NCBI RefSeq assembly: GCF_026571515.1
Contig: NW_026862271.1
Location: 1-64,000 of the forward strand
Source: Ruditapes philippinarum
Taxonomy: Eukaryota
Reading direction: 5' to 3'
Length of the DNA stretch: 64,000 nucleotides
Shown here: one piece after another, positions 1-64,000 of the stretch
Layout of the letters: each line of letters starts with the position of its first letter
Position numbering within the stretch: position 1 is the first letter of the stretch
Program-made: the position numbers and the translations under genes
The notes under the pieces: model-generated
What the model was told of the DNA's origin: nothing
The model's database searches: none
The model's input: the letters and a program-made list of their open reading frames with translations, nothing else

Positions 1-974
1 CAATTAAAAAGTGTTGTCAGACATATTTTAAATCAAAATTCTACCGAAACATACTTTTTTTTTTCCTTTGGATGCCAAATATATACATTCTTTTTACATT
101 GCAAACTTCCATCTGAAACCAACGTGGTAGAACTACTTTCAATCCGTATTGTTTCAGAGGTTATTATAGATAATAGCCGAGGATGTTTCGATTGAAAAGT
201 CAGGTTGCATGCATGTTATTTGCCTCATGTGAGTGTTCAATGATTGGACATGAAAATGTCCCGTATTTCACTCCAGAGTTGTATTATGATATTGAACCTA
301 TGTGAGCTTCTTCAAAGCTTTTCAATCCACACATTTACTGATTGATACATATTGCAGTCTAAAAAAGAGAGAAAATCTGACCGTTGTGACAATTTACAGA
401 ATCACTATTAATAGCGAGGTCCACATGTTCGAATATAAACCGTGTTTGTTTTGTTTGTTTGCTTGTTTTTGCCCGTATAACTTTTACTTCTACAGCTTCC
501 GAGCAACACTAGCTAGGTACTGCGCGTACATGTATACCAAACGTATTGTAGTCTGAAGATTTTCGAGAGAAAATTAAGTTAACTTATCTGGTTTCAAGCA
601 CCTTAAGTGCTTGTATAATTATACAAACCCTTAATGATTTTTGTAAGTATTGTGAAGATAATGCCCTGAATTAAAATAAAGAAGAATTTTCTTCTAACAC
701 AATGCACAATGCGTGAGTATTTATCCTGATTTATAGTTAAAGAAACAGTATTCCAGGCCCAAGTGTGGTCCTCAACCAAAAATGTTGATCTAGAGATCTC
801 TCTTGTGATTGTAACCTACTACATATAGGGAAGCCAATACTAAGGGGTCATCATGATTACCAATACCAGTAAAGTTATCTCATTGTCAGTTCATAACGTG
901 TAATACAAAAATGTATATCTGCATGTAAGATACATAGACAATACGATAAGTATTATTGCAAGGTTTTGTCACAA

Positions 975-2943
975 TCACAGATGAGTATCTATTTGTTCAT
1001 TTCCTCCATTTTTCAAAGATGTACTTCTTGCTTGTTCGAGATCAAAAGGGGAATCTTCCTTATTTGCGGTATCATTTGAATTATTAAATTCGATGTTGAT
1101 TGAATCCGGTGCAAGTACACGTAATATTGAGAAATTGTTTATATCATCATAACGTACTTGTTCGTCATCTTTAATGCAACTATAGTTGATTACTGCGACA
1201 TCCTCTTTGTAAGTATATGTTTGCCTTTTCATCTCTGCATTCTGAATGTGAAACAATACACGATATAACAACTTTATTTGAGCATATTTTGCTATGAAGT
1301 GATTTTTATGCTGTTATTATTTTGTTATTAGTTTCGGTAGTATCACAAGATTATTCCTTCTTGCAATAGCATGCGACTGTAGGGAAACACTATGAACTAC
1401 TGAGATACTAAAAGTGAAATGACGATTACAACAGCTTCAGTAGTGAAATGCTTGTACGAGCGAGAAAATGATATTGACGACTATAGCTATAGCTTTTTTC
1501 AACGATAGAAACTGAAACAAGAACAATGGCTGTGGCAGTGAAAAAGCTGCAGCGGTGGTAATAGAAATAGTTAAATACATTAGCATAGGAGGTCACATCG
1601 GTATTTTCAAGGAAGACAAAATCAGCCGTAGTAGCTTGCTAAATGGTTAAGCTACTGGATCACTTGATATAACAAAGTAATGAACAGTTTCAATGTAAGC
1701 AGCACTGGCACACATGTGCTTTAATTAAATGTTGTAAATTTTAAGATACTATAAAATCTTCGTGATGAAGATACTTACCCTAGTTTTCAATTTTCTTTTC
1801 ACGATTATCCTAAAATGAAAGTATAGTTTTGTATAATTAAGGCAACATTTCATCTAGCAATAAAGCAAGCAATGCGGGAAATAAAAGGCTAATTATGCGT
1901 CAGAAATCCATAAAAATAAAATTCTTTAGGAATGTCAATGATATTTTGATTCTTTTTAAAAAAAAAATGGATTTGGAGAATGTTAGATGTTTCAAAGCTG
2001 AAAAAAGTATTACTGAATGTACAATAATGTGTCACAAAGGTAGCAAAATGTGAACAAATTAGTATTTTGACTTCCATACAAAATACTAATTTACTATAAT
2101 TATACCAAATGCCAACAAAGTATACCAAAATTATTTCAGTTTTTGTGACATAAAAATGATAGCATTTCTGAGACATAATGGACCTGTTAGAGTATTTTTC
2201 TATCAGTTTGATGCTGGGATCAGTTTGTTAACATTTCTAATTACGTGATTTATTATATTTATAATAACGGATCGGAAGAAATTATTCATATATTCATTGT
2301 ACTCTCGTTTTGTATGCTCATTCAAATTTAATGATAATCATATGTGTATAGTTATCTTTCTTTGTTATAACATTTGAGTTAAATTTATGATATAAAGTGA
2401 TAATGTAAACGAGATTTAGATAAAGAATACACAATGTGTCTATTTTTGTTTCTTCACTTACACGGTCAATATTACAAGAAATAGTAGTAACAAAACACTT
2501 AAAATTGCTATTAAACACGTGTCACTACATTCACTTGTTGTTGCTGCTATTTTTGTTGCCGTTGTGGTCTGCGACGCCGTAGTTGTATAATGATTGTTGG
2601 TCCCAGTAGGTGATGATGAAGTACTGCTGTCAACTGAATAATTTGTACTTGTTTCTGTTGTGGTAAACTGACGGGAAGTGCCAGTAGGTTTGAATGAAGT
2701 GAATCCATCTGTGGAATAGTTCATACTTGATATTGATGTTGTCATTATCGGACATTTTTGGTCTGTTAAAGTTTCATTTAGCCGACATCTTCGGGATATA
2801 TTGCAAGTCTCTAAATGACTCAGATTTTGTGTCAATGCATGATTATAAAAATCACTGTACTCCATCATTGGTGGTGGACACGGTGCATAATTTAGCATGT
2901 CATGTTCTAATCCACAAAATAACGTTCCGCATGTCATGTACAT
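975..2943 (-). CDS. Paralog P1 of novel APCPP Cys-rich single-pass membrane protein family, ~259 aa; exons 2943-2462, 1809-1779, 1241-975
   Basis: ORF 2458..2982 gives the Cys domain, Thr/Ser stalk and TM, ending at donor GT|GTAAGT (phase 2). A 31-nt micro-exon (TTTTAG|G..AGG|GTAAGT) encodes IIVKRKLKTR. The terminal exon after TTCAG| is in phase 0 (NAEMK...IDTHL*). All phases are compatible. An acceptor lies at 2983/2982 and the first ATG is at 2943. Confidence 0.8.
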
Positions 2944-4273
2944 TCCTATAATTTTAACCAACAAACAAATATGAACAAACACCTGAATTATTTAATTACA
3001 CTCTAACTCCCAACAATGGTTATCACAAAGTTAATATGTATCTAGGTCTGTTATCGACATTGATAGTATGAGCGCATGTTAAATCAATAGTAAAGCTAAA
3101 ACTATACATAGTTTATGAAAGTAGCGCTGCATTGTATGGAAGCCCTGGAGGGACATTTTAAATTAATTTTTAAAACTTAAAACTTATTATTTAAAATTTA
3201 ATTCTTAAGATTTAAAATTTAGTTTTTAATATTTAGTACTTAAATCTCATCATTAAAATGGACGCGGGAAACCATTCCGTTGACAGATTGACGCCACAAA
3301 GAGCGGCACAGAGAATACGAGTTGCGAAAGAAGTAAAGTAAGTTGGACTTTATGTACAAGAAAAACTGTTTTGAATCACACTATAAGCTAGGACACACAC
3401 ACGCACTTGATATCATGGTGAGGACTGGCTTGGACGGGTTTATTTATTTATTTTGCAAAAGACTATCCGTCCCAGACTGTAGGGGTTAAAGGTCAAAATT
3501 GGGCTGAGGGAATATAAAATAACTTGGTACAATTGTTCACCGCCATGACAAGGTGTGTAGAACGTAAGACCCATGCTTAAAGGTCAGAGTCACATTCAGC
3601 TGTCTTTTTTTTATACCTACATTGACTAGTCGTCCATTTTTGATGCAGTTCACAGCGTCTGCAATAAAATAAGCATAACAATCAAGAAGGCTGGACATGC
3701 TACCCTTGGGGATCTAGTTAAAAAGCTTAATAAAAAGCCTTGATTTTAAGACGAGTGTTTAGGGTCACCATCATCCTACTAGTATGATCATTGATTTGCA
3801 TTGGAAATTTACATTATCAGTCTTATAGGTTGTAGTAGTGTGCTTTTAAATGCCTGCAGTTTGCAAAAACCTTGCCACAGATTTTGGTAAAAGTTTTTGC
3901 TCAATGAAAGTGAAATGATAAACAAATACAATGTCAAAGAAGAATCTATACTGAAAGAAACCTCATTTTACCACAATTTATAAAGTCAGAGGCGTTCTGA
4001 AATAATTGCATCAATCCATTAATTGTACTGCAACAACTCTACATAGTTTATTGACTGGTTTACAGTACTGCAAAATACATTTTAACAGCTGATTTTATCG
4101 ATAATGATTGGGAATGTATAGTTGAAACTTTTAATTTAAGTTATAATATTTTCAAAGAGTCTGTTATTTATGTTTTTTGAGGTTATTTTTTTTGACATCA
4201 GTTATAAGGTATGTCCCTCTAAGGCCAAAATTGTATGAAATTGGTTCTTAATAAAACCTCTAATATATTTTAG

Positions 4274-5400
4274 GCAACTGCTGTGAAGAAAGGCAAAGGA
4301 CAAAGCAGTGCATGTAAAATGAAAATGGGATGGCAGAACTACCGAGATGGAAAGTACAGAGTTGATACTGAATCAAAAGGTGGATAAGCACGAGTGATGT
4401 ATTAAACATTTGGGGAAAGTCTGGCAGTAGAAAGAATAAGAAATAAAGCGCTTAGTACGGAGAAAGTAACATGGACAGTGTGGAGGACTACGACTTCTCA
4501 TTGGCTTAAGCATCAGGACAAGTAATTAACAGTTATACTGATGTAGACCAAAAACCATGCAGTTTCACAGAGTATTTTTACAGCTTACAATTTGTCTGCG
4601 TCACAGTGCCATATATACCTGAGATAAAAAAGGAGGACAAAAGTTTCATGATAAATGGAGTCCCTGTGGACAGAACTATTAACATAAAGTACAGCAAAAT
4701 CAAGCACTCATTATATTCTGAAGAACAATCTGAACTATTTGCCAATCAATATCGCGGTGCTTTAATAGGTCTGGGAGTCCAGAAAAAAGATAATTCATGA
4801 ATATGATCCGTTTGAAGGAAGATGGGTATGTGGTTTCTAGAATAGAAGTACAGAACAAAGTCTTCCTAGAAAGAGAGGAAAACGTTTATATTTGTCCAGA
4901 AGCTTCATCGCAGCAACATTTTGTATCGAATGTGCTAAATCAAATATTTGGTTTTTTTAAGTTAAAAATAGTAATTGTTTGGTTCTTGGTAAATCACAAT
5001 TGTTCATGATAATAATTACATTCATTTAAAAATGGTTGATAAACGGAAATTTATTTTGTAGTAATATCAATCGTTGTTCTGTTTTCATGTGAAATTGTAG
5101 GCAACTGACATATATGCTGTAGCCCTGTGATAATTATAAGCATACCAACTTATTGACAAATATAGATTATAATGTGATTATGATTATTATAATAATGTTT
5201 GCTTCTTAAACACCTTTATCTATGTAAAAAGTTGGTTTTTTGTACCTGCCAAATGCACACAGCACATTTGTGGCATATGTTTATTTTTAGTGGCAATTAT
5301 TGTTTTATTTCTCACCCACATGGCAAAACTTGCTATGTTTTTAACGTTACCTGAAAACATGAATCGTGTTATGAATACCCTTTTATTTTTATGATGTAGC
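4274..5400 (+). pseudogene. Degenerate second (passenger) ORF inside the IS3EU element
   Basis: After acceptor tttttag|4274 it reads ATAVKKGKGQSSACKMKMGWQNYRDGKYRVDTESKGG*. Further coding-like ORFs lie at 4606-5009, with a Cys/His cluster (KCTQHICGIC) near 5245. Stops and frameshifts are present. Confidence 0.35.
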
Positions 5401-6027
5401 ATACAGTAAGTAGTTACCCCAGATTGTTATTAATTGGAAGTTGAACCTGAAGCGATTGTAGATACCTTTGATTTTGTACTTTGATTAGTCACAGTAATTA
5501 AAGAGTAAAAGTTGTTACACTGACTTTGCTGCCTTATTTTTAAAGTGGACTGTAATTATACTTTTTAACAAACAACTATAGCCTATCTATACGCCATCAG
5601 TAAGGGAAAAAAGATTAGCATAAGGGATGATACCAAAGATGTCAAAGTTCTGTACTACTATTTCTTTCGCGGAACCTGTAACCAGATATCAATTTCTTGT
5701 AACCAACTGTTTTTAAAAAATGTCGAAAATGTTGGGGTTTCTTGTCATTAATAATTTCAGCCATTTTAGCTCAGAAGAGTAAGTTTCTTTACAATAAACG
5801 CAAAATAAACAAAATATAGATGGTTCAAGAGCTTGTCACAGACTTAATGGATCAAACAATAGTATACAAAAAAATAGATAAATACAGAATACAGAAAAGT
5901 TTGTTTGCCAGTTTTTTTTTAAAACAATATTTTAGATGCGTAACTATATGCATTGAAAACTGTTCAGAAATGAATAAAGCTCTGTGATTAATTCAATAAA
6001 GAGAAAATCTGATATATCTTGATTCCT

Positions 6028-6530
6028 TTTTAGCTCAGCTCAAAGGTGAGCTATTGTCATTGCCCGCTGTTTGTCGTCTGTTGGTGTGTTTCTCAACATT
6101 TCCCTTGTGAACACAATACAGGTCACATTTTGTATCCCATCTTCTTCAAAATTGCTCAGAATGTTTATCTAATTGTTTTTTAGGTTAATTTTTAATCTGG
6201 GTTATCTGGGGTTATAAACTATGTCACTAGTTCAAATAAGAAGAACATAGGGAACACTTTAGATGCTGTATTTTCAACTTGAACAACTTTCAGAATATTC
6301 GTCTGGATAATCTTCAGGTCGAGTTTGAAGCTGGGTCATATGCGGTAAATAGGTCAAATCAAAGAAAAACATTTTGAACACTACAGGTCTTTTTCATTTG
6401 AAACAACTTGTAACTTTATCATAGGTCATATATGTAGGTCAAAGTTGAAATTTGGTCTTTTGTGGTTAAAAAGTCCTAAAATTTGACCCCTTCTGGAGAA
6501 CATTTGGCAAAATTCAAAGAGCTCAAAATG
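6028..6530 (+). mobile_element. Degenerate HINE (Helentron-associated, pearl-like) nested in the IS3EU element
   Basis: Starts TTTTTAGCTCAGCTCAAAGGTGAGCTATTGTCA, followed by a GTCT-like microsatellite and degenerate repeat units. Confidence 0.5.
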
Positions 6531-6974
6531 TTTATCTTCTAATTTCCTACATACGGTTTACTTAGATTTCTAGTAATATTTACTCTGAGTCAGATTTGTC
6601 ATGCAATCAGCAATGTAGGATCAGAATGTTTCAAGAGAGGTCTCGTGTTTAAGTTATTTTATTATTATTTTTTCCGTTTGATTTATGACCTTTTCTAACA
6701 ATAAGTAACGCGAACTCGTGAAATTTTAACTAGCAGTTAAACATAAAAAAGCACATACTTCAAAAAAACATGAACATCAGAAAAACATGAACATCAATGT
6801 TTATTCATTAAAAAGTATATATATTATTGTCTAATGTTCAATCATTTGTATTTGTTTCATATTCAATATCCTACAAATCAACATAAACACCATAATCAGT
6901 AGAACCTGATAGTTCTAGTACATTAAACAACATTTTATTTCTGTTTCTCCAGTACAAGTGTCTACACGTTTCTG

Positions 6975-7315
6975 TGGTCAAATTCCAGTGAATACAATGC
7001 GATAAAGTCCCGCTAGAAGAACATCCGTTACATAAATTGCAAGCATTCTGCATGAATAGGGTTTGACGTATCAATTCGTTCAGGAGCTCTCAAATCCTTC
7101 AATGTATTCATCCACCTTGGTACAATAAGCCGTCTCCGCTAAACTGCAATTCTTTTTCTACTGTACCTGTACGATTTCTTGTGAAGTATACATGACACGG
7201 TGACGCCCTTAAATATTACAACGAAGTATCCTCTTTAACTGACGAAGACCAAGACGTATGTTGTGGCGACAAAGTAAAACAATTTCTGCGTACTTCAAGT
7301 CAGCATGAAAGTTTT
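6975..7315 (-). pseudogene. IS3EU-like transposase remnant
   Basis: Frame-disrupted peptides FHADLKYAEIVLLCRHNIRLGLRQLKRILR, VEKELQFSGDG, IDTSNPIHAECLQF and HWN resemble the N-terminal HTH and C-terminal parts of IS3EU-type transposases as I recall them. The DDE core appears deleted. Confidence 0.55.
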
Positions 7316-10300
7316 CACTTCTAACCTGGTGCTTCCGTTTTCAGTGGTAATAGGGATGACACAATTGTTGACACAGGAGTCATTGTCAATAAAATGATAA
7401 AGGCAAACTTCAACGGGATCTCCATGGTTACGACCTTAAAAGAAATAAAAATAAATGAAATATAGCGTTATAAAAACAAAGGGCTGGGGCTGTCAACATG
7501 TAATATTGTTATCCACCACCAACAACTAAACGTTATCGTTAGACAAACCTAACCCCCTGACTATTTGACACCATGTAATCAATAAAATGTAAAGCGGCAC
7601 CGTATCTGGTGTCTTTGATAAAACTAACATATCTTAATCGTTTCAACTGTTAGCATGAAAAATATAACAATCGAGATATAATAGTTCAGGGAATGTTATT
7701 GTGTATATAAAAAATGACAATTACCTGTAGGCAGCTACATCGAATTTCCCAGTTTTTCTTCGTGCAGAGACCGTTGAATTCAAATACCCGCGTCTTATGT
7801 TTTCTGATCTTAATTTTTAAGTAATAAGAATTAATTTTTAAATATTAAGAATTAAATTTTAAATATTAAGAATTAAATAATAAGTTTTAAATATTAATCT
7901 AAAATGTCCCTCCAGGGCTTCCATAGCATTGTTATATTTGATTATTTCTCATCACATATATAATTTCAATATCTAACTTTGTTTAATATGCTAATACAGG
8001 AATATAACTCTTTGGTATATATATATATATGTTATATTTATTAGAAGCAATTTTTCTAAATCTTTGATGTTTGTTTATTATTTTATCTATACATTTATAT
8101 GGTAATGTTTTCATAAATGAAAAATGGGTAAGATTTTTTCGGAATTTCTTCACTTATATCATTTATACATTCCTATTGTGATATATGGTGCGAAAATAAC
8201 CCGCCTTTTATTTTCTTTTAACGCTTAATAAGTACCATACCAGTAAAAATTTGGTTGTACAAGCGAATCTTACTGTGACTTCTATTTCTTGAATTCACAC
8301 AACTTAATACCAGATTTACAGGAAAGAACATGTTATATTATGGAATTCTTGTTAAACAGACCTCCTTCGATGGCAAGTGACAGATTTCCAATTTATCATT
8401 AATGAAATTCGTCACCAATAACAATACGGCTAAGGTGTAAACAAAGTAGTAGTAAAGATAGAGAAAAGAGGATGTTGGAAAAACTAATGGGGAGCCCCAT
8501 GTTGTCGGATGGTTGAATCCCAAAGTACTCAAAAGCTTTGTAGACAAAAAAATGGAGGAATTATTACTCATGAAACAAATTCTTCGTAGTTTACTAAATG
8601 CTCAACTACTTAAATAATTTCTTTCGGTAGATCTGTGTTTTTGTGAAATTTCAATAAGCTTCGGATATATTTCGATGCATTAGAAAATGTCGTATAAACA
8701 AGGAATGTTAGAAACAAAATGTATTATATCGCATCATAATTGCGCTCATATCTTAAATTACGTTATCTTAAAGGATGCGCATGTGTGTGCACATGTAGCG
8801 TCTATGTGTGGGTGTGGGTGAAGTTTGTTTTTTGTTTTTTTTTTGGGGGGGGGGGGGTAGCATTGTTACAGTTTTAAGGCCTTAATTCTCATATGTTCAT
8901 GAAATGTGTAATTTAGTGTAATTGTATTAGAAATAACTCAACGGATAAATTAGTAATAAATAAGGAAAGAAAATATTGAAAATTATTAAATCTATAAAAT
9001 GTCTGCTTGAAAATGTTGACATAATTATGTTAAAAAAACAATAACAAACGAACAAACGAACAAAAGCTCTATGATAAGAAACATTCTGTTTAAATTCTGC
9101 TATATTGCAAACATTGTGCTGTCACATGTATTAATATTTATGCACATGTTTATGATAGCTATAAGAATTTATTCATGCTTGTAAAACAATAAAAATAAAA
9201 CACAATAACTGCAAGCACGTTCATATTTTTAACACTTAGCAATAACTGCAAGCATGTTCATGAGCTCGTTATAAATATGGCCTCAAACTCATTAAAACAA
9301 TACGTGTTCCTTAGTCTGAATAAAACATGTTTCAATGATAAACGAAGGATCAATTTCTTGAGTTAAATAGGTCAAGGACTTGTTGTGCACCAATGTGCAA
9401 ATAGCTAGCTCAAATAACATAATTTAACCGTTTCGAAATCGTATTCATGCAGGTGATTTTCATGATTTGATAACGGGCGAAACACCACATGAAGCCACAA
9501 AAATTTGTTTTATGCTAAAAGCAAATAGACAATGATTATGCAGACGATCGTGCAGTTCTCTTTATTATACGTGTGCATATGAATGATTGAGATAACGAGT
9601 AACACGGTAGTATTTAAAATTAATGTGTCTTGCATATGCATTTGTAAAATGTTAACAAAGGCAAAAGAGAGCAGCTGAGTTAAAATAAACAAAGAATATT
9701 TCTTCTTTTCAAGTGTTTTATTGCTGTTTAAAGATAACAGTCGCACAATACAAGGCGCTCAGTTTTATGGAGGTCGTGAGACTTTTCAAACTTTTCAAAA
9801 TTATATAGGATAGGTATTTTGTTTCACTGAACTGTAAAAAAAATTATGATTGTGAAACAAATGGTTTAATAGATAATTTTGTATACAATATATATATGAT
9901 ATATATATAATCAGTCATTTTATGATTTAAACAATAAAAATGTTTCACAGCTATTTGACATTTTTAAGAAAAGTGCATCCACGAATACTGATTGATTGAT
10001 AAAAAAATGATTAAATTTTGATTTGTTTTATGTTAAAATTTTCGACCTCTTTCATTTCCTTTCTTTCGAGGATGCGTAATATTGTATCAATTGCAACTTT
10101 TACAATGATGCCTGCAACAGTCGCATCACTTTAATGTGCAACAGTTACTCTTTTCTCAAAGTCCGTGCATATTTTTTGAGCAATTAAAACATTCTTATTT
10201 TAAACTCATCGCAAGTGATCTCATTAAAACACGTTATTACAGGATAACATTTTCGACGTGTACTGATTGTGTACCGAATACGCTGTTTCTTTTGTTCTGT

Positions 10301-10316
10301 TCCTCAATTGTCATAT

Positions 10317-10904
10317 GAGCCGCGTCATGACAAAACCAACATAATGGGTTTGCGACCAGCATGGATCCAGACCAGCCTGCGCATCCGCGCAGTCTGATCA
10401 GGATCCATGCTGTTCGCTTACATACTCTATAACAATGTTCATGTTTGTGCCATGTTATGTCTCACTCCATTGAATGTACATTATACTAACATATTTGTCT
10501 TATCTTGTCCCTGTGTTGTTGATTTTTTTTCTGATCGCTATCATATTTAAGTGATTGCAAGTTAATAAATTATAATTTCAAATTCAAGTTATCCATGAAT
10601 ATTTAGGATTTATCTATAAAAGATATTAATAAAAGACGTTACACTTTATCGTTTGTTAAATCACAACTATTTTCTTTCACTATATTTTTTGTATTATTTG
10701 ACTCAAATGAAATGAGATATGCAGTTTTTATGTCAAGATTATAAGTCTGATCAGGATCCATGCTGTTCGCTATCAGTTTCTCTACTTGTTATAGGGTTTG
10801 TAAGCGAACAGCATGGATCCTGATCAGACTGCGCGGATGCGCAGGCTGGTCTGGATCCATGCTGGTCGCAAACGCATTACGTTGGTTTTGTCGTGACGCG
10901 GCTC
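10317..10904. mobile_element. Two truncated Sola-type palindromic MITE copies in opposite orientation around ~300 bp of unrelated DNA
   Basis: 10317-10435 and 10744-10904 match the MITE at 14904-15138. Their central spacers are in opposite orientation and the flanks (ATAT vs AATT) do not form a TSD. Confidence 0.7.
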
Positions 10905-10989
10905 AATTTATCACTGAAGTGGGCTGAGGCTAAGCCAAGTTTGACTGATTTTAAAAACAATACATAAAATGATTTGTTCCACACGGTGT

Positions 10990-11960
10990 TTTGTTGATAG
11001 CAAATTTATTCTCTTGAAATGTCCTTCACCAATATGGGATCTATTGTTCAGGTTCAGCACTAATCTCATTAACTTGTTCAGGATCTTATTTTTTTAAAAA
11101 CAAACAACATGATACCAGGTTGAACACCAATTGTCAAAATGACCACTGTATCAGAGACATAGGCAAAAATCTTTAGTATATTGGTTAAGGTAATCCCTTT
11201 TTCTGTAAAACTTTAACCTGTCATTTGTCGATATCTCAAATGATTTTGATCAAAGTTGCACTTAAACAAAAGATGTAGGCTTTTTACAGAACCATTACAT
11301 GTGACCTGGAGGTTAAGATCCTGATTAAGTCTTAACTTGGACCCCAAAAGAATAGACTCTGTCTTGCCAAAATGCAAAGACAATTTATTATCAATCACTA
11401 ATAAGACTCATGTCATAAGATTGAATTTCTTCAACTCCAGATTTATTTTTACCAGACACAGGGGTACCTGAGTCATCAGCATATAGTTTATTGCTTATAA
11501 CTGCAGTCATGTCATTGACATATATAAAAATAAAAAAGGATATAGAATGGACTCCTAGGAGACATGTAATGGGAGCATTAGTAGAATGAGTACCAGCCAC
11601 ATCCATCAGCTGCTGTTTATCAGAGAGAAGACTTGAACCATGTAAGAATGTCATTATCTATGCTAAATGTTTGAAGTTTCAAGTGCAGCATGGTCAGTTG
11701 TATCAAATGCCTTTTGTAGATCTCAAAGTGTCATGACTACAATATTGCCTTTGTCCATTTGTAATTTAATATAATCTGTTATACGAATCAAACATGTGTC
11801 AGTTGAAAAACCACTTCCCAAACCTAAAAGAAACTGATAAAACAAACCCCTTAAGTTAAGACTCAACTTACAACTCTCTCAATAATTTTAGAACCTATTT
11901 AACATTGAAACAGGGCTATAATTACCAACATGCTTTTGTCACTTTTCTTGCACAAAGGGA
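10990..11960 (-). pseudogene. Non-LTR retrotransposon (CR1/L2-group) reverse transcriptase fragment
   Basis: Motifs GNYSPVS, DLQKAFDT, YVNDM, LYADDS and LSLHFGKTESILLG, with frameshifts. Confidence 0.85.
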
Positions 11961-13649
11961 TATCTGACAATTACATGCATACTTGACAGTAAATGCTGCA
12001 TTATTGTGCAAACAGTCAGCTACCGTTGTTATTGATATTCTATATTAATACGACAGATACAATGTAGATTTGTACTTTTGAAACCTGCAACCAACAGCAA
12101 TGAGTAAGGGTAACTGTGCACCAAACCTACGGATATTTTTTCTTATATCAGAAAACAATTTTAGTTTAACATTGTTTGATAAATGAATCACAACAAGAGA
12201 AATAATCGATACCGACTTCGTCAATTATTACCAACATGGTAATCTTTCAGTTGAGATTGTAAATGTATAGGTTAACCGGGATCCCTTATCCCTAATGATT
12301 TTGGCACTTGAAATTTCAGGAATTGTTGCACTGTAAGACTACTTTATTAATATGCTACCGATGCTTATCCAATATTTCATAATCTTAAAAGATTTTCAAA
12401 ATAGCGCCACAATCAACGTTTTACAATTAATCAAAAGACGATTAATTAAAATTCCTAGCTGGAAATCACTTTGTTTGGGACAGTCATAGCAACTATAGCA
12501 ATAATTTAAAGGAATAAGTATCATGAATTTATTGTCTAGTTAATCAATGAGTGAGAGCATGGTGGTATACAGATGGAAGCTGTATACAAATTAATTATAA
12601 ATATGTTAAATTAGCATTTGATAATCCATATCTTTTTCAAAACAAACAGCACAATAATGAACTGAATTTTGTTTTAATAAGGTATTCCTTGTTTAAATCT
12701 TTAATTAATATCTTAGATTTTAAACATTGGAACACGATAGGTGCGTTATTTGTTTCTTTAGTGGGCGATCCTGAGTCTTTTTAAGACAGCTGAAAGCTAC
12801 AACAGTTCTATTTGTTATATTTCCGTGCAATTAAAAGCAAGTCTTTCAAAAGATGACTTTTATTAATCTTAACCTGCTGGACCCGAAAGTGATAACCCTT
12901 TGCCACCATCTTATTAAGGACAGCTCTGGAAAAATCCAGTAATTCAGTAGCTTAAAAGAATATAGCAAAACCACGAAACCAATAGATGAAAGACATCATG
13001 GAAGACATTAATTAGGTAAAACAATGCAGATCTGGGAGCGATAAAAACATCCATGTATAGACGATATATAAGAAACTGTCCACAAGGACATTTAAATAAT
13101 CACCAATATATGTGTGATTTCTTTTTTACATTTACTCTTTATACAGATTAATACAAGCGTTAGTGTATGATTTATAATACGTGGTATATGTTAAATGGTG
13201 TATCCCTTAACGAACCTATCGCCCTACACATTCTTTACACGTTTGTAAGAGTTGTAAAGGTTTAGGAATCCTTTGAGAATAATGGGGAAGTTTGTTTAAC
13301 AAATTTGTAAAATTGCACAAAAAGTGAAAGAATTATAATTTCACTTTACATGTATATACAAATATAATATTATGTTACATGGACTATGGATGTTCATTCA
13401 ATCACCGAGCGATTGCCTTTTATCATTTTGATATGTCAGTAAAGTCATATCATCCTTAATTATGCCAGAAAATATATTTCTTAACTTAATTTAGCACCGA
13501 AAGTATTTCATAATGTACTCAGTATACACAAAAATAATAAAATATTTAAAAAAAAATTCCTTACAGATATAGTGTGCTTAAATTTGATATTTGAAATTAC
13601 TGATAATTTCCATACAGCCTCTATTTAAAGATATTTTTTTTAAATACAC

Positions 13650-14285
13650 TGTTATGTATGCAACATATTACATGTATATAATTTATATCTGACCAGTTGG
13701 TATTTCCAATATTATCATTGTTCTATTTTTAGAACATAAACTACATGTATGTACTAGAAGGTTCTTAATTGTTGTAGAAAACTCATGCATTATATTTAGA
13801 TAGAAACTTCTGGAATGATCTTTATTGTTGAAGTTGCTAGATTATGATTACTTGAGAACATAATAGACCTTTCTGGAAACTTCTTAGTTAATATATATAA
13901 GGAGACATTTTTCATTAATCGGATCTTTAAGTCATCAGTTACCTTTTTAGTCATCAGTGATCTTTTAAGTCATCAATATATTTGGAGTATTATTCAACTT
14001 GGAAATTAAGTGATTTATTGGAGCTTGGATTATTAATTATTCTTGTGGATTTTATTGTGGGAATTTATTCTAAAGTGTTCTTGGATTTAACTTGGATTTA
14101 ACTGTGCTATTGAAAAAGGATCATTCCAGGATCAGACTAGACATTTGTAATTTTTATTTGGACTTCAGGTATTTGTAAAGATAATTTGTTATTTTATTTT
14201 TCTTTAATAATTTTTCTGTAATAAATTTGTTATTGTTACAAGTTTGTTGCTGGCTTTTCTTTCTCGTTACGCCTGGTTCGTAACA
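13650..14285 (+). mobile_element. Solo LTR (636 bp)
   Basis: TGTTA...TAACA termini and 4-bp TSD ACAC (13646-13649, 14286-14289). Internal TATA (TATATATAAG ~13892) and AATAAA (~14220). Confidence 0.75.
13803..13900 (+). promoter_or_regulatory. Heat-shock elements plus TATA box in the LTR U3 region
   Basis: GAAacTTCtgGAA (13803-13815) and TTCtgGAAacTTC (13871-13883) are perfect three-unit nGAAn HSEs immediately 5' of TATATATAA. Confidence 0.55.
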
Positions 14286-14903
14286 ACACAAAAAGATTGT
14301 GTTACCTTTTAAACTCAGCACATGACATAATTAAACAGAGTTATAATACAGACTGTCATTGTTGGCATTTCTGTAAAGAAAAGACCAAATATATTTAACC
14401 AGCAATAGGGCATCACATGCGACTTCACAGACATAGTTTTGCATTCTTATATTCACATTAGACATATTCAGTAAGTTTTTTTCCTAGATTTTCTATAAAT
14501 TTCTGCTATAAAAATATTATACCCAAATATGAGCACAGTATAAATTTAAAACACTAGCATTAACCGTACTATGTATATGTATATTTGAGCATTATAAAAC
14601 CGAAAGATGACCGCTTCTAATTTCATAATGAAAATTTACTTAAACATGAATGTTACGGGACACAAACATGACTCGATGCCACGGTCATTGAGTTGAAGGA
14701 CACTTTCTTTTGGTAATTACTAATTAACACAGCGTTCAAATTGGTAAGACCTTTTTTCAATGTTTTGCTCTTAGTCACGTTATGTCCACCAAAGTGTAAA
14801 CTTTGAGTGCAAAGGTAAAATTCAAAATGACTTGATTGTGTTCAATTTTATACTACGCATAAATAAACAACAATCCACTTGACCAACGGGCATTTCGATA
14901 AAT

Positions 14904-15138
14904 GAGCCGCGTCACGACAAAACCAACATAATGGGTTTGCGACCAGCATGGATCCAGACCAGCCTGCGCATCCGCGCAGTCTGATCAGAATCCATGATGT
15001 TCGTTTACCAACTCTATTACAAGTAGAGAAACTGATAGCGAACAGCATGGATCCAGATCAGACTACGCGGATGCGCAGGCTGGTCTGGATCCATGCTGGT
15101 CGCAAACCCATTATGTTGGTTTTGTCGTGACACGGCTC
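14904..15138. mobile_element. Complete palindromic MITE, Sola-type
   Basis: GAGCCG...CGGCTC termini, ~100-bp TIRs and 4-bp TSD AAAT on both sides. Confidence 0.85.
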
Positions 15139-16707
15139 AAATATTGTTAAGAATGTACGAAATCCTCATGGTGCTGATGTATTGTCTAATCAGGTATATC
15201 CGAAAATGTACAGACCTGTCACAAACAATAGAGGTGTGTAAAAAAAATGCTTCACGGGTGGTTTGTTATACTCACATAACCTGCAGTCAAAACTGATAAA
15301 CCTAATGCTTTATTGTTTAATGATTTCCGGCATATTGTAGGATAATTTTTATTACATTTATGACAGAGTGATCATATTTGAATAACAATAACGCACGCGC
15401 AAAAACCTGACAAATACTGTAAATCTTGATTAAACATGGACTTTTTATTGCCTTTTTATTTATTACAAATCTTTATGCAATAAAGATAACAATACTTTTT
15501 AAAGATACGATGTTCTACAAACCAAATTTAGCAAATTTTAAAGAAAAACTACGATTCTCATCATACATAAAAGGTGATATTTGAGTAACGTAGAAAAGAA
15601 AAACATGCACATTTGATGGAAAATTTTATAACTTATGCACTAATTGTACAAATTATAAAATGACGCTAATGTTTTGTTGTTTTTTGTTGTTTATTTTTTT
15701 TTGTCCGCCAGGGTCTATTTTGCCTCCTAATTTCAAGTTCGTCCTATTGCAGATTGCTCGAAATTGTTGCCTTTTTTCACGTGACATTTTAACAGTACTT
15801 GATATTGTGATAGTATTCAGTTCAATTGATTAAATTGTTCGTATATATTCGGTGAATTTCATTAGATTAAATGTACTCTGTCCATAAAGTTCTTAATTTG
15901 ATAATTTCAGACAACATCTCCCAGTTTTTTTTTTAGATGACACTAATTAAGTTGTTGAATTGTTCCGATATTTTCCTCTTAATATTTGCATTAGCTATTC
16001 AGTGCTGGAAACATTTTTTTTTGTAAACTTTCAAAGAATTGTTCCATATTTCTATGTCGGTATCAAAAGACTGTTTCTTCACTGTGTCATTTGTATTAAG
16101 AGCAACTGGACCAAAAGCTTAACCAAGGACAATTGTAACAATGTTGTTTCTCGATGTATTCTTAAATGGCCAAGTTCTTCTCAATCTTAACTCATTAATA
16201 GTTACATGGAGGACTTTGCCTTAGCTATGTTAGCTTTGTATTTGGGAAATGAGATTAAAAGTTTGTAGGAAGCAGGTATTGAAACTAAATTTAAAGAATT
16301 AGTCAATTTTGCAAGGTATTTCAAGAAAAGAATTCACAATAGAGCTTCATTATGGCTTGATGTATGAAGTTTGAATTACTCGTCAAATGGAGTCTTAACT
16401 ATAAAACATAAGTAGGAAAAATATGATGAATGTCATTACATCAAAATAAAGCTTAAATTGTATCCAACAAGTGTTGCCCACATGCATATTTAATTGATGA
16501 TAAATAGCGAATACAATGGTTTTTTTTTAATTATTCACTGAAATATACAAGGGTTATCTGCCATAAACAAATACAAACAAAGGGCATAACAAGGAGCGTC
16601 TCAAATGCTTTACTTCCGTTTTAGATAAGATACCACATTGTATTTTATGCGATGTGCACGATTTTGTAAAAATAATAGTTCAATGTTTAGAGCCATGTAA
16701 TATTAAA

Positions 16708-16855
16708 GAAATAATGTATTCTCAACAGTGATTTTATCTCGAAATAAAAGTATGTTTATATTTCGGATGCGATAAATTGCACCATGAGGGGCGCATCCGA
16801 AAGATAAACAGTGATTTTATTTAAGCGACAGATTCACTGCTTGGGATATATTAAT
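16708..16855. repeat. Imperfect palindrome (foldback, possibly Crypton-like non-autonomous element)
   Basis: Arms GTTTATATTTCGGATGCG / CGCATCCGAAAGATAAAC with further outer complementarity. Confidence 0.45.
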
Positions 16856-17356
16856 TCGATTCTAACACATTAACAAATAAATGCTACCGTACCTGATATC
16901 AGCGTCGCATTTTCAAACTTCCTTTTTTTCAATAGGGAAAAATGCGGGTAATTTTTAGAACTGGTTTCAATACATGTACATATTAACATTGTAAGCAATC
17001 GGAACATCTCGAAAGGGCCGAAAAGTTGTCAGCTGTTTTCTTTTGATAACGTATGTTATCTGTATAGCTAATTAGCTATTAATGGTATTACCTCTATTCC
17101 TTACTTAACTGTTTTACATTTTGAAACCTTATCATCATTCATTTTTAGATGAATTTCTCTTCCATTTATTTTGAACATTTGTTTCCTTTACCTCTTTACC
17201 ACGAGCTTCTTTCCTCACATTCCTCTTTTCGATATCAGTTTTTGGTGCAGATTAACGGAACACATGCTATTGTATAATCTTTTGCAGTAATTTCCGAAAT
17301 TTTGCTCATAATTTTGTTAACTTTCTTCAAAATTCATTTTTCTTTCAGACAGTTAT

Positions 17357-19747
17357 TTACAACACTGATTCACTCCTATTGATATCTTTATCGTTTTCCA
17401 ATAAATGAGTACTTGTTTCTGGACATTGTATGTCATCGTTAGTTGTTTGTTCTTTTCTGCAATGTTTGCTTATTGAATACTTGGCCTGAAAATTAAAAAA
17501 GAGCTTATATGAATTTGTGTAAATAATAACTTTTACAGCAGCTGTTAAGTAGTATGCAGTTAGAGTTTGAAGTGGAAGTGAAATAGCAATGACATTTATT
17601 AAATCCGTTATCGATCTGTAGTCAACCTTTCACCCTTTAAAATTACGGTGCACCGATCTTTGTAAAAACGTATTGACCTATGCCAAAATAACATGCACTA
17701 GTTGTAGACTTTAAACTGTACCAAATACTCCGAAAAACGATTTTAGGAGCATCGTAGAACGAAAAGTGTTCTGGGGTGCATGTCCCCGTACCACATCAGT
17801 TGCACGGGTAAAAAATCGTGACTGTGGCCTGAATTTTAATAATTAGTAGAAACGATGACAAACGTCTCAAGTATTTCAAGCAGCAAAAGTGATCTTTGCG
17901 CGGTCTCGTTGCAATGAATTAATATAGGTTTAGATTACCGGAGACAGTATTGAACAATTAGAGTACAAACAGAAGTAGCGATAGCGATAGCACTGACATA
18001 AGCAATGAAAGTGACAAGAGTGTTGATGAACCATAAGCAATTGCAATGACAGTGACAAAAAACATCCGGATAATCAGCAGCGATGATGATTTGCAGATAT
18101 AATAGAAAGTAAAAATGTCCGCAATATATTTGTGAAAGCAAAAGTTGAAGCACTATCATAGGTGGCACTAGTTGTTGTAGCGACAGAGATATCAGGGACG
18201 ATACTACCGATAGTACAAGTAGCGAACATTACAATTACAATGGTTATATCAGAAGCAAGACAGTGATTGTCAGTGACTGCACCAACAACAGAAGCAAAAG
18301 CGATGGTAGCAATAATATCATTGGCAGAAACGGTAGTTGAAGAGGTTGTACTGAAACTACCAACAACAATACATGTAGAATTGGTTAAACATATTTATCT
18401 TTTAAAATACATATACATGCTAGTGATTTAATTATATAGAAAGCATTTCAAAAATCCTTACAAAAAAGGATAAGATTGGAAGATAAAGTCTTACAAAATT
18501 CTTTTCCTGAATTGATAGTTGACATATAATGTAAAAGATGCTTAATTCTTAACAAAGAAAACTGAGGCTTATATCTAAAAAGAGAAAACAGATGTGTATT
18601 ATTTGACTGCCTAAAATAGATATGGTTTGACGCAATCAGTAGCGATTGCAATTATTTCAACTAATAAATATAACTATTTTACGAAACGTAAGTAATGGTG
18701 GGGAGCAATGGAAGGGAAAGAATAACACATTCAAGTAAAGAATTACCCTTCTCTTCCTAAATTTTCTATAAGCGCTGAAAATGAAATATGTAAAACGATT
18801 TCATAATTATACCTAAATTAGATCATTTTGATTTTTATACAAATATGTAGAAACAAAATTTAGTGTTACCATTCGCAATATTGTAATTGGTGATACTCTG
18901 ATTTTTACTAATCCATTTGTTATAATTTTGTGATAAATTATTTGGTTTTCAAGAAAAAAACAATATTATTTCTCTACTCAACCACTAACTAAATTGCATT
19001 TTCTATGGAGATGTGACGGAAAAGCATCTTTAAATTGCAACTGAATACATCCTTACACGCCGCAGTTGTGGTGTGATCAAATAATGAAAATTATAACAGT
19101 AGCGCTTCGACAGTCCATAAGTATGCTTATAACAGTTATTCATTAAAATTTAAAAAGTTTGTTTTTTTTTAATTTTGAACATACATGTACTATAATGGAA
19201 GTCTGGATGATTGTCAACAGAGAAAAAAAGTGAGCTGTTTTGACGTCTAGCTCATTAAGAGACGTTGAGTTGGTGTTCAACTAAAAATAATTACATTCCA
19301 TGTAAGCATGTACACAATCACGTTATTATTGCTCATTATTGAACAAAATTTTATAAAAATGTTATATAATTATATAGAAAACACGTTTACTTACATATAT
19401 GATAATATCCAGATACCAATTATAATAACTACAACAATTATTACTACTAAGGTTGTTATTGTGGTGCTTGTCTGATTGGTTGTCGGTGTGGTTGTACTTC
19501 TTGTCGTGCAGGGAGTCTGTATGATTGGACAGTCTGTTTCAAAAAGTATACTATTTGTATAACATCTTCTGGCGATTATACAAACATCTTTTAACAACAA
19601 ACTGTTGTTAAGAGCATGATCTCGGAATTCCAAGTATGGTATCATCGGGGGAGGGCACGGTGCAGAGCGAGTAGCATCCTCAATACTTCTCCCTTTCATC
19701 GAACACAAACCGGTGTAAAAAGAAGTGAACATGAGTTTATAATCCAT
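17357..19747 (-). CDS. Paralog P2 of APCPP family, ~169 aa; exons 19747-19395, 18774-18747, 17485-17357
   Basis: ORF 19391..19747 (MDY..APCPPP..RDHAL..CIIARRC..TM) ends at AT|GTAAGT (phase 2). A 28-nt micro-exon TTTCAG|C GCT TAT AGA AAA TTT AGG AAG AGA AGG|GTAATT encodes AYRKFRKRR. The terminal exon TTTCAG|GCC.. encodes AKYSISK...RSESVL*. Confidence 0.78.
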
Positions 19748-21539
19748 AAATTTATCATTTACATTCCGTATTAAGATGCGAAAAGCATCTAGCTTTATAT
19801 TGCAGGATATTTCATCAGCTTATTTTGATTTTATGAACAATACAAGCGCATGTATTTCAGAATGCAGACTTACCGTATTGTTATCGTTCGTTTAATTGTC
19901 CATCGTCTTAGCCAGTCATGATTAAACATCCTTTGTACACTACTTTATTGTACCTTTCTTCAGTGTAAATCCAACATGGCGCGGAGAATTGTATATCATG
20001 CTTTTTACGAAATCATCCGAAAGAGTGTGACTTGTCCGCCTTGTGATGATTTTACGAAGTAAGAAAATCAACTATTTTACTTATACAATCTGCTTGTCAT
20101 TAAATAATTATATTATTAAGATTACATCTCAAGGTTACGCATATGGAAACAAATTGACACAATGTTACAAGTTCTTTTTCATCCGATAACAAAAAGCACT
20201 TTAACATGAAGCATGGGTCAATGACAAACTATGTTCAGATAAAATAAAGATAAACCATCTTTATATTTGCACAAAATTTGATTGTGGTACTGAAGATCAA
20301 ATAATATGATGTTCAGTTTCAATCTGTATTTGTTTTGAATACTTCATAAAGCAGATAACAACGAAACTATTTTTTTCACAGACCATATTGTTCGCAATTG
20401 TGTCGGTTCTTTCCCCCACTTTTTGTCTTTCAATGAAAACATCTTATAGTTGAATTCTTTCTAGTCACATTGTATTTGTTTTCATCTAATATAACTATTT
20501 TCACGTTATCCGCCATTTTATTATTAAAATGACAATTTTCAATTCAACTGTAATTTTTGTCGATTTTCCCCTCAAGTCAAATTTAACCATTAGAGCTTAA
20601 GGAGGTGGATTCATAAATTATTTTTTTCATCTAATTAAATGCAATTTGTATGACTCAAGAGCTAGAAATGGAGCACGTTTTTATGTGTTACTAGGCGATT
20701 TAAATTTCAGAAGTGCTTAAACTGTACCGACTACGAAAAATATGTATATAAATACTTTTGAAAAAACAAACAAATATATACAAATGAATTCAGAAAATAA
20801 AATAGAAAATAGAAAATTATTAATGTAAATCTTTAAAGGTTACTACTCTTTAAAATTAATCAAAAAATTGTCCCAAACACTGCAAGACGCGTATGCATTA
20901 TAAGCATATCAAGTTTTTTTGAGAATAGTATATATGTATTTGAAAATGTTATAGATACCTACGTATCTTGATTGTAAATAAAAGGTTTTGTTACCGTTCA
21001 CCCAGAGCCTCAATGGCATACAAGAATATCAAATACTACTAATGTATGTCAAGTCTTTATTGCAGTGATGATACATAACCCAAAACGTGATATGTAGTTA
21101 TGTACATGAAATCAGACATATACAATGTATTTCTTTGACATTATTTTTCTTTATCATATATTTGTTAATGCAATATTGCTGAAATATTGAGAAATATTGA
21201 TGAAATAAAATCCTTTTTATTCATTTTCCGTATTTTCACTGTAAATATAAATTTTCACTGCAGTTAAGCATATTTTCTGTATTTCCACTGGTATGTTGCT
21301 GGACTACATTCTTCTTATTTCAGCCAGCACACAAAATTAAAGGCGAAGTCTTTCCAATGATAAGGTTTTACTATAAATACGGGATATATTTTAATTACAT
21401 GGCATAAAAATTAAAATAGTTTATACCACTTGATGATATTAAACCCGTTTTGATAGATAAAACTTGAGTTTCATCTATTTATTATTGTTTCTAATTCGCA
21501 TTAAATTCCATGCGGAAACCGTAACTCGTTGAAGCGGTG

Positions 21540-23252
21540 TTACAATTTTGTAATTGTTATGCCTTGAGTTTCATTATTTACATATATAACGCTTGATTGC
21601 TTTAGTACAGTTTCTTTTGACAAATTTTGATCACATTTGTGTCCATGTTCATCATATATAGTACGTTGTGGTTCCGTAACCGGAGTAGCAGAAATAATTC
21701 TTATTTGTTTTGTCTTCCTTAATTTCAAGTAGATTATCATTCCTCTGAAATTTAGAAGGTAAATGTCAAACTCGTCAATTAATATATTTACAATGACAAA
21801 CATTAGCCAAAACAAAATCAGAAATATGAAGACAAAGATCCAACAGTGGAGAGTGATACTAACGTAACGCATCCCCCGGCAACGTAAGAAGTAGGAACCA
21901 TGATCACATTAAAATGTAGTTTTTCTGTGTGCTTCTGTAAGTAATGTTGTCAAAATTATATACGAATTTACGAGTACATGAGTTATAGAATAATGAGTTA
22001 TATCAAATAGTGGGTTATCACATTTTCAAAAATGCATTTTTATTTATTTATTTATTTGCTTCATGGCTGATTACAAGATTTATAAACGAACATGATATAT
22101 AAAGAGCTTATAATGAGGTCTTATAAGAGGTACAAAATCTTTAAAGCCATATCGACATTAAATGTTTTAACACCTGTAAAACATATCCAAATAACACATT
22201 TTGTTTCAACATCTTAACAAAAGATACTCGCACGAGGTAAAAGCACTTTTACTTACATATTTTTTCTGGAGTTTTGTCATAGCATTAAATGATTAAATCA
22301 ATGAAATACTGCAAGATATGTTTTAAAAATGAAACTGTCAAGTTTGGGTTTTTCATATTAGTGTTGACGCCTTTCGTTTTCTTTCATACATTTATTTTAA
22401 GAAAAAACTAATAATGTCAGTTTAACTTAACAAATTATTATCTTGAAAATTATCTAGAGAATTAATAACATTTTAAAAGCTGTGTACAACGTTGTAAAAT
22501 TTTTGGTTGCACGATTGGCAAAAATGCGAGAAATTCAACAAGAACATTAATTTTCGAAATTCCTTTAGATTAACTAAATATCTAGTGTAAATGTTTCAGA
22601 AAGATCTTTTAGATTATTTTACTTATTTTATGAAATTCCCTCTTTAAGATTGTAATTTTAAAATGACAAATACAAATTCTGCTAATATTCAGTTATTCCC
22701 TGTAAATTTCAAAGGAGGTCAAACCGTCTTCGTCCGAAAAAAGTAATAAAACTGGAGGATATTACTTCAAGAGAAACATTTGAAACGTGAATATTTGTAT
22801 GATTTTTGTCGTAAGTTATTACCAAACCATACTCACACGATGATGACAGCAATAGCAGACAAAAGTACGATTAGTATAACTATACCAATATCTTCGGAAT
22901 TAGCTTGTGAAATCGGTAAGTAATCACTGGATAACACTGTGCTTAGAGATGTACGAACTGTAGACGATGTCTGATACGTCGATGAAATCGTACTTGCAGA
23001 TGAGTTACCAGTAACAATGCTAGATAAATCATCTGTTGTCACAGTTGTTGATGTTAACGAGCAGTCAATATTAGAACCAGTTAAACCACATCTTGTTGCT
23101 AAGTTACAAACTTCATGCATACACAAACTTTGATTTAGTGCATGATCTCGGAATTCATTATAATTAAACCATTGTGGAGGACAAGGTGCAAAATTCAGAA
23201 AATCTATGTTTGTGACATTAGACGTCAGTTTACATAGACCAAAATAATCCAT
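21540..23252 (-). CDS. Paralog P3 of APCPP family, ~206 aa; exons 23252-22837, 21744-21540
   Basis: ORF 22833..23252 ends at GT|GTGAGT (phase 2). Acceptor TTTCAG|A GGA ATG continues in frame as GMIIYLKLRKTK...GITITKL*. Confidence 0.82.
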
Positions 23253-23787
23253 ATTAAAAACGTATGTCTCTGCTATGTAAAAGTTTCAATTAAAAAGATA
23301 TTCCATAAGTATATTCACTGTGCACAAATCAAAATATTTCATATAGTATATCTAAAGCATTTACAGCGTAGATAAATAACACGTGATATCACAAGCGAAC
23401 AAATAAAATGGTGATAATATAATACTGCATGAGGTATATGATAAATATGGTAAACTATGTAATTATATAGCTAAGCATGCAGGTGCAAATTAAATGATAA
23501 TGATACATAACATGTATGTAAAATTATTTTTACACCATTACATAAAATGATAATGCAATCAGAGGGCGATAAATAAACTTTGGACAAAATATTATTCGTT
23601 GCAAGAAAAAAGACAAGTACGAATATCAATTGTACTATCTGTAATATATATAATGTAAATGCTCTTCAGGGATGGAGGTAATAAAGATAATAATAAATAT
23701 AATGTATTATGTGTTTTTGATTATGTAATAAAACATTAACAAACATATTTGATTATTAAATGAATTATAACTGGTGTGCATGTAAAG

Positions 23788-24256
23788 TCAAACAAAAAGC
23801 AGAGACGACTTGTCATTATATTTCACTTCGATAGTAATCAAAGACAGTTTATTGTAATATGGATACTGCTTAAGCAATAATTCATTGCATTGCACGCGAG
23901 CTTGCCCATCTGCCAGTAAATGGGATATCCATCTAGCACAAATCAATCTCATTTTCAAGTCATGTTTTAAAAAAGAGAGGGTTGTATGTTCAATCGGCAT
24001 TAACTATTCTTTCACTTTAGCAACCTTTTTGACAGACGTTGCTGTTTAAATCCGACGGGCATGTTGTACATCTTCAGTCGTTATTAACTCACATTTGAAT
24101 TTATAAAACCAACGAATAAATGATGAAAAATACATTTCATTGTGTTCATATACAGAACAGATTTCATTAAAAATGTGTTGACACTATGCAAATGAGACAA
24201 CGATTCCTAATATAAGACCGCATTTCAATGGCATACTCTGGTCTTCTACCAACCAT
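23788..24256 (-). pseudogene. Mariner-type transposase fragment
   Basis: MVGRRPEYAIEMRSYIRNRCL and LKHDLKMRLICARWISHLL correspond to the mariner ARWVPHxL motif. Frameshifted. Confidence 0.8.
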
Positions 24257-25474
24257 TTGTGTATTACAGTATTTGAGTAGACAATGTATAGCGAGCCATG
24301 AATACAACTTAAGTGAACGGATTTTTTCCGCAATATTAAACAATTTAATTCTAGATGCAATCATATTTGAACACTCCTCGTACTGCGGCAATATAAAGTC
24401 GGTAAATGACACATTAAAATCCAAACTCCTCACACTGATTACCTCCCTTGGCAGAATTGTAATATCTGTACTGATTAGGGGAGATCACTGCGTATGAGAT
24501 TGATTAAAACCAGCATTAATATGCTAAAAACTTGCGACAGTTAACCGAAAAATGTCTGAAGATAATTCCGCAAAGAGCAGAGCTATCTAATACAATGAAA
24601 TAACAATATTTTTATCTAATAATACTGTAACATTGGCAGCAACTGACCTATGTTTTTTTTATCATACTCATTATCATACTTATTGACGTTTCCTTTATTC
24701 GTCAATTAAAGCAATTCGTCTCAAAAGTCGCATTGCAGTTTTGTTTTTTATAAGAAATATCTTGCTAATTTTACAAAAAGGAAAATTTGCTAAGTTCAAT
24801 ATGTTAACAAATATAAAACAAACAAAAACACTAAAGTCTTAACTCGACGACAGTTGTATAAATGTATACAATTTCTATTTAATTTGAAAGTGTTTCACAT
24901 TTTGCATCCGAATGTAATACAAAAGAAAGTACATTTGATTTGGTTTATTCCTTTTCTTCTTAAAGTGCTAACCCTTATAGAATAGCAGAATAACATTTTG
25001 TTCCTGAACATTTTATTCTGTGTACATACAATTTTCATATTTGTTGAATAACATATATATCTTATTTTCCAGGTATTTCAAAAGATATAGCTTTTATTTT
25101 TTAAATTAAGGGGCATGACAGCTTATTTTAGGTTTAAGGAGCAATCAGAAGAAGTTTCAGAATAACATACTAGAACGTACGTCAGCCACCAGGATACTCA
25201 TAGTCTGAATGAGATTAATATGTAAATAAGAAAATACCTAGCAACACTTACTGTATTGCTGTCATTATATCAATCATGCTTTTGTAACGATGTTAGATGA
25301 AATGATTTCTAGTAACTCTTGTAACCTAATAAGGTGAAACGAGAACCTATTTATTACCGTACCTGTATGAATCAAGAGAACGTAGGTTCGAGCCGATATC
25401 ACCTCGCGATCGTGTTTCTTCATTTGACACCGTCACTGGTTATATAGCTCAAGGAAGACAACAGAAACGTATAT

Positions 25475-25649
25475 NNNNNNNNNNNNNNNNNNNNNNNNNN
25501 NNNNNNNNNNNNNNNNNNNNNNNNNNNNNNNNNNNNNNNNNNNNNNNNNNNNNNNNNNNNNNNNNNNNNNNNNNNNNNNNNNNNNNNNNNNNNNNNNNNN
25601 NNNNNNNNNNNNNNNNNNNNNNNNNNNNNNNNNNNNNNNNNNNNNNNNN
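25475..25649. other. Assembly gap (N run)
   Basis: 175 N. Confidence 0.99.
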
Positions 25650-26232
25650 CGTACAGACGCACGCACGCACGCATGCACTGACTCTTTATGACCTAAGCGG
25701 TGGTTGAAAGGACGACAAGTTTAGATCTGTGCCTTTGTATATAAAAGTTTTCAAATACCTTTTTGGTTATGTCTTTTTTTCTCTAAAGTTACTTTCCATG
25801 TCAAAGAGTGTTTAGTTTATATAGATGTCTGATTAAATTGATTTTGATAAAGCAGTCAAACTATGGCAGGAACGATGATAGGGGGTGGGGGGGATTATGA
25901 AACATGCAATTCAAATTACCAGCTTGATGTGGATATCTTTTGGTATTGTTATGCATGTTATGACTACTACTGATTATGATCATTTGGTATGAAATAAAGT
26001 TTTTATCATTGTCCATCTTAATAACCGATAAGGACAGAAATACAAAACTGCCGTATGAACATAAAGATAATAATAAGCAATGATGTTATTCAGATAGAAA
26101 TATGAATAATTCAGGAATTCAAACTCCATTTAATTACCATTAACGTGCGTCATTGAAAAAAAATGAAAACGTGTTGTTAGTGGCGACAGCGGAGTATTTT
26201 TATTTATTTGCTTTCATCCGCGTATAACTGAA

Positions 26233-27212
26233 TTACGCAGTTGTTGTTTTAATATTTTGTAGGTTTTGTTCTAAATTTCCTTCACTAGAATTTTCTGAAA
26301 CAGGTTCTTTAATCGTTGAATAGCACTGCAATTCAAGGTCTTCTTTTGTTGTTCTAGGTGTTTCTTTTACAGTGTGTTGAGAATTTGTTGTATTAGCCCT
26401 TTTCTTTCTTTCCTTGTAGAGTGATATTCCTCTGAAATATAACGAATAACACATGGGTTTAACTGAAGAAGAAATGTTTTTTTTTATTATTTTGTTATAC
26501 TATGTTTTGGCTGCAATATCTAAGCAAATGTTATAGAATATTAAGTTTTTAAAGATATACTCTGCCCATCTTTGAGTAAAATATTCTTACGGAATATGTC
26601 GATAAATAAAAGAATGAATAAGCGGGGTTTTCTATTACAGGTCAGGTAAAGTTAATCTTCACTTAATGACACTATATATGCATATTGTGACCATCTATAG
26701 TGTGTAGAATTTTAAACATAACATATCCATTGTGTGTGAAGTCAAAAAATGTTACTTTATATTAAAAAGAAACAGTGTATCAACGGGAACATCTTTCTAA
26801 ATAATACATTTAGGTTTCCTTGAACGTGCCTAATAAGTGTATTATCAAATTATACTCACATGATTGTCATGATTGTCATGATAATGGCTGCAAGAATAGT
26901 CCAAACCACACTGAGTATGATTTTAATGTCATCGTCATTATTAACGTCGTCAAATGGTTGGTTATTACCAGTAACAACGCTGGATAAATCAGTTGCTGTC
27001 GCAGTCGTTGATGTTAACGAGCAGTCAATCTCAGAACCAGTTAGACCACATCGTTTTGCTAAGTTACAAACTTCATGCATACAAAAACTTTGATTTAATG
27101 CATGGTCTCGGAATTCTCTATAATTAAGCCACGACGGAGGACAAGGTGCGGAATTAAGAAAATCCGTGTATGTGATATTAGACGTCAGTTTACATAGACC
27201 AAAATATTCCAT
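26233..27212 (-). CDS. Paralog P4 of APCPP family, ~183 aa; exons 27212-26860, 26431-26233
   Basis: ORF 26856..27212 ends at AT|GTGAGT (phase 2). Acceptor TTTCAG|A GGA ATA continues as GISLYKERKKR...IKTTTA*. The ectodomain is 59/70 identical to P3 by manual alignment. Confidence 0.82.
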
Positions 27213-28303
27213 ATTAAAAGATGTATGTTTCTGCTGAGTTATTGTTTCACTTTTAAATCATTATACATGGTAACATTCCAATCAAACTTTTTCATACTGT
27301 ATATCTAAAGATTTGGGTTTTTTTGCCGCGCTATTTCCCATTTTCACTTATATTCCATGACTTGATTCATTGCAAATAGATCGTATTATTCGTTATACGC
27401 AGATAAGTCTTAACAAGTAACAATATTTATGGTAAGCTATTAAAATTGAATGTTGTGGATATATATATATATCAACATGCAACTTTATTAATGACGTGTC
27501 ATATATTATGACGTGTCATATATTATGATCTTAAGTTTACCAAAGTAGGATATTTATAAAATCACACAATTGTGATCAGTGGCGTTAAACAATGATGTGA
27601 AAATCCGGAATAAGTGCACTCATTTTCATTTTTATTGTTGAGAAAATGTACCGTTAAATTATTAGTTAATTGTCATAAGTCATTTAACCAACAGAAGATA
27701 ATCACGTGATATAGTAACCATCTATCTCCACAATAACTGCGTTATGTTAAGGATATTAAAAAAGCAGTTTTATGATACAGGTAGCAAAATAATTTACAAT
27801 GTGATAAATTAAGGAGCATTTATTTACAATTAAAAGTATTTGCGTGACAATAACACTGGTAAAACAAAATACAACCGTGACTTGGTAAAAACCATAACAA
27901 TAAAGTACAGTCATAAACGATCACTTAAGATTTCAGTTAAAATAGTTTAACCATTAGCAGGATAGTAAATTGATAACAATAGTTAACAATAGTAGCAATG
28001 AAAGCAAAAGTTGTCTCACAATACTGTAAATTTGTTGTATATTGTATATATTGTATAATATACAATTGTTTATACTTTACAGAAAGTTCGAAACCACCAA
28101 CGTCATCCCATAACTATTTCATTTCTTTTGACAAATCATTAAAGTAACTTTAATTCCTGGACTATAAAATAAAAAGAGTATGTAAATAACTTCCAAGGTC
28201 AATAGATCAAACAACCTGGACAAATACAATATTTTACATCCAAAAGTGCTATAAAAAATTCTGCTTTAAGCACACTATAATATTAATATAAATGAAAGAC
28301 ATA

Positions 28304-30469
28304 CACGCCCGTTTAACTCACAACGGAGTGAAAAATGTCCATCGGTAAAAATGTTGTGAGCAACTTCCGTTCCTTCGTTGTGAGCACCCATCTATAAACG
28401 AGTGACACGATAAACAAGGTGGACTTTTTTCATAATATTTGGAAGATTATAGACATTTTATGTAAAAATATCGGAATGCAGTTAGCTAGCGATGTGTTGT
28501 TTCCGAGTATGCACATGTAAAAAGATCATTGCCTGTTGTGGACATTGGATGGAAATACGTCGCGTGCGACGCAGTGACTCGGGGGTAGGCTGGAAAACTG
28601 GAGACAACTTCTCTTTGGACCTAATTTAACATTGAAAACGTCGATTCTGGTGACGTTTTTGTGCATTTTCTAACATAAAACAGATGCCCCACAAGTCTTT
28701 AGCGTAAATATTAATTCTGAAAGTTCTTCGTAGAAACGAAGATATTACTTTTTTTGCTTTTAATCCTCGTTTTGAGCACCATAACCTCGTTGTGAGCAAG
28801 GACCAAGCGCAAGTGCTTGTCTGGTTTTAATATGTAATTCAAATGGCAAGCATTACAATTTTCAATCTACCAAAAGCAAAATCAAAAAAAAAAAAAACGT
28901 TTTTTTGTACAATTATAGTTTTCTTTGCAATAGTTCTTCTTTTTTTTTTTTTTTTGAAAAATTATTCTTCATATTCACAAGTCATCAGATTAACAGAAAG
29001 AACTAATCAGTGGAGGTAAAATAGGTATTTTATTTTCGTATACTCTAGTGTGGCACGAGTGAACATCACAGGGTGTTTATGAAATATTTCAACAATTTCA
29101 CAATCTGTGTTACACACATACATGTGTTTATCCTGAACTGAAGACTGACCAAGTTATGTAAAACAAGAACTATCACGGTAAGTTGACAATGCCCCTGAAG
29201 GTGGGCTTTGTCTTTGATTTATGGACCCAGTAAAGATTATTTCCTTCTATTACAAGTTTGTAAGGTCTTTGTCCAAAGGGGCATTGAGTGTCCCAAATAT
29301 GAAATTAATTCCACTTACCCTTACCTAAAGAAGTTGTGACCAAATGTTAAAGTTTTTGGATGTTCTAGAAGGTCATTCACGGTTACAAGGTAAAAAACAA
29401 TACAGATCAGTTTTAAGGTCTTGCCTCAAAAGGGTGTTGTTTTTCAAAATAGTAGGGAGTCCGTTATACTAATAAAGGAAGTTTAATGAACAAAGTTTTA
29501 AAAGTTTTTTGGAACGATTTGAACCTTCAAAAGTGAAAGGTAATTCAGGGGTCGAAGGTCAAAATATATATAGGATAGTTGAAAGGCCCTTGTCCAAAGA
29601 TGGTGTTGTGTCTAAACATTATGCCAGGACATTATGGCCAATCTTAAAATGTTTGTTTTGGACAATTTGGACCTTGAAAGGTAAAGGCCATTCAGGGGTC
29701 AAAGGGTAAAAAAAACAGGTCCGTAGGAAAGGTGCTAAGGGATGTTGTGTCAAAATATGAATCAAATCCGTTTACTTAAGTTATTTGCCAATGTTAAAGT
29801 TTTCGGACAGATTGAGGGACTGGACAGACGGACAGTTCAAAACTAATATGCCTCCCTTTGGGGTATGCACAAGGTCTTGCAAAGAAATGCTGCTGTGCAA
29901 AAACGTTTTAATTGCTGTGGGTAGATTGAAAATTATATTTTTCACCATCTAGATTACATTATTAAAACCATATACGCACTGCGCTTGTCTTGCTCACAGC
30001 GAGGTTATAGTGCTCACAACGAGGATTTAAAGCAAAAAAAGGTAATCTTGTTTCTATGAAGACTTTCAGATAATAATTTACGCTGAAGACTTTGTGGGTA
30101 TCTGTTTTAGGTTAGAATGCACAAAACGTCACCAGAATCGACGTTTTCAATGTTAAAAATTAGGTCCCCAAGAGAAGTTTGTCTCCAGTTTTCCAGCTAA
30201 CCCCGAGTCACTGCGTCGCACGGCATTTTCCATCAAATTGTCCACCAACAGGCAATATCTTTACATGTGCATACTCGGAAAACACATCGCTAGCTAACTG
30301 CATTTCGATATTTTTTACATAAATGTCTGCAATCTTCAAAAATTATGAAACACTCACCTTGTTTATCGTGTCACACGTCAAAGATGGGTGCTCACAACGA
30401 GGAACGGAAGTTGCTCACAACATTTTTACCGATGGACATTTTTCACTCGTTGTGAGTTAAACGGGCGTG
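28304..30469. mobile_element. Foldback-like non-autonomous DNA transposon with ~510-bp TIRs
   Basis: 28304-~28816 is the reverse complement of ~29976-30469. Ends are CACGCCCG..CGGGCGTG, flanked by TA on both sides. TTGTGAGCA is repeated in the arms. Confidence 0.9.
29162..29865 (-). mobile_element. HINE nested in the foldback element
   Basis: AACAAGA + hairpin at one end, internal ~170-bp degenerate repeats, and a GGACAGACGGAC microsatellite at the other end. Confidence 0.6.
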
Positions 30470-30864
30470 TATTTAATTATTTATGAAAAAGAGGATACTG
30501 AACGAGTGTATGTTCAATACTGAATTTATTGAAAGAGTTGAAAAAATATATATTATGTGAGCGAAAAACAACAACAACAAAAACCCCACAAAAAAAACAA
30601 AGATACAAACAAACAAAAATAACACTAACACGTTAGCAAGGACATTTTCACCAATTCTCGACACCTAAGCCTCACGACAGTGTTTTTTTTAAGTTGATGC
30701 TGTGCACAAACTTGACGTGCATGCATTTATAAGTAAAACGATGGCAACGATTGTACAAGCGCGTTGTTTCGATGTTTCTCAAATATTTAATACGTGTATA
30801 AGAACCACTGTGCAAAATGTAGACTTTTCTCTTCATAATGGAACTAAACATTAATTACACGCAT

Positions 30865-33089
30865 TTATAATTTTGCAACAATACAAGTATCATTCTTTTC
30901 TCCATTTGAACGACTTCGCAAACCGCTTTTAATTACTGGTGAATCGGTTGGGTCATTATCTTTAAAACTTGTAAAATTTCCATCATTTTCTTTAGTTGAC
31001 TGTGAATGTTCAATAACGTCTGGACTACTTTTAACTTTTTCATTTGTAGTAACATTTTCATAGTGACAGTCAGCGTGAACTTCAAGAATGTTAGATGATC
31101 CTCGGTCACTAGATTTCCCGCTAGTTTCACTGTCTGTATCGTTAAATACGACATTGATCGCATCTTGTTTAATATCACCACTCCTTCTTTTGTATACTAC
31201 AATTATCAATCTGAAAATTAACAAGTTAAATTGAATTCATATGTTACTAGATTTTTCGATATAATATACATTCTAAAACGACAATCAACATACAAAAGAT
31301 TACAAATAAAGTCACATGCTTAAATTCCTTTGGAATTCAACACCAACAGTATTACCGAAAAACAAGGAGTATACAATTGGAAGGGGGTCGAATTAATCAA
31401 CATATACGTATGTTAGTAACATTTATAGAATGGAATACTTTTATTTCCAGTCAAAGGTTTTGTAAAATGACATATAAATCACAATAATAATGAGATCAAC
31501 GATCAATTAAAAATGTAAACGAAAATAAAGCTTGATTCGTATTAGAAAGTAACAATAGAGAGAAAATAACTGATAAACAAACTAAAGTTTACAAACTTAA
31601 CTACTAAACACCATATTTAAAATGTAATGATACTTTAAAACACAATAACTGTATATAGTATCTTATTGTAGGTTTTCTTTTAAATTACATTCCATGAAGC
31701 ATTTTACAAAAATAAATTTGCTGATCTGAGACATTTTTTCAAAGTTCAAATTCCTATCTTTTATTTCACTATATGAAATGCTGCGTTGACTAGTAAAAGC
31801 ATTACAAGCAGTTACAAAGTGAAGCTCGTCTTCAACTTCTTTTCAGTTGCACTCCTCACAGAATCTTCTATCAGACTTGATTGTTTTATATCCACCAATC
31901 TCTATTTGCAATGTGTGTTAGAACTTATCCTTATCTTTGTAAAACAAGTTATAATATCTTTATCTTTGATTCTGCTAAATAAGGTTGCCTACAAAAATCT
32001 GTACATAAGTACGTAGTTTTCAATCATTATCTTTACCATTTTTCAATTTATCAATAAATTGTATTGAACAATAAGATATTGATTCTTTATATAAATTTTC
32101 AGATATTTTTAAATATTTTAGTATAAAGAATACACTGAATAACCAACTATTTCTTTTACAATTGTAAAACATTTCGCAATCAACATGAGCATTGTTTTAA
32201 AAAGTTCACTAACTGTAGATTTAGTTAATCTTGTATAATACTTAATTAAACCGATTATGCAATCAAAATATAAATGAAACCTCCCCAATTCACCGGAAAC
32301 AGCATCATTGCATGTTTTTTGTGAATCCCTAACACACGTTTAAGGAATTGTTTATGTAATTTTTTCACATGGCATATCATTAAATCATTTAATGCAATTA
32401 ATGCATTGTCATTTTGTTTGTAAATATTGAAGAAGAAATAGATACTGTTTAAACCAAAGCATTGAAATAGACAAAATCGCCCTTTCACTCTACCGGTTGC
32501 TGTATTCAGAGTATTCGTTCATGTGTACAGTTAGCTCATTTTGCAGAAATAATGCTTTGAGACTATGCAACCGCCACGAGAATTGTTTATTAACTAACAG
32601 GTCGTTTGCATTGATGATTATGCAAAATGTTTGAAAAATATTTATGATTTACATGAATTTATATGAATGTGCATGAATTTGCAAGTAAATCTTTACATTG
32701 CTTTATAAAAGAATAAATAAAGAAGAAATATAAATGTTAATGTTCGTTCTTTGACATTCAAAGAGTTGTTATAACACGACAAAATATACATGTACTTACA
32801 TGCTAATAAGAAGAGCAACGCTTAACACAGATGCAATGATGATTATACAAAATAAATTACATCCTACTTCGGCTTGGGTATCGTGTACAGGGCAGTCCGT
32901 AGTCAGTTCTGAACTTTCTGACATGTTGCATCTTCTAGCAATACTGCAGACCTCCCTCTTGCACAGCTTTCCTATGGCTGTCATTTTCAGTTGAATATAG
33001 GACAAAAACGGTGGAGGACAAGGAGCACACTGCAACATGTCTTCAATCTCGCCGCCAGTGGTACAAGAACACGAGTGTACATAATCCAT
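30865..33089 (-). CDS. Paralog P5 of APCPP family, ~211 aa; exons 33089-32800, 31210-30865
   Basis: ORF 32796..33122 contains MDYVHSC..APCPPP..CSIARRC..TM and ends at AT|GTAAGT (phase 2). Acceptor TTTTCAG|A TTG continues as LIIVVYKRR...HYENV...IVAKL*. Confidence 0.8.
31790..32400 (-). pseudogene. LINE ORF2 3' fragment (Cys/His knuckle region) in the P5 intron
   Basis: Motifs KKLHKQFLKRVLG, KIRISS, QIEIGGY, RRFCEEC and EVEDELHFVTAC. Confidence 0.7.
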
Positions 33090-36000
33090 AGCAAATATCG
33101 TTACACTATAGGTACCATACACAAATGTTGTAAGAAGATATGGCTTTCACTAGTACTGCAGGAGTGGTGCCATTTTTGTTGATCTCAATTATATGGTCGA
33201 TGGTTCTGTATAATTAAAGATAAATCGAGTAGTATTACTCTTTTTTTATTTTATAGGTTCTTGAGTAGATATACATGTAGTTAAATATCATCAACGTAGG
33301 TATATTGCATATGTTTACATTGGGATAAATATTTTAAATGGTTTCAGATTTGCAGAGAAACTTATTTTTGGGATAATAACCAGGACTAACAATACAATAC
33401 AAAAAAAACGTTACCGGGTCGAATAAAATGAAGATATTCAGTTCTTCTAAAAAAATCATAAAAATGCTACTTCAAGTTCACTTTATTCATTACCACATTA
33501 GATATTAAATCTATGAAAATAAAAAATGTATTTTTTTTTAGATTTGTATTTTGATCTTGATCTTAATCCTTAGGGAACACGAGGTTTGGTTATCTATAAC
33601 GTTTCAACAAGGAAGGAAATATGTGGAAATGTATAAGGAAACAGTTAAATGTTTTCATACTGCTTAAAATGTTACATACATTATGTAAATCTTTATCAAA
33701 CTATAACATAAACAGCATTCAAGTTTTATTTGTTAAAGTCAAGATCTAGAGATAAAGAATACTTTTTATATGTTATCTTTAAACTAAACAGTATTGTAAA
33801 TGCAAATGTTCAAACCAATCAAGATAACATGACCACCATCGCGATAAACTGTACTTTATGAATAATTGGCAAGACAGAAAAGAACATAATTATACAATGT
33901 GCCAATATATTACATTGGAGCGTGATACAAATCATTGAACTTGACTAACAGACACTAGTTAATAAAACAAACAAATGTATGATACAATGTTAATAATTTA
34001 TAATGGTTTATAATCACTGTCCCCATGTACTGAAAATAACGTTTAAAGTAGAATTTGTATTAAGTATCATGTAACCCACTCTTTAATTATTTTATGTTAA
34101 CCAGTCATATTGTTACTATTGCGACGTTGCTTCTAATAAAAGTGATTGTTGAAAACAAAATAAATAAAAAATAAATAAATACAATGTTGATACCTCGGCA
34201 AAATTGTATAAATAGAACGAAATATAAAGCTACATTCAGCAAGCAAATATCTTACCATCAATTACGATGAGAATAAACTAATATATTCCTGGGTGTGGCT
34301 GCGAAATTATTATATTGTCAATTATAACCATGGTAACATTTTACACAATATTACTGAGATTTTCTTTGTATCCTGGTTTGAACATTGCAGACACACTAAA
34401 AATAAAGCGTTAATTAGTTATAATTCATGCGACAATTATTATAAATTTTTTATGATTTTTGATATTCAAAAATTTTTATATTTAAAGTTATTTTTTTTCA
34501 TACTAAACTGTTGTGTGCTCATAACTCTGAAAAAAAAATTTCTCAATGAACCCCTTTAACTATCTTCAAAAAAAATTTAAAAAATTAATCCCCCTTCTTT
34601 TTTTTAAACCCAAGGCAAAATCTGTACCAAAATTCCCGTTTTAAAATAACAAACCATCTTCCCCCATTTTATATTTTTTCACTCAATAACACCTGAACAT
34701 TATTACGCAGTTTCCTCTGAGAATCGATCGCATCAGCCCATCTGTTGCTAAATAAGGAAAACTACACCTGGCGTTAAAGAACGCTTATTTGTCAATATTA
34801 ATTACGTCAGAATAGCACGCAGTACATTATTTTATACACAAACTTTGAGAGTATTGTTTGACACTAAACAATGAAAATGAAAGGTTGTTGATAACGCCTG
34901 CTGCGTTCTATGAACGTCGCTAGTGCCTGTTGACATGTGTACTCACATTTTACCTAATTAACAATCATCAGCATAAATAGAGAAAATGGTTTGAGAGCTC
35001 AAATTATGATTCGGAAAGCTTGCATTTATCATTACTCTCAATCACACCTTTATCATTACTCTCAATCACACCGAACCTACAACATTTTAAGTTTTGACGT
35101 ATTGTGCCTTCTGTAAAGTTTCCATAGATCATTCTACCGAAATTGTTTTGCTTATTAATTAGTCCCTGCTTAATATATTCTAGAACAGATTAGAGCAGCA
35201 CAAACCATCATCATTAATAAATCATTTTGTTCTAATTGTGTAATTTATACATCCGTTTCTAATCTATAAAATTAAAAATATATACAATCCGATCTCTTAC
35301 CAAATTCTGTTCTACAAAATCAAAAGGAAGAAAAACAACATGTCAACGCCTGTTTGATTTATGGAATTTATTTTCTACCGGTTTCGGTTCTGCAGTTGAG
35401 CCGTCATCAGAATAAATATGATAATAAACCATAATCAAAGTAATCTTCTATCATTAAATTGGAATCATATTTCGTTTAAAGTGAAAACAGAAAATTACGC
35501 GTGTACGAAGCATTTCAAATAAATTGCTATTGTTCGGACATAATACATGTTAGTCAGGAAATTATTTGAGATAACACGTCGTACATGTGTGTCGTAGTCA
35601 ATGATATTTTGCAAAAATAGAGGGTCTAATTCAATGCCCTTTTCTTTCGTTTTGTGTAAAACCAGTTCTGTTCAGTTTTTATTTGTTTGGGTCGTAGCGA
35701 ATTTTCATACCCTGATATGCTTATTTGCAAAATCCGAAAGTAGTCCATCACGAATTCCTCGATGCGGTTACTTCCCTTTATAAGTACACTAACGCTGAAA
35801 AATTAAGGAGAGATCACTGCGTAAAGATTGGCAAATGGCAGGCGCATTAATTTTCTAACCTCTGAGGGAATAAAAAGGTAGTTCCCGATTGATTGATTGA
35901 TTGATTGATTGATTTCTAATATTATGTAATTCTTTAATATTTCCGCAAAGTACCGGTAATAGATTCAAATAATTTTGTTACGCGGATGATAAATGAAAAT

Positions 36001-36231
36001 TGCTCGGCTATTTTCGTAAAGCTTCGGATTATTGTGATCGCCTAAATGAACATTTGTTATTTAAACTTCCTGAAAAATAAAGTAAGGATGTTGACTCTAG
36101 TACAGGGACATGATTATTTACATGAATGTTAAACAACAGGTTTACCGTGAATAAAATATCTTGAAATTAATAATGATTAAAAACTCTTATTAAGAATAAT
36201 ATGGTTTGCTTCAGGCTGATTGTTTATAACT

Positions 36232-36300
36232 TCCCTGTGGTCCAGAGGTTACACGCTCACTTCACAAACCAGCGGTCTGGGATTCGAATCCCAGATAAGG
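36232..36300 (+). repeat. tRNA-derived (SINE-head-like) fragment
   Basis: A-box-like GTGGTCCAGAGG and B-box-like GATTCGAATCCC, but no intact cloverleaf. Confidence 0.4.
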
Positions 36301-38161
36301 CAACTCTTTTTATTCTTTTTTTTTTAAATTGTCAAATAAACATTGAATTGAAAATCAGTGTTGCAATTAGCCTGTTTGCCAATTTACTACAGCTATATAT
36401 ATATAGACACTATACAAAAACAAATTGATCTATAATCTCACAACCTTCACCTTTCTGACATTCTGAGACCCAAACAAATTCAGCGCCTTCTGTGCTTTGA
36501 TTATTTAACCAAGGCATGTAATATTCAACTGGTTATAACAAACTATGACAAGCCATTGAACAGAAAAATAACGGCCATAAAAGAAAATCAACTTATATCA
36601 CATATAAAGGAAAACAATTATGACTTGCTAAAATAAACAAAAATAAGAGATCAAAACTCATTTACAAACAGGAAAAGAAACGAAGAATGAGAAGTATTTT
36701 AATATGATATTTTTACAAAAAAGAGATAATTAAAGTAGTATTGTTTTATCACAACTTTTCATTAATCTGTCAAGTTTAAGAATATTGGGATTAATATTTA
36801 GATTTACGTTTTATGTCATTAAAATCCGTACATTCAAATAAGTGGTGAAGTTCGTCACCAATAGCTAGATGTGGACATAAGATACAGAATCTTCGATTAC
36901 AATCTATGGCTAAATTTTGTACGGTACACTATATTAACTATAGGCACTTAGAAGATATATCTATAGTATTATGCCACTCTTGTAAATCATGACCATGCCG
37001 TCAAAGCTTCACAATACCTTTAAAGTGATAAATACTATCTACTTTCTGCAAATGAAAATATTCTGAAATAACAAGATCATTAAGAGGGTCTTTTTTTAAC
37101 TCTTTTACAAATGTTATCCATTGGGAATTAACAATATTTCTCGAGGACAAAGAAAGCATTGTTTTGAACAAAAGTTTATATATCTAACTACCCTTAGCAG
37201 TTCTGTTATATCAAATCTGACAAACACCTGTTTCAATATGCCTCAATTTTTCATTGTTCTTTTGTTGAGATATACTTTTCTTTGGTTTTGTTTGCATTTC
37301 AAAACCGTGGTTGTTTCTTGTGTAAGTAAGACTTAGGTTTAACTGATGAAAACAATTGCCGTTGTTGTTCTATATAACTGATGCACAAATTTAGATTAAA
37401 TTGCCGATATTTTTTAAACAAGACGGTCAACTTTTGTTATTTCTGTGATTTTGTCAAGATTATGATAAGATTTAAATATATAAAGTTTTACATGACTTTT
37501 GAAACATTGCCAATTTTACACCTCAATTCAACTGACACTGTTACTAACTGGTGGTTATCATATTTGATTGTTATAAAGACACATATAATATAATATAATA
37601 TAATATAATTATGCAGATCAGTTTTTTTTTTCTCAAATTCTACTTGAAATACCCTGACTAGATGTATAAGAAGTAATGCAGTCACCAGTGCTTGGCTACA
37701 TACTCAATGTTTACAACATTCTGTCGCCAGATGAAAAACTAGTTTGTCTCAAGTTTTGCATCCCCTTCAATACTTAATATAAATTGCTTTATCTGAATAA
37801 GTTGTACATATCTGATTATGAAAAAGTTCATGTTCCCAAATAGTGTTCAGCTTTATTCCAATTTCGGTCACTACACCCCTGAATAAATACTTATTCTAGG
37901 AGATTTTTCTGTTTTATGAGTGAAATGAATGATTTATTTGTCATTTTTCTTGTACGAAATGATAATTTAAATAACTTAATAGATGACCTCTGAAGTTCAT
38001 CGGGTATTATTGTGATACTTATAATATAGAATCATAGCTCTGTGGTGATGTCTATTGTAGTTGTATAATCATATATGAATCGATATTCGTTTAAAATTAT
38101 GTTTATTAGCAGGTTAGAGCCTTATGTTTTCCCAGATTGATATGTCCTATAAAAACACAAT

Positions 38162-38360
38162 NNNNNNNNNNNNNNNNNNNNNNNNNNNNNNNNNNNNNNN
38201 NNNNNNNNNNNNNNNNNNNNNNNNNNNNNNNNNNNNNNNNNNNNNNNNNNNNNNNNNNNNNNNNNNNNNNNNNNNNNNNNNNNNNNNNNNNNNNNNNNNN
38301 NNNNNNNNNNNNNNNNNNNNNNNNNNNNNNNNNNNNNNNNNNNNNNNNNNNNNNNNNNNN
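38162..38360. other. Assembly gap (N run)
   Basis: 199 N. Confidence 0.99.
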
Positions 38361-38766
38361 AATTCCTTGAAAATAATATGGGTTTTGTGCAATATATGGG
38401 TCGATTTTGTAGACCCTTTAATTATTAATCCATCAATCGGTTTTAAAGTAAAGTAAAATGAAATAAAGAAAATATATAAAATGTTATCATATTGTTTTGG
38501 TAAACCTTGCTGTTGCTGGTTTTGGGTTGGGAGATGATCAGAAATGACCCCATGTGCATTCATTTTCCTGTTATGTTTGATAGAATTATTTAAGATTTTT
38601 TTGACAGCAGATGACAACGATTTCAACAACTATCCAGTCGTAATTTTTAACATAAACATATAACATTCGGCAAACTTGGTCATTTCCATAGGTACCTGTT
38701 GACAGGTCGACAACTTCACTTTTGAGAAGAAATTTGCACGGATAACTGTAGCAACGACACAAAACA

Positions 38767-41700
38767 ATGGCGTGGTGTTCGAAAGACCTGTTTCCTACAA
38801 AGATGAGCTTTGTTTATTTCATATCTTATATGGGACTTTTTATAAATCAAGGTTTGTTTCCATAAGTAACATATTTCCGCGATGTTCGTTTTGTCTTTCT
38901 CTTGGTTACTAGGACTTTGAATAAAAATGATATATTCTATGCTACCAGAGATTTGCGACGCTAAGCATTTGCCGAGGTGACTTACAATGAAAAAATCAAA
39001 GCACCCGGTACTTACCCGTTTAAAGTCTTATTTCCTGTTAATCTTGATCAATTGTACATGCAAAATCTGCAACAACGGGAAAGTGAATAATAAAACTGAA
39101 ATCAAATGTTTGTAGACTGATCAACTCAGAATATCTTAATGTTTAAACAGCATAGAATTTTAACCTGTTGCATCAAAAAAAATCCAATATGTATCATAAT
39201 TCATTTACATGTTTGCATTCTCCCTCCCTCAAACAAACTGGTCTCAGACTCCCTTTACTTTGCTGCACACAATAGCTCTGTCAATCAAATCACTGTGAGG
39301 AGTTTGCCTCCTGTGCATGTTTTAATGATACAGAGTGGACTTCAATAGAATGATGACATCCTTAATTCCTTCCTTAACATGCGAGACAATTAGATATAAT
39401 AAACACCTTTAGATTTCTTACTTTCTTATATATAGTACTCCCCGCGGGTACCGCGTCCTGAATCCGGGTCAGCTCGGCCCTAAAACATACTCGGCCCCCG
39501 AGTCAGCTCGGCCCTATTCCAACTCGGCACGGGTCAACTCGGCCCACTTTTAAATATGGGTAAAAGACATCAAAGGACTCCTATTGTCAAGGGGTATTAT
39601 TATCAATCAATGTGTATGTTAAGGATACCGATTAATTAGGTGATAATTATGATTGACTCATTCATTCAAATTTGATTAGACCACCTGCAATTAATTAGAA
39701 GCTAATGCTATTAAGTAAACACGTTTTTGTTTCATATTTTTTTGAAAATTACTTTACAAATTTTTTAATTTCATCGAATCTGCAAGACAAATAAATAACT
39801 TTTTTTCTAAATATACTTTATTTCGGCAGAGGTACAATGTATAATTATATAAAAATAATAATAATAAGATATTTCTTATTATTCATTTACCTTAACAACA
39901 TGCAAAGCAAAGTAAAAACGTTATATAGGCCTATATATTTTTGTAAAGTGGGCCGAGTTGACCCGTGCCGAGTTGACCCGTGCCGAGTTGGTATAGGGCC
40001 GAGTTGACTCTTTTCCCCGCGTCCTTGCCCATTCCGGTGCAATCAGAAAATGTGTTTCTTTATTCACTGAACGCGACCAATCGAATGTTTCCACCATTAA
40101 AGTGAAAGTGGAAGTGCTGATTTTTTGAATTTGGATAAAAAATGTTCGAAATATTTTCATTTAAAATAAATTTCTGTCATTGATAGGAAAATCCAAAGCT
40201 GCCCAAGTGTGTTGGAAATACTTTTTTATTTTATCCCATATTTACCGGTAAAACTGAAAATTTCCTGTTCTGACAAATAAAGGTCGTCTTCTGAAACTGC
40301 AGTGATGTCATATTCTGTTGAAAAAATTCTACTGATTCCAAAATGGGCCATCAATTTACATACCACGGTACCATAGTGCTCTCCGTTTAAGCTCCCATTC
40401 AAAACATGACTTAATGACCATATATGTTTCTAATTTAAATCATTGAATTATTCTATGAATGACATGTGTATTTTAAACTCAAGATGCGATAGTTAAACAT
40501 AATTTAATAAAATAGTAAATACAAGTTCTTTTCATGTGTAAAATTTGCTGGAAATAATAAGAACAGTGGTACCATAGGGGACCATCCTAAATTTATTTAT
40601 CTAGAAAAGAAAATAATTAGAATAAAAAAATGCCTGATTTTACTGCTAGTATAAAATTAAATTATTGTATGACTTTATATTAGTCAAATATATTGACATG
40701 AAAGATTCTAGAGATATAAAGATATGTTTGTTCTGGGTCAGAATCTCAGATATTGTCCATATACAGAAATAGCACAATATCTCATTACGTAGTACAATTA
40801 GTTGCACCAGACTTTTTTACCTGATTTTTTTCTAATTGTTAATGCTCATGAACTGAAAATGGCACTGATAATTTCTTTGATATGTATATACAGTGGTCTG
40901 TCTAGCAACTTGGCAGTTTGAGCGACTTAGTCACCTAAAGTTTCTGAACTTTGCTTAGTTTGAAGATCAAAGTGAAATGACATTTCACTTTTACTTACCA
41001 CATGTACAGATGTTTACAGAATATATGCTTGTCATCATCTCTGGGTGTAACTTAAACTTGATTGGTGATACATAGTTGCTGATAAAAGTTGACTGCAATT
41101 AAAATATATGTGACATGATATGCAGCTCCATTGGACATTGTGCCCTTGTGCTGATGTAAATATTGCAGCTAATTAAACATAATTTATATGACACCTGTCC
41201 TGCCACTTTATAATCGGCAAATTTAAAAATTTTACATACTCAATTGGTCTTACCATATTTAAAAGTAACTACACCCTATGTCATAGCGACCTTTGCTAAT
41301 TTAAATGCATAGGCTCAGGGTTTTCAACAGTATTTGAGATGATTAAAGATGGCAAATTCTATTGGAAGGAATTTTGGAGTAAAAAAAAGAACTTAACATT
41401 TTTTCACATGATATATAAATTATTTAAATATGAAAAAAAAATCTTTTATTCTATTTTATGCACACTGAGTAATAAGCAGACAAACCATGTGTAAACTACA
41501 AATTGTCAGACTCACTGAAATTTAGTGACACAACATGCAACAGTTTTACTTCACCTTTGATGCTAAAAAAGCTTATGACTATAGGAACGTATATTCCCTC
41601 AGACTACTTGACTTCATTCACAGATCATATTATACTTTGGCCTTATACACACAATTTCCTCAATACAAGAGTAATTTACATAACAAAACCAGATTATGTA

Positions 41701-44700
41701 GATGGTTGGGTGAGTGCTACTATTAGCGAAGTACCTAGTGAGCATTTGATTGTACCAGTATATAACTCAGTCAAAATCTTTAACATACAAATTGGTAAAA
41801 ATAAGTAGTGACCTATATGATCAATCATATTAAGATCATATTCTTGTAATAATACAACAATAACATTTTATCAACACTCACAGGTAAAAAAAAATAATCA
41901 GGTGTAAAGTAACTGTTATGAATCTTGGAAGCTATTCACCCATTATTTTCTTCTTTGTGTGTTGTAATGTAAGTTGAAATTTAAAACTTTGGAAATATAT
42001 TATAATTAAATTTGCTTAATTTATATGTAACTAATTATGATTCATTTATTGTCTTAACACAACATATGCACTTGACACTGGTAATGGTCAAAACAATGGT
42101 AAACATACATGTATGATAATCCGACTCTTTTATATTTATAAATTTCTTTATTTCTTATTGAATATTGAGAAATTACAGTGTGTTTTATCACAGTATCATA
42201 ATGGCATATCCAAATGCTTTTGTATAAAACATAGATATTTTCTATTCTTGTAAAACAAATGAAATTTTACACCATGCAGCCTTGTTTGAGATTTTTATGT
42301 TTATTCATTGACAGGTATACTGGTTACAGCTTCAAAGTCAAAGAACAATACATACAGTTACAATACCGTGACAGTGGTACTGTTGACAGAATGTATTAAA
42401 TTGGTTGCAGCTATTTTGATTTATCTGAAAGAGTAAGTACAATTTTAGACTAATATTTCATTCATACATGTATTATTTTAAAACAAAAAATATAAAATCA
42501 TGTACTAATGAAATGTTTCTGGCTTTTATACCAATTTTTACCCACTTTTTGATCATCTTGATAGACAGTCCAGCTAACCAGATTTCCTTGATAACTAACC
42601 AGTAATTGCCAATTTCTCTGCTAGTGACTTCAGATATGAAGTTATGCAAGTGAGTTATACTTTAATGTTTCAGCCTCAGGCTTTTCTGTTGGCTGTGTAG
42701 GCTATCCATGATCAAAAATAGTTAAATGGATACAGTTGACTGGAATTGATATCATCATTTATAGCGCCTTACATAACCTGATGTTCCACGCTTACATTAA
42801 CGTCACTTCCGACTTTACATTGTTTCTGTTGTTTACTCTATATATGATTGTTGATCAGTAAAGGTTGAATCTGGAAACTGCAACGCATTTTGTTTAGTTA
42901 TTATACACCCCCACAACAGTCATACCATTGTACTTATACTAAGTATATTCTAAGTATATTCTTTTAACATTTTAGGAAATCCCCATCATCGTTTGTTAGT
43001 GACTTTGTCAATAATAAAGAAAGTAAGTATTTGCTATTTCATGCTTTGATAAAGAGATAAAGAACTTGTAAAGTTAATGTATATTTTTTGTCCTGTTAAT
43101 AGTATTACTGCCCTCAGGTACTTAATTATCAATTATTTTAATAAATCTTTGAATTGAAAATACTTTTCTGGTAAGATAATTGTGTCAAATTATCAATTAT
43201 AAATATAATTTGATCGTCATGTCTGTAAACAAAATTTATATTTATTTAATAGAGGATATTGAATGATGGTAGGTTTAATACATAATTTATTGGACAAGTT
43301 GAATAAAATCATATTATGTGAGTCTCTTTGAGCATAATATTGTTTTATTCAACAAGTTCAATAAATTTGGTATTGAATCTACACAAATATAATATTCTAA
43401 TAATCACATATATAAATTAAGAAGGGTAAATAGGGTGTTAAAAAAGGTCCTTTTTTATGCCCCCCTCCCCCTGAAGGGCGGCATATTCAACTCGCACCGT
43501 CTGTCTGTCTGTCTATGCATCCCCACTTCATTAGTGTCCGGTCTGTAACTTTGTCATACATTGAGAGATTTTGAAATAGCTTGGTGCAAATGTCTACTAC
43601 ATCAAGACGATGTGTCTGTCGCGTCTAAGGATTCGACCCTACCTCAAAGGTCTAGGTCACACTAACATTTTGAAGTTTCACTTTATCACAATAAGAGTTT
43701 ATAGGTACACACATTTGTGTCCGGACTGTAATTTTGTTGTGCATCGAAGGATTTAAAATATCAAGGCTTAAATGTTTACATCGTCCAAGACTCATGTCCC
43801 TACCTTCAAGGTCAAGGTCACACTTACAGTTTAAAGGTACTCATTCTTTCGAGAAGAGTTTGAAGATACACAATCAAGTCTGGACTATAACTTTGTCATT
43901 CATGGAAGGATTTAAAAATAACTTGGCACCAAAGTCTACCACATCAAGATGATGTGTCTCAGCTAATGCTCATGTCTGTCTGTCCATCCATCCATGTATC
44001 CCCACTTACACAACAATCATGTCCTGACTGTAACTTTGTAATGCATTGAGGGATTTTGAAATAACTTGGCACAAATGTCTATCACATGACAACATTGTGT
44101 CGCGTCCAAGAACCACGTCCCTTCTTCATAGGTCAAGGTACACTTACTTTTGAAGGTTCATGCTATCACAATTAGAGATAATAGGTACACACATTCGTGT
44201 CCGGACTGTAACTTTGTCATGCATCGAAGGATTTTAAAATAACAAGGCATAAATGTCTACCACATCAAGATGACGAGTGTATGTAAGACCCATGTTCTAC
44301 CTCCAAGGTCAAGGTCACTTTAATAGTTTGAAGGTACTGATACTCATCAGAAAAGTTGAAGGTACACATTAGTTTCCAAACTGTAACATTGTCATGGATT
44401 AAAGGATTTTAAAATAACTTGGCATAAATGTCTACCACATGAAGATGATGTGTCACATCCAAGACCCTTGTCCCAAGGTGTTAAGTTTGCTATAAATAGC
44501 ACTTCATTTCACAACAATTAGTTACTTTCATTCTCATTTCTTTTCATAATACCTGCATGCTTAAAAAACCTTTTCGGAGGCATTCGTCATTGTGTGACAG
44601 CTCTTTTTATTGAATGTCTTTATTACACTCCTGTGCTTCAGTTTATATGATTGAAACTGATCAAAATATTTTCAACTGAAGAAATGCATACACCCAGATC

Positions 44701-47700
44701 AGTCTTTAATATTCAACACCTTTTATTACTTGATTTGTGAGATCACAAATATTTACTGACGCATTATTATGAATATACCTTAAAATAATTCTGGAAATAA
44801 TCGGATAGCCAATTGATAAAACTGTTTACACAGGAAAGGTCTATTTGCATCCATCTTGTAATAAGCTGTTATTGCACTAATGATTTTTATGTTATAGAAA
44901 TACATGTAATTGTATATTTCAGCATTACTGTACTATTTTGTACCAGCTGGTCTGTACTGTCTATATAACAACCTTCAGTTTGAGAATCTAGCTAACTATG
45001 ACCCAACCACATACTACCTTCTTCTACAGTTCAGGGTGGTTGTTACTGGAGTTGTCTTTCAGGTAAGTCAATTTATTTACTTGTTGTTTTTTTGTCAGGA
45101 ACAATTTCAGGAGTATGGAGTATTATAATCTGTAAACTTTTCTATTTTTGCAGACTCTTTTGCAAAATACTTTAATCAAACTTTATCAAATGGTGCATGT
45201 AAAAACAGTTTGATTGTGTCTATATTATATTTTTGGTGTGAATATGTTTACCTGTTTAAAAATCCTTATTAGTCCCCTACCGGTTTAACCGGAGGGGACT
45301 TTAGATTTACCCTCCGTCTGTCTGTCAGTCCGTCAGTCCGTCCGTCCACAAAACTGGATCCCGCGATAACGCAAAAAGTACTGAAAATATTTTTATGAAA
45401 CTTGATATATGGATAGATGGCAGTATGGAGATTATGCACGTCTTTTTTTTTCTTCCTATGTTGAAAATTCTGGTTGCTATGGCAACAAATAGTCTGAAAA
45501 TATGGCAAATTTAACACATAAACTGGATCCAGTGATAACTCAAAAAGTACTGAAAATATTTCTATGAAACTTGAAATATGGGTAGATGGCAGTCTGGAGA
45601 TTATGCACATCTTTTTCTTTTCTTCTTATGTTGAAAATTCTGGTTGCTATGGCAACAAATAGCCTGAATTTCAAGATTTCTGATTTAAATTTTTCAGCTT
45701 TTTCACTATATGTTCTTTATTTCTTAAGGTGTTTACTTCAAACTTTAAATATAAGTTTCTGGTCATCAACCACATCATATGTGACAAGGTTTATAACTCT
45801 AGCACAAAAAATATCAGTATTACCTCCCTTGAACTTAGATTTTTAGGGGAAAAAATGTTGTCTTTTTTAAATAACTTCTTTATTTCCTAATGTATCTACT
45901 TCAAACTTCATATATATGTTTCTTATTAACACTCAACATTTTTGAGAAGGTTAAATACTCTAGCAAGACTATTTCCAGAATTATGTCCCCCTTGAACTTA
46001 GATTTTTTTCGAGAAACTGGTATTTTCACTCCAACTTCTTCATTCCTTATAGGATTTACTTTAAAATCCCACATCGTAATAATATGACAAGGTTGTATAA
46101 ACATAATTTCCTTACTAAGCATGGAAACTTAACACATTACTGTGATATAGACAAACTTATTTTATTATGTTTTGTGGTCGATATTTTCAAATACAGACTT
46201 CATCCTCAAATTCATTATAAATGGCAATACACAGGAGTGTATGACAATTAAAGAACTTTTTGAGGGACCGGTAGGGGACTACTGTATTGCCCGCAATACT
46301 ATCAAATGCTTGTTAAGTAAGTTTTGTACATGTGATTATGGACAACATTATTCAATTTTTCTTATTCTTGTTTTTTTCGTAACAAAATATATCAGTCCCT
46401 CATGAAAAAAACTTAGATTGTAGTACACATAGATCAAAGCTTTAATTTTCCAAAATCGTGGCCAAGTGGTTAAGGCTGTTCACTTCAAACCACTTGCATC
46501 TGCCCACTGTGGTTTTGAATTCTCGATAGGTACTTTGGATTCTTTGATGTGAGGAAACTATCCAACTAAAATGGGGAATGTCAGTGATTCTACTCACTGT
46601 ACCCGTTCCTGCCTGAACTAATGCACGGAAGGGCACTTGAGGTATTCCACCACCAGTAATGCTGGAAATTCGCTATTTGACCTATACTTTGTTGGTGAGA
46701 CATAAAACCTAACCATCCAACATGGTAAGGCTTCATGTTAATTCATGTTATATAAGAAAGTTTCAATCTGTGTTATTTTTGGAGATTTGCTAAGATGGAA
46801 TGTTTGATATGATTATAACACATATATGTGAGAAAGTTGAAATGATGATCTTTTTAATTTTTCTTTTTTTTTTCCAGATTGTATTTCAGAAACAGTTAAG
46901 TCGTATACAGTGGGTATCTCTAGTATTTCTCACATTTGGCTGTATAGTAAAGGAGTATGGTAGACTAACTGGTAGTGGTACAGCTGCTGATGCAACTAAA
47001 GAAACTTCATTCCTTAATCTACATCTATTCTTAATCCTTGTTCAGGTAAATTTTATAAATTTTTCAGCAAATGTAGAAATGGGTTTTCATAACTGTTTTT
47101 TTTTCCCCAAAAGAAAAAGCAAAAAAAAGAATAAAATTCATCCTTATTATGTCTCTTGCCTATGAGGACATCAAGACAACCAAACAGTGTAATAAAAAGT
47201 GTATTAATGTACTAATTTGATTACGAATTTTCATATCATGAAAGTCTGGCTCAGTTTCATTTCTAGCGCCTTCTTGAAATTTCATATAAATTATATAACA
47301 GGGTACATACAGTCTTAAAAAGGTCTTAAATGTCAGCCCCTTTCTTAAAAGTGCTTAAAAATGAAAAATAATATCCTTCAATTTGCTTTATTTCTAAAAA
47401 AGTGCTTGAAAAGTACTTAGTTAATATCTGAAAAGGTGCTTGTAAATGAAAAGGATGACATATTCTTGGTTAGAAAAGATATAGTTTCAACAAACAATCT
47501 CATTTAGTATTAAAGTTAAAAAATAAAATAAATGTTTGCTCACAATTATTGGTTACAGCTAGTGTGTGTATGACAGTACCATTATAAGTTACTTGATCAT
47601 TGATATTTGTTTGACACAAAAGCTTGAAAAATCATAAAAAAAAGAGTTTAAAAATGCTTGAATTTTGGCATTGAATGTCTGTATGAACCCTGTTTAAACT

Positions 47701-48296
47701 TTATGCTATAGAGCCACTGTTACATAATTTTACATTACATGCTAGTTTTCAGTGACTTTTGAGAGGCATTTGTTGTAATTTAATTGTTTGGTAATCATTT
47801 CATTTTTGTATTTCAGGTGTTCTGTTCATGTTTTGCTGGTGTGTACAATGAATATTTACTGAAGGGACGTGGTGTAGACATTCATATCATGATGCAGAAT
47901 GTATTTATGTACTTGGACTCGATCGTCTGCAACGGGCTTATTCTTGCATACAAAGGACAGCTTACCGACGCATTCACTGCATCAAGCCTTAGTTCAATTT
48001 TCCAAATTAATGTTATATGTATAATGCTGAACAACGCAGCTATTGGTATTGTCGTGAGTCTATTTTTACGATCTCTCAACTCCATTCTCAAGACATTTGC
48101 TAGTGCTTTAGAACTGATGTTTACAGCAGTATTGTGTTGGTTCCTATTTGGTATAACTATAGATGTTTATACAATCATTGCTATTGTTATTGTGTCGGCA
48201 GCCACCTTCCTGTATGCTCACAACCCTGTGGTAAATGTACCAAAAGATGAAACTCAAGACAAAGAGAAGGCAAATGGGAAATCTGAAACAGTTTAG
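38767..48296 (+). CDS. senju: SLC35A-family nucleotide-sugar transporter, UDP-galactose transporter senju-like, 345 aa; exons 38767-38851, 42315-42432, 42976-43022, 44923-45062, 46878-47045, 47817-48296
   Basis: Six GT-AG exons splice to a 1038-nt open frame. Motifs LFPTK..LFINQGILVTAS..YNTVTVVLLTECIKL, VPAGLYCLYNNLQF, FAGVYNEYLLK and LNSILKTFASALE are typical of SLC35A/senju. Confidence 0.92.
39460..40016. mobile_element. Mutator/MuDR-type MITE in senju intron 1
   Basis: 9-bp TSD CCGCGTCCT (39451-39459, 40017-40025) and inverted arrays of AACTCGGC / GCCGAGTT. Confidence 0.85.
43452..44605 (+). mobile_element. HINE with internal tandem repeats, inserted in a palindromic repeat (~43250-43400)
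   Basis: TTTTATGCCCCC..GGGCGGCATA start, (CTGT)n tract, repeated units, and a 3' GGCATTCGTCA..TGACAGCTCTT hairpin. Confidence 0.75.
45266..46313 (+). mobile_element. HINE
   Basis: TTATTAGTCCCCTACCGG..GGGGACT start, (GTCC/GTCT)n tract, ~170-bp duplicated unit, and a subterminal inverted CCGGTAGGGGACTA near the 3' end. Confidence 0.75.
46455..46712 (+). mobile_element. tRNA-derived SINE with Meta-type core
   Basis: A-box GTGGCCAAGTGG and core ATGTGAGGAAACTATCCA...ATGCACGGAAGGGCAC..GCTGGAAA. A second partial copy lies at ~58410-58580. Confidence 0.65.
47299..47692. mobile_element. hAT-like MITE
   Basis: TIRs CAGGGTACATACAG / CTGTATGAACCCTG. No clear TSD. Confidence 0.5.
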
Positions 48297-48498
48297 TTCT
48301 TTTAGAATTGAACTCTGTTTCAATGGACATGTAAAATAATGTGGTATAATGACTGAACAAACTTTATTTATTGAATTTGGGCTCTAAATTCTATTAGAAA
48401 TATAACATAAACAAGGAGAAGTTTATGATGAGGGGGCTTTAACTTTTTTCTATCATTTATGTATATTTATTCATATTTGGGAATGTACAGTTACACTG

Positions 48499-50758
48499 CA
48501 GTCAAACGTGTATTAAGCGACCGGGTAAGGGAAGCACCCAAAACGGTCGCTTAATGAAACGGTCTCTTAAGACAGCATGATATAAAAGTCAAAATTTATA
48601 AATGACATCTTTTTAGCTCACCTGTCACAAAGTGACAGGGTGAGCTTTTGTGATCGCTTTTCGTCCGTCGTCCGTCCGTCCGTAAACTTTTACTTTAAAT
48701 GACATCTCCTCATAAATCACTTGGCCAATTTCATCCAAACTTCACAGGAATGTTCCTTTGGTGGTCACCTTTAAAAATTGTTCAAAGAATTTAATTCCAT
48801 GCAGAACTCTGGTTGCCATGGCAACCGAAAGAAAAAACTTTAAATATCTTCTTTTAAAAAACCCTAAGAGCTAGAGCTTAGATATTTGGCATGAAACATC
48901 TTCTAGTTAGTGTCTACCAAGTTTGTTCAAATAAAAGCCCTGGGGTCAAAATTGGCCCCGCCCCAGGGGGTCATTGATTTTCCCTATATGCATATAGTAT
49001 AAACTTAAAAAATCTTCTTTTAAAAAACCCTAAGAGCTAGAGCTAAGATATTTAGCATGAAACATCTTCTAATGAGTGTCTACCAAGTTTGTTCAAATAA
49101 AAGCCCTGGGGTCAAAATTGGCCCCGCCCCAGGGGGTCATAGATTTACCCTATATGCATATAGTAAAAACTTAAAAAATCTTCTTTTAAAGAACTCAAAG
49201 AGCTAGAGCTAAGATATTGAGCATGAAACATCTTCTAATGGGTGTCTACCAAGTTTGTTCAAATAAAAGCCCTGGGGTCAAAATTGGCCCCGCCCCGGGG
49301 GTCATTGATTTTCCTTATATGTGTATAGCAAAAACTTAAAAACTCTTCTTTGAAAAAACCCAAATAGCTAGAGTTAAGATATTAAGCATCAAACATCTTC
49401 TAGTGAGTGTCTACAAAGTTTGTTCAAATAAAAGCCCTGGGGTCAAAATTGGCCCCGCCCCGGGGGTCATTGATTTTCCTTATATGTGTATAGCAAAAAC
49501 TTAAAAACTCTTCTTTGAAAAAACCCAAAAAGCTAGAGTTAAGATATTAAGCATCAAACATCTTCTAGTGAGTGTCTACAAAGTTTGTTCAAATAAAAGC
49601 CCTGGGGTCAAAATTGGCCCCGCCCCGGGGGTCATTGATTTTCCTTATATGTGTATAGCAAAAACTTAAAACTCTTCTGTGAAAAAACCCAAATAGCTAG
49701 AGTTTAGATATTAAGCATGAAATATCTTCTAGTAAGTGTCTACAAAGCTTGTTCAAATAAAAGCCCCTGGGGTCAAAACTGGCCCCGCCCCAGGGGTGTC
49801 GTTGTTTTTTAACTATATGTGTATAGTAAAAACTTAAAAAATCTTCTTTTGAAAAAACCCAATGAGGTAGAGCTTAGATGTTTAGCATGAAACATCATCT
49901 TATGGGTGTCTACCAAGTTTGTTCAAATAAAAGCCCTTGGGTTAGAATTGGCCCTGCCGTGGGGGGGGGGAGAGGCCTATATACAGGTGAGCGACCTCAG
50001 GGCCATCATGGCCCTCTTGTTTATTCGGTGGGATTGTTTTTCAACTTCAAATTTATATAAATGTTGAAAAAAAGTACGCTCCGATAATCTAAATGGATGC
50101 AAATGTAAAAAATAACTTTCTGGTATTTATTGACAAAACAGTTTCAAGATCCATTACGTACATGTTTGACATTTTTCCAGAATTTTTTAACTTCTCCGTT
50201 GTTTTTCCTTATCTCCAACGCGAAAATCCTATTAGTGAAGATTGTTTTCTGTTGTGCTTTTTTTTCATTTCAAATAAACAAACTACATCTATTTGTTACG
50301 ATAAATTTAATGGCTGATCAAGTTCAAGGTCAATTCAATGCAGTCTAAATGTCAACAAGCGAAGCGCATACACCATCGCAGTATGGGCGGAGCGTTGCAT
50401 TGTTTATCCGATATTATTGGATAATAGACGTCACGCGTATACTTAACTTCATTTGCATACGCTGAAACAGTATGGGAAATAGAGTTTTTCACACGTTTAT
50501 TGTTGTGTTTTGATTGTTGACACTTGTGACATAACGAGGTGGCGTTCTCTAAAAACACAATTACTTGACAGGTAAAAGTGGTCGTTTAATGAAAAGATTG
50601 ATGTCAATTAGGTGACTAATTAGCGGTCGCTGGTCGCGTTGAGCAAAAGTCGCTTAATACATTAAAGATATAGAGAGAAAATGATCGGGGGGAATTTAAA
50701 GTGGTTGTTTAAGACAAAAGTCGCTTAATACACGTGGTTGCATGGGCAAGTTAGACTG
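48499..50758. mobile_element. pogo/Tigger-like MITE interrupted by a HINE
   Basis: CAGTCAAAC...GTTAGACTG|TA ends and repeated TTAAGCGAC/GTCGCTTAA motifs. Confidence 0.6.
48610..50021 (+). mobile_element. HINE/pearl-like element with 7 x ~165-bp tandem array
   Basis: TTTTAGCTCACCTG..GGTGAGC start, (CGTC)n tract, units marked by TTCAAATAAAAGCCC at ~165-bp spacing, and 3' CAGGTGAGCGACCTCAGGGCCATCATGGCCCTCTTGTT. Confidence 0.9.
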
Positions 50759-51766
50759 TAGTATCTTGTGCAACATTTATTTGAACCATTTTATGATTGT
50801 TCAGGTATCATTTTGCTTTTTTAAGTGACATTATGCCCATCCAAGTGTGTACGGTAAGTAAACAGGTGAAAGTAAAAATGAGTTTATATTTTGCCTTATT
50901 TTTTTCAGTTTTATAATTTATTTGGCATAACCAGTAAATAACTCAACTTGTTGAAGGAAATTTTAGTAAAATACTCATCGGAATGTACCTGTAATGTTCA
51001 ATTTATAAAAAAAAAGGGGGGCAGTATTTTTATATTTTAGGCAGATTTATATTTTATCCTAAACATTTTCCAATATCAATTTTTGGTCAATCACCATTTT
51101 AACAAGATATGGTCAATCCAGCACAAATTGACAATGAAAATTTGAGCATAATGTCACTTTAATGTAAAAAACTTCTGCAGTTACATTAGATGGTGAAAAT
51201 ATCATTGTAACAAAGAGTGTCTGTGATGTTGATTTTTAATTTTATGATAATGTGCTCAATTAAAAAAGAAAAACAACAATAATGTATATTAGTACATTTC
51301 AGCTGACATAAAAGAAGTTGATGTTTGATCTTATTGGTGGTCCAATAGGATTACAGCATTTCAAATGAATCGTAACACATTTGCTTTGGTAAATCAGCTA
51401 GTAAATTGACTGTTTATAAAAATAATTTCAAGCACTAAATTGGTTAGTGTTTGCAGGTGTTCTTAACTAATTTAATTTTGTAAATGCTTACTAATAAACA
51501 CTAACCTATACTTAAAAGTAAACAGATATCCAATGTGTTTAAGTTTTTAAAAACTTAATAAATCTAGATAAAAGCAATTGATGTTTGTAAATCAGTTGTT
51601 GTAGAATGTGTCTTGTTCACCATCACTATAACACAAATATAAATTTTGATAAGAATGTAGCATAAGTTTTGTTAAGAAAGTAATACAGGTGAACTACATG
51701 AAAATCTTGCTTGTGCGGTTCCATTTAAATTGATTGAATATTACTATTGTAGGCTTGTAGCCTTAA

Positions 51767-52807
51767 AGGCCCAACTGGACTATAAAAGCCAGCAGATGGC
51801 GCTAGGGCAGGTTTCTTATTAATTTTATGCATGCTTCACTTCAGGGACCCTTTTTCAAAGATTTAAGATTAATTACCAAATGCATTTAAACAACACTTGG
51901 CATGTATGTAGGCATAGGTATTCTTGATATAGATTGACCAAAATTATTCAAAATAAAACTTTGTTGAGTGTGTTTCTGGAAAAAAATACTGGCTGTCAAA
52001 TTTGAAATTTGAATTTCCATGGGAGGAGCCAACTGATCATTACAGGTCATGAACCTTCAGTAGTAAACAGATGCACGTCGGCAGTGTTTATTTCAGTGAG
52101 AGAGATTTGTAGCAGACGATATATATTTCAGGGAGGAGATTTTCAGCAGACGACACATTCGAATGCTGAATACATGATAAGAAAAAAACAATAACTTTTA
52201 CTGATCTTACTTTATCAAAAAGTATTTATATCCAACAAATTTACAATAATCCATTAATCTATGATTTTTTTTTAAATTTCAAAGTACTGATTCAACGTGT
52301 ATTTAAATGGTTTAAAACTTCATGAAAACAGTAAAAAGTAACTTCCCAGGTATATTTCATTTACACTATACTTATTTTTTGTAAATATCTTGGGTAGTCA
52401 AAATTACATTTCACAAATGTTTATTCATTTGTATAAATTTTTATATATTAATAGTTTAAAAATATTTTAAATTCCTGCTCAAGATCATTTTTAGCAGTTT
52501 TTCTTTAAAAGAAATGTCCCATGTAAGGCACATCCTTTGGATTTGGACATAGTTGTCTGACTTGATGAAAAACAACTGACTTCAAAAGTAATATCTGGAC
52601 AAGATGGCTTGATAATGTCTTTTAATTAATCTGATTAATCTGTGAGTTATATAAAACATCCATTAAACCTCTCCTGTGTAAAATCAGCTCTCTCTGCAGG
52701 TTAACACTGCATTCTATTTTTAGCTCATGGTTTATAACAGACAGTTTTACATCACTGATTAGTCACACCCACAAATACTCGCTGCCGCGGCAGCGAATGT
52801 TGCCCCT
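51767..52807. mobile_element. Kolobok-type non-autonomous element
   Basis: TTAA|AGGCCCAAC ... GTTGCCCCT|TTAA, with a subterminal palindrome CGCTGCCGCGGCAGCG. Confidence 0.6.
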
Positions 52808-52978
52808 TTAAGTTTAGAAGCATTGTGTGTCATTTTCTTTTAAAGATAAGATTTAAAGTGTTTAAAAGACATTTTAATTTATTGCTTTATATCGTAAATT
52901 TTGAAAGGTCATTTAGATGAATGTTTGCAATAGCAAATGTTTTTACTGATTTTTTGCTGACTCAATTTTTGTTTGTGT

Positions 52979-54129
52979 TTTTAGCTCACCTGTCACAAAG
53001 TGACAGGGTGAGCTTTTGTGATCGCTTTTCGTCCGGCGTCTGTCCGTCGTCTGTAAACTTTTACTTTAAATGACATCTCCTCATAAACCACTAGGCCAAT
53101 TTCATCCAAACTTCACAGGAATGTTCCTTTGGTGGTCACCTTTAAAAATTGTTCAAAGAATTTAATTCCATGCAGAACTCTGGTTGCCATGGCAACCGAA
53201 AGAAAAAACTTAAAAAATCTTCTTTTAAAGAACCCAAAGAGCTAGAGCTAAGATATTTAGCATGAAACATGTTCTAATGAGTGTCTACCAAGTTTGTTCA
53301 AATAAAAGCCCTGGGGTCAAAATTGGCCCCGCCCCAGGGGGTCATTGATTTTCCCTATATGCATATAGTAAAAGCTTAAAAAATCTTCTTTTAAAGAACT
53401 CAAAGAGCTAGAGCTAAGATATTTAGCATCAAACATGTTCTAATAGGTGTCTACCAAGTTTGTTCAAATAAAAGCCCTGGGGTCAAAATTGGCCCCGCCC
53501 CGGGGGTCATTGATTTTCCTTATATGTGTATAGCAAAAACTTAAAAAATCTTCTTTGAAAAAACCCAAATAGCTAGAGTTTAGATATTAAGCATGAAACA
53601 TGTTCTAGAAAGTGTCTACAAAGTTTGTTCAAATAAAAGACCTGGAGTCAAAATTGGCCTCGCCCCGGGGGTCATTGATTTTCCTTATATGTGTATAGCA
53701 AAAACTTAAAATCTTCTTTGAAAAAACCCAAATAGCTAGAGTTTAGATATTAAGCATGAAACATCTTCTAGTAAGTGTCTACAAAGTTTGTTCAAATAAA
53801 AGCCCTGGGGTCAAAATTGGCCCCGCCCCAGGGGGTCATTGATTTTCCCTATATGCATATATTTAAACTTAAAAAATCTTCTTTTAAAGAACTCAAAGAG
53901 CTAGAGCTAAGAAATTTAGCATGAAACATGTTCTAATAGGTGTTTACCAAGTTTGTTCAAATAAAAGCCCTGTGGTCAAAATTGGCCCCGCCCTGGGGGT
54001 CATTGATTTTCCTTATATGTGTATAGCAAAAACTTAAAAAATCTTCTTTGAAAAAACCCAAATAGCTAGAGTTTACAGGTGCTGCTATATACAGGTGAGC
54101 GACCTCAGGGCCATCATGGCCCTCTTGTT
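52979..54129 (+). mobile_element. Second copy of the same HINE, 5 x ~165-bp array
   Basis: Near-identical termini and units to 48610-50021. Confidence 0.9.
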
Positions 54130-54614
54130 TATGTTTTTTTTTTTTTTTAATGTTTTGGATTTTATTCATATTGTGTTAAGTTCTTTTATTGTAGTTTATT
54201 TGTTGAATCCAGTGTTTGGCATTGAACTAAAATGTGCTTTTTTAAACAAAGTATTCTAAAAAAGAAATAGAACAGAATGAACAACTTATTTATTTTTTGC
54301 CTTTTTAATTCTAAAATAAACTTCTGTGACAAGTCCTGTTAACATTTTGTCACAAAAGTGCAATAAAGCTACTTGCCAATGTTGATTTTCACATTTTATA
54401 GAAATATATAAGTTCATATTTAACAAATATTTAAAATATTATTAGCAAATAAATACTTTATTTGTGAGTAACATGTTCATTAAGTTGTAATATTAGGGTA
54501 ATTCAAATTCAAAATTACTAAAAGCATAATAATAGTATAATAGGAGTAAATATATGAGAATCAAGTTTTACTAACCATTATGATTAACCTTAAAATGTCT
54601 TTTGTAGCTCAAGT

Positions 54615-54676
54615 TTTTTATGCCACCGCAGCATCTGCGATGCGGTGGCATATAGCGATTCACCTGTGTGTGTGTT

Positions 54677-54712
<36 letters not shown>

Positions 54713-55727
54713 ATAGATTATATAGTGAACTTAAAAAATCTTCTTGTGAAAAACCACTAGTCCAGTTTCAACCAAACTTGGCAGGATTGATCCTTGGGTG
54801 AAGGCCTTTCAAAGTTGTTCAAAGAATTTCATTCCATGCTGAATTCTGGTTGCCATGGCAACCAAAAGGAATTATAAGAATAAATTTAAAAAATCTTCTT
54901 GTAAAGACCAAGAAGGCCTAGAGCTTAGATATTTTGCATAAGGCATTGTCTGGTAGACCTCTACCAAGATTGTTCAAATTATAGCCCTGGGGTCCAAATC
55001 GGCCCCGCCCCGGGGTCATTGATTTTCACTATATGTACATATAGTAAAAACTTAAAATATCTTCTTGCCTGAAGGTACCAGGCTTAGAGGCTTGATATTT
55101 GGTATGTGTTATTATCTATAGGTACTATACCAAAGTTGTTCAAATTTTGCCTCTAGTGTCAAAATTAGCCCTGCCCCGGGGGTCATAGGTTTTCCTCAAA
55201 TGTATATAGTAAAAACTTAAAAAATCATCTTCTCTAAATTGACAAAGGCTAGAAGTTAGATATTTTGCATGAAACATTGTGTAGTGAACCTCTAGCAAGA
55301 TTGAACAAATTATAGCCCTGGGGTCAAAATTGGCCCCACCCCCGGGGGTCATTGATTTTCACTATGTACATATAGTAAAAAATTAAAAAATCTTATTGTC
55401 TGAAGGTACAAGGCTAAGAGCTTTGATATTTGGTATATGATATCATCTATAGGTACTCTACCAAAGTTGTTAAAATTTTGCCTCTAGTGTCAAAACTAGC
55501 CCTGCCCTGGGGTCAAAGGTTTTCCTTACAGGTATATAGTAAAAAAATCATCTTCTCGAATTAACAAAGGCTAGAGGTGAGACATTTTGCAGTAAACATT
55601 GTGTAGTGAACCTTTAGTAAGATTATTCAAATTAAAGCCCTGGGGTCAAAACAAAAAAAATGTCTTCCTACATTACTATTTTAGTATTTATGCGGTGGCA
55701 TAGCATTTTTTACAAATGCAATCTTGT
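54615..55727 (+). mobile_element. HINE with (GT)n and alternating A/B ~167-bp units
   Basis: TTTTATGCCACCGCA..TGCGGTGGCATA start, (GT)n tract, and 3' ATGCGGTGGCATAGCATT..AATGCAATCTTGTT. Confidence 0.85.
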
Positions 55728-57849
55728 TTTATTTTGATATTGATATCCCTTAAAATTTGAATTAACAGTTCCAAATTTAAACCAAGGAAATCATTTACAC
55801 ACATTCAACAAGTTAAGTATTAAGAAATATTGTCAGGGTAGTTTGTAACTTATTTAGGGCATGATACAATGTATATTAGTTCATATTTAGAATGCAATAA
55901 AAAAATGATTTTTTAGTACCAACATTCATATAACAAGTAATTAACTTTTTGCCTCAGTTTCATCCAAAACCCTAATTGATGACAAACTTGTATTCTAAGA
56001 TTCAACTTACTCACTTGCACCAACTCGTTTTAGGCCTACTTATTACAACAACAACAACAATTAATACTTTGATTTTTGTGTCACGATACATTGAACAGTA
56101 TGACTGAATACAATGGTGTAAATGTGAGTTTTTTGTTTATTTTTTTAAATTGAAAACTGAACAGTGTTCAGTCTTGTATGACCAGTAATTTGTCTATGTC
56201 ACTTGAACAAGCAAACAATTTATAAATTATTATACTACCAACACATTGTATTGTACATATCTAAGTCATAACATTTATATTCTTAAGTCATAACATATAG
56301 TATATCACATGCTTTTCCTTTCAACTTGATGTGTTTTCATATATTGGTAAGGTTACTATTGTAATATCAACCAAAATGGCATAGTTCATTTATATTTATT
56401 TTATAGAATTTAATAAGGGACTTAAATCAAAACTAGTATATATTTATATTCATAATATAAGGTGTAAAATAGTTTCACATTTAGCCTTTATTGTCATATG
56501 AATCATAATGATAATTATTTTTTAAGCTTTGAATAATGATGTCTTTATTGTGAATATTTGATATTATCAAATGTAGAAGAAAATGTTACTCTGTACTAAG
56601 AAATCCAGGTTTTATCATAAACATGTATGTTTGTGTTCTATGAATTCAAAAATGTCATGATTAGATTAAATTTGTAAAGAATGTTTAAGTTTGCTTCGAA
56701 ATACTTACATAATTATGCAATTTTGAATTGTTGTAGAGACATAGGGGTCTTAAGTTGTGAAACTGTCCTGCCAGCTTGTGTTGTATCAAGATGCATGTTC
56801 ATGTATTAAATAATGCAGTGAGTATCATCACAGGATCCCCCCTCTTGTCAGTAAAAGTCTGTAAATGACCAATGCTATCTTGGTTTGTCTTAAAACCTTA
56901 AGACATTTACCAAGGACATCAAATATTTTTTTAACTATTTCTGAACATTATGTGAATTTGTTTTAAGAAGCTAGGTATACAAGTGAAACAGACAGTGAAG
57001 TAATTTTCTGTATCAAGAGTATATGACAGGGAATTAGTAAGACCAAAGATCAAAACTTTATTTTATTTTTTACACCGCTTTTTTCTTTTTCAATTAATAC
57101 TTTAGAATATTAAATTGTTTGGCCCACCAAATGAAGTTTTAGGAGGTGTATAAGGGTGGGCTTGTTGTTCTGTTTCATGGTTTCTGGATGATAAGTTAAG
57201 AATGATGAGATGTTGTACTGAAACTTGGTGTATAGCAAGCTTACATGTATGTGAGACCGAACTTTGAGATCACTTTAAGGTCCAATAGAGACCTTAGAGA
57301 AATAGAGGTGGAGCTTAAGTTTGTTTATAGACCACTAATATTACACATAGTTAAAGTGGTGGGTGGGGCATAAATCACCTTCACAGTGATAGCTGTAGTT
57401 TGATACTGCTATCCATGTAAAAAGACCAATAACTTTGTAGCTGTATATACATGTACAAAAAATTATCTACAAAATTAATTTAATATGAAATATACAATAT
57501 TTTGCTTTTTTTCTTCCTTAGTACTAGTATTATTTGGGCAACTTTAAGTTGTATCCGTCCCTTAACTCTTTGTAAAAAATTGTAAATAGACTACTAAACA
57601 TGAAATCAGGATGTTTTTATGCTTCGTTTTGTTCTAGTAAGTGTGAATGAGGTTTGTTAGTCTAATGTGTTGTTTTTGTATTCACTCAGCACTTTTTTAC
57701 TTTGTTATCGGACTGCTTATTGTGTAATTATAAACATTTAATGATATGATTTTCTAACCACTACTTACAGTATATAATTATATATCTGTTCTTAAAGTTG
57801 AACATTTTTTAGAGGCAGCCAACTCCCTAAATTACTGTTTTTCAGACGT

Positions 57850-57947
57850 GTATTCATATTTAAGAAAGAGTGAATATATTCATATTTCAGGAAGAGTTAA
57901 TGTATTCATATTTCAGGAAGCGTTAATGTATTCATATTTCAGAAAGG
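57850..57947. repeat. Minisatellite, ~26-bp unit x ~4
   Basis: Head-to-tail GTATTCATATTTCAGGAAGAGTTAAT variants. Confidence 0.8.
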
Positions 57948-59230
57948 GATAGACAATCATTGATTGGTGTATGAATGTTTTTTGTGACAATATTGAAATC
58001 AACTTTCTTGTGTAATTATTGTCAAACGATATAGTAAATATTTGAGATGTGATATCATATTATTCATCATTATTCCATGTTAAATAACCCATTGACACTT
58101 TATTCACTGTGTGATGTTCTTTATATTTAATAGCTCTTGGGTTGGTAATTTTATTTATTTAAGATTGTAGAAACCTGTTGAACATGTTAGGGAGGAACAA
58201 ATTTCTTTATTTTAATAAAGTTGTGCATACATAGTTAAAGTTACTATAAAGCAATGTTTGTATTGCAAAAATTCAGAATACTCTTTGTATAATTGATGTA
58301 CTTATTATGTGAATCTGCTGTAAACATACAAAAATAGAGAGAAAAATCAACCTTCAAATAACTACATGTACTTTTGATATGCTACAACCCCGTTAAAATA
58401 TGAATTAGGGACATTGGATTCTCTCATCTGGGGAAGGTATGTAAGCATACTTAAGAGAAAGTTGATGGTTATACTGGGTACTTGGGTGCCCGTTTGTGCC
58501 TGAAATAATGCATGATAGGGTGCCCAGGTCGTCCTCCATCAGTAAAGCTGGAAAGTGGACTTAACCATTTTACTGTGACTTAAAGGGACTCCACTGAGGT
58601 ATTTTGACATGATGGGACTGAAAATATTTTTTCCAGATAAATGTACCATTTGATGTAGTTTTAGACCACTAATCTTTGTGCAAACTTTCAGATCATTCGC
58701 GCACTTCGTTTTTCCAGAATAATTATTCAAACTATAAAAAGATGACCCAAAATGAAAAGCGTTTAAACGCTTTTCACTCAAATCGGGCTAAAAAAGCATG
58801 AAAATACGTTCAATTTATTTCAAATTATATTTCTAAACTATCTTTGCATATATTTCTGTTTAAAGTGCCCCAGCTCATTTAATAATATAACAAATTCAAA
58901 TGTTATGTTTTTAGGTTTTAAATCCTTCAAAAACAAATATAGACCTAACCTGAGCTTCGGTGTACCTTCCGTTATATAGATTTATATAGGTACATGTATA
59001 GCTTTCTGAGATATTTATGGTAAAAGCTTAGAAAAAATAGATGTCCCAGAGCTGAAATGTTTGATATGCAGTGCCGTCTAGTTGGTTTTTATAAAAAACT
59101 TTTATAGGTTAGGATCTTTGGGTCCAGAAGAACATTTTATTTATTGGTGTGATCAATAAATTCTACTTTTGACTCTAGATAATCAACTTCTATTTATTCA
59201 GGTGAGCGATAAATATCTGATTGTGACTCT

Positions 59231-60227
59231 TTTTAGCTCGACTTTTCTATGAAAAGGGGAGCTATCCTACTCGCCCCGGCGTCGGCGTCGGCGTTAGCGT
59301 CGGCGTTGGCGTCACACCTTGGTTAAGTTTTTCGTACCACCCCACTTTATTTCAGAAGTATTACAAGTATGGCTTTGAAACTTACCATACTTGTTCACCA
59401 TCATAACCTCCATCTACAGACAGGAGTACATAACTCTGTCAAGGTTTTTGACAGAATTATGGCCCTTTTTTGACTTAGAAAGTGTATTGAGCTTGGTTAA
59501 GTTTTTTGTACCACCTCACTTTATTTCAAAACCATTGGAGGTATTGCTTTGAAACTGACCATACTTGTTTACCATCACGACCTTCATCAACAGACAAGAG
59601 GACATAACTCTGTCAAGGTTTTTGACAGAATTATGCCCCTTTTTGACTTAGAAAATACATTGAATATGGGTAAAATCCACTTATTGCCTTAACCCTTTGA
59701 GATATTGCTTTGAAACTTTTAATGCTATTTCACATCATTACCCCCATCTGTACGCAAGAGAAGGTAACTCTGTCAGGGATTTGTTTTAAAAATTAAGGCC
59801 TTTTATCGACTTAGAATCTTGGTTAACTTTTTTGTACCAGTCAACTTTTTGACTGAACTGGTTGAGATATTAAATTGAAAGTTGGAATACTTGTTTACCA
59901 TCATGGTCCCAAAACATGGGCAGGAGAAGGTAATTCTGTTAAGGATTTTATTTGAATTATGGCCCTTTTTGACTTAGAAACTCAGTTAAAATTTTCATTC
60001 TTGTCCACTTGTTGACTTAACCATTTGAGATATTAGTTTGGAAGTTGGAGTTCTTATGTGCCATCATGAGACCTATCTGTAAGCAAGAGAAGATAACTCT
60101 GTGAAAATGTTTCTTGATTTGTACTTAGAAATTCCTAGTTAAAGTCTTGTGTGCCCTTAACTGTCAAAGTTTTGTTTTATAGGCAAGCACTAAAAAAGTC
60201 GAGCGCGCTGTCCTTCTGACAGCTCTT
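59231..60227 (+). mobile_element. HINE with (GGCGTC)n and ~170-bp degenerate repeats
   Basis: TTTTAGCTCGACTT start and 3' AAGTCGAGCGCGCTGTC..GACAGCTCTT. Confidence 0.8.
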
Positions 60228-60403
60228 TTTTTGTTGTGTTGACACATTCTCAGAATTATGTTAAATACTTTCATTATGTATCAAATAAATCTTTATTATG
60301 GTAGATTTTAGTCTTGTTTCTTTAGTTAGCCGATACACAATTCTATGCTGTCACATTTACAATTATAGAGTGGTATCTGTATAATTCAATATGTAACAGT
60401 CTG

Positions 60404-61270
60404 CTACAGTGTCCCAGAAAATTCCTTATTTGATACAATGTCGTATTCAGATTTCGGCCTGTAGAACGTTATTCCACTTTGGATTAAGGCTTGTGCTAGT
60501 TCTTTGATGTTCGGTGGTAGGACTCGCTGGTCCAAATTATCCGGCACGTGTTCGAGCGGATTCAGATCTCGACTATTGGCTGCCAATCATTAACGAAAGC
60601 AATATTTTCGTCTTGAGAAAATTTACTGTATCTTCATATGTAGCGGTATGGCTTATGGCATTATCTTGTTGAAACAGTGACATTATTTCTAAACAGAGGG
60701 ATTGCGTACATGAATCCCATTTCGGTAGCGTTAGGTATTCAAATTAAAAACGGGCGTGTTCCTTGCCCGGCAAGACCAAGACAGAACCTTCGACCCACAA
60801 AAACAATCTCATTCAAGATCACAACAGGCGGCATTACGTTCATTTCTTCGACGATATACACGAACCCTACCGATACTTTGATAAATGGAAACTCTCGAAT
60901 TGTCGGAGAAAAAAATCTATTCCATTGTTGCCACCTCGAACGATGGTGTCTAACAATTAAGACTATGTACGCGGTGCCGTCGCGTCAATTCGCAGCAAAT
61001 GTAAGAACGACGTCCACGTAGACCACCCTCACGCAGACGAGTGTGTACAGTTTGGGCCGATATTCGGTTATTATGTAAACCAGGGATGTTAGTAGGAGTA
61101 GCAGTTTGACAGTTTGAAAACAATAATGTAGGTGTGTGTGTGTTCGTTCACGATATAGCTGTCTTGACCAGGCGTAATGTCGTCCACTACGTAGTAAATC
61201 TATATCGTATGCCCTGTTGCTTGAGAACGTTACCAATGGTTTCGAATGGAACGGCTAGACCTGCCAACAA
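60404..61270 (-). pseudogene. Tc1-like (DD34E) transposase pseudogene
   Basis: FQQDNA and SRDLNPLEHVPDNL (degenerate SPDLNPIEHVW), with many frameshifts. Confidence 0.8.
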
Positions 61271-61562
61271 CCCGAGAAACCTCATTCGTCGCCATTAAAC
61301 ATTCATATAATTTTGATGCCATTATTGTTTTGCGTTTAAATAATCTTTTAATCATTCATGCGTTTCTTGTCACACTAAAGCCAACATACTTTGCAATGGG
61401 CGTGAATGTAGACAAAGAATAGCCATGAGCTTGTTGTGTAATGACCGGAAATATGTACAAAAAGTACCCAAGAAATAAATTTTTAACTTTATGTTGAGTT
61501 TTTATGGTAATGAACTATGCACGATAAACATTACGAATTAATATGGTATATAGGTTTGTTTT

Positions 61563-63859
61563 TTATTGAACACATGTACATGTTGGACACCCATCTCTGC
61601 TATATTCCCCGATATCATATCCTGATTGACATGTCATAACACAATGTAATATAGCCACACATTCTCCAGGAGCAGGGGTACTAGTTTCTAACACCGGGTC
61701 TGAAAATAAAAATACAAAATTGTTTATTATTTTAATGCTTTTTTATTGTCATCTAAATGATCAATACTAGTTTACTGCTTCTTACGAAGCTTTGTATTTA
61801 TAAATACACGCTTAGATCCGTTCCTGGAGCCAAGCTATACTAAGCAAAAAGTATAAAGTGACTTGCTTCCTTGAACAAGCTAACGTGGTTTGAATCTCTT
61901 AATGACTATTCCGGCGCGTTATACACTCGACCAGACCGCCTTAACACATGATTGTTTCTGGTTAGTTTAACGAAAAACAACGTTAACTTTGCTCAACTTT
62001 TAATCCTAGTAGTAATAAGTTGTTTCTTAATCTACACACAATTTGTTTTTAACTATATTACATTATTATCAAGATTTATCCGTGACGTTGAAATAAAAGA
62101 TACCAGTTTGTAAGAATGAAATCACTTTAAATAAGTTACATAAACAGACGATACTAACATCTGGAACCAGGCGCAGAACAAGATGGTCCAAAGCAGCCGG
62201 GACCTGTAAAAATACATGATATACATACTGAGATGCATAGTAACGATTTATGCATGTTACATACTGAAAAATATGTCTATGTACAAATACATGGCTTCTG
62301 AAAATATGTCTTTAACGATTTGTATAGCCATTTGTCGCCAATCATCTGTATAAAAGTTACCAAAAGATACTTTTTTTGGAAATTGATACGTCGACTTGTT
62401 TAATATTTTTATCACATTTAAAAGTTACCGATAGTTACAAAACTTTAAAGCAAAATATCCGAATTTCAACCATAGTAAAGCTATTTATATTATGACTGAC
62501 CATTACTGACACAATGGCAGTCCGGACAACCTTCTCCAGGTTTTTGTGCCAGTTTGTATGTTCCTTTACAATCCATTATACATTTGACAGTATCCGGACA
62601 TGCCTCCATGGCCGTGAGTTTGTTTTGTGTGTCCGGTGTTTCTGTAGGTCCTACAAAGACAACAATATGTACATAGTTATAAAGATTGCCAACATTTATT
62701 TCAAAGCATTGTTTTCATAGTTATAAAAATTGCCAACATTTATTTCAAAGCAATGTCTACACAGATATGAAGACTGGCAATACTTAATTCAAAGCAATGT
62801 CTATATAGTTATGAGCAATGGCATTCAAAACAAAGATTTGGGTAAAATATGTTTTGCATGAAAATGAACATGTATATACATTACTTTATAAATAAAATAC
62901 TTTGTATATAATCTGTAAGAATTCTTTAAGCAGTTCGAATATGCGAAGGAGACAACAGTTTTGTTTATTCAGGGTTGAGAACGTGTTGTTTTTTATCCAC
63001 CGTATGCACGTGCATTTGGTGTAATGATGGATACATTATTTTCCCTTTGAGGCAGGCGGGGAAAACAGAACACCATACGAAATATAATGAAACATAAAAG
63101 TGCCCGACATTACGTTTTGTTAATTATAGACTACTATGACAGAAAAAACATTATTTAAATTAAGATATACAGATGATGTTAATGACAGTTTTGAACGAAC
63201 TAAGTACCAGATATCGGTTGCAGACACGTGCAGCTTGGACAACCATCTGTACCGGTTTTGAACCCAAACTGACATCGTTGTTGGCATGAAAATTGCTCTC
63301 CACAACTCAAAACCTTTTCTACAACAATTCTTTGCACTTCAACTTTATAACTTGTCTCTGTTAATAAAAATGCTATATTTTAGTATTCTCAAACTGTTAT
63401 TGTTGGCGTTAACTAAGTTCTTGAAAAATGTAAACTCAACGACATTGTAGCAAGATAATACTTACTAATGGATCGGTTTTTTTCTTTCTGTATTTGAAGT
63501 TATCTGTATATATCTATATTTAGTCACTTATTATAAAATGGTTTAAGTTAGAATTTATTAAAATTACATCATATGAAATATTGAACTTTTGAATGAACTT
63601 TAAGTTTAATAAGTATATTAGTTTGAATCAACTTTAAACGCAATTAAAATATAACATCATAATTCCTTCATGAATAATGTTACTTAATATAAACTCTCCT
63701 TTATTTTATTGATTTTAAGATTGATATAAAAAAAGTCACATTTACCAGATGGCGCTATACAACTGCATATTGGACAGCCCTCGTTATCACACTTATATCC
63801 AACTGTACACCCATAGGGACATGATAAGGGTTGTTCACAAAGTAATCTCAATCGTGGTG
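61563..63859 (-). CDS. 3' part of a multi-antistasin-domain protein (putative secreted protease inhibitor); exons 63859-63746, 63357-63208, 62650-62501, 62203-62159, 61699-61563; the 5' end probably lies beyond the window
   Basis: Four exons each encode C-x5-C-x3-C-x2-[GT][YF]..GCP-x-C-x-C (CPYGCTVGYKCDNEGCPICSC; CQQRCQFGFKTGTDGCPSCTC; CIMDCKGTY..GCPDCHC; CVMTCQSGY..GCPTCTC). All introns are GT-AG phase 1, with an in-frame stop at 61563. Confidence 0.85.
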
Positions 63860-64000
63860 CTAAAAGCATGTTTAAAGAACTATTATCATAGCTATTTCAA
63901 AATATGTTTATTTAGCATTAACAATTAACGGAAATACAATGGTGTAAGCAGTTACATTCATAAAATAATGTAGATTTATCACATGTATTAGTTATGTCAA

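Follow-up and report, generated by a model that had tools for sequence, protein, structure and literature searches.

A lone ITAM-like tyrosine pair in the predicted cytoplasmic tail of a clam membrane protein and the uncharacterised family that hosts it

Does a pair of tyrosines at the right spacing make a signalling receptor out of an otherwise uncharacterised clam membrane protein? The question is raised by a gene, P1, at the start of a 64,000-nucleotide stretch of Ruditapes philippinarum DNA (contig NW_026862271.1, positions 1 to 64,000, referred to here as the window). A preliminary description made from the sequence had noticed a tandem tyrosine motif in the last exon of P1 and proposed that it could recruit tandem-SH2 proteins, either Syk/Shark kinases or SHP phosphatases. 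We have analyzed the gene that carries the motif, the family to which it belongs, and the occurrence of the motif and of other short signals in the tails of that family.

RESULTS AND DISCUSSION

Gene structure of P1

The gene model derived from the sequence consists of three exons with GT-AG boundaries on the minus strand, which together code for a frame of 259 amino acids (aa). Its components are as follows:

2462..2943, minus strand: main coding exon, with the Met, the Cys-rich domain, the Ser/Thr stalk, and most of the transmembrane helix; X1 and X2 contigs cover 2509-2947
about 2931-2752, minus strand: Cys-rich domain, C5-C64, inside the main coding exon
starting at 2511, minus strand: transmembrane helix, residues 145-163, mostly in the main exon
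1779..1809, minus strand: 31-nt exon, in which the helix ends and the basic stop-transfer cluster KRKLKTR lies; GT-AG ends, in frame
975..1241, minus strand: last exon, coding for 88 aa of the tail (predicted to be cytoplasmic) and the stop; AG acceptor, open frame
1140..1190, minus strand: tandem tyrosine motif INYSCI-KDDEQ-VRYDDI, from the translation; unaltered in the X1 RNA contig
978..986, minus strand: T-H-L at the C terminus, a predicted PDZ-binding motif of class I; contigs continue past the stop

After the basic cluster, the tail has a length of ~95 aa. Four of the 24 listed runs were compared with positions 300-10200, with contigs giving neither strand nor level. The joint between 1241 and 1779, a GT-AG intron, was found in the contigs of two of them, X1 (RNA) and X2 (presumed RNA), so the last exon is indeed connected to the transmembrane part of the gene, as the preliminary description had assumed. 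The two raw-read runs, X20 and X22, had a depth of about 1 over P1 and did not contain this joint. The stop codon is crossed into the 3' untranslated region (UTR) by contigs of both X1 (301-1021) and X2 (853-1043). The other splice, from 2462 to 1809, is absent among the 15 of 21 joints that were listed, and we infer it from its GT-AG ends, the open frame, and the fact that each of the five paralog models has a phase-2 intron in this position. The main coding exon is also supported by an allele-like protein, P0001.

Among the coding differences listed for the X1 and X2 contigs (best-supported rows, 2462-2943 and 975-1241), 10 of 14 change the amino acid, which suggests either weak constraint or diversification, with paralog reads possibly mixed in. 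At the 5' end, positions 2949-2941 of the minus strand read Ile-Gly-Met in P1 versus a Met-Gly-Phe start in its nearest relatives (P0002 and P0003), which suggests that P1 may have lost an older start codon and now starts two codons downstream, at the next Met. Possible acceptors for a 5' UTR intron are found at 2983 and 2946; the 5' end of P1 itself did not appear in RNA. A signal-peptide-like frame at 7467-7321 (minus strand), with a phase-compatible phase-1 donor, was not adopted as a first exon because no joint to it is listed, it is repeat-like in X20 (depth of about 30, with indels), and the Met of the relatives adjoins the domain.

A tandemly expanded clam family

P1 belongs to a tandem set of five paralogs, as tblastn identified four more copies of the domain between 17357 and 33089, all of them on the minus strand:

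17357..19747, minus strand: paralog P19, 3 exons, 169 aa, without the tandem motif, ends in -SVL; its spliced form is matched by P0006 (Logan contig)
21540..23252, minus strand: paralog P23, 2 exons, 206 aa, without the tandem motif, ends in -TKL
26233..27212, minus strand: paralog P27, 2 exons, 183 aa, with a single YSTI
30865..33089, minus strand: paralog P33, 2 exons, 211 aa, with a single YENV; identical to LOC132718484 (Ruditapes philippinarum), P0005

Regarding the surroundings of these genes, nucleotide-sugar transporter exons at 46794-48296 on the plus strand (PF04142, E value of 4.6e-15 for 47784-48293) provide a synteny marker beside the cluster. Long inverted repeats that belong to a single sequence family and look MITE-like on visual inspection occur at about 14900-15140 and 10310-10900, a 165-166-bp unit forms tandem arrays at 48833-49965, 53204-54075, and 54913-55651, and Thr/Ile/Ala-rich low-complexity open frames are found at 17935-18394 (minus strand), within the second intron of P19.

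All five paralogs follow the same layout, with a Cys-rich helical domain of ~60 aa, a Ser/Thr stalk, and one transmembrane helix, without a signal peptide. A profile built from six domains gave 41 matches at an E value of ≤0.001 in 1.84 billion representatives, two of them false, leaving 39 family representatives at 50% identity. The 13 true members for which a species name was obtained come from Ruditapes, Mercenaria, and Mactra, and a cluster arrangement is also suggested for six Mercenaria members, whose contigs have the same length. Within the domain, all 36 aligned rows keep P21-C22-P23-P24 and C53 without change.

For the analysis of the tails, we removed the false hits P0029 (epiplakin-like) and P0040 (zonadhesin-like), the alleles or duplicates P0001, P0004, P0005, P0006, and P0044, and 15 proteins whose tails are shorter than 30 aa, which left 27 proteins; a set of 26 tails excludes also P0028, judged to be an intron read-through twin of P0032. 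The first Cys lies at most 15 residues from the Met in 26 of the 27 proteins, and the positive-charge bias puts the C terminus in the cytoplasm in all 27. N-glycosylation sequons are in excess on the N side of the helix (47 versus 23 expected) and likewise above expectation on the C side (53 versus 38). From these features, the family would consist of type III (N-out, signal-peptide-less) single-pass surface glycoproteins.

The domain itself has no counterpart in the collections searched. AlphaFold2 predicts a small four-helix model for P1 (mean pLDDT of 76, pTM of 0.59). Pfam gave no match for either the domain or the tail of P1, and only transmembrane- or stalk-type matches for other rows; a PDB sequence search of the domain returned 0 matches, Foldseek of the domain model against PDB and viral libraries gave none at an E value of ≤0.001, and the ESM Atlas contained no usable match for the domain. 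VIA-align ranked the Pex14 N-domain highest (Z score of 4.0, root mean square deviation of 2.4, 47 aligned residues), a match that was not accepted because its score is below that of a common helical arrangement. Pex14 N-terminal domains account for four of the six highest-ranking rows (Z scores of 3.4 to 4.0, model of window positions 2746-2943), and these rows probably reflect a generic small helical bundle. Searches by six gene ids and by architecture found no description of the family in the literature outside subscription journals and supplements.

The tandem tyrosine motif

Translation of the minus strand from 1190 to 1140 gives INYSCI-KDDEQ-VRYDDI, exactly the sequence and position in the preliminary description, with the Tyr codons at 1184-1182 (Y191) and 1151-1149 (Y202). 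The other structural statements made there hold as well. The arrangement YxxI-x7-YxxI fits the ITAM core YxxL/I-x6-8-YxxL/I and the separation of 6-8 (up to 12) residues, both halves (INYSCI and VRYDDI) fit the ITIM pattern [IVLS]xYxx[ILV], in a consensus taken from that description and from general knowledge, and the spliced exon, together with the charge bias, places the motif in a predicted cytoplasmic tail. As had also been pointed out, the acidic residue is missing at Y-3 of the first module, where P1 has a Val; the ITAM consensus D/ExxYxxL/I, as quoted in PMC6994640, requires it. Y191 falls within an N-Y-S sequon. Over 992-1241, the X1 contig has a single difference, at 1120, outside the motif, which is therefore kept in this allele.

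The ITAM core appears in 0.6 to 0.7% of the shuffles of the P1 tail. Short motifs such as this one arise by chance, as the preliminary description had cautioned; that description scanned the whole window, in which 7 of the 535 other stop-to-stop frames of at least 40 aa also match the core. The family-wide chance of at least one ITAM core is 0.12 for the 27 tails and 0.03 for the 26 tails with 10 juxtamembrane residues removed. Two ITIM-like halves at ITAM spacing were obtained in 0.04 to 0.055% of the P1 shuffles and in 0.18% family-wide; although the pattern was defined post hoc, this low chance is the strongest point in favor of the original reading.

Across the family, the ITAM-core pair is present in only 1 of the 27 tails, that of P1. 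It is absent from the four paralogs in the window and from P0002 and P0003, the nearest relatives of P1 (grouping support of 99/99), which share 81% of the domain with P1 but have different tails, without any YxxL/I/V. The full D/ExxYxxL/I pattern occurs in 0 of 26 tails. A distant member, P0033 (R. philippinarum LOC132735671), codes for a wider tyrosine pair, YEDL-x11-YEVV. Tyrosine motifs of other kinds are close to what shuffling predicts, with ITIM-type motifs in 2 of 27 tails (3.1 expected), YxxL/I/V in 9 of 27 (9.7 expected), a hydrophobic residue at +3 in 10 of the 54 tail tyrosines (9.1 expected), and no enrichment of YxN. Acidic single sites (YDDI, YENV, YEDL, and YDNI) are found in 4 of 26 tails versus 0.56 expected (P = 0.002), a pattern again chosen post hoc.

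A one-to-one ortholog of P1 with an alignable tail was not found among longer proteins, metagenome contigs, or BLASTP results. None of 29 candidates among the longer proteins was a homolog of the P1 tail, 0 of 148 matches to the tail pattern in metagenome contigs were confirmed (0 of 123 by domain alignment there), and BLASTP of the P1 tail against P0003 gave no significant alignment (E value of 14). The tails are largely unalignable and diverge fast, so the absence of the pair in paralogs says little about a role specific to P1. What stands of the ITAM reading is thus the motif, its spacing, and its location in the tail, while the step to tandem-SH2 partners (Syk, Shark, or SHP) is unsupported by conservation. 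We consider that reading weakened rather than refuted, because the pair is confined to a single tail, yet the search yielded no ortholog in which its conservation could be compared.

A recurrent C-terminal PDZ-binding end

P1 ends in T-H-L, which conforms to the class I PDZ-binding end T/S-X-hydrophobic-COOH (10.1101/2020.03.27.012369). Such an end is present in 11 of the 27 tails, P1 included, versus 0.84 expected, a number reached by 0 of 5,000 shuffles; the background is 5% of random frame ends. It is spread over 9 of 15 tree lineages, and taking one random member per lineage gives an average of 6.2 of 15. The differences in X2 change P1 residues -4 and -3 and leave T-H-L intact. The remaining 16 of the 27 tails have no PDZ end. 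Tail ends of the form K/R/H plus L/I/F are also in excess (11 of 26 versus 0.54 expected), with P33, P0010, and P0038 among them; some of these tails have no S/T at -2. The tail signal common to the family is a predicted class I PDZ-binding (scaffold-binding) end and not the tyrosine pair.

What the tyrosines may do

Our preferred reading, held tentatively and with slightly less than even confidence, is that P1 is a PDZ-anchored, N-out protein of the cell surface, from a clam family that has expanded in tandem, and that its tyrosines act singly if at all, with the ITAM spacing incidental. The small disulfide-bonded ectodomain, carried on a glycosylated stalk, would sense a ligand or partner. 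Clustering or localisation of the protein would depend on the PDZ end, via PDZ scaffolds. Short motifs would come and go from one gene to another in the disordered, fast-changing tail, and Y191 and Y202 would serve as separate docking sites for SH2 adaptors or as sorting sites. YDDI seems the more credible single site of the two, either for an Nck-type SH2 adaptor or for AP-2 sorting, in which YxxI-type motifs have a role. A site of similar form, H-I-Y-D-E-V, has been proposed to bind Nck (PMC4810170). As no relative shares the tyrosine pair, it is likely a one-off docking site and not a conserved immune switch. Against the PDZ and single-site view, the pair is rarer in P1 than chance predicts and the PDZ end is missing in most of the tails; the excess of sequons on the C side and the location of Y191 inside one also count against it.

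The same tail can be read in other ways. A new functional ITAM, with a Src-family kinase phosphorylating Y191 and Y202 on clustering, Syk or Shark docking, and P1 acting as an activating member, is plausible because an oyster ITAM receptor, CgIgR, has been reported to recruit CgSyk (PMC6994640) and fly Draper to recruit Shark (PMC8092387). The exact spacing in a spliced, predicted cytoplasmic tail and the family-wide chance in the trimmed test agree with this; however, the lack of an acidic Y-3, the absence of the pair in all other tails, including those of the nearest relatives, and the higher chance in the untrimmed test, together with the matches in other frames of the window, make it unlikely. 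If the pair were instead tandem ITIMs, its I/V-x-Y-x-x-I halves would recruit an SHP2/Corkscrew-type phosphatase and P1 would be inhibitory. Both halves fit [IV]xYxx[IL], two ITIMs in one tail come up in about 1% of the P1 shuffles, and a modelling preprint (PMC12132298) argues that close or flexible spacing of the sites is tolerated by tandem SH2 proteins, but ITIMs are not enriched in the family and the tandem-ITIM examples considered are spaced far wider than the 10 residues between the P1 tyrosines, at 22 residues in PECAM-1 and IpLITR (PMC4810170) and 31 in the GAB1 tandem site (PMC12132298), so we regard an inhibitory P1 as improbable.

It could also be that the tyrosines have no function and that the pair arose by chance in a disordered tail under weak constraint, which we would call rather unlikely. 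The lack of a general +3 hydrophobic bias, the predominance of amino acid-changing differences among those listed for X1 and X2, and the lack of any tail homolog among those searched all point in this direction, although the pattern is improbable in P1 shuffles, YDDI-like sites recur in several tails (counted post hoc), and the only allele fully read over the motif retains it. The most far-reaching proposal combines the observations into a tandemly expanded clam receptor family that has no signal peptide and a new type of helical, Cys-rich ectodomain. Its members would exchange their signalling tails, and P1 would have independently evolved a working ITAM-like switch. We give this little credence; if true, a bivalve would have a receptor system of paired activating and non-activating members that uses neither Ig nor lectin domains.

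Significance

That a bivalve membrane protein carries a single ITAM-like motif is unsurprising, since an oyster ITAM-Syk receptor has been reported (PMC6994640) and the P1 instance is unconserved. The motif in P1 is real and its interpretation is weakly supported, which leaves the uncharacterised host family as the more interesting object. Its usefulness lies in the 39 representatives, an unmatched domain, genes clustered in tandem, tails that vary, and a PDZ end that recurs. Its members, if they act as surface receptors, would be candidate mediators of lineage-specific recognition in farmed clams. Similar in the domain and different in the tail, P1 and P0002/P0003 are a natural pair for studying the origin of signalling motifs.

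Comparison with known systems

The type III TNF receptors BCMA, TACI, and BAFF-R have no signal peptide, a short Cys-rich N-terminal domain, a stalk, one transmembrane helix, and a variable tail. P1 resembles them in architecture only. The lack of a signal peptide and a single N-out pass are predicted for the whole clam family from the position of the first Cys and the charge bias, but the P1 domain is predicted to be all-helical and gave no listed match to a TNFR-type domain in Pfam, PDB, Foldseek, or VIA-align. Neither a TRAF-binding motif nor a death domain was found in the P1 tail with patterns from general knowledge and with Pfam, and TRAF motifs are not enriched in the family tails (TRAF2, 8 of 27 versus 7.3 expected; TRAF6, 2 of 27 versus 2.0).

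Like oyster CgIgR-Syk (PMC6994640), Drosophila Draper-Shark, and mouse Megf10-Syk (PMC8092387), P1 crosses the membrane once and has a predicted cytoplasmic tail in which two YxxI/L modules stand at ITAM spacing. It differs from CgIgR, Draper, and Megf10 in the missing acidic Y-3, in a pair that is not family-wide, and in kinase binding that is putative, and its ectodomain is a small Cys-rich helical domain, versus Ig or EMI/EGF domains in ITAM receptors. We do not class the pair as an ITAM because its Y-3 is not acidic and binding is putative, even though spacing and location agree. With PECAM-1 and catfish IpLITR 1.1b (PMC4810170) P1 shares the I/V-x-Y-x-x-I halves, and its YDDI resembles the YDEV site for which Nck binding has been proposed; it differs from both in having 10 residues between the tyrosines versus 22 and in the absence of Ig domains.

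The NCBI relatives, which are named only "uncharacterized" or "hypothetical," differ from P1 in that none has an ITAM-core pair. They belong nevertheless to the same family: LOC132716831, LOC132714088, LOC132718484, and LOC132735671 of Ruditapes philippinarum, proteins of Mercenaria mercenaria (e.g., LOC123545282 and LOC128547830), and KAL4238862.1 of Mactra antiquata share with P1 a PCPP-centred Cys domain, a stalk, and a transmembrane helix.

What the first reader, a model, noticed from the sequence alone, without database searches (positions are those of the whole stretch)
975..33089. Tandem array of five paralogous, unrecognised Cys-rich single-pass receptor-like genes
Seen: five same-strand genes (P1 975-2943, P2 17357-19747, P3 21540-23252, P4 26233-27212, P5 30865-33089). 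They share one architecture: Cys-rich APCPP domain, S/T stalk, TM, basic patch, low-complexity tail. All splice in frame with canonical sites, and none has a stop or frameshift despite strong divergence, which implies purifying selection. I recognise no known domain. Inference: local tandem expansion, rapid divergence and Tyr/PDZ-motif tails resemble diversified cell-surface signalling or immune receptor clusters, so this may be an undescribed lineage-specific receptor family.
Basis: partly seen in the sequence, partly recalled or inferred. Interest (0 to 1): 0.92.

Follow-up and report, generated by a model that had tools for sequence, protein, structure and literature searches.

The report
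Clam-specific orphan single-pass membrane glycoprotein cluster
Five neighbouring genes of the Manila clam really do encode a family of small cell-surface-type membrane proteins with a new cysteine-stapled helical head and no signal peptide, known so far only from venerid-type clams and never studied, but nothing yet shows that they are immune receptors.

Summary
Five minus-strand paralogs lie at the stated coordinates. They share a ~65-aa N-terminal Cys domain (APCPPP…RC), a variable S/T stalk, one TM helix, a basic patch and a disordered tail. Every first exon ends at the same phase-2 GT[AG]AGT donor. RNA contigs show spliced P2 (with a 28-nt microexon) and P3. My P3 and P5 models equal the RefSeq proteins XP_060558181 and XP_060558166 ('uncharacterized', Ruditapes philippinarum). 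The assembly gap lies outside every coding sequence.

The array runs on into contig C153 (at least 8 genes; about 12 loci genome-wide). A profile search of 1.84 billion proteins found 45 relatives. The named ones come only from Ruditapes, Mercenaria and Mactra. Pfam, PDB sequences, Foldseek, VIA-align and the ESM Atlas give no known domain; the model is a small helical cap.

The domain always starts at about residues 4-10, and positive charge follows the TM, so the proteins are type III (N-out, no signal peptide). The cap is under purifying selection (dN/dS 0.1-0.7). The tails drift almost neutrally, except for juxtamembrane and C-terminal S/T-x-Φ (PDZ class I-like) motifs. The Tyr/ITAM motifs are not conserved.

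Best reading: mucin-like, PDZ-anchored surface glycoproteins. The immune-receptor idea is unsupported. The scan's other notes on this family come from this same window.

The parts
975..2943 (-). P1 gene (CDS span). Exons 2943-2462, 1809-1779 (predicted microexon coding the basic patch) and 1241-975. 259 aa, ending in DTHL.
   Evidence: ORF and donor. Microexon and acceptor search. The model translates without stops. The microexon and its splice sites are 100% identical in the C153 copy. No RNA was laid on it.
2743..2925 (-). P1 Cys-rich N-terminal domain
   Evidence: Alignments A2/A3. Own-genome profile hit 105 bits.
17357..19747 (-). P2 gene (CDS span). Exons 19747-19395, 18774-18747 (28-nt microexon coding IAYRKFRKRR) and 17485-17357. 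169 aa, ending in ESVL. The mRNA also covers the 5'UTR up to at least 20056-20106 and a 3'UTR to about 16807.
   Evidence: RNA contig of 1369 nt in X20 carries both joints, CT..AC on the + strand, i.e. GT..AG on the - strand. Translation. AATAAA at 16821.
19520..19714 (-). P2 Cys-rich N-terminal domain
   Evidence: AF2 model of residues 1-80 has a core pLDDT of 85-90 and is helical.
21540..23252 (-). P3 gene (CDS span). Exons 23252-22837 and 21744-21540. 206 aa, ending in ITKL. Equals RefSeq XP_060558181.1 (LOC132718500).
   Evidence: RNA joint in X19. Full-length AF2 model.
23052..23243 (-). P3 Cys-rich N-terminal domain
   Evidence: pLDDT 91-96.
23005..23274 (-). Block shared with P4 (27235-26965) at 88% nucleotide identity, with sharp edges. 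It covers 22 nt of 5'UTR, the Cys domain and the start of the stalk. Gene-conversion-like tract.
   Evidence: blastn gives a single 271-bp HSP. Sliding identity is 80-94% inside and about 50% outside.
26233..27212 (-). P4 gene (CDS span). Exons 27212-26860 and 26431-26233 (predicted). 183 aa, ending in TTTA.
   Evidence: The acceptor is homologous to that of P3 (exon 2 starts GISLYKERKK, against GMIIYLKLRK in P3).
27012..27203 (-). P4 Cys-rich N-terminal domain
30865..33089 (-). P5 gene (CDS span). Exons 33089-32800 and 31210-30865. 211 aa, ending in VAKL. Equals RefSeq XP_060558166.1 (LOC132718484).
   Evidence: Mercenaria orthologue at 49% identity.
32883..33074 (-). P5 Cys-rich N-terminal domain
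25475..25649 (.). Assembly gap (N) between the P4 3' end and the P3 5' flank. It is not part of any coding sequence.
   Evidence: N runs; poly(A) signals at 26208 and 26134 lie before it. Not filled or looked up.

Best explanation
The five genes belong to an old tandem array in the Manila clam (Ruditapes philippinarum). The array holds at least 8 genes, and the genome holds about 12 family loci. The family is seen so far only in Venerida clams.

Each gene encodes a small type III single-pass membrane glycoprotein. It has no signal peptide, so the TM segment acts as a reverse signal-anchor that puts the N-terminus outside. From the outside inward the protein has:
- a ~60-aa helical cap, probably stapled by a disulfide between the two invariant cysteines (the APCPPP Cys and the R-C Cys) and carrying a conserved N-x-S/T sequon;
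- a mucin-like S/T stalk of very variable length;
- one TM helix, followed by a K/R stop-transfer patch;
- a disordered acidic cytoplasmic tail. In many members the tail ends in a class I PDZ-type ligand (S/T-x-V/L/I/F; P1 ends in DTHL, P2 in ESVL, P3 in ITKL).

The most likely mode of action is that of a scaffold-anchored surface glycoprotein, as in podocalyxin or glycophorin C. The conserved cap would be the recognition or adhesion module, held away from the membrane by the glycosylated stalk. The tail end would tether the protein to PDZ scaffolds.

Shown: gene structure, splicing of P2 and P3, family membership, selection pattern and motif enrichment. Inferred: topology, glycosylation, disulfides, PDZ binding and the surface role.
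For: - Five paralogs with the same phase-2 donor. Spliced RNA for P2 and P3. P3 and P5 equal RefSeq models.
- The array continues on C153: C153:1-9893 is colinear with window 13216>1 at about 90% identity, and three more genes follow.
- There are 17 solid genomic hits, about 12 distinct loci.
- 45 relatives among 1.84 billion representatives. The named ones come only from Ruditapes, Mercenaria and Mactra.
- The domain starts at residues ~4-11 in nearly all hits. The P2 mRNA has an in-frame stop 4 codons before its ATG.
- No member has an N-terminal hydrophobic stretch. All 29 full-length members have net charge +1 to +9 after the TM and at most +2 before it.
- AF2 gives a cap pLDDT of 85-96 with three or four short helices, a disordered stalk, a TM helix (pLDDT 90-97) and a disordered tail.
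- Cap dN/dS is 0.1-0.7. For P1 against its C153 copy: cap 0.24, stalk 0.63, tail 0.92.
- PDZ-like C-termini occur in 10 of 29 members, against 0.9±0.9 in shuffled tails. DTHL/DTYL is kept between the two P1 copies.
- P5 and its Mercenaria orthologue keep the juxtamembrane and C-terminal tail pieces.
- The podocalyxin DTHL motif binds NHERF PDZ domains (PMC1796660).
Against: - There is no experimental datum on localisation, glycosylation or partners.
- The tissue of the RNA runs that express P2 is unknown. In the two raw-read RNA runs, X23 and X24, exon depth is no higher than intron depth.
- P4 (TTTA), P5 (VAKL) and 17 other members lack a canonical PDZ ligand.
- The PDZ enrichment test does not correct for relatedness.
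- N-x-S/T sequons also occur in the tails, so sequons alone do not fix the topology.
- P1-type ectodomains of about 140 aa are long for translocation without a signal peptide.
- Disulfide pairing could not be read from the models.
Confidence: 0.55

Rival explanations
1. They are diversified innate-immune or paired signalling receptors. The cap would bind microbial or self ligands, and the tails would signal through Tyr motifs (ITAM, ITIM, YxN), with neighbours such as P3 and P4 forming activating/inhibitory pairs.
For: - Tandem array of divergent single-pass proteins.
- P3 and P4 share a sharply bounded 271-bp ectodomain block at 88% identity, joined to unrelated stalk, TM and tail.
- P1 has YSCI-x7-YDDI, and P5 has YENV.
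Against: - The ITAM-spaced pair is broken in the C153 copy of P1 (YSYI…DDDI).
- YENV is not kept in the Mercenaria orthologue.
- The tail evolves almost neutrally (dN/dS 0.92).
- Neither the P3 nor the P4 TM segment holds a charged residue.
- The cap is under purifying, not diversifying, selection.
- The lineages predate the Ruditapes/Mercenaria split.
- No expression data from immune challenge were available.
Confidence: 0.12
2. They are organelle or secretory-pathway membrane proteins, for example of granules or endosomes, rather than plasma-membrane proteins. Acidic Ser/Thr clusters in the tail and the x-K/R/H-L C-terminus would then act as sorting signals.
For: - A conserved acidic S/T cluster lies next to the membrane in the P5 lineage (FNDTDSE…).
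- Many C-termini read x-[KRH]-[LFI].
- The best, though insignificant, fold matches are to the Pex14 N-terminal three-helix bundle, itself the N-terminal part of a single-pass organelle protein.
Against: - The fold matches are at noise level (Z 4.3, Foldseek E about 3), and there is no Pfam Pex14_N hit.
- Mucin stalks and conserved sequons are typical of surface proteins.
- PTS1-type signals act on soluble proteins (general knowledge).
Confidence: 0.15
3. They are not functional genes: chance ORFs, pseudogenes or repeat-derived sequence.
For: - The surroundings are AT-rich, and the stalk and tail are low-complexity.
- Some copies elsewhere look truncated (L013, L017; C5597 carries a TGA).
Against: - Spliced transcripts exist.
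- All five frames are intact and the intron phase is conserved.
- Cap dN/dS is below 1.
- Orthologues exist in another genus.
- RefSeq models exist.
Confidence: 0.02

Closest known systems
CD34 / podocalyxin / endoglycan sialomucins
   Same: Single-pass membrane protein with a mucin-like O-glycosylation region plus a small Cys-containing globular part. Short cytoplasmic tail ending in a class I PDZ ligand: podocalyxin DTHL binds NHERF (PMC1796660), and P1 ends in the same four residues.
   Different: - They have a signal peptide (type I), and the order is mucin domain then Cys domain. Here there is no signal peptide, and the Cys cap comes first.
- The only Pfam CD34_antigen hits are sub-threshold (3 of 49 members, best E 0.0097).
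- There is no sequence or fold relation.
Glycophorin C (type III erythrocyte sialoglycoprotein)
   Same: From general knowledge: no cleavable signal peptide, an N-out glycosylated ectodomain, one TM, and a C-terminal PDZ ligand that ties it to a membrane-skeleton scaffold (p55/4.1R).
   Different: Glycophorin C has no folded Cys-stapled cap. No sequence similarity was found in any search here. This is a resemblance in working principle only.
BCMA / TACI / BAFF-R (type III TNF-receptor family members with a single Cys-rich domain)
   Same: Small type III receptors whose Cys-rich domain begins a few residues after the initiator Met.
   Different: - TNFR Cys-rich domains are disulfide-ladder beta-hairpin modules (general knowledge).
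- There is no Pfam hit even at E 10.
Pex14 N-terminal three-helix bundle
   Same: It is the top-ranked structural neighbour in both search methods and for both models. It is a small three-helix domain N-terminal to a single TM.
   Different: Z is 4.3 and Foldseek E about 3-5, within noise for helical models. There is no sequence signal. Pex14 has no cysteines or APCPPP motif (general knowledge).

Membership tests
Any Pfam-A family (ectodomain) | Profile match at or near the gathering score | tested here: not met
   The five exon-1 products at E up to 10 gave only sub-threshold hits to unrelated families, none reaching its gathering score (RIFIN, TMEM154, Baculo_gp64). The 49 family members gave only weak TM/juxtamembrane hits and none on the cap.
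CD34/podocalyxin sialomucins | PF06365 CD34_antigen match; signal peptide; N-terminal mucin domain followed by a Cys-bonded globular domain | tested here: not met
   3 of 49 members hit at best E 0.0097, below the cut-off. No N-terminal hydrophobic segment. The domain order is reversed.
CD34/podocalyxin sialomucins | C-terminal DTHL/DTEL PDZ ligand | tested here: inconclusive
   P1 ends in DTHL and its C153 copy in DTYL. The other four window genes end in ESVL, ITKL, TTTA and VAKL.
Type III TNFR (BCMA/TACI/BAFF-R) | TNFR-type Cys-rich domain (Pfam BCMA-Tall_bind / TACI-CRD2 / BaffR-Tall_bind), beta-hairpin fold | tested here: not met
   No Pfam hit. The predicted fold is helical, pLDDT 85-96.
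ITAM-bearing immunoreceptors or adaptors | Conserved cytoplasmic YxxL/I-x6-8-YxxL/I | tested here: not met
   Present only in window P1 (YSCI-x7-YDDI). The second Tyr is Asp in the C153 copy. Absent from P2-P5.
Class I PDZ-ligand-bearing membrane proteins (functional class, not a homology family) | C-terminal S/T-x-hydrophobic residue on a cytosolic tail | tested here: inconclusive
   3 of 5 window genes and 10 of 29 full-length family members carry it, against 0.9 expected. Binding was not tested.
Type III (signal-anchor, N-out) membrane proteins (topological class) | No cleavable signal peptide; a single TM with the positive charge on its C-terminal side | tested here: met
   - The domain starts at residues 4-11.
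- There is an in-frame stop upstream of the P2 ATG in the mRNA.
- The best 10-residue hydropathy window in the first 25 residues is mostly below 1.5.
- Net charge is +1 to +9 after the TM in 29 of 29 members.
The topology itself is not testable with these tools.
Pex14 N-terminal domain | Significant fold or profile match | tested here: not met
   VIA Z 4.3, Foldseek E 3-5. No Pfam hit.

The most novel reading that the evidence does not exclude
The APCPPP cap is a new extracellular fold that defines a clam-specific class of signal-peptide-less receptors. Gene conversion moves one and the same ligand-binding cap between neighbours with different stalks, TM segments and tails (P3/P4). An alternative P2 transcript makes a tail-only soluble product. 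Together these would form a paired or decoy receptor system for recognition of microbes, gametes or self.
Probability: 0.1. Interest if true: 0.7.

Novelty: new variant of a known kind. Interest (0 to 1): 0.4.

Why it matters
Bivalve genomes are full of lineage-restricted genes whose roles are unknown. This family is unusually tractable:
- It is small (about 12 loci) and compact (160-260 aa for most members).
- It has a well-defined new domain of about 60 residues that models confidently.
- Its topology without a signal peptide is clear.
- It carries a testable scaffold-binding motif.

If the cap proves to be a recognition module, it would add a new extracellular domain type to animal cell-surface biology. 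It would also give clam immunology or cell biology a handle in a farmed species. If not, it is one more orphan membrane glycoprotein family.

Tried and rejected
No match or no result:
- Pfam on the five exon-1 products and on 49 family members: nothing on the cap.
- PDB sequence profile search: 0 hits at E up to 10.
- Foldseek against PDB with two models, and against BFVD: nothing below E 1.
- VIA-align wide: best Z 4.3, the Pex14 N-terminal domain, treated as noise.
- ESM Atlas, twice: only generic helical hairpins, and an LDLa hit at 0.75, which is below the chance level.
- Rfam on the whole window: no hit.
- Tandem repeat scan of 1-34000: only one 21-bp AT repeat at 7810-7876.
- Papers: no hit for six LOC identifiers (P5 and five Mercenaria relatives), for APCPPP, or in a general Ruditapes search.

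Tools that fell short:
- The search for homologous proteins with a full-length profile returned only 4 proteins because of its word-index limit. It added nothing.

Ideas rejected:
- TNFR-type Cys-rich domain: the fold is helical.
- ITAM signalling: the motif is not conserved.
- Paired activating/inhibitory receptors for P3/P4: no charged TM residue.
- A hidden signal-peptide exon: the P2 mRNA and the database N-termini speak against it.

- The joined P1, P2 and P4 products were translated only inside scripts and were not sent to any search tool. Searches used single exons by reference, or database proteins returned by the tools.
- The assembly gaps were neither filled nor looked up.

Full report
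**What is there.** The window is AT-rich (about 31% GC). It comes from the RefSeq assembly of the Manila clam, Ruditapes philippinarum: proteins encoded in it are XP_060558166.1 and XP_060558181.1, on a contig of 551,637 bp. A six-frame motif scan finds exactly five open frames with A-P-C-P-P, all on the minus strand, at 2886, 19663, 23189, 27149 and 33026. The five products align over a ~65-residue N-terminal domain whose invariant residues include A-P-C-P-P, a Tyr, an Ala, R-C and further cysteines. Each then runs through an S/T-rich stretch into a hydrophobic segment.

**Gene structure.**
- Every one of the five open frames ends, inside or just after the hydrophobic segment, at the same phase-2 donor, xx|GT[AG]AGT. 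The same holds for ten further paralogous loci in the genome.
- RNA contigs of two RNA-seq runs (X19, X20) give the P2 transcript directly: 20056…19395, then 18774-18747, then 17485 down to about 16807, with GT..AG introns. An AATAAA lies at 16821.
- P2 therefore has a 28-nt microexon that encodes the basic stop-transfer patch.
- X19 also holds a P3 joint that fits 22837>21744.
- My P3 (206 aa) and P5 (211 aa) models are identical to the RefSeq proteins P0048 and P0006.
- P4 (183 aa) is predicted with an acceptor homologous to that of P3.
- P1 (259 aa) needs a 31-nt microexon at 1809-1779 that again encodes the basic patch. This microexon and its splice sites are 100% identical in the second copy on contig C153, while the flanking introns are 93-94% identical.
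- The joined P1, P2 and P4 products were translated only inside scripts.

**The assembly gap.** 25475-25649 lies 584 bp downstream of the P4 stop and 2.2 kb upstream of the P3 start. Two AATAAA signals (26208, 26134) precede it. No reading frame of the finding crosses it. I did not fill it or look it up. What it hides is unknown.

**Size and age of the family.**
- A profile of the five domains finds 17 places in the clam's own genome; a broader profile finds the same 17 plus one degenerate copy with a TGA.
- C153:1-9893 is colinear, in reverse, with window 13216>1 at about 90% identity, so it overlaps the left end of the window's contig as a divergent haplotype copy. C153 then carries three more same-strand members. 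The array therefore has at least eight genes. With haplotype duplicates removed, the genome has about twelve loci in three places.
- A 12-sequence profile scored against 1.84 billion representative proteins found only 45 proteins at E ≤ 0.001 (26 at E ≤ 1e-10). Two of the weakest are plainly repeats.
- All named hits are 'uncharacterized' or 'hypothetical' proteins of Ruditapes philippinarum, Mercenaria mercenaria (at least seven on one 121-Mb chromosome, two on another) and Mactra antiquata.
- A tree of the short domain is poorly resolved. It does pair P5 with a Mercenaria gene (98/89), puts P2 in a clade with the C153 genes and two Mercenaria genes, joins P1 to a gene on C956, and joins P3 to P4.
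- Synonymous divergence between these lineages is saturated (dS 1.3 to above 3). The array is thus old and retained, not a recent local burst.

**Is the domain known?** No.
- Pfam gives nothing on the cap in five or in 49 members. The weak hits are to TM or juxtamembrane parts of TMEM154, EphA2_TM, CD34_antigen and the like.
- A PDB sequence profile search gives nothing.
- AlphaFold2 with family alignments models the cap confidently: pLDDT 85-90 for P2 and 91-96 for P3. It forms three or four short helices, followed by a disordered stalk, a TM helix (pLDDT 90-97) and a disordered tail.
- Foldseek against PDB and BFVD finds nothing below E = 1. VIA-align against 48,161 chains peaks at Z 4.3 for the Pex14 N-terminal three-helix bundle, well inside the noise for helical models. 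The ESM Atlas gives nothing usable.
- No paper mentions these loci or the motif.
- Column counts over 34 members show two invariant cysteines (P3 numbering C24 in APCPPP and C55 in R-C). Three more are common (C7, C49, C64) and others are optional. A core disulfide C24-C55 is my inference.

**Topology.**
- In nearly all hits the domain begins at residues 4-11.
- The mature P2 mRNA has an in-frame stop four codons before its ATG and no splice in the 309 nt upstream.
- No member has a signal-like hydrophobic stretch in its first 25 residues.
- All 29 full-length members carry net positive charge (+1 to +9) in the 15 residues after the TM, and at most +2 (mostly zero or negative) before it.
- Together with the conserved N-x-S/T sequon between helices and the mucin-like stalk (up to about 55% S/T), this points to type III, N-out/C-in proteins. 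This is inference from the positive-inside rule, not a measurement.

**Selection and motifs.**
- The cap is under purifying selection: dN/dS 0.08-0.72 in pairs where dS is not saturated or zero.
- Between P1 and its C153 copy: cap 0.24, stalk 0.63, TM plus basic patch 1.2 (few sites), tail 0.92.
- The ITAM-spaced YSCI-x7-YDDI of P1 is not kept in that copy (YSYI…DDDI), but the C-terminus is (DTHL/DTYL).
- P5 and its Mercenaria orthologue keep the cap, the TM, a juxtamembrane acidic S/T cluster and the last dozen residues. They do not keep the central tail or the YENV.
- Across the family, 10 of 29 full-length proteins end in S/T-x-[VLIF], against 0.9±0.9 (maximum 6 in 5000) for shuffled tails. 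Three more end in x-K-L. This count is not corrected for shared ancestry.
- In the window, P1 (DTHL), P2 (ESVL) and P3 (ITKL) carry the motif; P4 (TTTA) and P5 (VAKL) do not.

**P3 and P4.** They share 88% nucleotide identity over one 271-bp block (23274-23005 against 27235-26965). The block runs from 22 nt before the ATG to the start of the stalk. Its edges are sharp, and the flanks show only background similarity. In this block dN/dS is 0.40. This looks like gene conversion or a partial duplication of the cap-coding segment. Neither TM segment has a charged residue, so the classical activating/inhibitory pair is not supported.

**Interpretation.** The best-supported reading is a Venerida-restricted family of type III, mucin-like surface glycoproteins. 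The conserved helical cap is the functional, probably ligand- or partner-binding, part. The otherwise drifting tail keeps a membrane-proximal segment and, often, a PDZ class I ligand. It works like podocalyxin/CD34 or glycophorin C, but it is not a member of either family (see the membership tests). Podocalyxin's DTHL binds NHERF PDZ domains (PMC1796660).

The immune-receptor reading is not excluded, but it has lost its main sequence arguments. P2 has k-mer depth of about 36 in the two small RNA runs labelled 'mollusc metagenome'. In the two raw-read runs of the species it shows no exon-over-intron excess. Its expression is therefore probably tissue- or stage-restricted, but the tissue is unknown.

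**Verdict.** The family is real, expressed, uncharacterised and without a known domain, but its genes are already in RefSeq as 'uncharacterized' models, its general architecture is a familiar one, and no function is shown.

Noticed in passing
window 18774-19874 (- strand), run X19: An alternative P2 joint runs from a donor in the 5'UTR (19874, CG|GTAAGT) straight to the microexon (18774). Its depth is similar to the canonical joint. From the upstream ATG at 19929 it would read in frame into the normal tail, giving a ~70-aa soluble 'tail-only' product that ends in ESVL.
   Followed up: partly
window 46800-48296 (+ strand): Two open frames match Pfam Nuc_sug_transp (PF04142; E 4.6e-15 and 0.002). 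They are the 3' exons of an SLC35-type nucleotide-sugar transporter gene next to the array.
   Followed up: partly
window 21180-21211: A 32-nt AT-rich piece draws about 25-fold read depth in RNA runs X23 and X24, with loose ends on both sides. It is a short repeat shared with abundant transcripts from elsewhere, not a local gene. There is no Rfam hit in the window.
   Followed up: partly
window 3136-7956 against L018 (C153:6693-6736): About 4.8 kb of the window is missing from the otherwise colinear C153 copy (about 90% identity). This is a large indel between the two haplotype copies, upstream of P1.
   Followed up: no
L013 (C1647:450917-451129) and L017 (C1647:464986-465198), against L014 and L016: Two copies of the METLMNCTC… subfamily have first-exon frames that stop inside the S/T repeat, before any TM. 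Their near-identical counterparts on C14488 and C77 are intact. They are possible pseudogenes, or length or frame variants of the mucin repeat between haplotypes.
   Followed up: no
G000:C5597:145938-146133: A weak, split match to the domain profile (32 and 27 bits) with a TGA inside: a probable decayed family copy.
   Followed up: no
window 38162-38360: A second assembly gap (N run), outside the finding.
   Followed up: no
P0005 (JGI/IMG record): A metagenome-derived copy of the P1-type first exon is labelled 'cobalamin biosynthesis Mg chelatase CobN' by its source. This is an evident mis-annotation of clam DNA in a metagenome.
   Followed up: no

Follow-up and report, generated by a model that had tools for sequence, protein, structure and literature searches.

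Several type III single-pass membrane proteins, including PRiMA, MAP17/PDZK1IP1, OSTbeta and glycophorin C, serve as accessory partners, and small all-helical disulfide heads are uncommon on type III proteins. Other type III proteins are receptors: PMC13586541 describes BAFFR and BCMA as having a single CRD in a short cysteine-rich head. Grindelwald, as described in PMC8024323, combines a helix-loop-helix module (C2, with the pattern Cx3C-x11-Cx3C) with Veli- and Traf2-binding regions. The CRD signature is given as CxxCxxC or CxxCxxxC in a preprint that also has mollusc "grnd homologs" (bioRxiv 10.1101/2024.07.27.603686). We compared these systems with a gene cluster from the clam Ruditapes philippinarum, located in a window of 64,000 nucleotides (the whole stretch of DNA analysed), and found that it belongs to a real and undescribed domain family, carried on a receptor-like scaffold that is already familiar.

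The window consists of AT-rich, eukaryotic DNA with a GC content of approximately 0.29-0.38. In its six-frame translation, five frames carry both APCPP and C-x5-C, all on the minus strand with ATGs at 2943, 19747, 23252, 27212 and 33089 (P1 to P5), and positions 19520-19747 (-) are the N-terminal 76 codons of P2. A profile search of the window returned these five copies and no sixth (E-values from 1.6e-31 to 5.8e-28; next best 0.045), while the regular expression APCPP-x20-23-C-x5-C matched five times in the window versus zero in each of 30 shuffles, in agreement with the original prediction of a signature common to five paralogs. The spacings given there were also recovered, namely C1-x13/14-AP-C2 throughout P1-P5, C2-C3 spacers of 24, 24, 24, 24 and 23, C3-x5-C4 in every paralog, and C4-C5 spacers of 10, 10, 8, 8 and 11, previously summarised as x8/11. 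The sequons reported in P1-P4 are present, and the tyrosine placed three residues after C2-PP in fact lies four residues after it. The positions assigned to a sixth cysteine were correct for all five paralogs, but P5 has eight cysteines, its extra C9/C21 pair having been overlooked.

In each gene a single exon encodes the head, a Ser/Thr stalk and the greater part of the transmembrane segment (TM), and all five of these exons end at a phase-2 GT donor. For P2, coding exon 1 (19395..19747, minus strand, as for all features of the five genes) encodes the head at 19508..19747, with cysteine codons starting at 19705 (C1), 19657 (C2), 19582 (C3), 19564 (C4), 19531 (C5) and 19510 (extra), followed by a Thr-rich stalk and most of the TM. 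A CT..AC joint at 18774/19395 in contigs of run X2 connects it to a 28-nt micro-exon (18747..18774) encoding the TM end and basic stop-transfer residues, and the tail exon (17357..17485) ends in -ESVL. P3 coding exon 1 (22837..23252; head 23252-23061, stalk and TM) is connected by a CT..AC joint at 21744/22837 to a tail exon (21540..21744) that contains IYDE and IYVN and ends in -ITKL. Coding exon 1 of P4 spans 26860..27212 (head 27212-27021) and its tail exon 26233..26431, ending in -TTTA, with an imprecise joint at 26415/26871 in run X2; for P5, coding exon 1 (32800..33089; eight-cysteine head 33089-32892, short stalk and TM) was supported by contig pieces and an imprecise joint at 31213/32806 in X1 and X2, and the tail exon (30865..31210) contains HYENV and ends in -VAKL. 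Exact CT..AC joints were therefore seen for P2 (two) and P3, and imprecise ones for P4 and P5, in contigs of runs guessed to be RNA. Joints were read within a 19.9-kb stretch that does not include P1, so that the two exons downstream of P1 coding exon 1 (2462..2943; head 2943-2752, long Ser/Thr stalk and TM) are predictions: a 31-nt micro-exon (1779..1809) flanked by AG..GT, with basic residues and the same phases as in P2, and a tail exon (975..1241) ending in -DTHL. The spliced products of P2 and P5 are identical to the uncharacterised R. philippinarum RefSeq proteins XP_060558182.1 (LOC132718501) and XP_060558166.1 (LOC132718484), respectively, whose genes both lie on a 551,637-base contig. 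Raw-read depth over the head exons was very low in two RNA-seq runs, at approximately 1-2 per direction in X21 and near 0 in most bins of X23.

Upstream of the P3, P4 and P5 ATGs we found in-frame stops, located in contig pieces from runs presumed to be RNA. The acceptor-like sites closest to the ATGs of P3 and P4 precede them by 17 and 18 nt, respectively, and are in different frames, indicating that this stretch is likely UTR. The P1 and P2 starts are less sure than those of P3-P5. A YAG lies 2 nt before the P1 ATG, and an upstream coding exon is possible for this gene. In P2, two X21 reads and one X2 contig have a joint at 19744/19958 that bypasses the first ATG and possibly represents an allelic or alternative acceptor; the start is at the second Met (19732) in Logan products but at 19747 in the RefSeq protein. 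The P5 5′ UTR (33089-33205, minus strand) contains a seven-codon upstream ORF that ends just before an in-frame stop.

Elsewhere in the window, nucleotide-sugar transporter exons occupy 44910-48296 (+), with Pfam Nuc_sug_transp matching the last exon at E 4.6e-15 and the preceding exon at 0.002, and two cysteine-rich exons at 62490-63896 (-) resemble antistasin repeats (PF02822 at E 7.5e-4, just under the cut-off, for 63687-63896, with no match for the other exon). Arrays of tandem repeats with units of 163-178 nt are found at 48692-49965, 53063-54075 and 54729-55651, and arrays of related period at 43518-44472, 45713-46007 and 59303-60111; three of the arrays have a 143-nt leader in common, and their appearance is that of Helitron/MITE-associated satellite DNA. 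The region between P4 and P5 at 28326-30448, with nested inverted repeats around approximately 1-2 kb, high read depth and strand-switch joints, is likely a non-autonomous DNA transposon. Several copies of an approximately 100-165-nt element are present in both orientations at 10313-10908 and 14898-15144, the latter forming a near-perfect hairpin.

Searches for homologs gave 13 matches among 1,778 candidates in one search and 3 among 56 in another, and HMMER applied to 1.84 billion representatives found 46 matches at E<=0.001, with the head present in 45. An abalone "zonadhesin-like" protein (P0053, E 5.6e-4) was dropped upon inspection, its repeat scores having been summed with a best domain of only 5.7 bits. 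A 28-sequence profile used in a word-limited search of 7,157 candidates produced 23 matches at E<=1, 11 of them new: three from Mya, five scallop-like (E 2e-4 to 7e-3) and three from Saccostrea (E 0.015-0.21). The scallop and oyster matches are weak by E-value, yet they show the full pattern, with C2 and C4 separated by 30-32, and agree with the family throughout their architecture. All named true matches are from bivalves (Ruditapes, Mercenaria, Mactra, Mya, Mizuhopecten, Ylistrum, Pecten, Argopecten and Saccostrea) and no named member was found outside them, although a wider range is possible given the many unnamed matches and the word-limited last search. Family loci such as LOC132718484, LOC132718501, LOC128547830, LOC128210463, LOC110450680 and LOC133203223 are already annotated as uncharacterised proteins in RefSeq/GenBank, and the family records there have neither a name nor a Pfam domain. 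A literature search lying mostly outside subscription journals found no paper naming any of 12 family identifiers, and none on bivalve type III or bivalve orphan single-pass membrane proteins. One JGI record, P0007, resembles an allele of P1, with which it is 89% identical, but bears the name "cobalamin biosynthesis Mg chelatase CobN"; clam DNA in a metagenome appears to have been misannotated here.

A tree of 56 rows and 71 columns, in which the bootstrap had not settled and the deeper forks are open, recovered three groupings: P5 of the window plus Mercenaria LOC128547832 (99/99), P3 plus P4 (98/88), and scallops plus oysters (98/94). The first of these groupings makes at least the P5 lineage older than the split between Ruditapes and Mercenaria; P4 is evidently a recent duplicate of P3. 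Tandem expansion is represented by the five genes in the window and by seven Mercenaria proteins apparently from one 121-Mb contig. Between P3 and P4, dN/dS was 0.45 for the head (one pair, 66 codons) and 0.69 for the stalk, and the head value gives no sign of diversifying selection, which a receptor for pathogens would be expected to show.

All 41 family rows long enough to reach the TM contain one, the other five rows being head-only. Lys and Arg residues were more numerous after the TM than before it in 27 of 28 readable flanks (means 4.9 versus 0.9) and in 11 of 11 later matches, a positive-inside pattern that places the C-terminal end in the cytosol. Upstream of C2, the highest hydropathy over any 19-residue window was below 1.5 in 44 of the 45 rows scored (the exception being P0044 at 1.96) and in all 11 later matches, and no signal-like stretch was seen before the head, where the start Met lies 10-54 residues ahead of C2. 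The proteins thus likely have a type III, N-out topology, as judged from these sequence features. Apart from the head, a second small cysteine pair (C-x3-C, e.g. GCNLFC or CGSSC) borders the TM on its outer side in many members, among them P5, P0009, P0013, P0015, P0031 and those of scallops.

The tails are acidic and polar. No Pfam domain was detected in three tails from the window or in those of 11 distant members, and Pfam scans showed no death domain. C-terminal [ST]x[LVIF] was found in 9 of 25 tails versus 0.74 expected, and in 10 of 36 versus 1.0 expected; T[KRH][LF] ends were found in 5 of 25 versus 0.03 expected, and three of the five window tails have class I PDZ-type ends (THL, SVL and TKL). 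Ends of the [ST]x[LVIF] type bind PDZ proteins, of which Lin7 is one, and NxxY motifs bind PTB/FERM proteins. The motif [FYC][DE]NxxY, defined post hoc, was present in 10 of 36 tails versus 0.07 expected, with 8 of the 10 carriers from scallops or oysters and none among the five window tails. As the tails come from related proteins, these motif counts are not independent. ITIM, TRAF6 and PxQxT motifs were not enriched in the tails, and the TRAF2-type motif was borderline (8 of 25 versus 6.9 expected; 13 of 36 versus 8.8 expected, p 0.05).

For the head itself, models placed helices at residues 31-38, 44-53 and 60-65 in P5 and at 18-21, 31-40 and 45-54 in P3, with pLDDT of approximately 80-87 in the core, means of 72 and 66, and 48-59 for residues 1-20. 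Neither model has a strand of at least 3 residues, the N-terminus being of low confidence, and the predicted fold of the head, which spans approximately 60 residues, is a small bundle of three helices. This matches the helical fold originally proposed, with Y..F..HA predicted to lie on a helix in both models. Pfam scans of the five window ORFs, 46 members, 28 heads and 11 distant members gave no match to the head above the cut-off; weak matches to Baculo_gp64 (E 0.04-0.05), BRCA2_TR2 and UL45 were rejected, and the 28 heads scanned alone matched only three unrelated families at E<=10. The best hits of the PDB sequence searches (E 0.32, 1.5, 0.068, 0.52 and 0.038; gp64, ORF56, PEBP and FcR-gamma TM) were discarded as chance. 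Foldseek and VIA structure comparisons likewise gave no assignment to a known domain, and in the ESM Atlas P3 came back blank while a scallop member had leads below 0.9. Structure prediction followed by Foldseek had been suggested as the check on a new domain, with a structural or profile assignment to a known one as the contrary outcome, and no such assignment was found in Pfam, PDB sequences, Foldseek, VIA or the Atlas. A homodimer prediction for the P5 head scored 0.00 with the alignment not used, which speaks neither for nor against a dimer. In a metagenome scan, two loci each had a 17-residue match; L001 was a chance CPPPMIPY word and not a homolog.

Conservation was counted in 57 proteins, leaving out near-duplicates (P0006-P0008, P0010, P0019 and P0033), the false match P0053, and cluster members P0054-P0058 and P0070-P0088. 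P-C-P and C4 are present in all 57 and the following Pro in 56, a constancy of C2 and C4 that is partly favoured by the way matches were found; next come Ile at C4-4 (53 proteins), Leu at C4-12 (50) and Leu at C2-5 (47), and the conserved core is D-[LF]-L-x-x-A-P-C-P-P-P ... F-x3-A-x4-L-[ST]-x2-E-[VI]-x2-I-A-x-R-C. By comparison, C3 is found in 30 of the 57, all five cysteines in 29, and HA[LI] in 15. The claim of five invariant cysteines therefore holds within P1-P5 but not family-wide, where only C2 and C4 are constant, and HAL is a feature local to the window cluster rather than a family signature. Tabulating C3 against C5-range cysteines gave 29/1/2/14 in 46 rows (Fisher p 7e-9, overstated since the rows are related), suggesting that C3 and C5 were gained and lost together, while cysteines at C2-3 against other upstream cysteines gave 13/1/22/10, which is not significant (p 0.13). 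Cysteine counts are even in 39 of 46 proteins, although the homologs are related and their counts not independent; three oyster heads have kept only C2 and C4. A loop sequon is present in 30 of 46 family proteins.

These patterns suggest a likely constant C2-C4 disulfide, an optional C3-C5 disulfide, an extra N-terminal pair, also optional, in CxC..CAPC members, and a C1 that would bond to a varying partner (C10 in P1, C80 in P2, C44 in P3/P4, and C43 in P5, alongside C9-C21). The even counts favour intramolecular disulfides, and a variable C1 partner fits the originally suggested migrating partner better than the inter-chain bonds offered as its alternative, which the parity disfavours. That the cysteines are instead metal ligands or inter-chain bonds of covalent dimers, and not an intramolecular set, seems highly improbable to us: odd counts in 7 of 46 proteins and the lack of a fixed partner for C1 would be accommodated, but the prevailing even parity, the pairwise gain and loss of C3 and C5, the two-cysteine minimum in oysters and the presence of the HAL-column His in only 27 of 57 proteins argue against it.

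Taken together, sequence and models lead us to favour, with slightly better than even confidence, a bivalve family, not previously described, of non-catalytic type III receptors or adaptors that sit at the cell surface and carry a small ectodomain of a new kind. The head would be inserted N-out without a signal peptide and, as a helical unit stapled by the C2-C4 disulfide, may bind an extracellular protein; an O-glycosylated Ser/Thr stalk would lift it and set its height, and the tail may be anchored and clustered by PDZ scaffolds and either sorted (endocytosis) or phosphorylated at its Tyr motifs. The same anatomy would be expected of an accessory subunit or trafficking anchor, a type III partner that would grip a channel, transporter or enzyme with its head and be tethered to the cortex through its PDZ end, with no role as a ligand receptor. 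Enriched PDZ-type ends, purifying selection between P3 and P4, and sub-threshold Pfam and Atlas look-alikes that include PRIMA1, MAP17, OSTbeta and opalin are consistent with such a role, but the Pfam look-alikes are far under the cut-off, lie over the TM and juxtamembrane region where coordinates are given, and were absent when heads were scanned alone. Repeated tandem expansion (five genes here, seven Mercenaria proteins) is also more typical of recognition families, and we regard an accessory role as unlikely.

A very diverged TNF receptor of the BAFFR/BCMA/TACI/Grindelwald type, binding a bivalve TNF ligand and signalling via TRAFs, is in our judgement quite unlikely. The type III layout with one cysteine head is that of BAFFR and BCMA (PMC13586541), Grindelwald has the module and binding regions noted above (PMC8024323), and as a lead only, BAFFR, BCMA and TACI clusters are among the Atlas feature neighbours of a scallop member, with values of 0.83-0.84; CxPC occurs in 15 of 57 heads and DxL just upstream in 31. 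Yet neither CxxCxxC/CxxCxxxC nor Cx3C-x11-Cx3C is found in any of the 57, and with both CRD signatures at zero we do not file the family as TNFR. No TNFR family was among the three Pfam families matched by the 28 heads (E<=10), the best 25 of 88 listed for members, or the matches of the window ORFs and 11 distant members; the strandless models, with their low-confidence N-terminus, the borderline TRAF2-type counts and the two-cysteine oyster members also weigh against it. A disulfide-stapled Pex14 N-terminal three-helix bundle, either derived or merely alike, which would bind a partner through a short, WxxxF/Y-like aromatic helix of the latter, is very unlikely: all scores fall within the range that the tools call a common arrangement, VIA identity is 6-16%, four PDB-sequence profile searches found no Pex14 sequence at E<=10, Pex14_N was not matched in Pfam, and the sequons and even cysteine counts indicate the secretory pathway. 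We give equally little credence to its extension into a new bivalve receptor class, in which stapled Pex14-N-like peptide-binding bundles, N-out on a mucin stalk, would let every tandem paralog recognise a short helical peptide of its own, on partners that are secreted or exposed at the cell surface.

The favoured receptor or adaptor family provides an unnamed extracellular-type domain that clams and scallops, and probably oysters too, possess; its profile, with the core PCPP ... L[ST]xxE[VI]xxIAxRC, is usable, and it unites dozens of "uncharacterised" proteins under one testable anatomy. With a ligand, the immunity, development or gamete biology of bivalves would gain a receptor class; with neither ligand nor phenotype, the family is one among many lineage-specific membrane-protein families.

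Compared with known systems, the family resembles BAFFR (TNFRSF13C), BCMA (TNFRSF17) and TACI (TNFRSF13B), which are weak Atlas neighbours, in its type III single-pass form with a short cysteine-rich head (PMC13586541), the likeness on the family side extending to a tail in which no folded domain was seen. It differs in lacking CxxCxx(x)C, in a predicted all-helical head with a minimum of two cysteines, and in having PDZ-type ends and NxxY motifs instead of clearly enriched TRAF motifs. The Grindelwald CRD (PMC8024323) is likewise a small head with disulfide bonds, which includes a helix-loop-helix part and bears an N-glycan site, above a tail bound by Veli/Lin7, but it has a beta-hairpin, the nested Cx3C-x11-Cx3C and four disulfides, and Grindelwald was not among the structural matches listed for the family head. 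Pex14 has a lumen-facing three-helix N-terminus, as predicted for the family, and one TM (PMC12925559), with no sequence link found between them; Pex14 is peroxisomal and contains a coiled coil, whereas the family head is glycosylation-prone and probably stapled by its cysteines.
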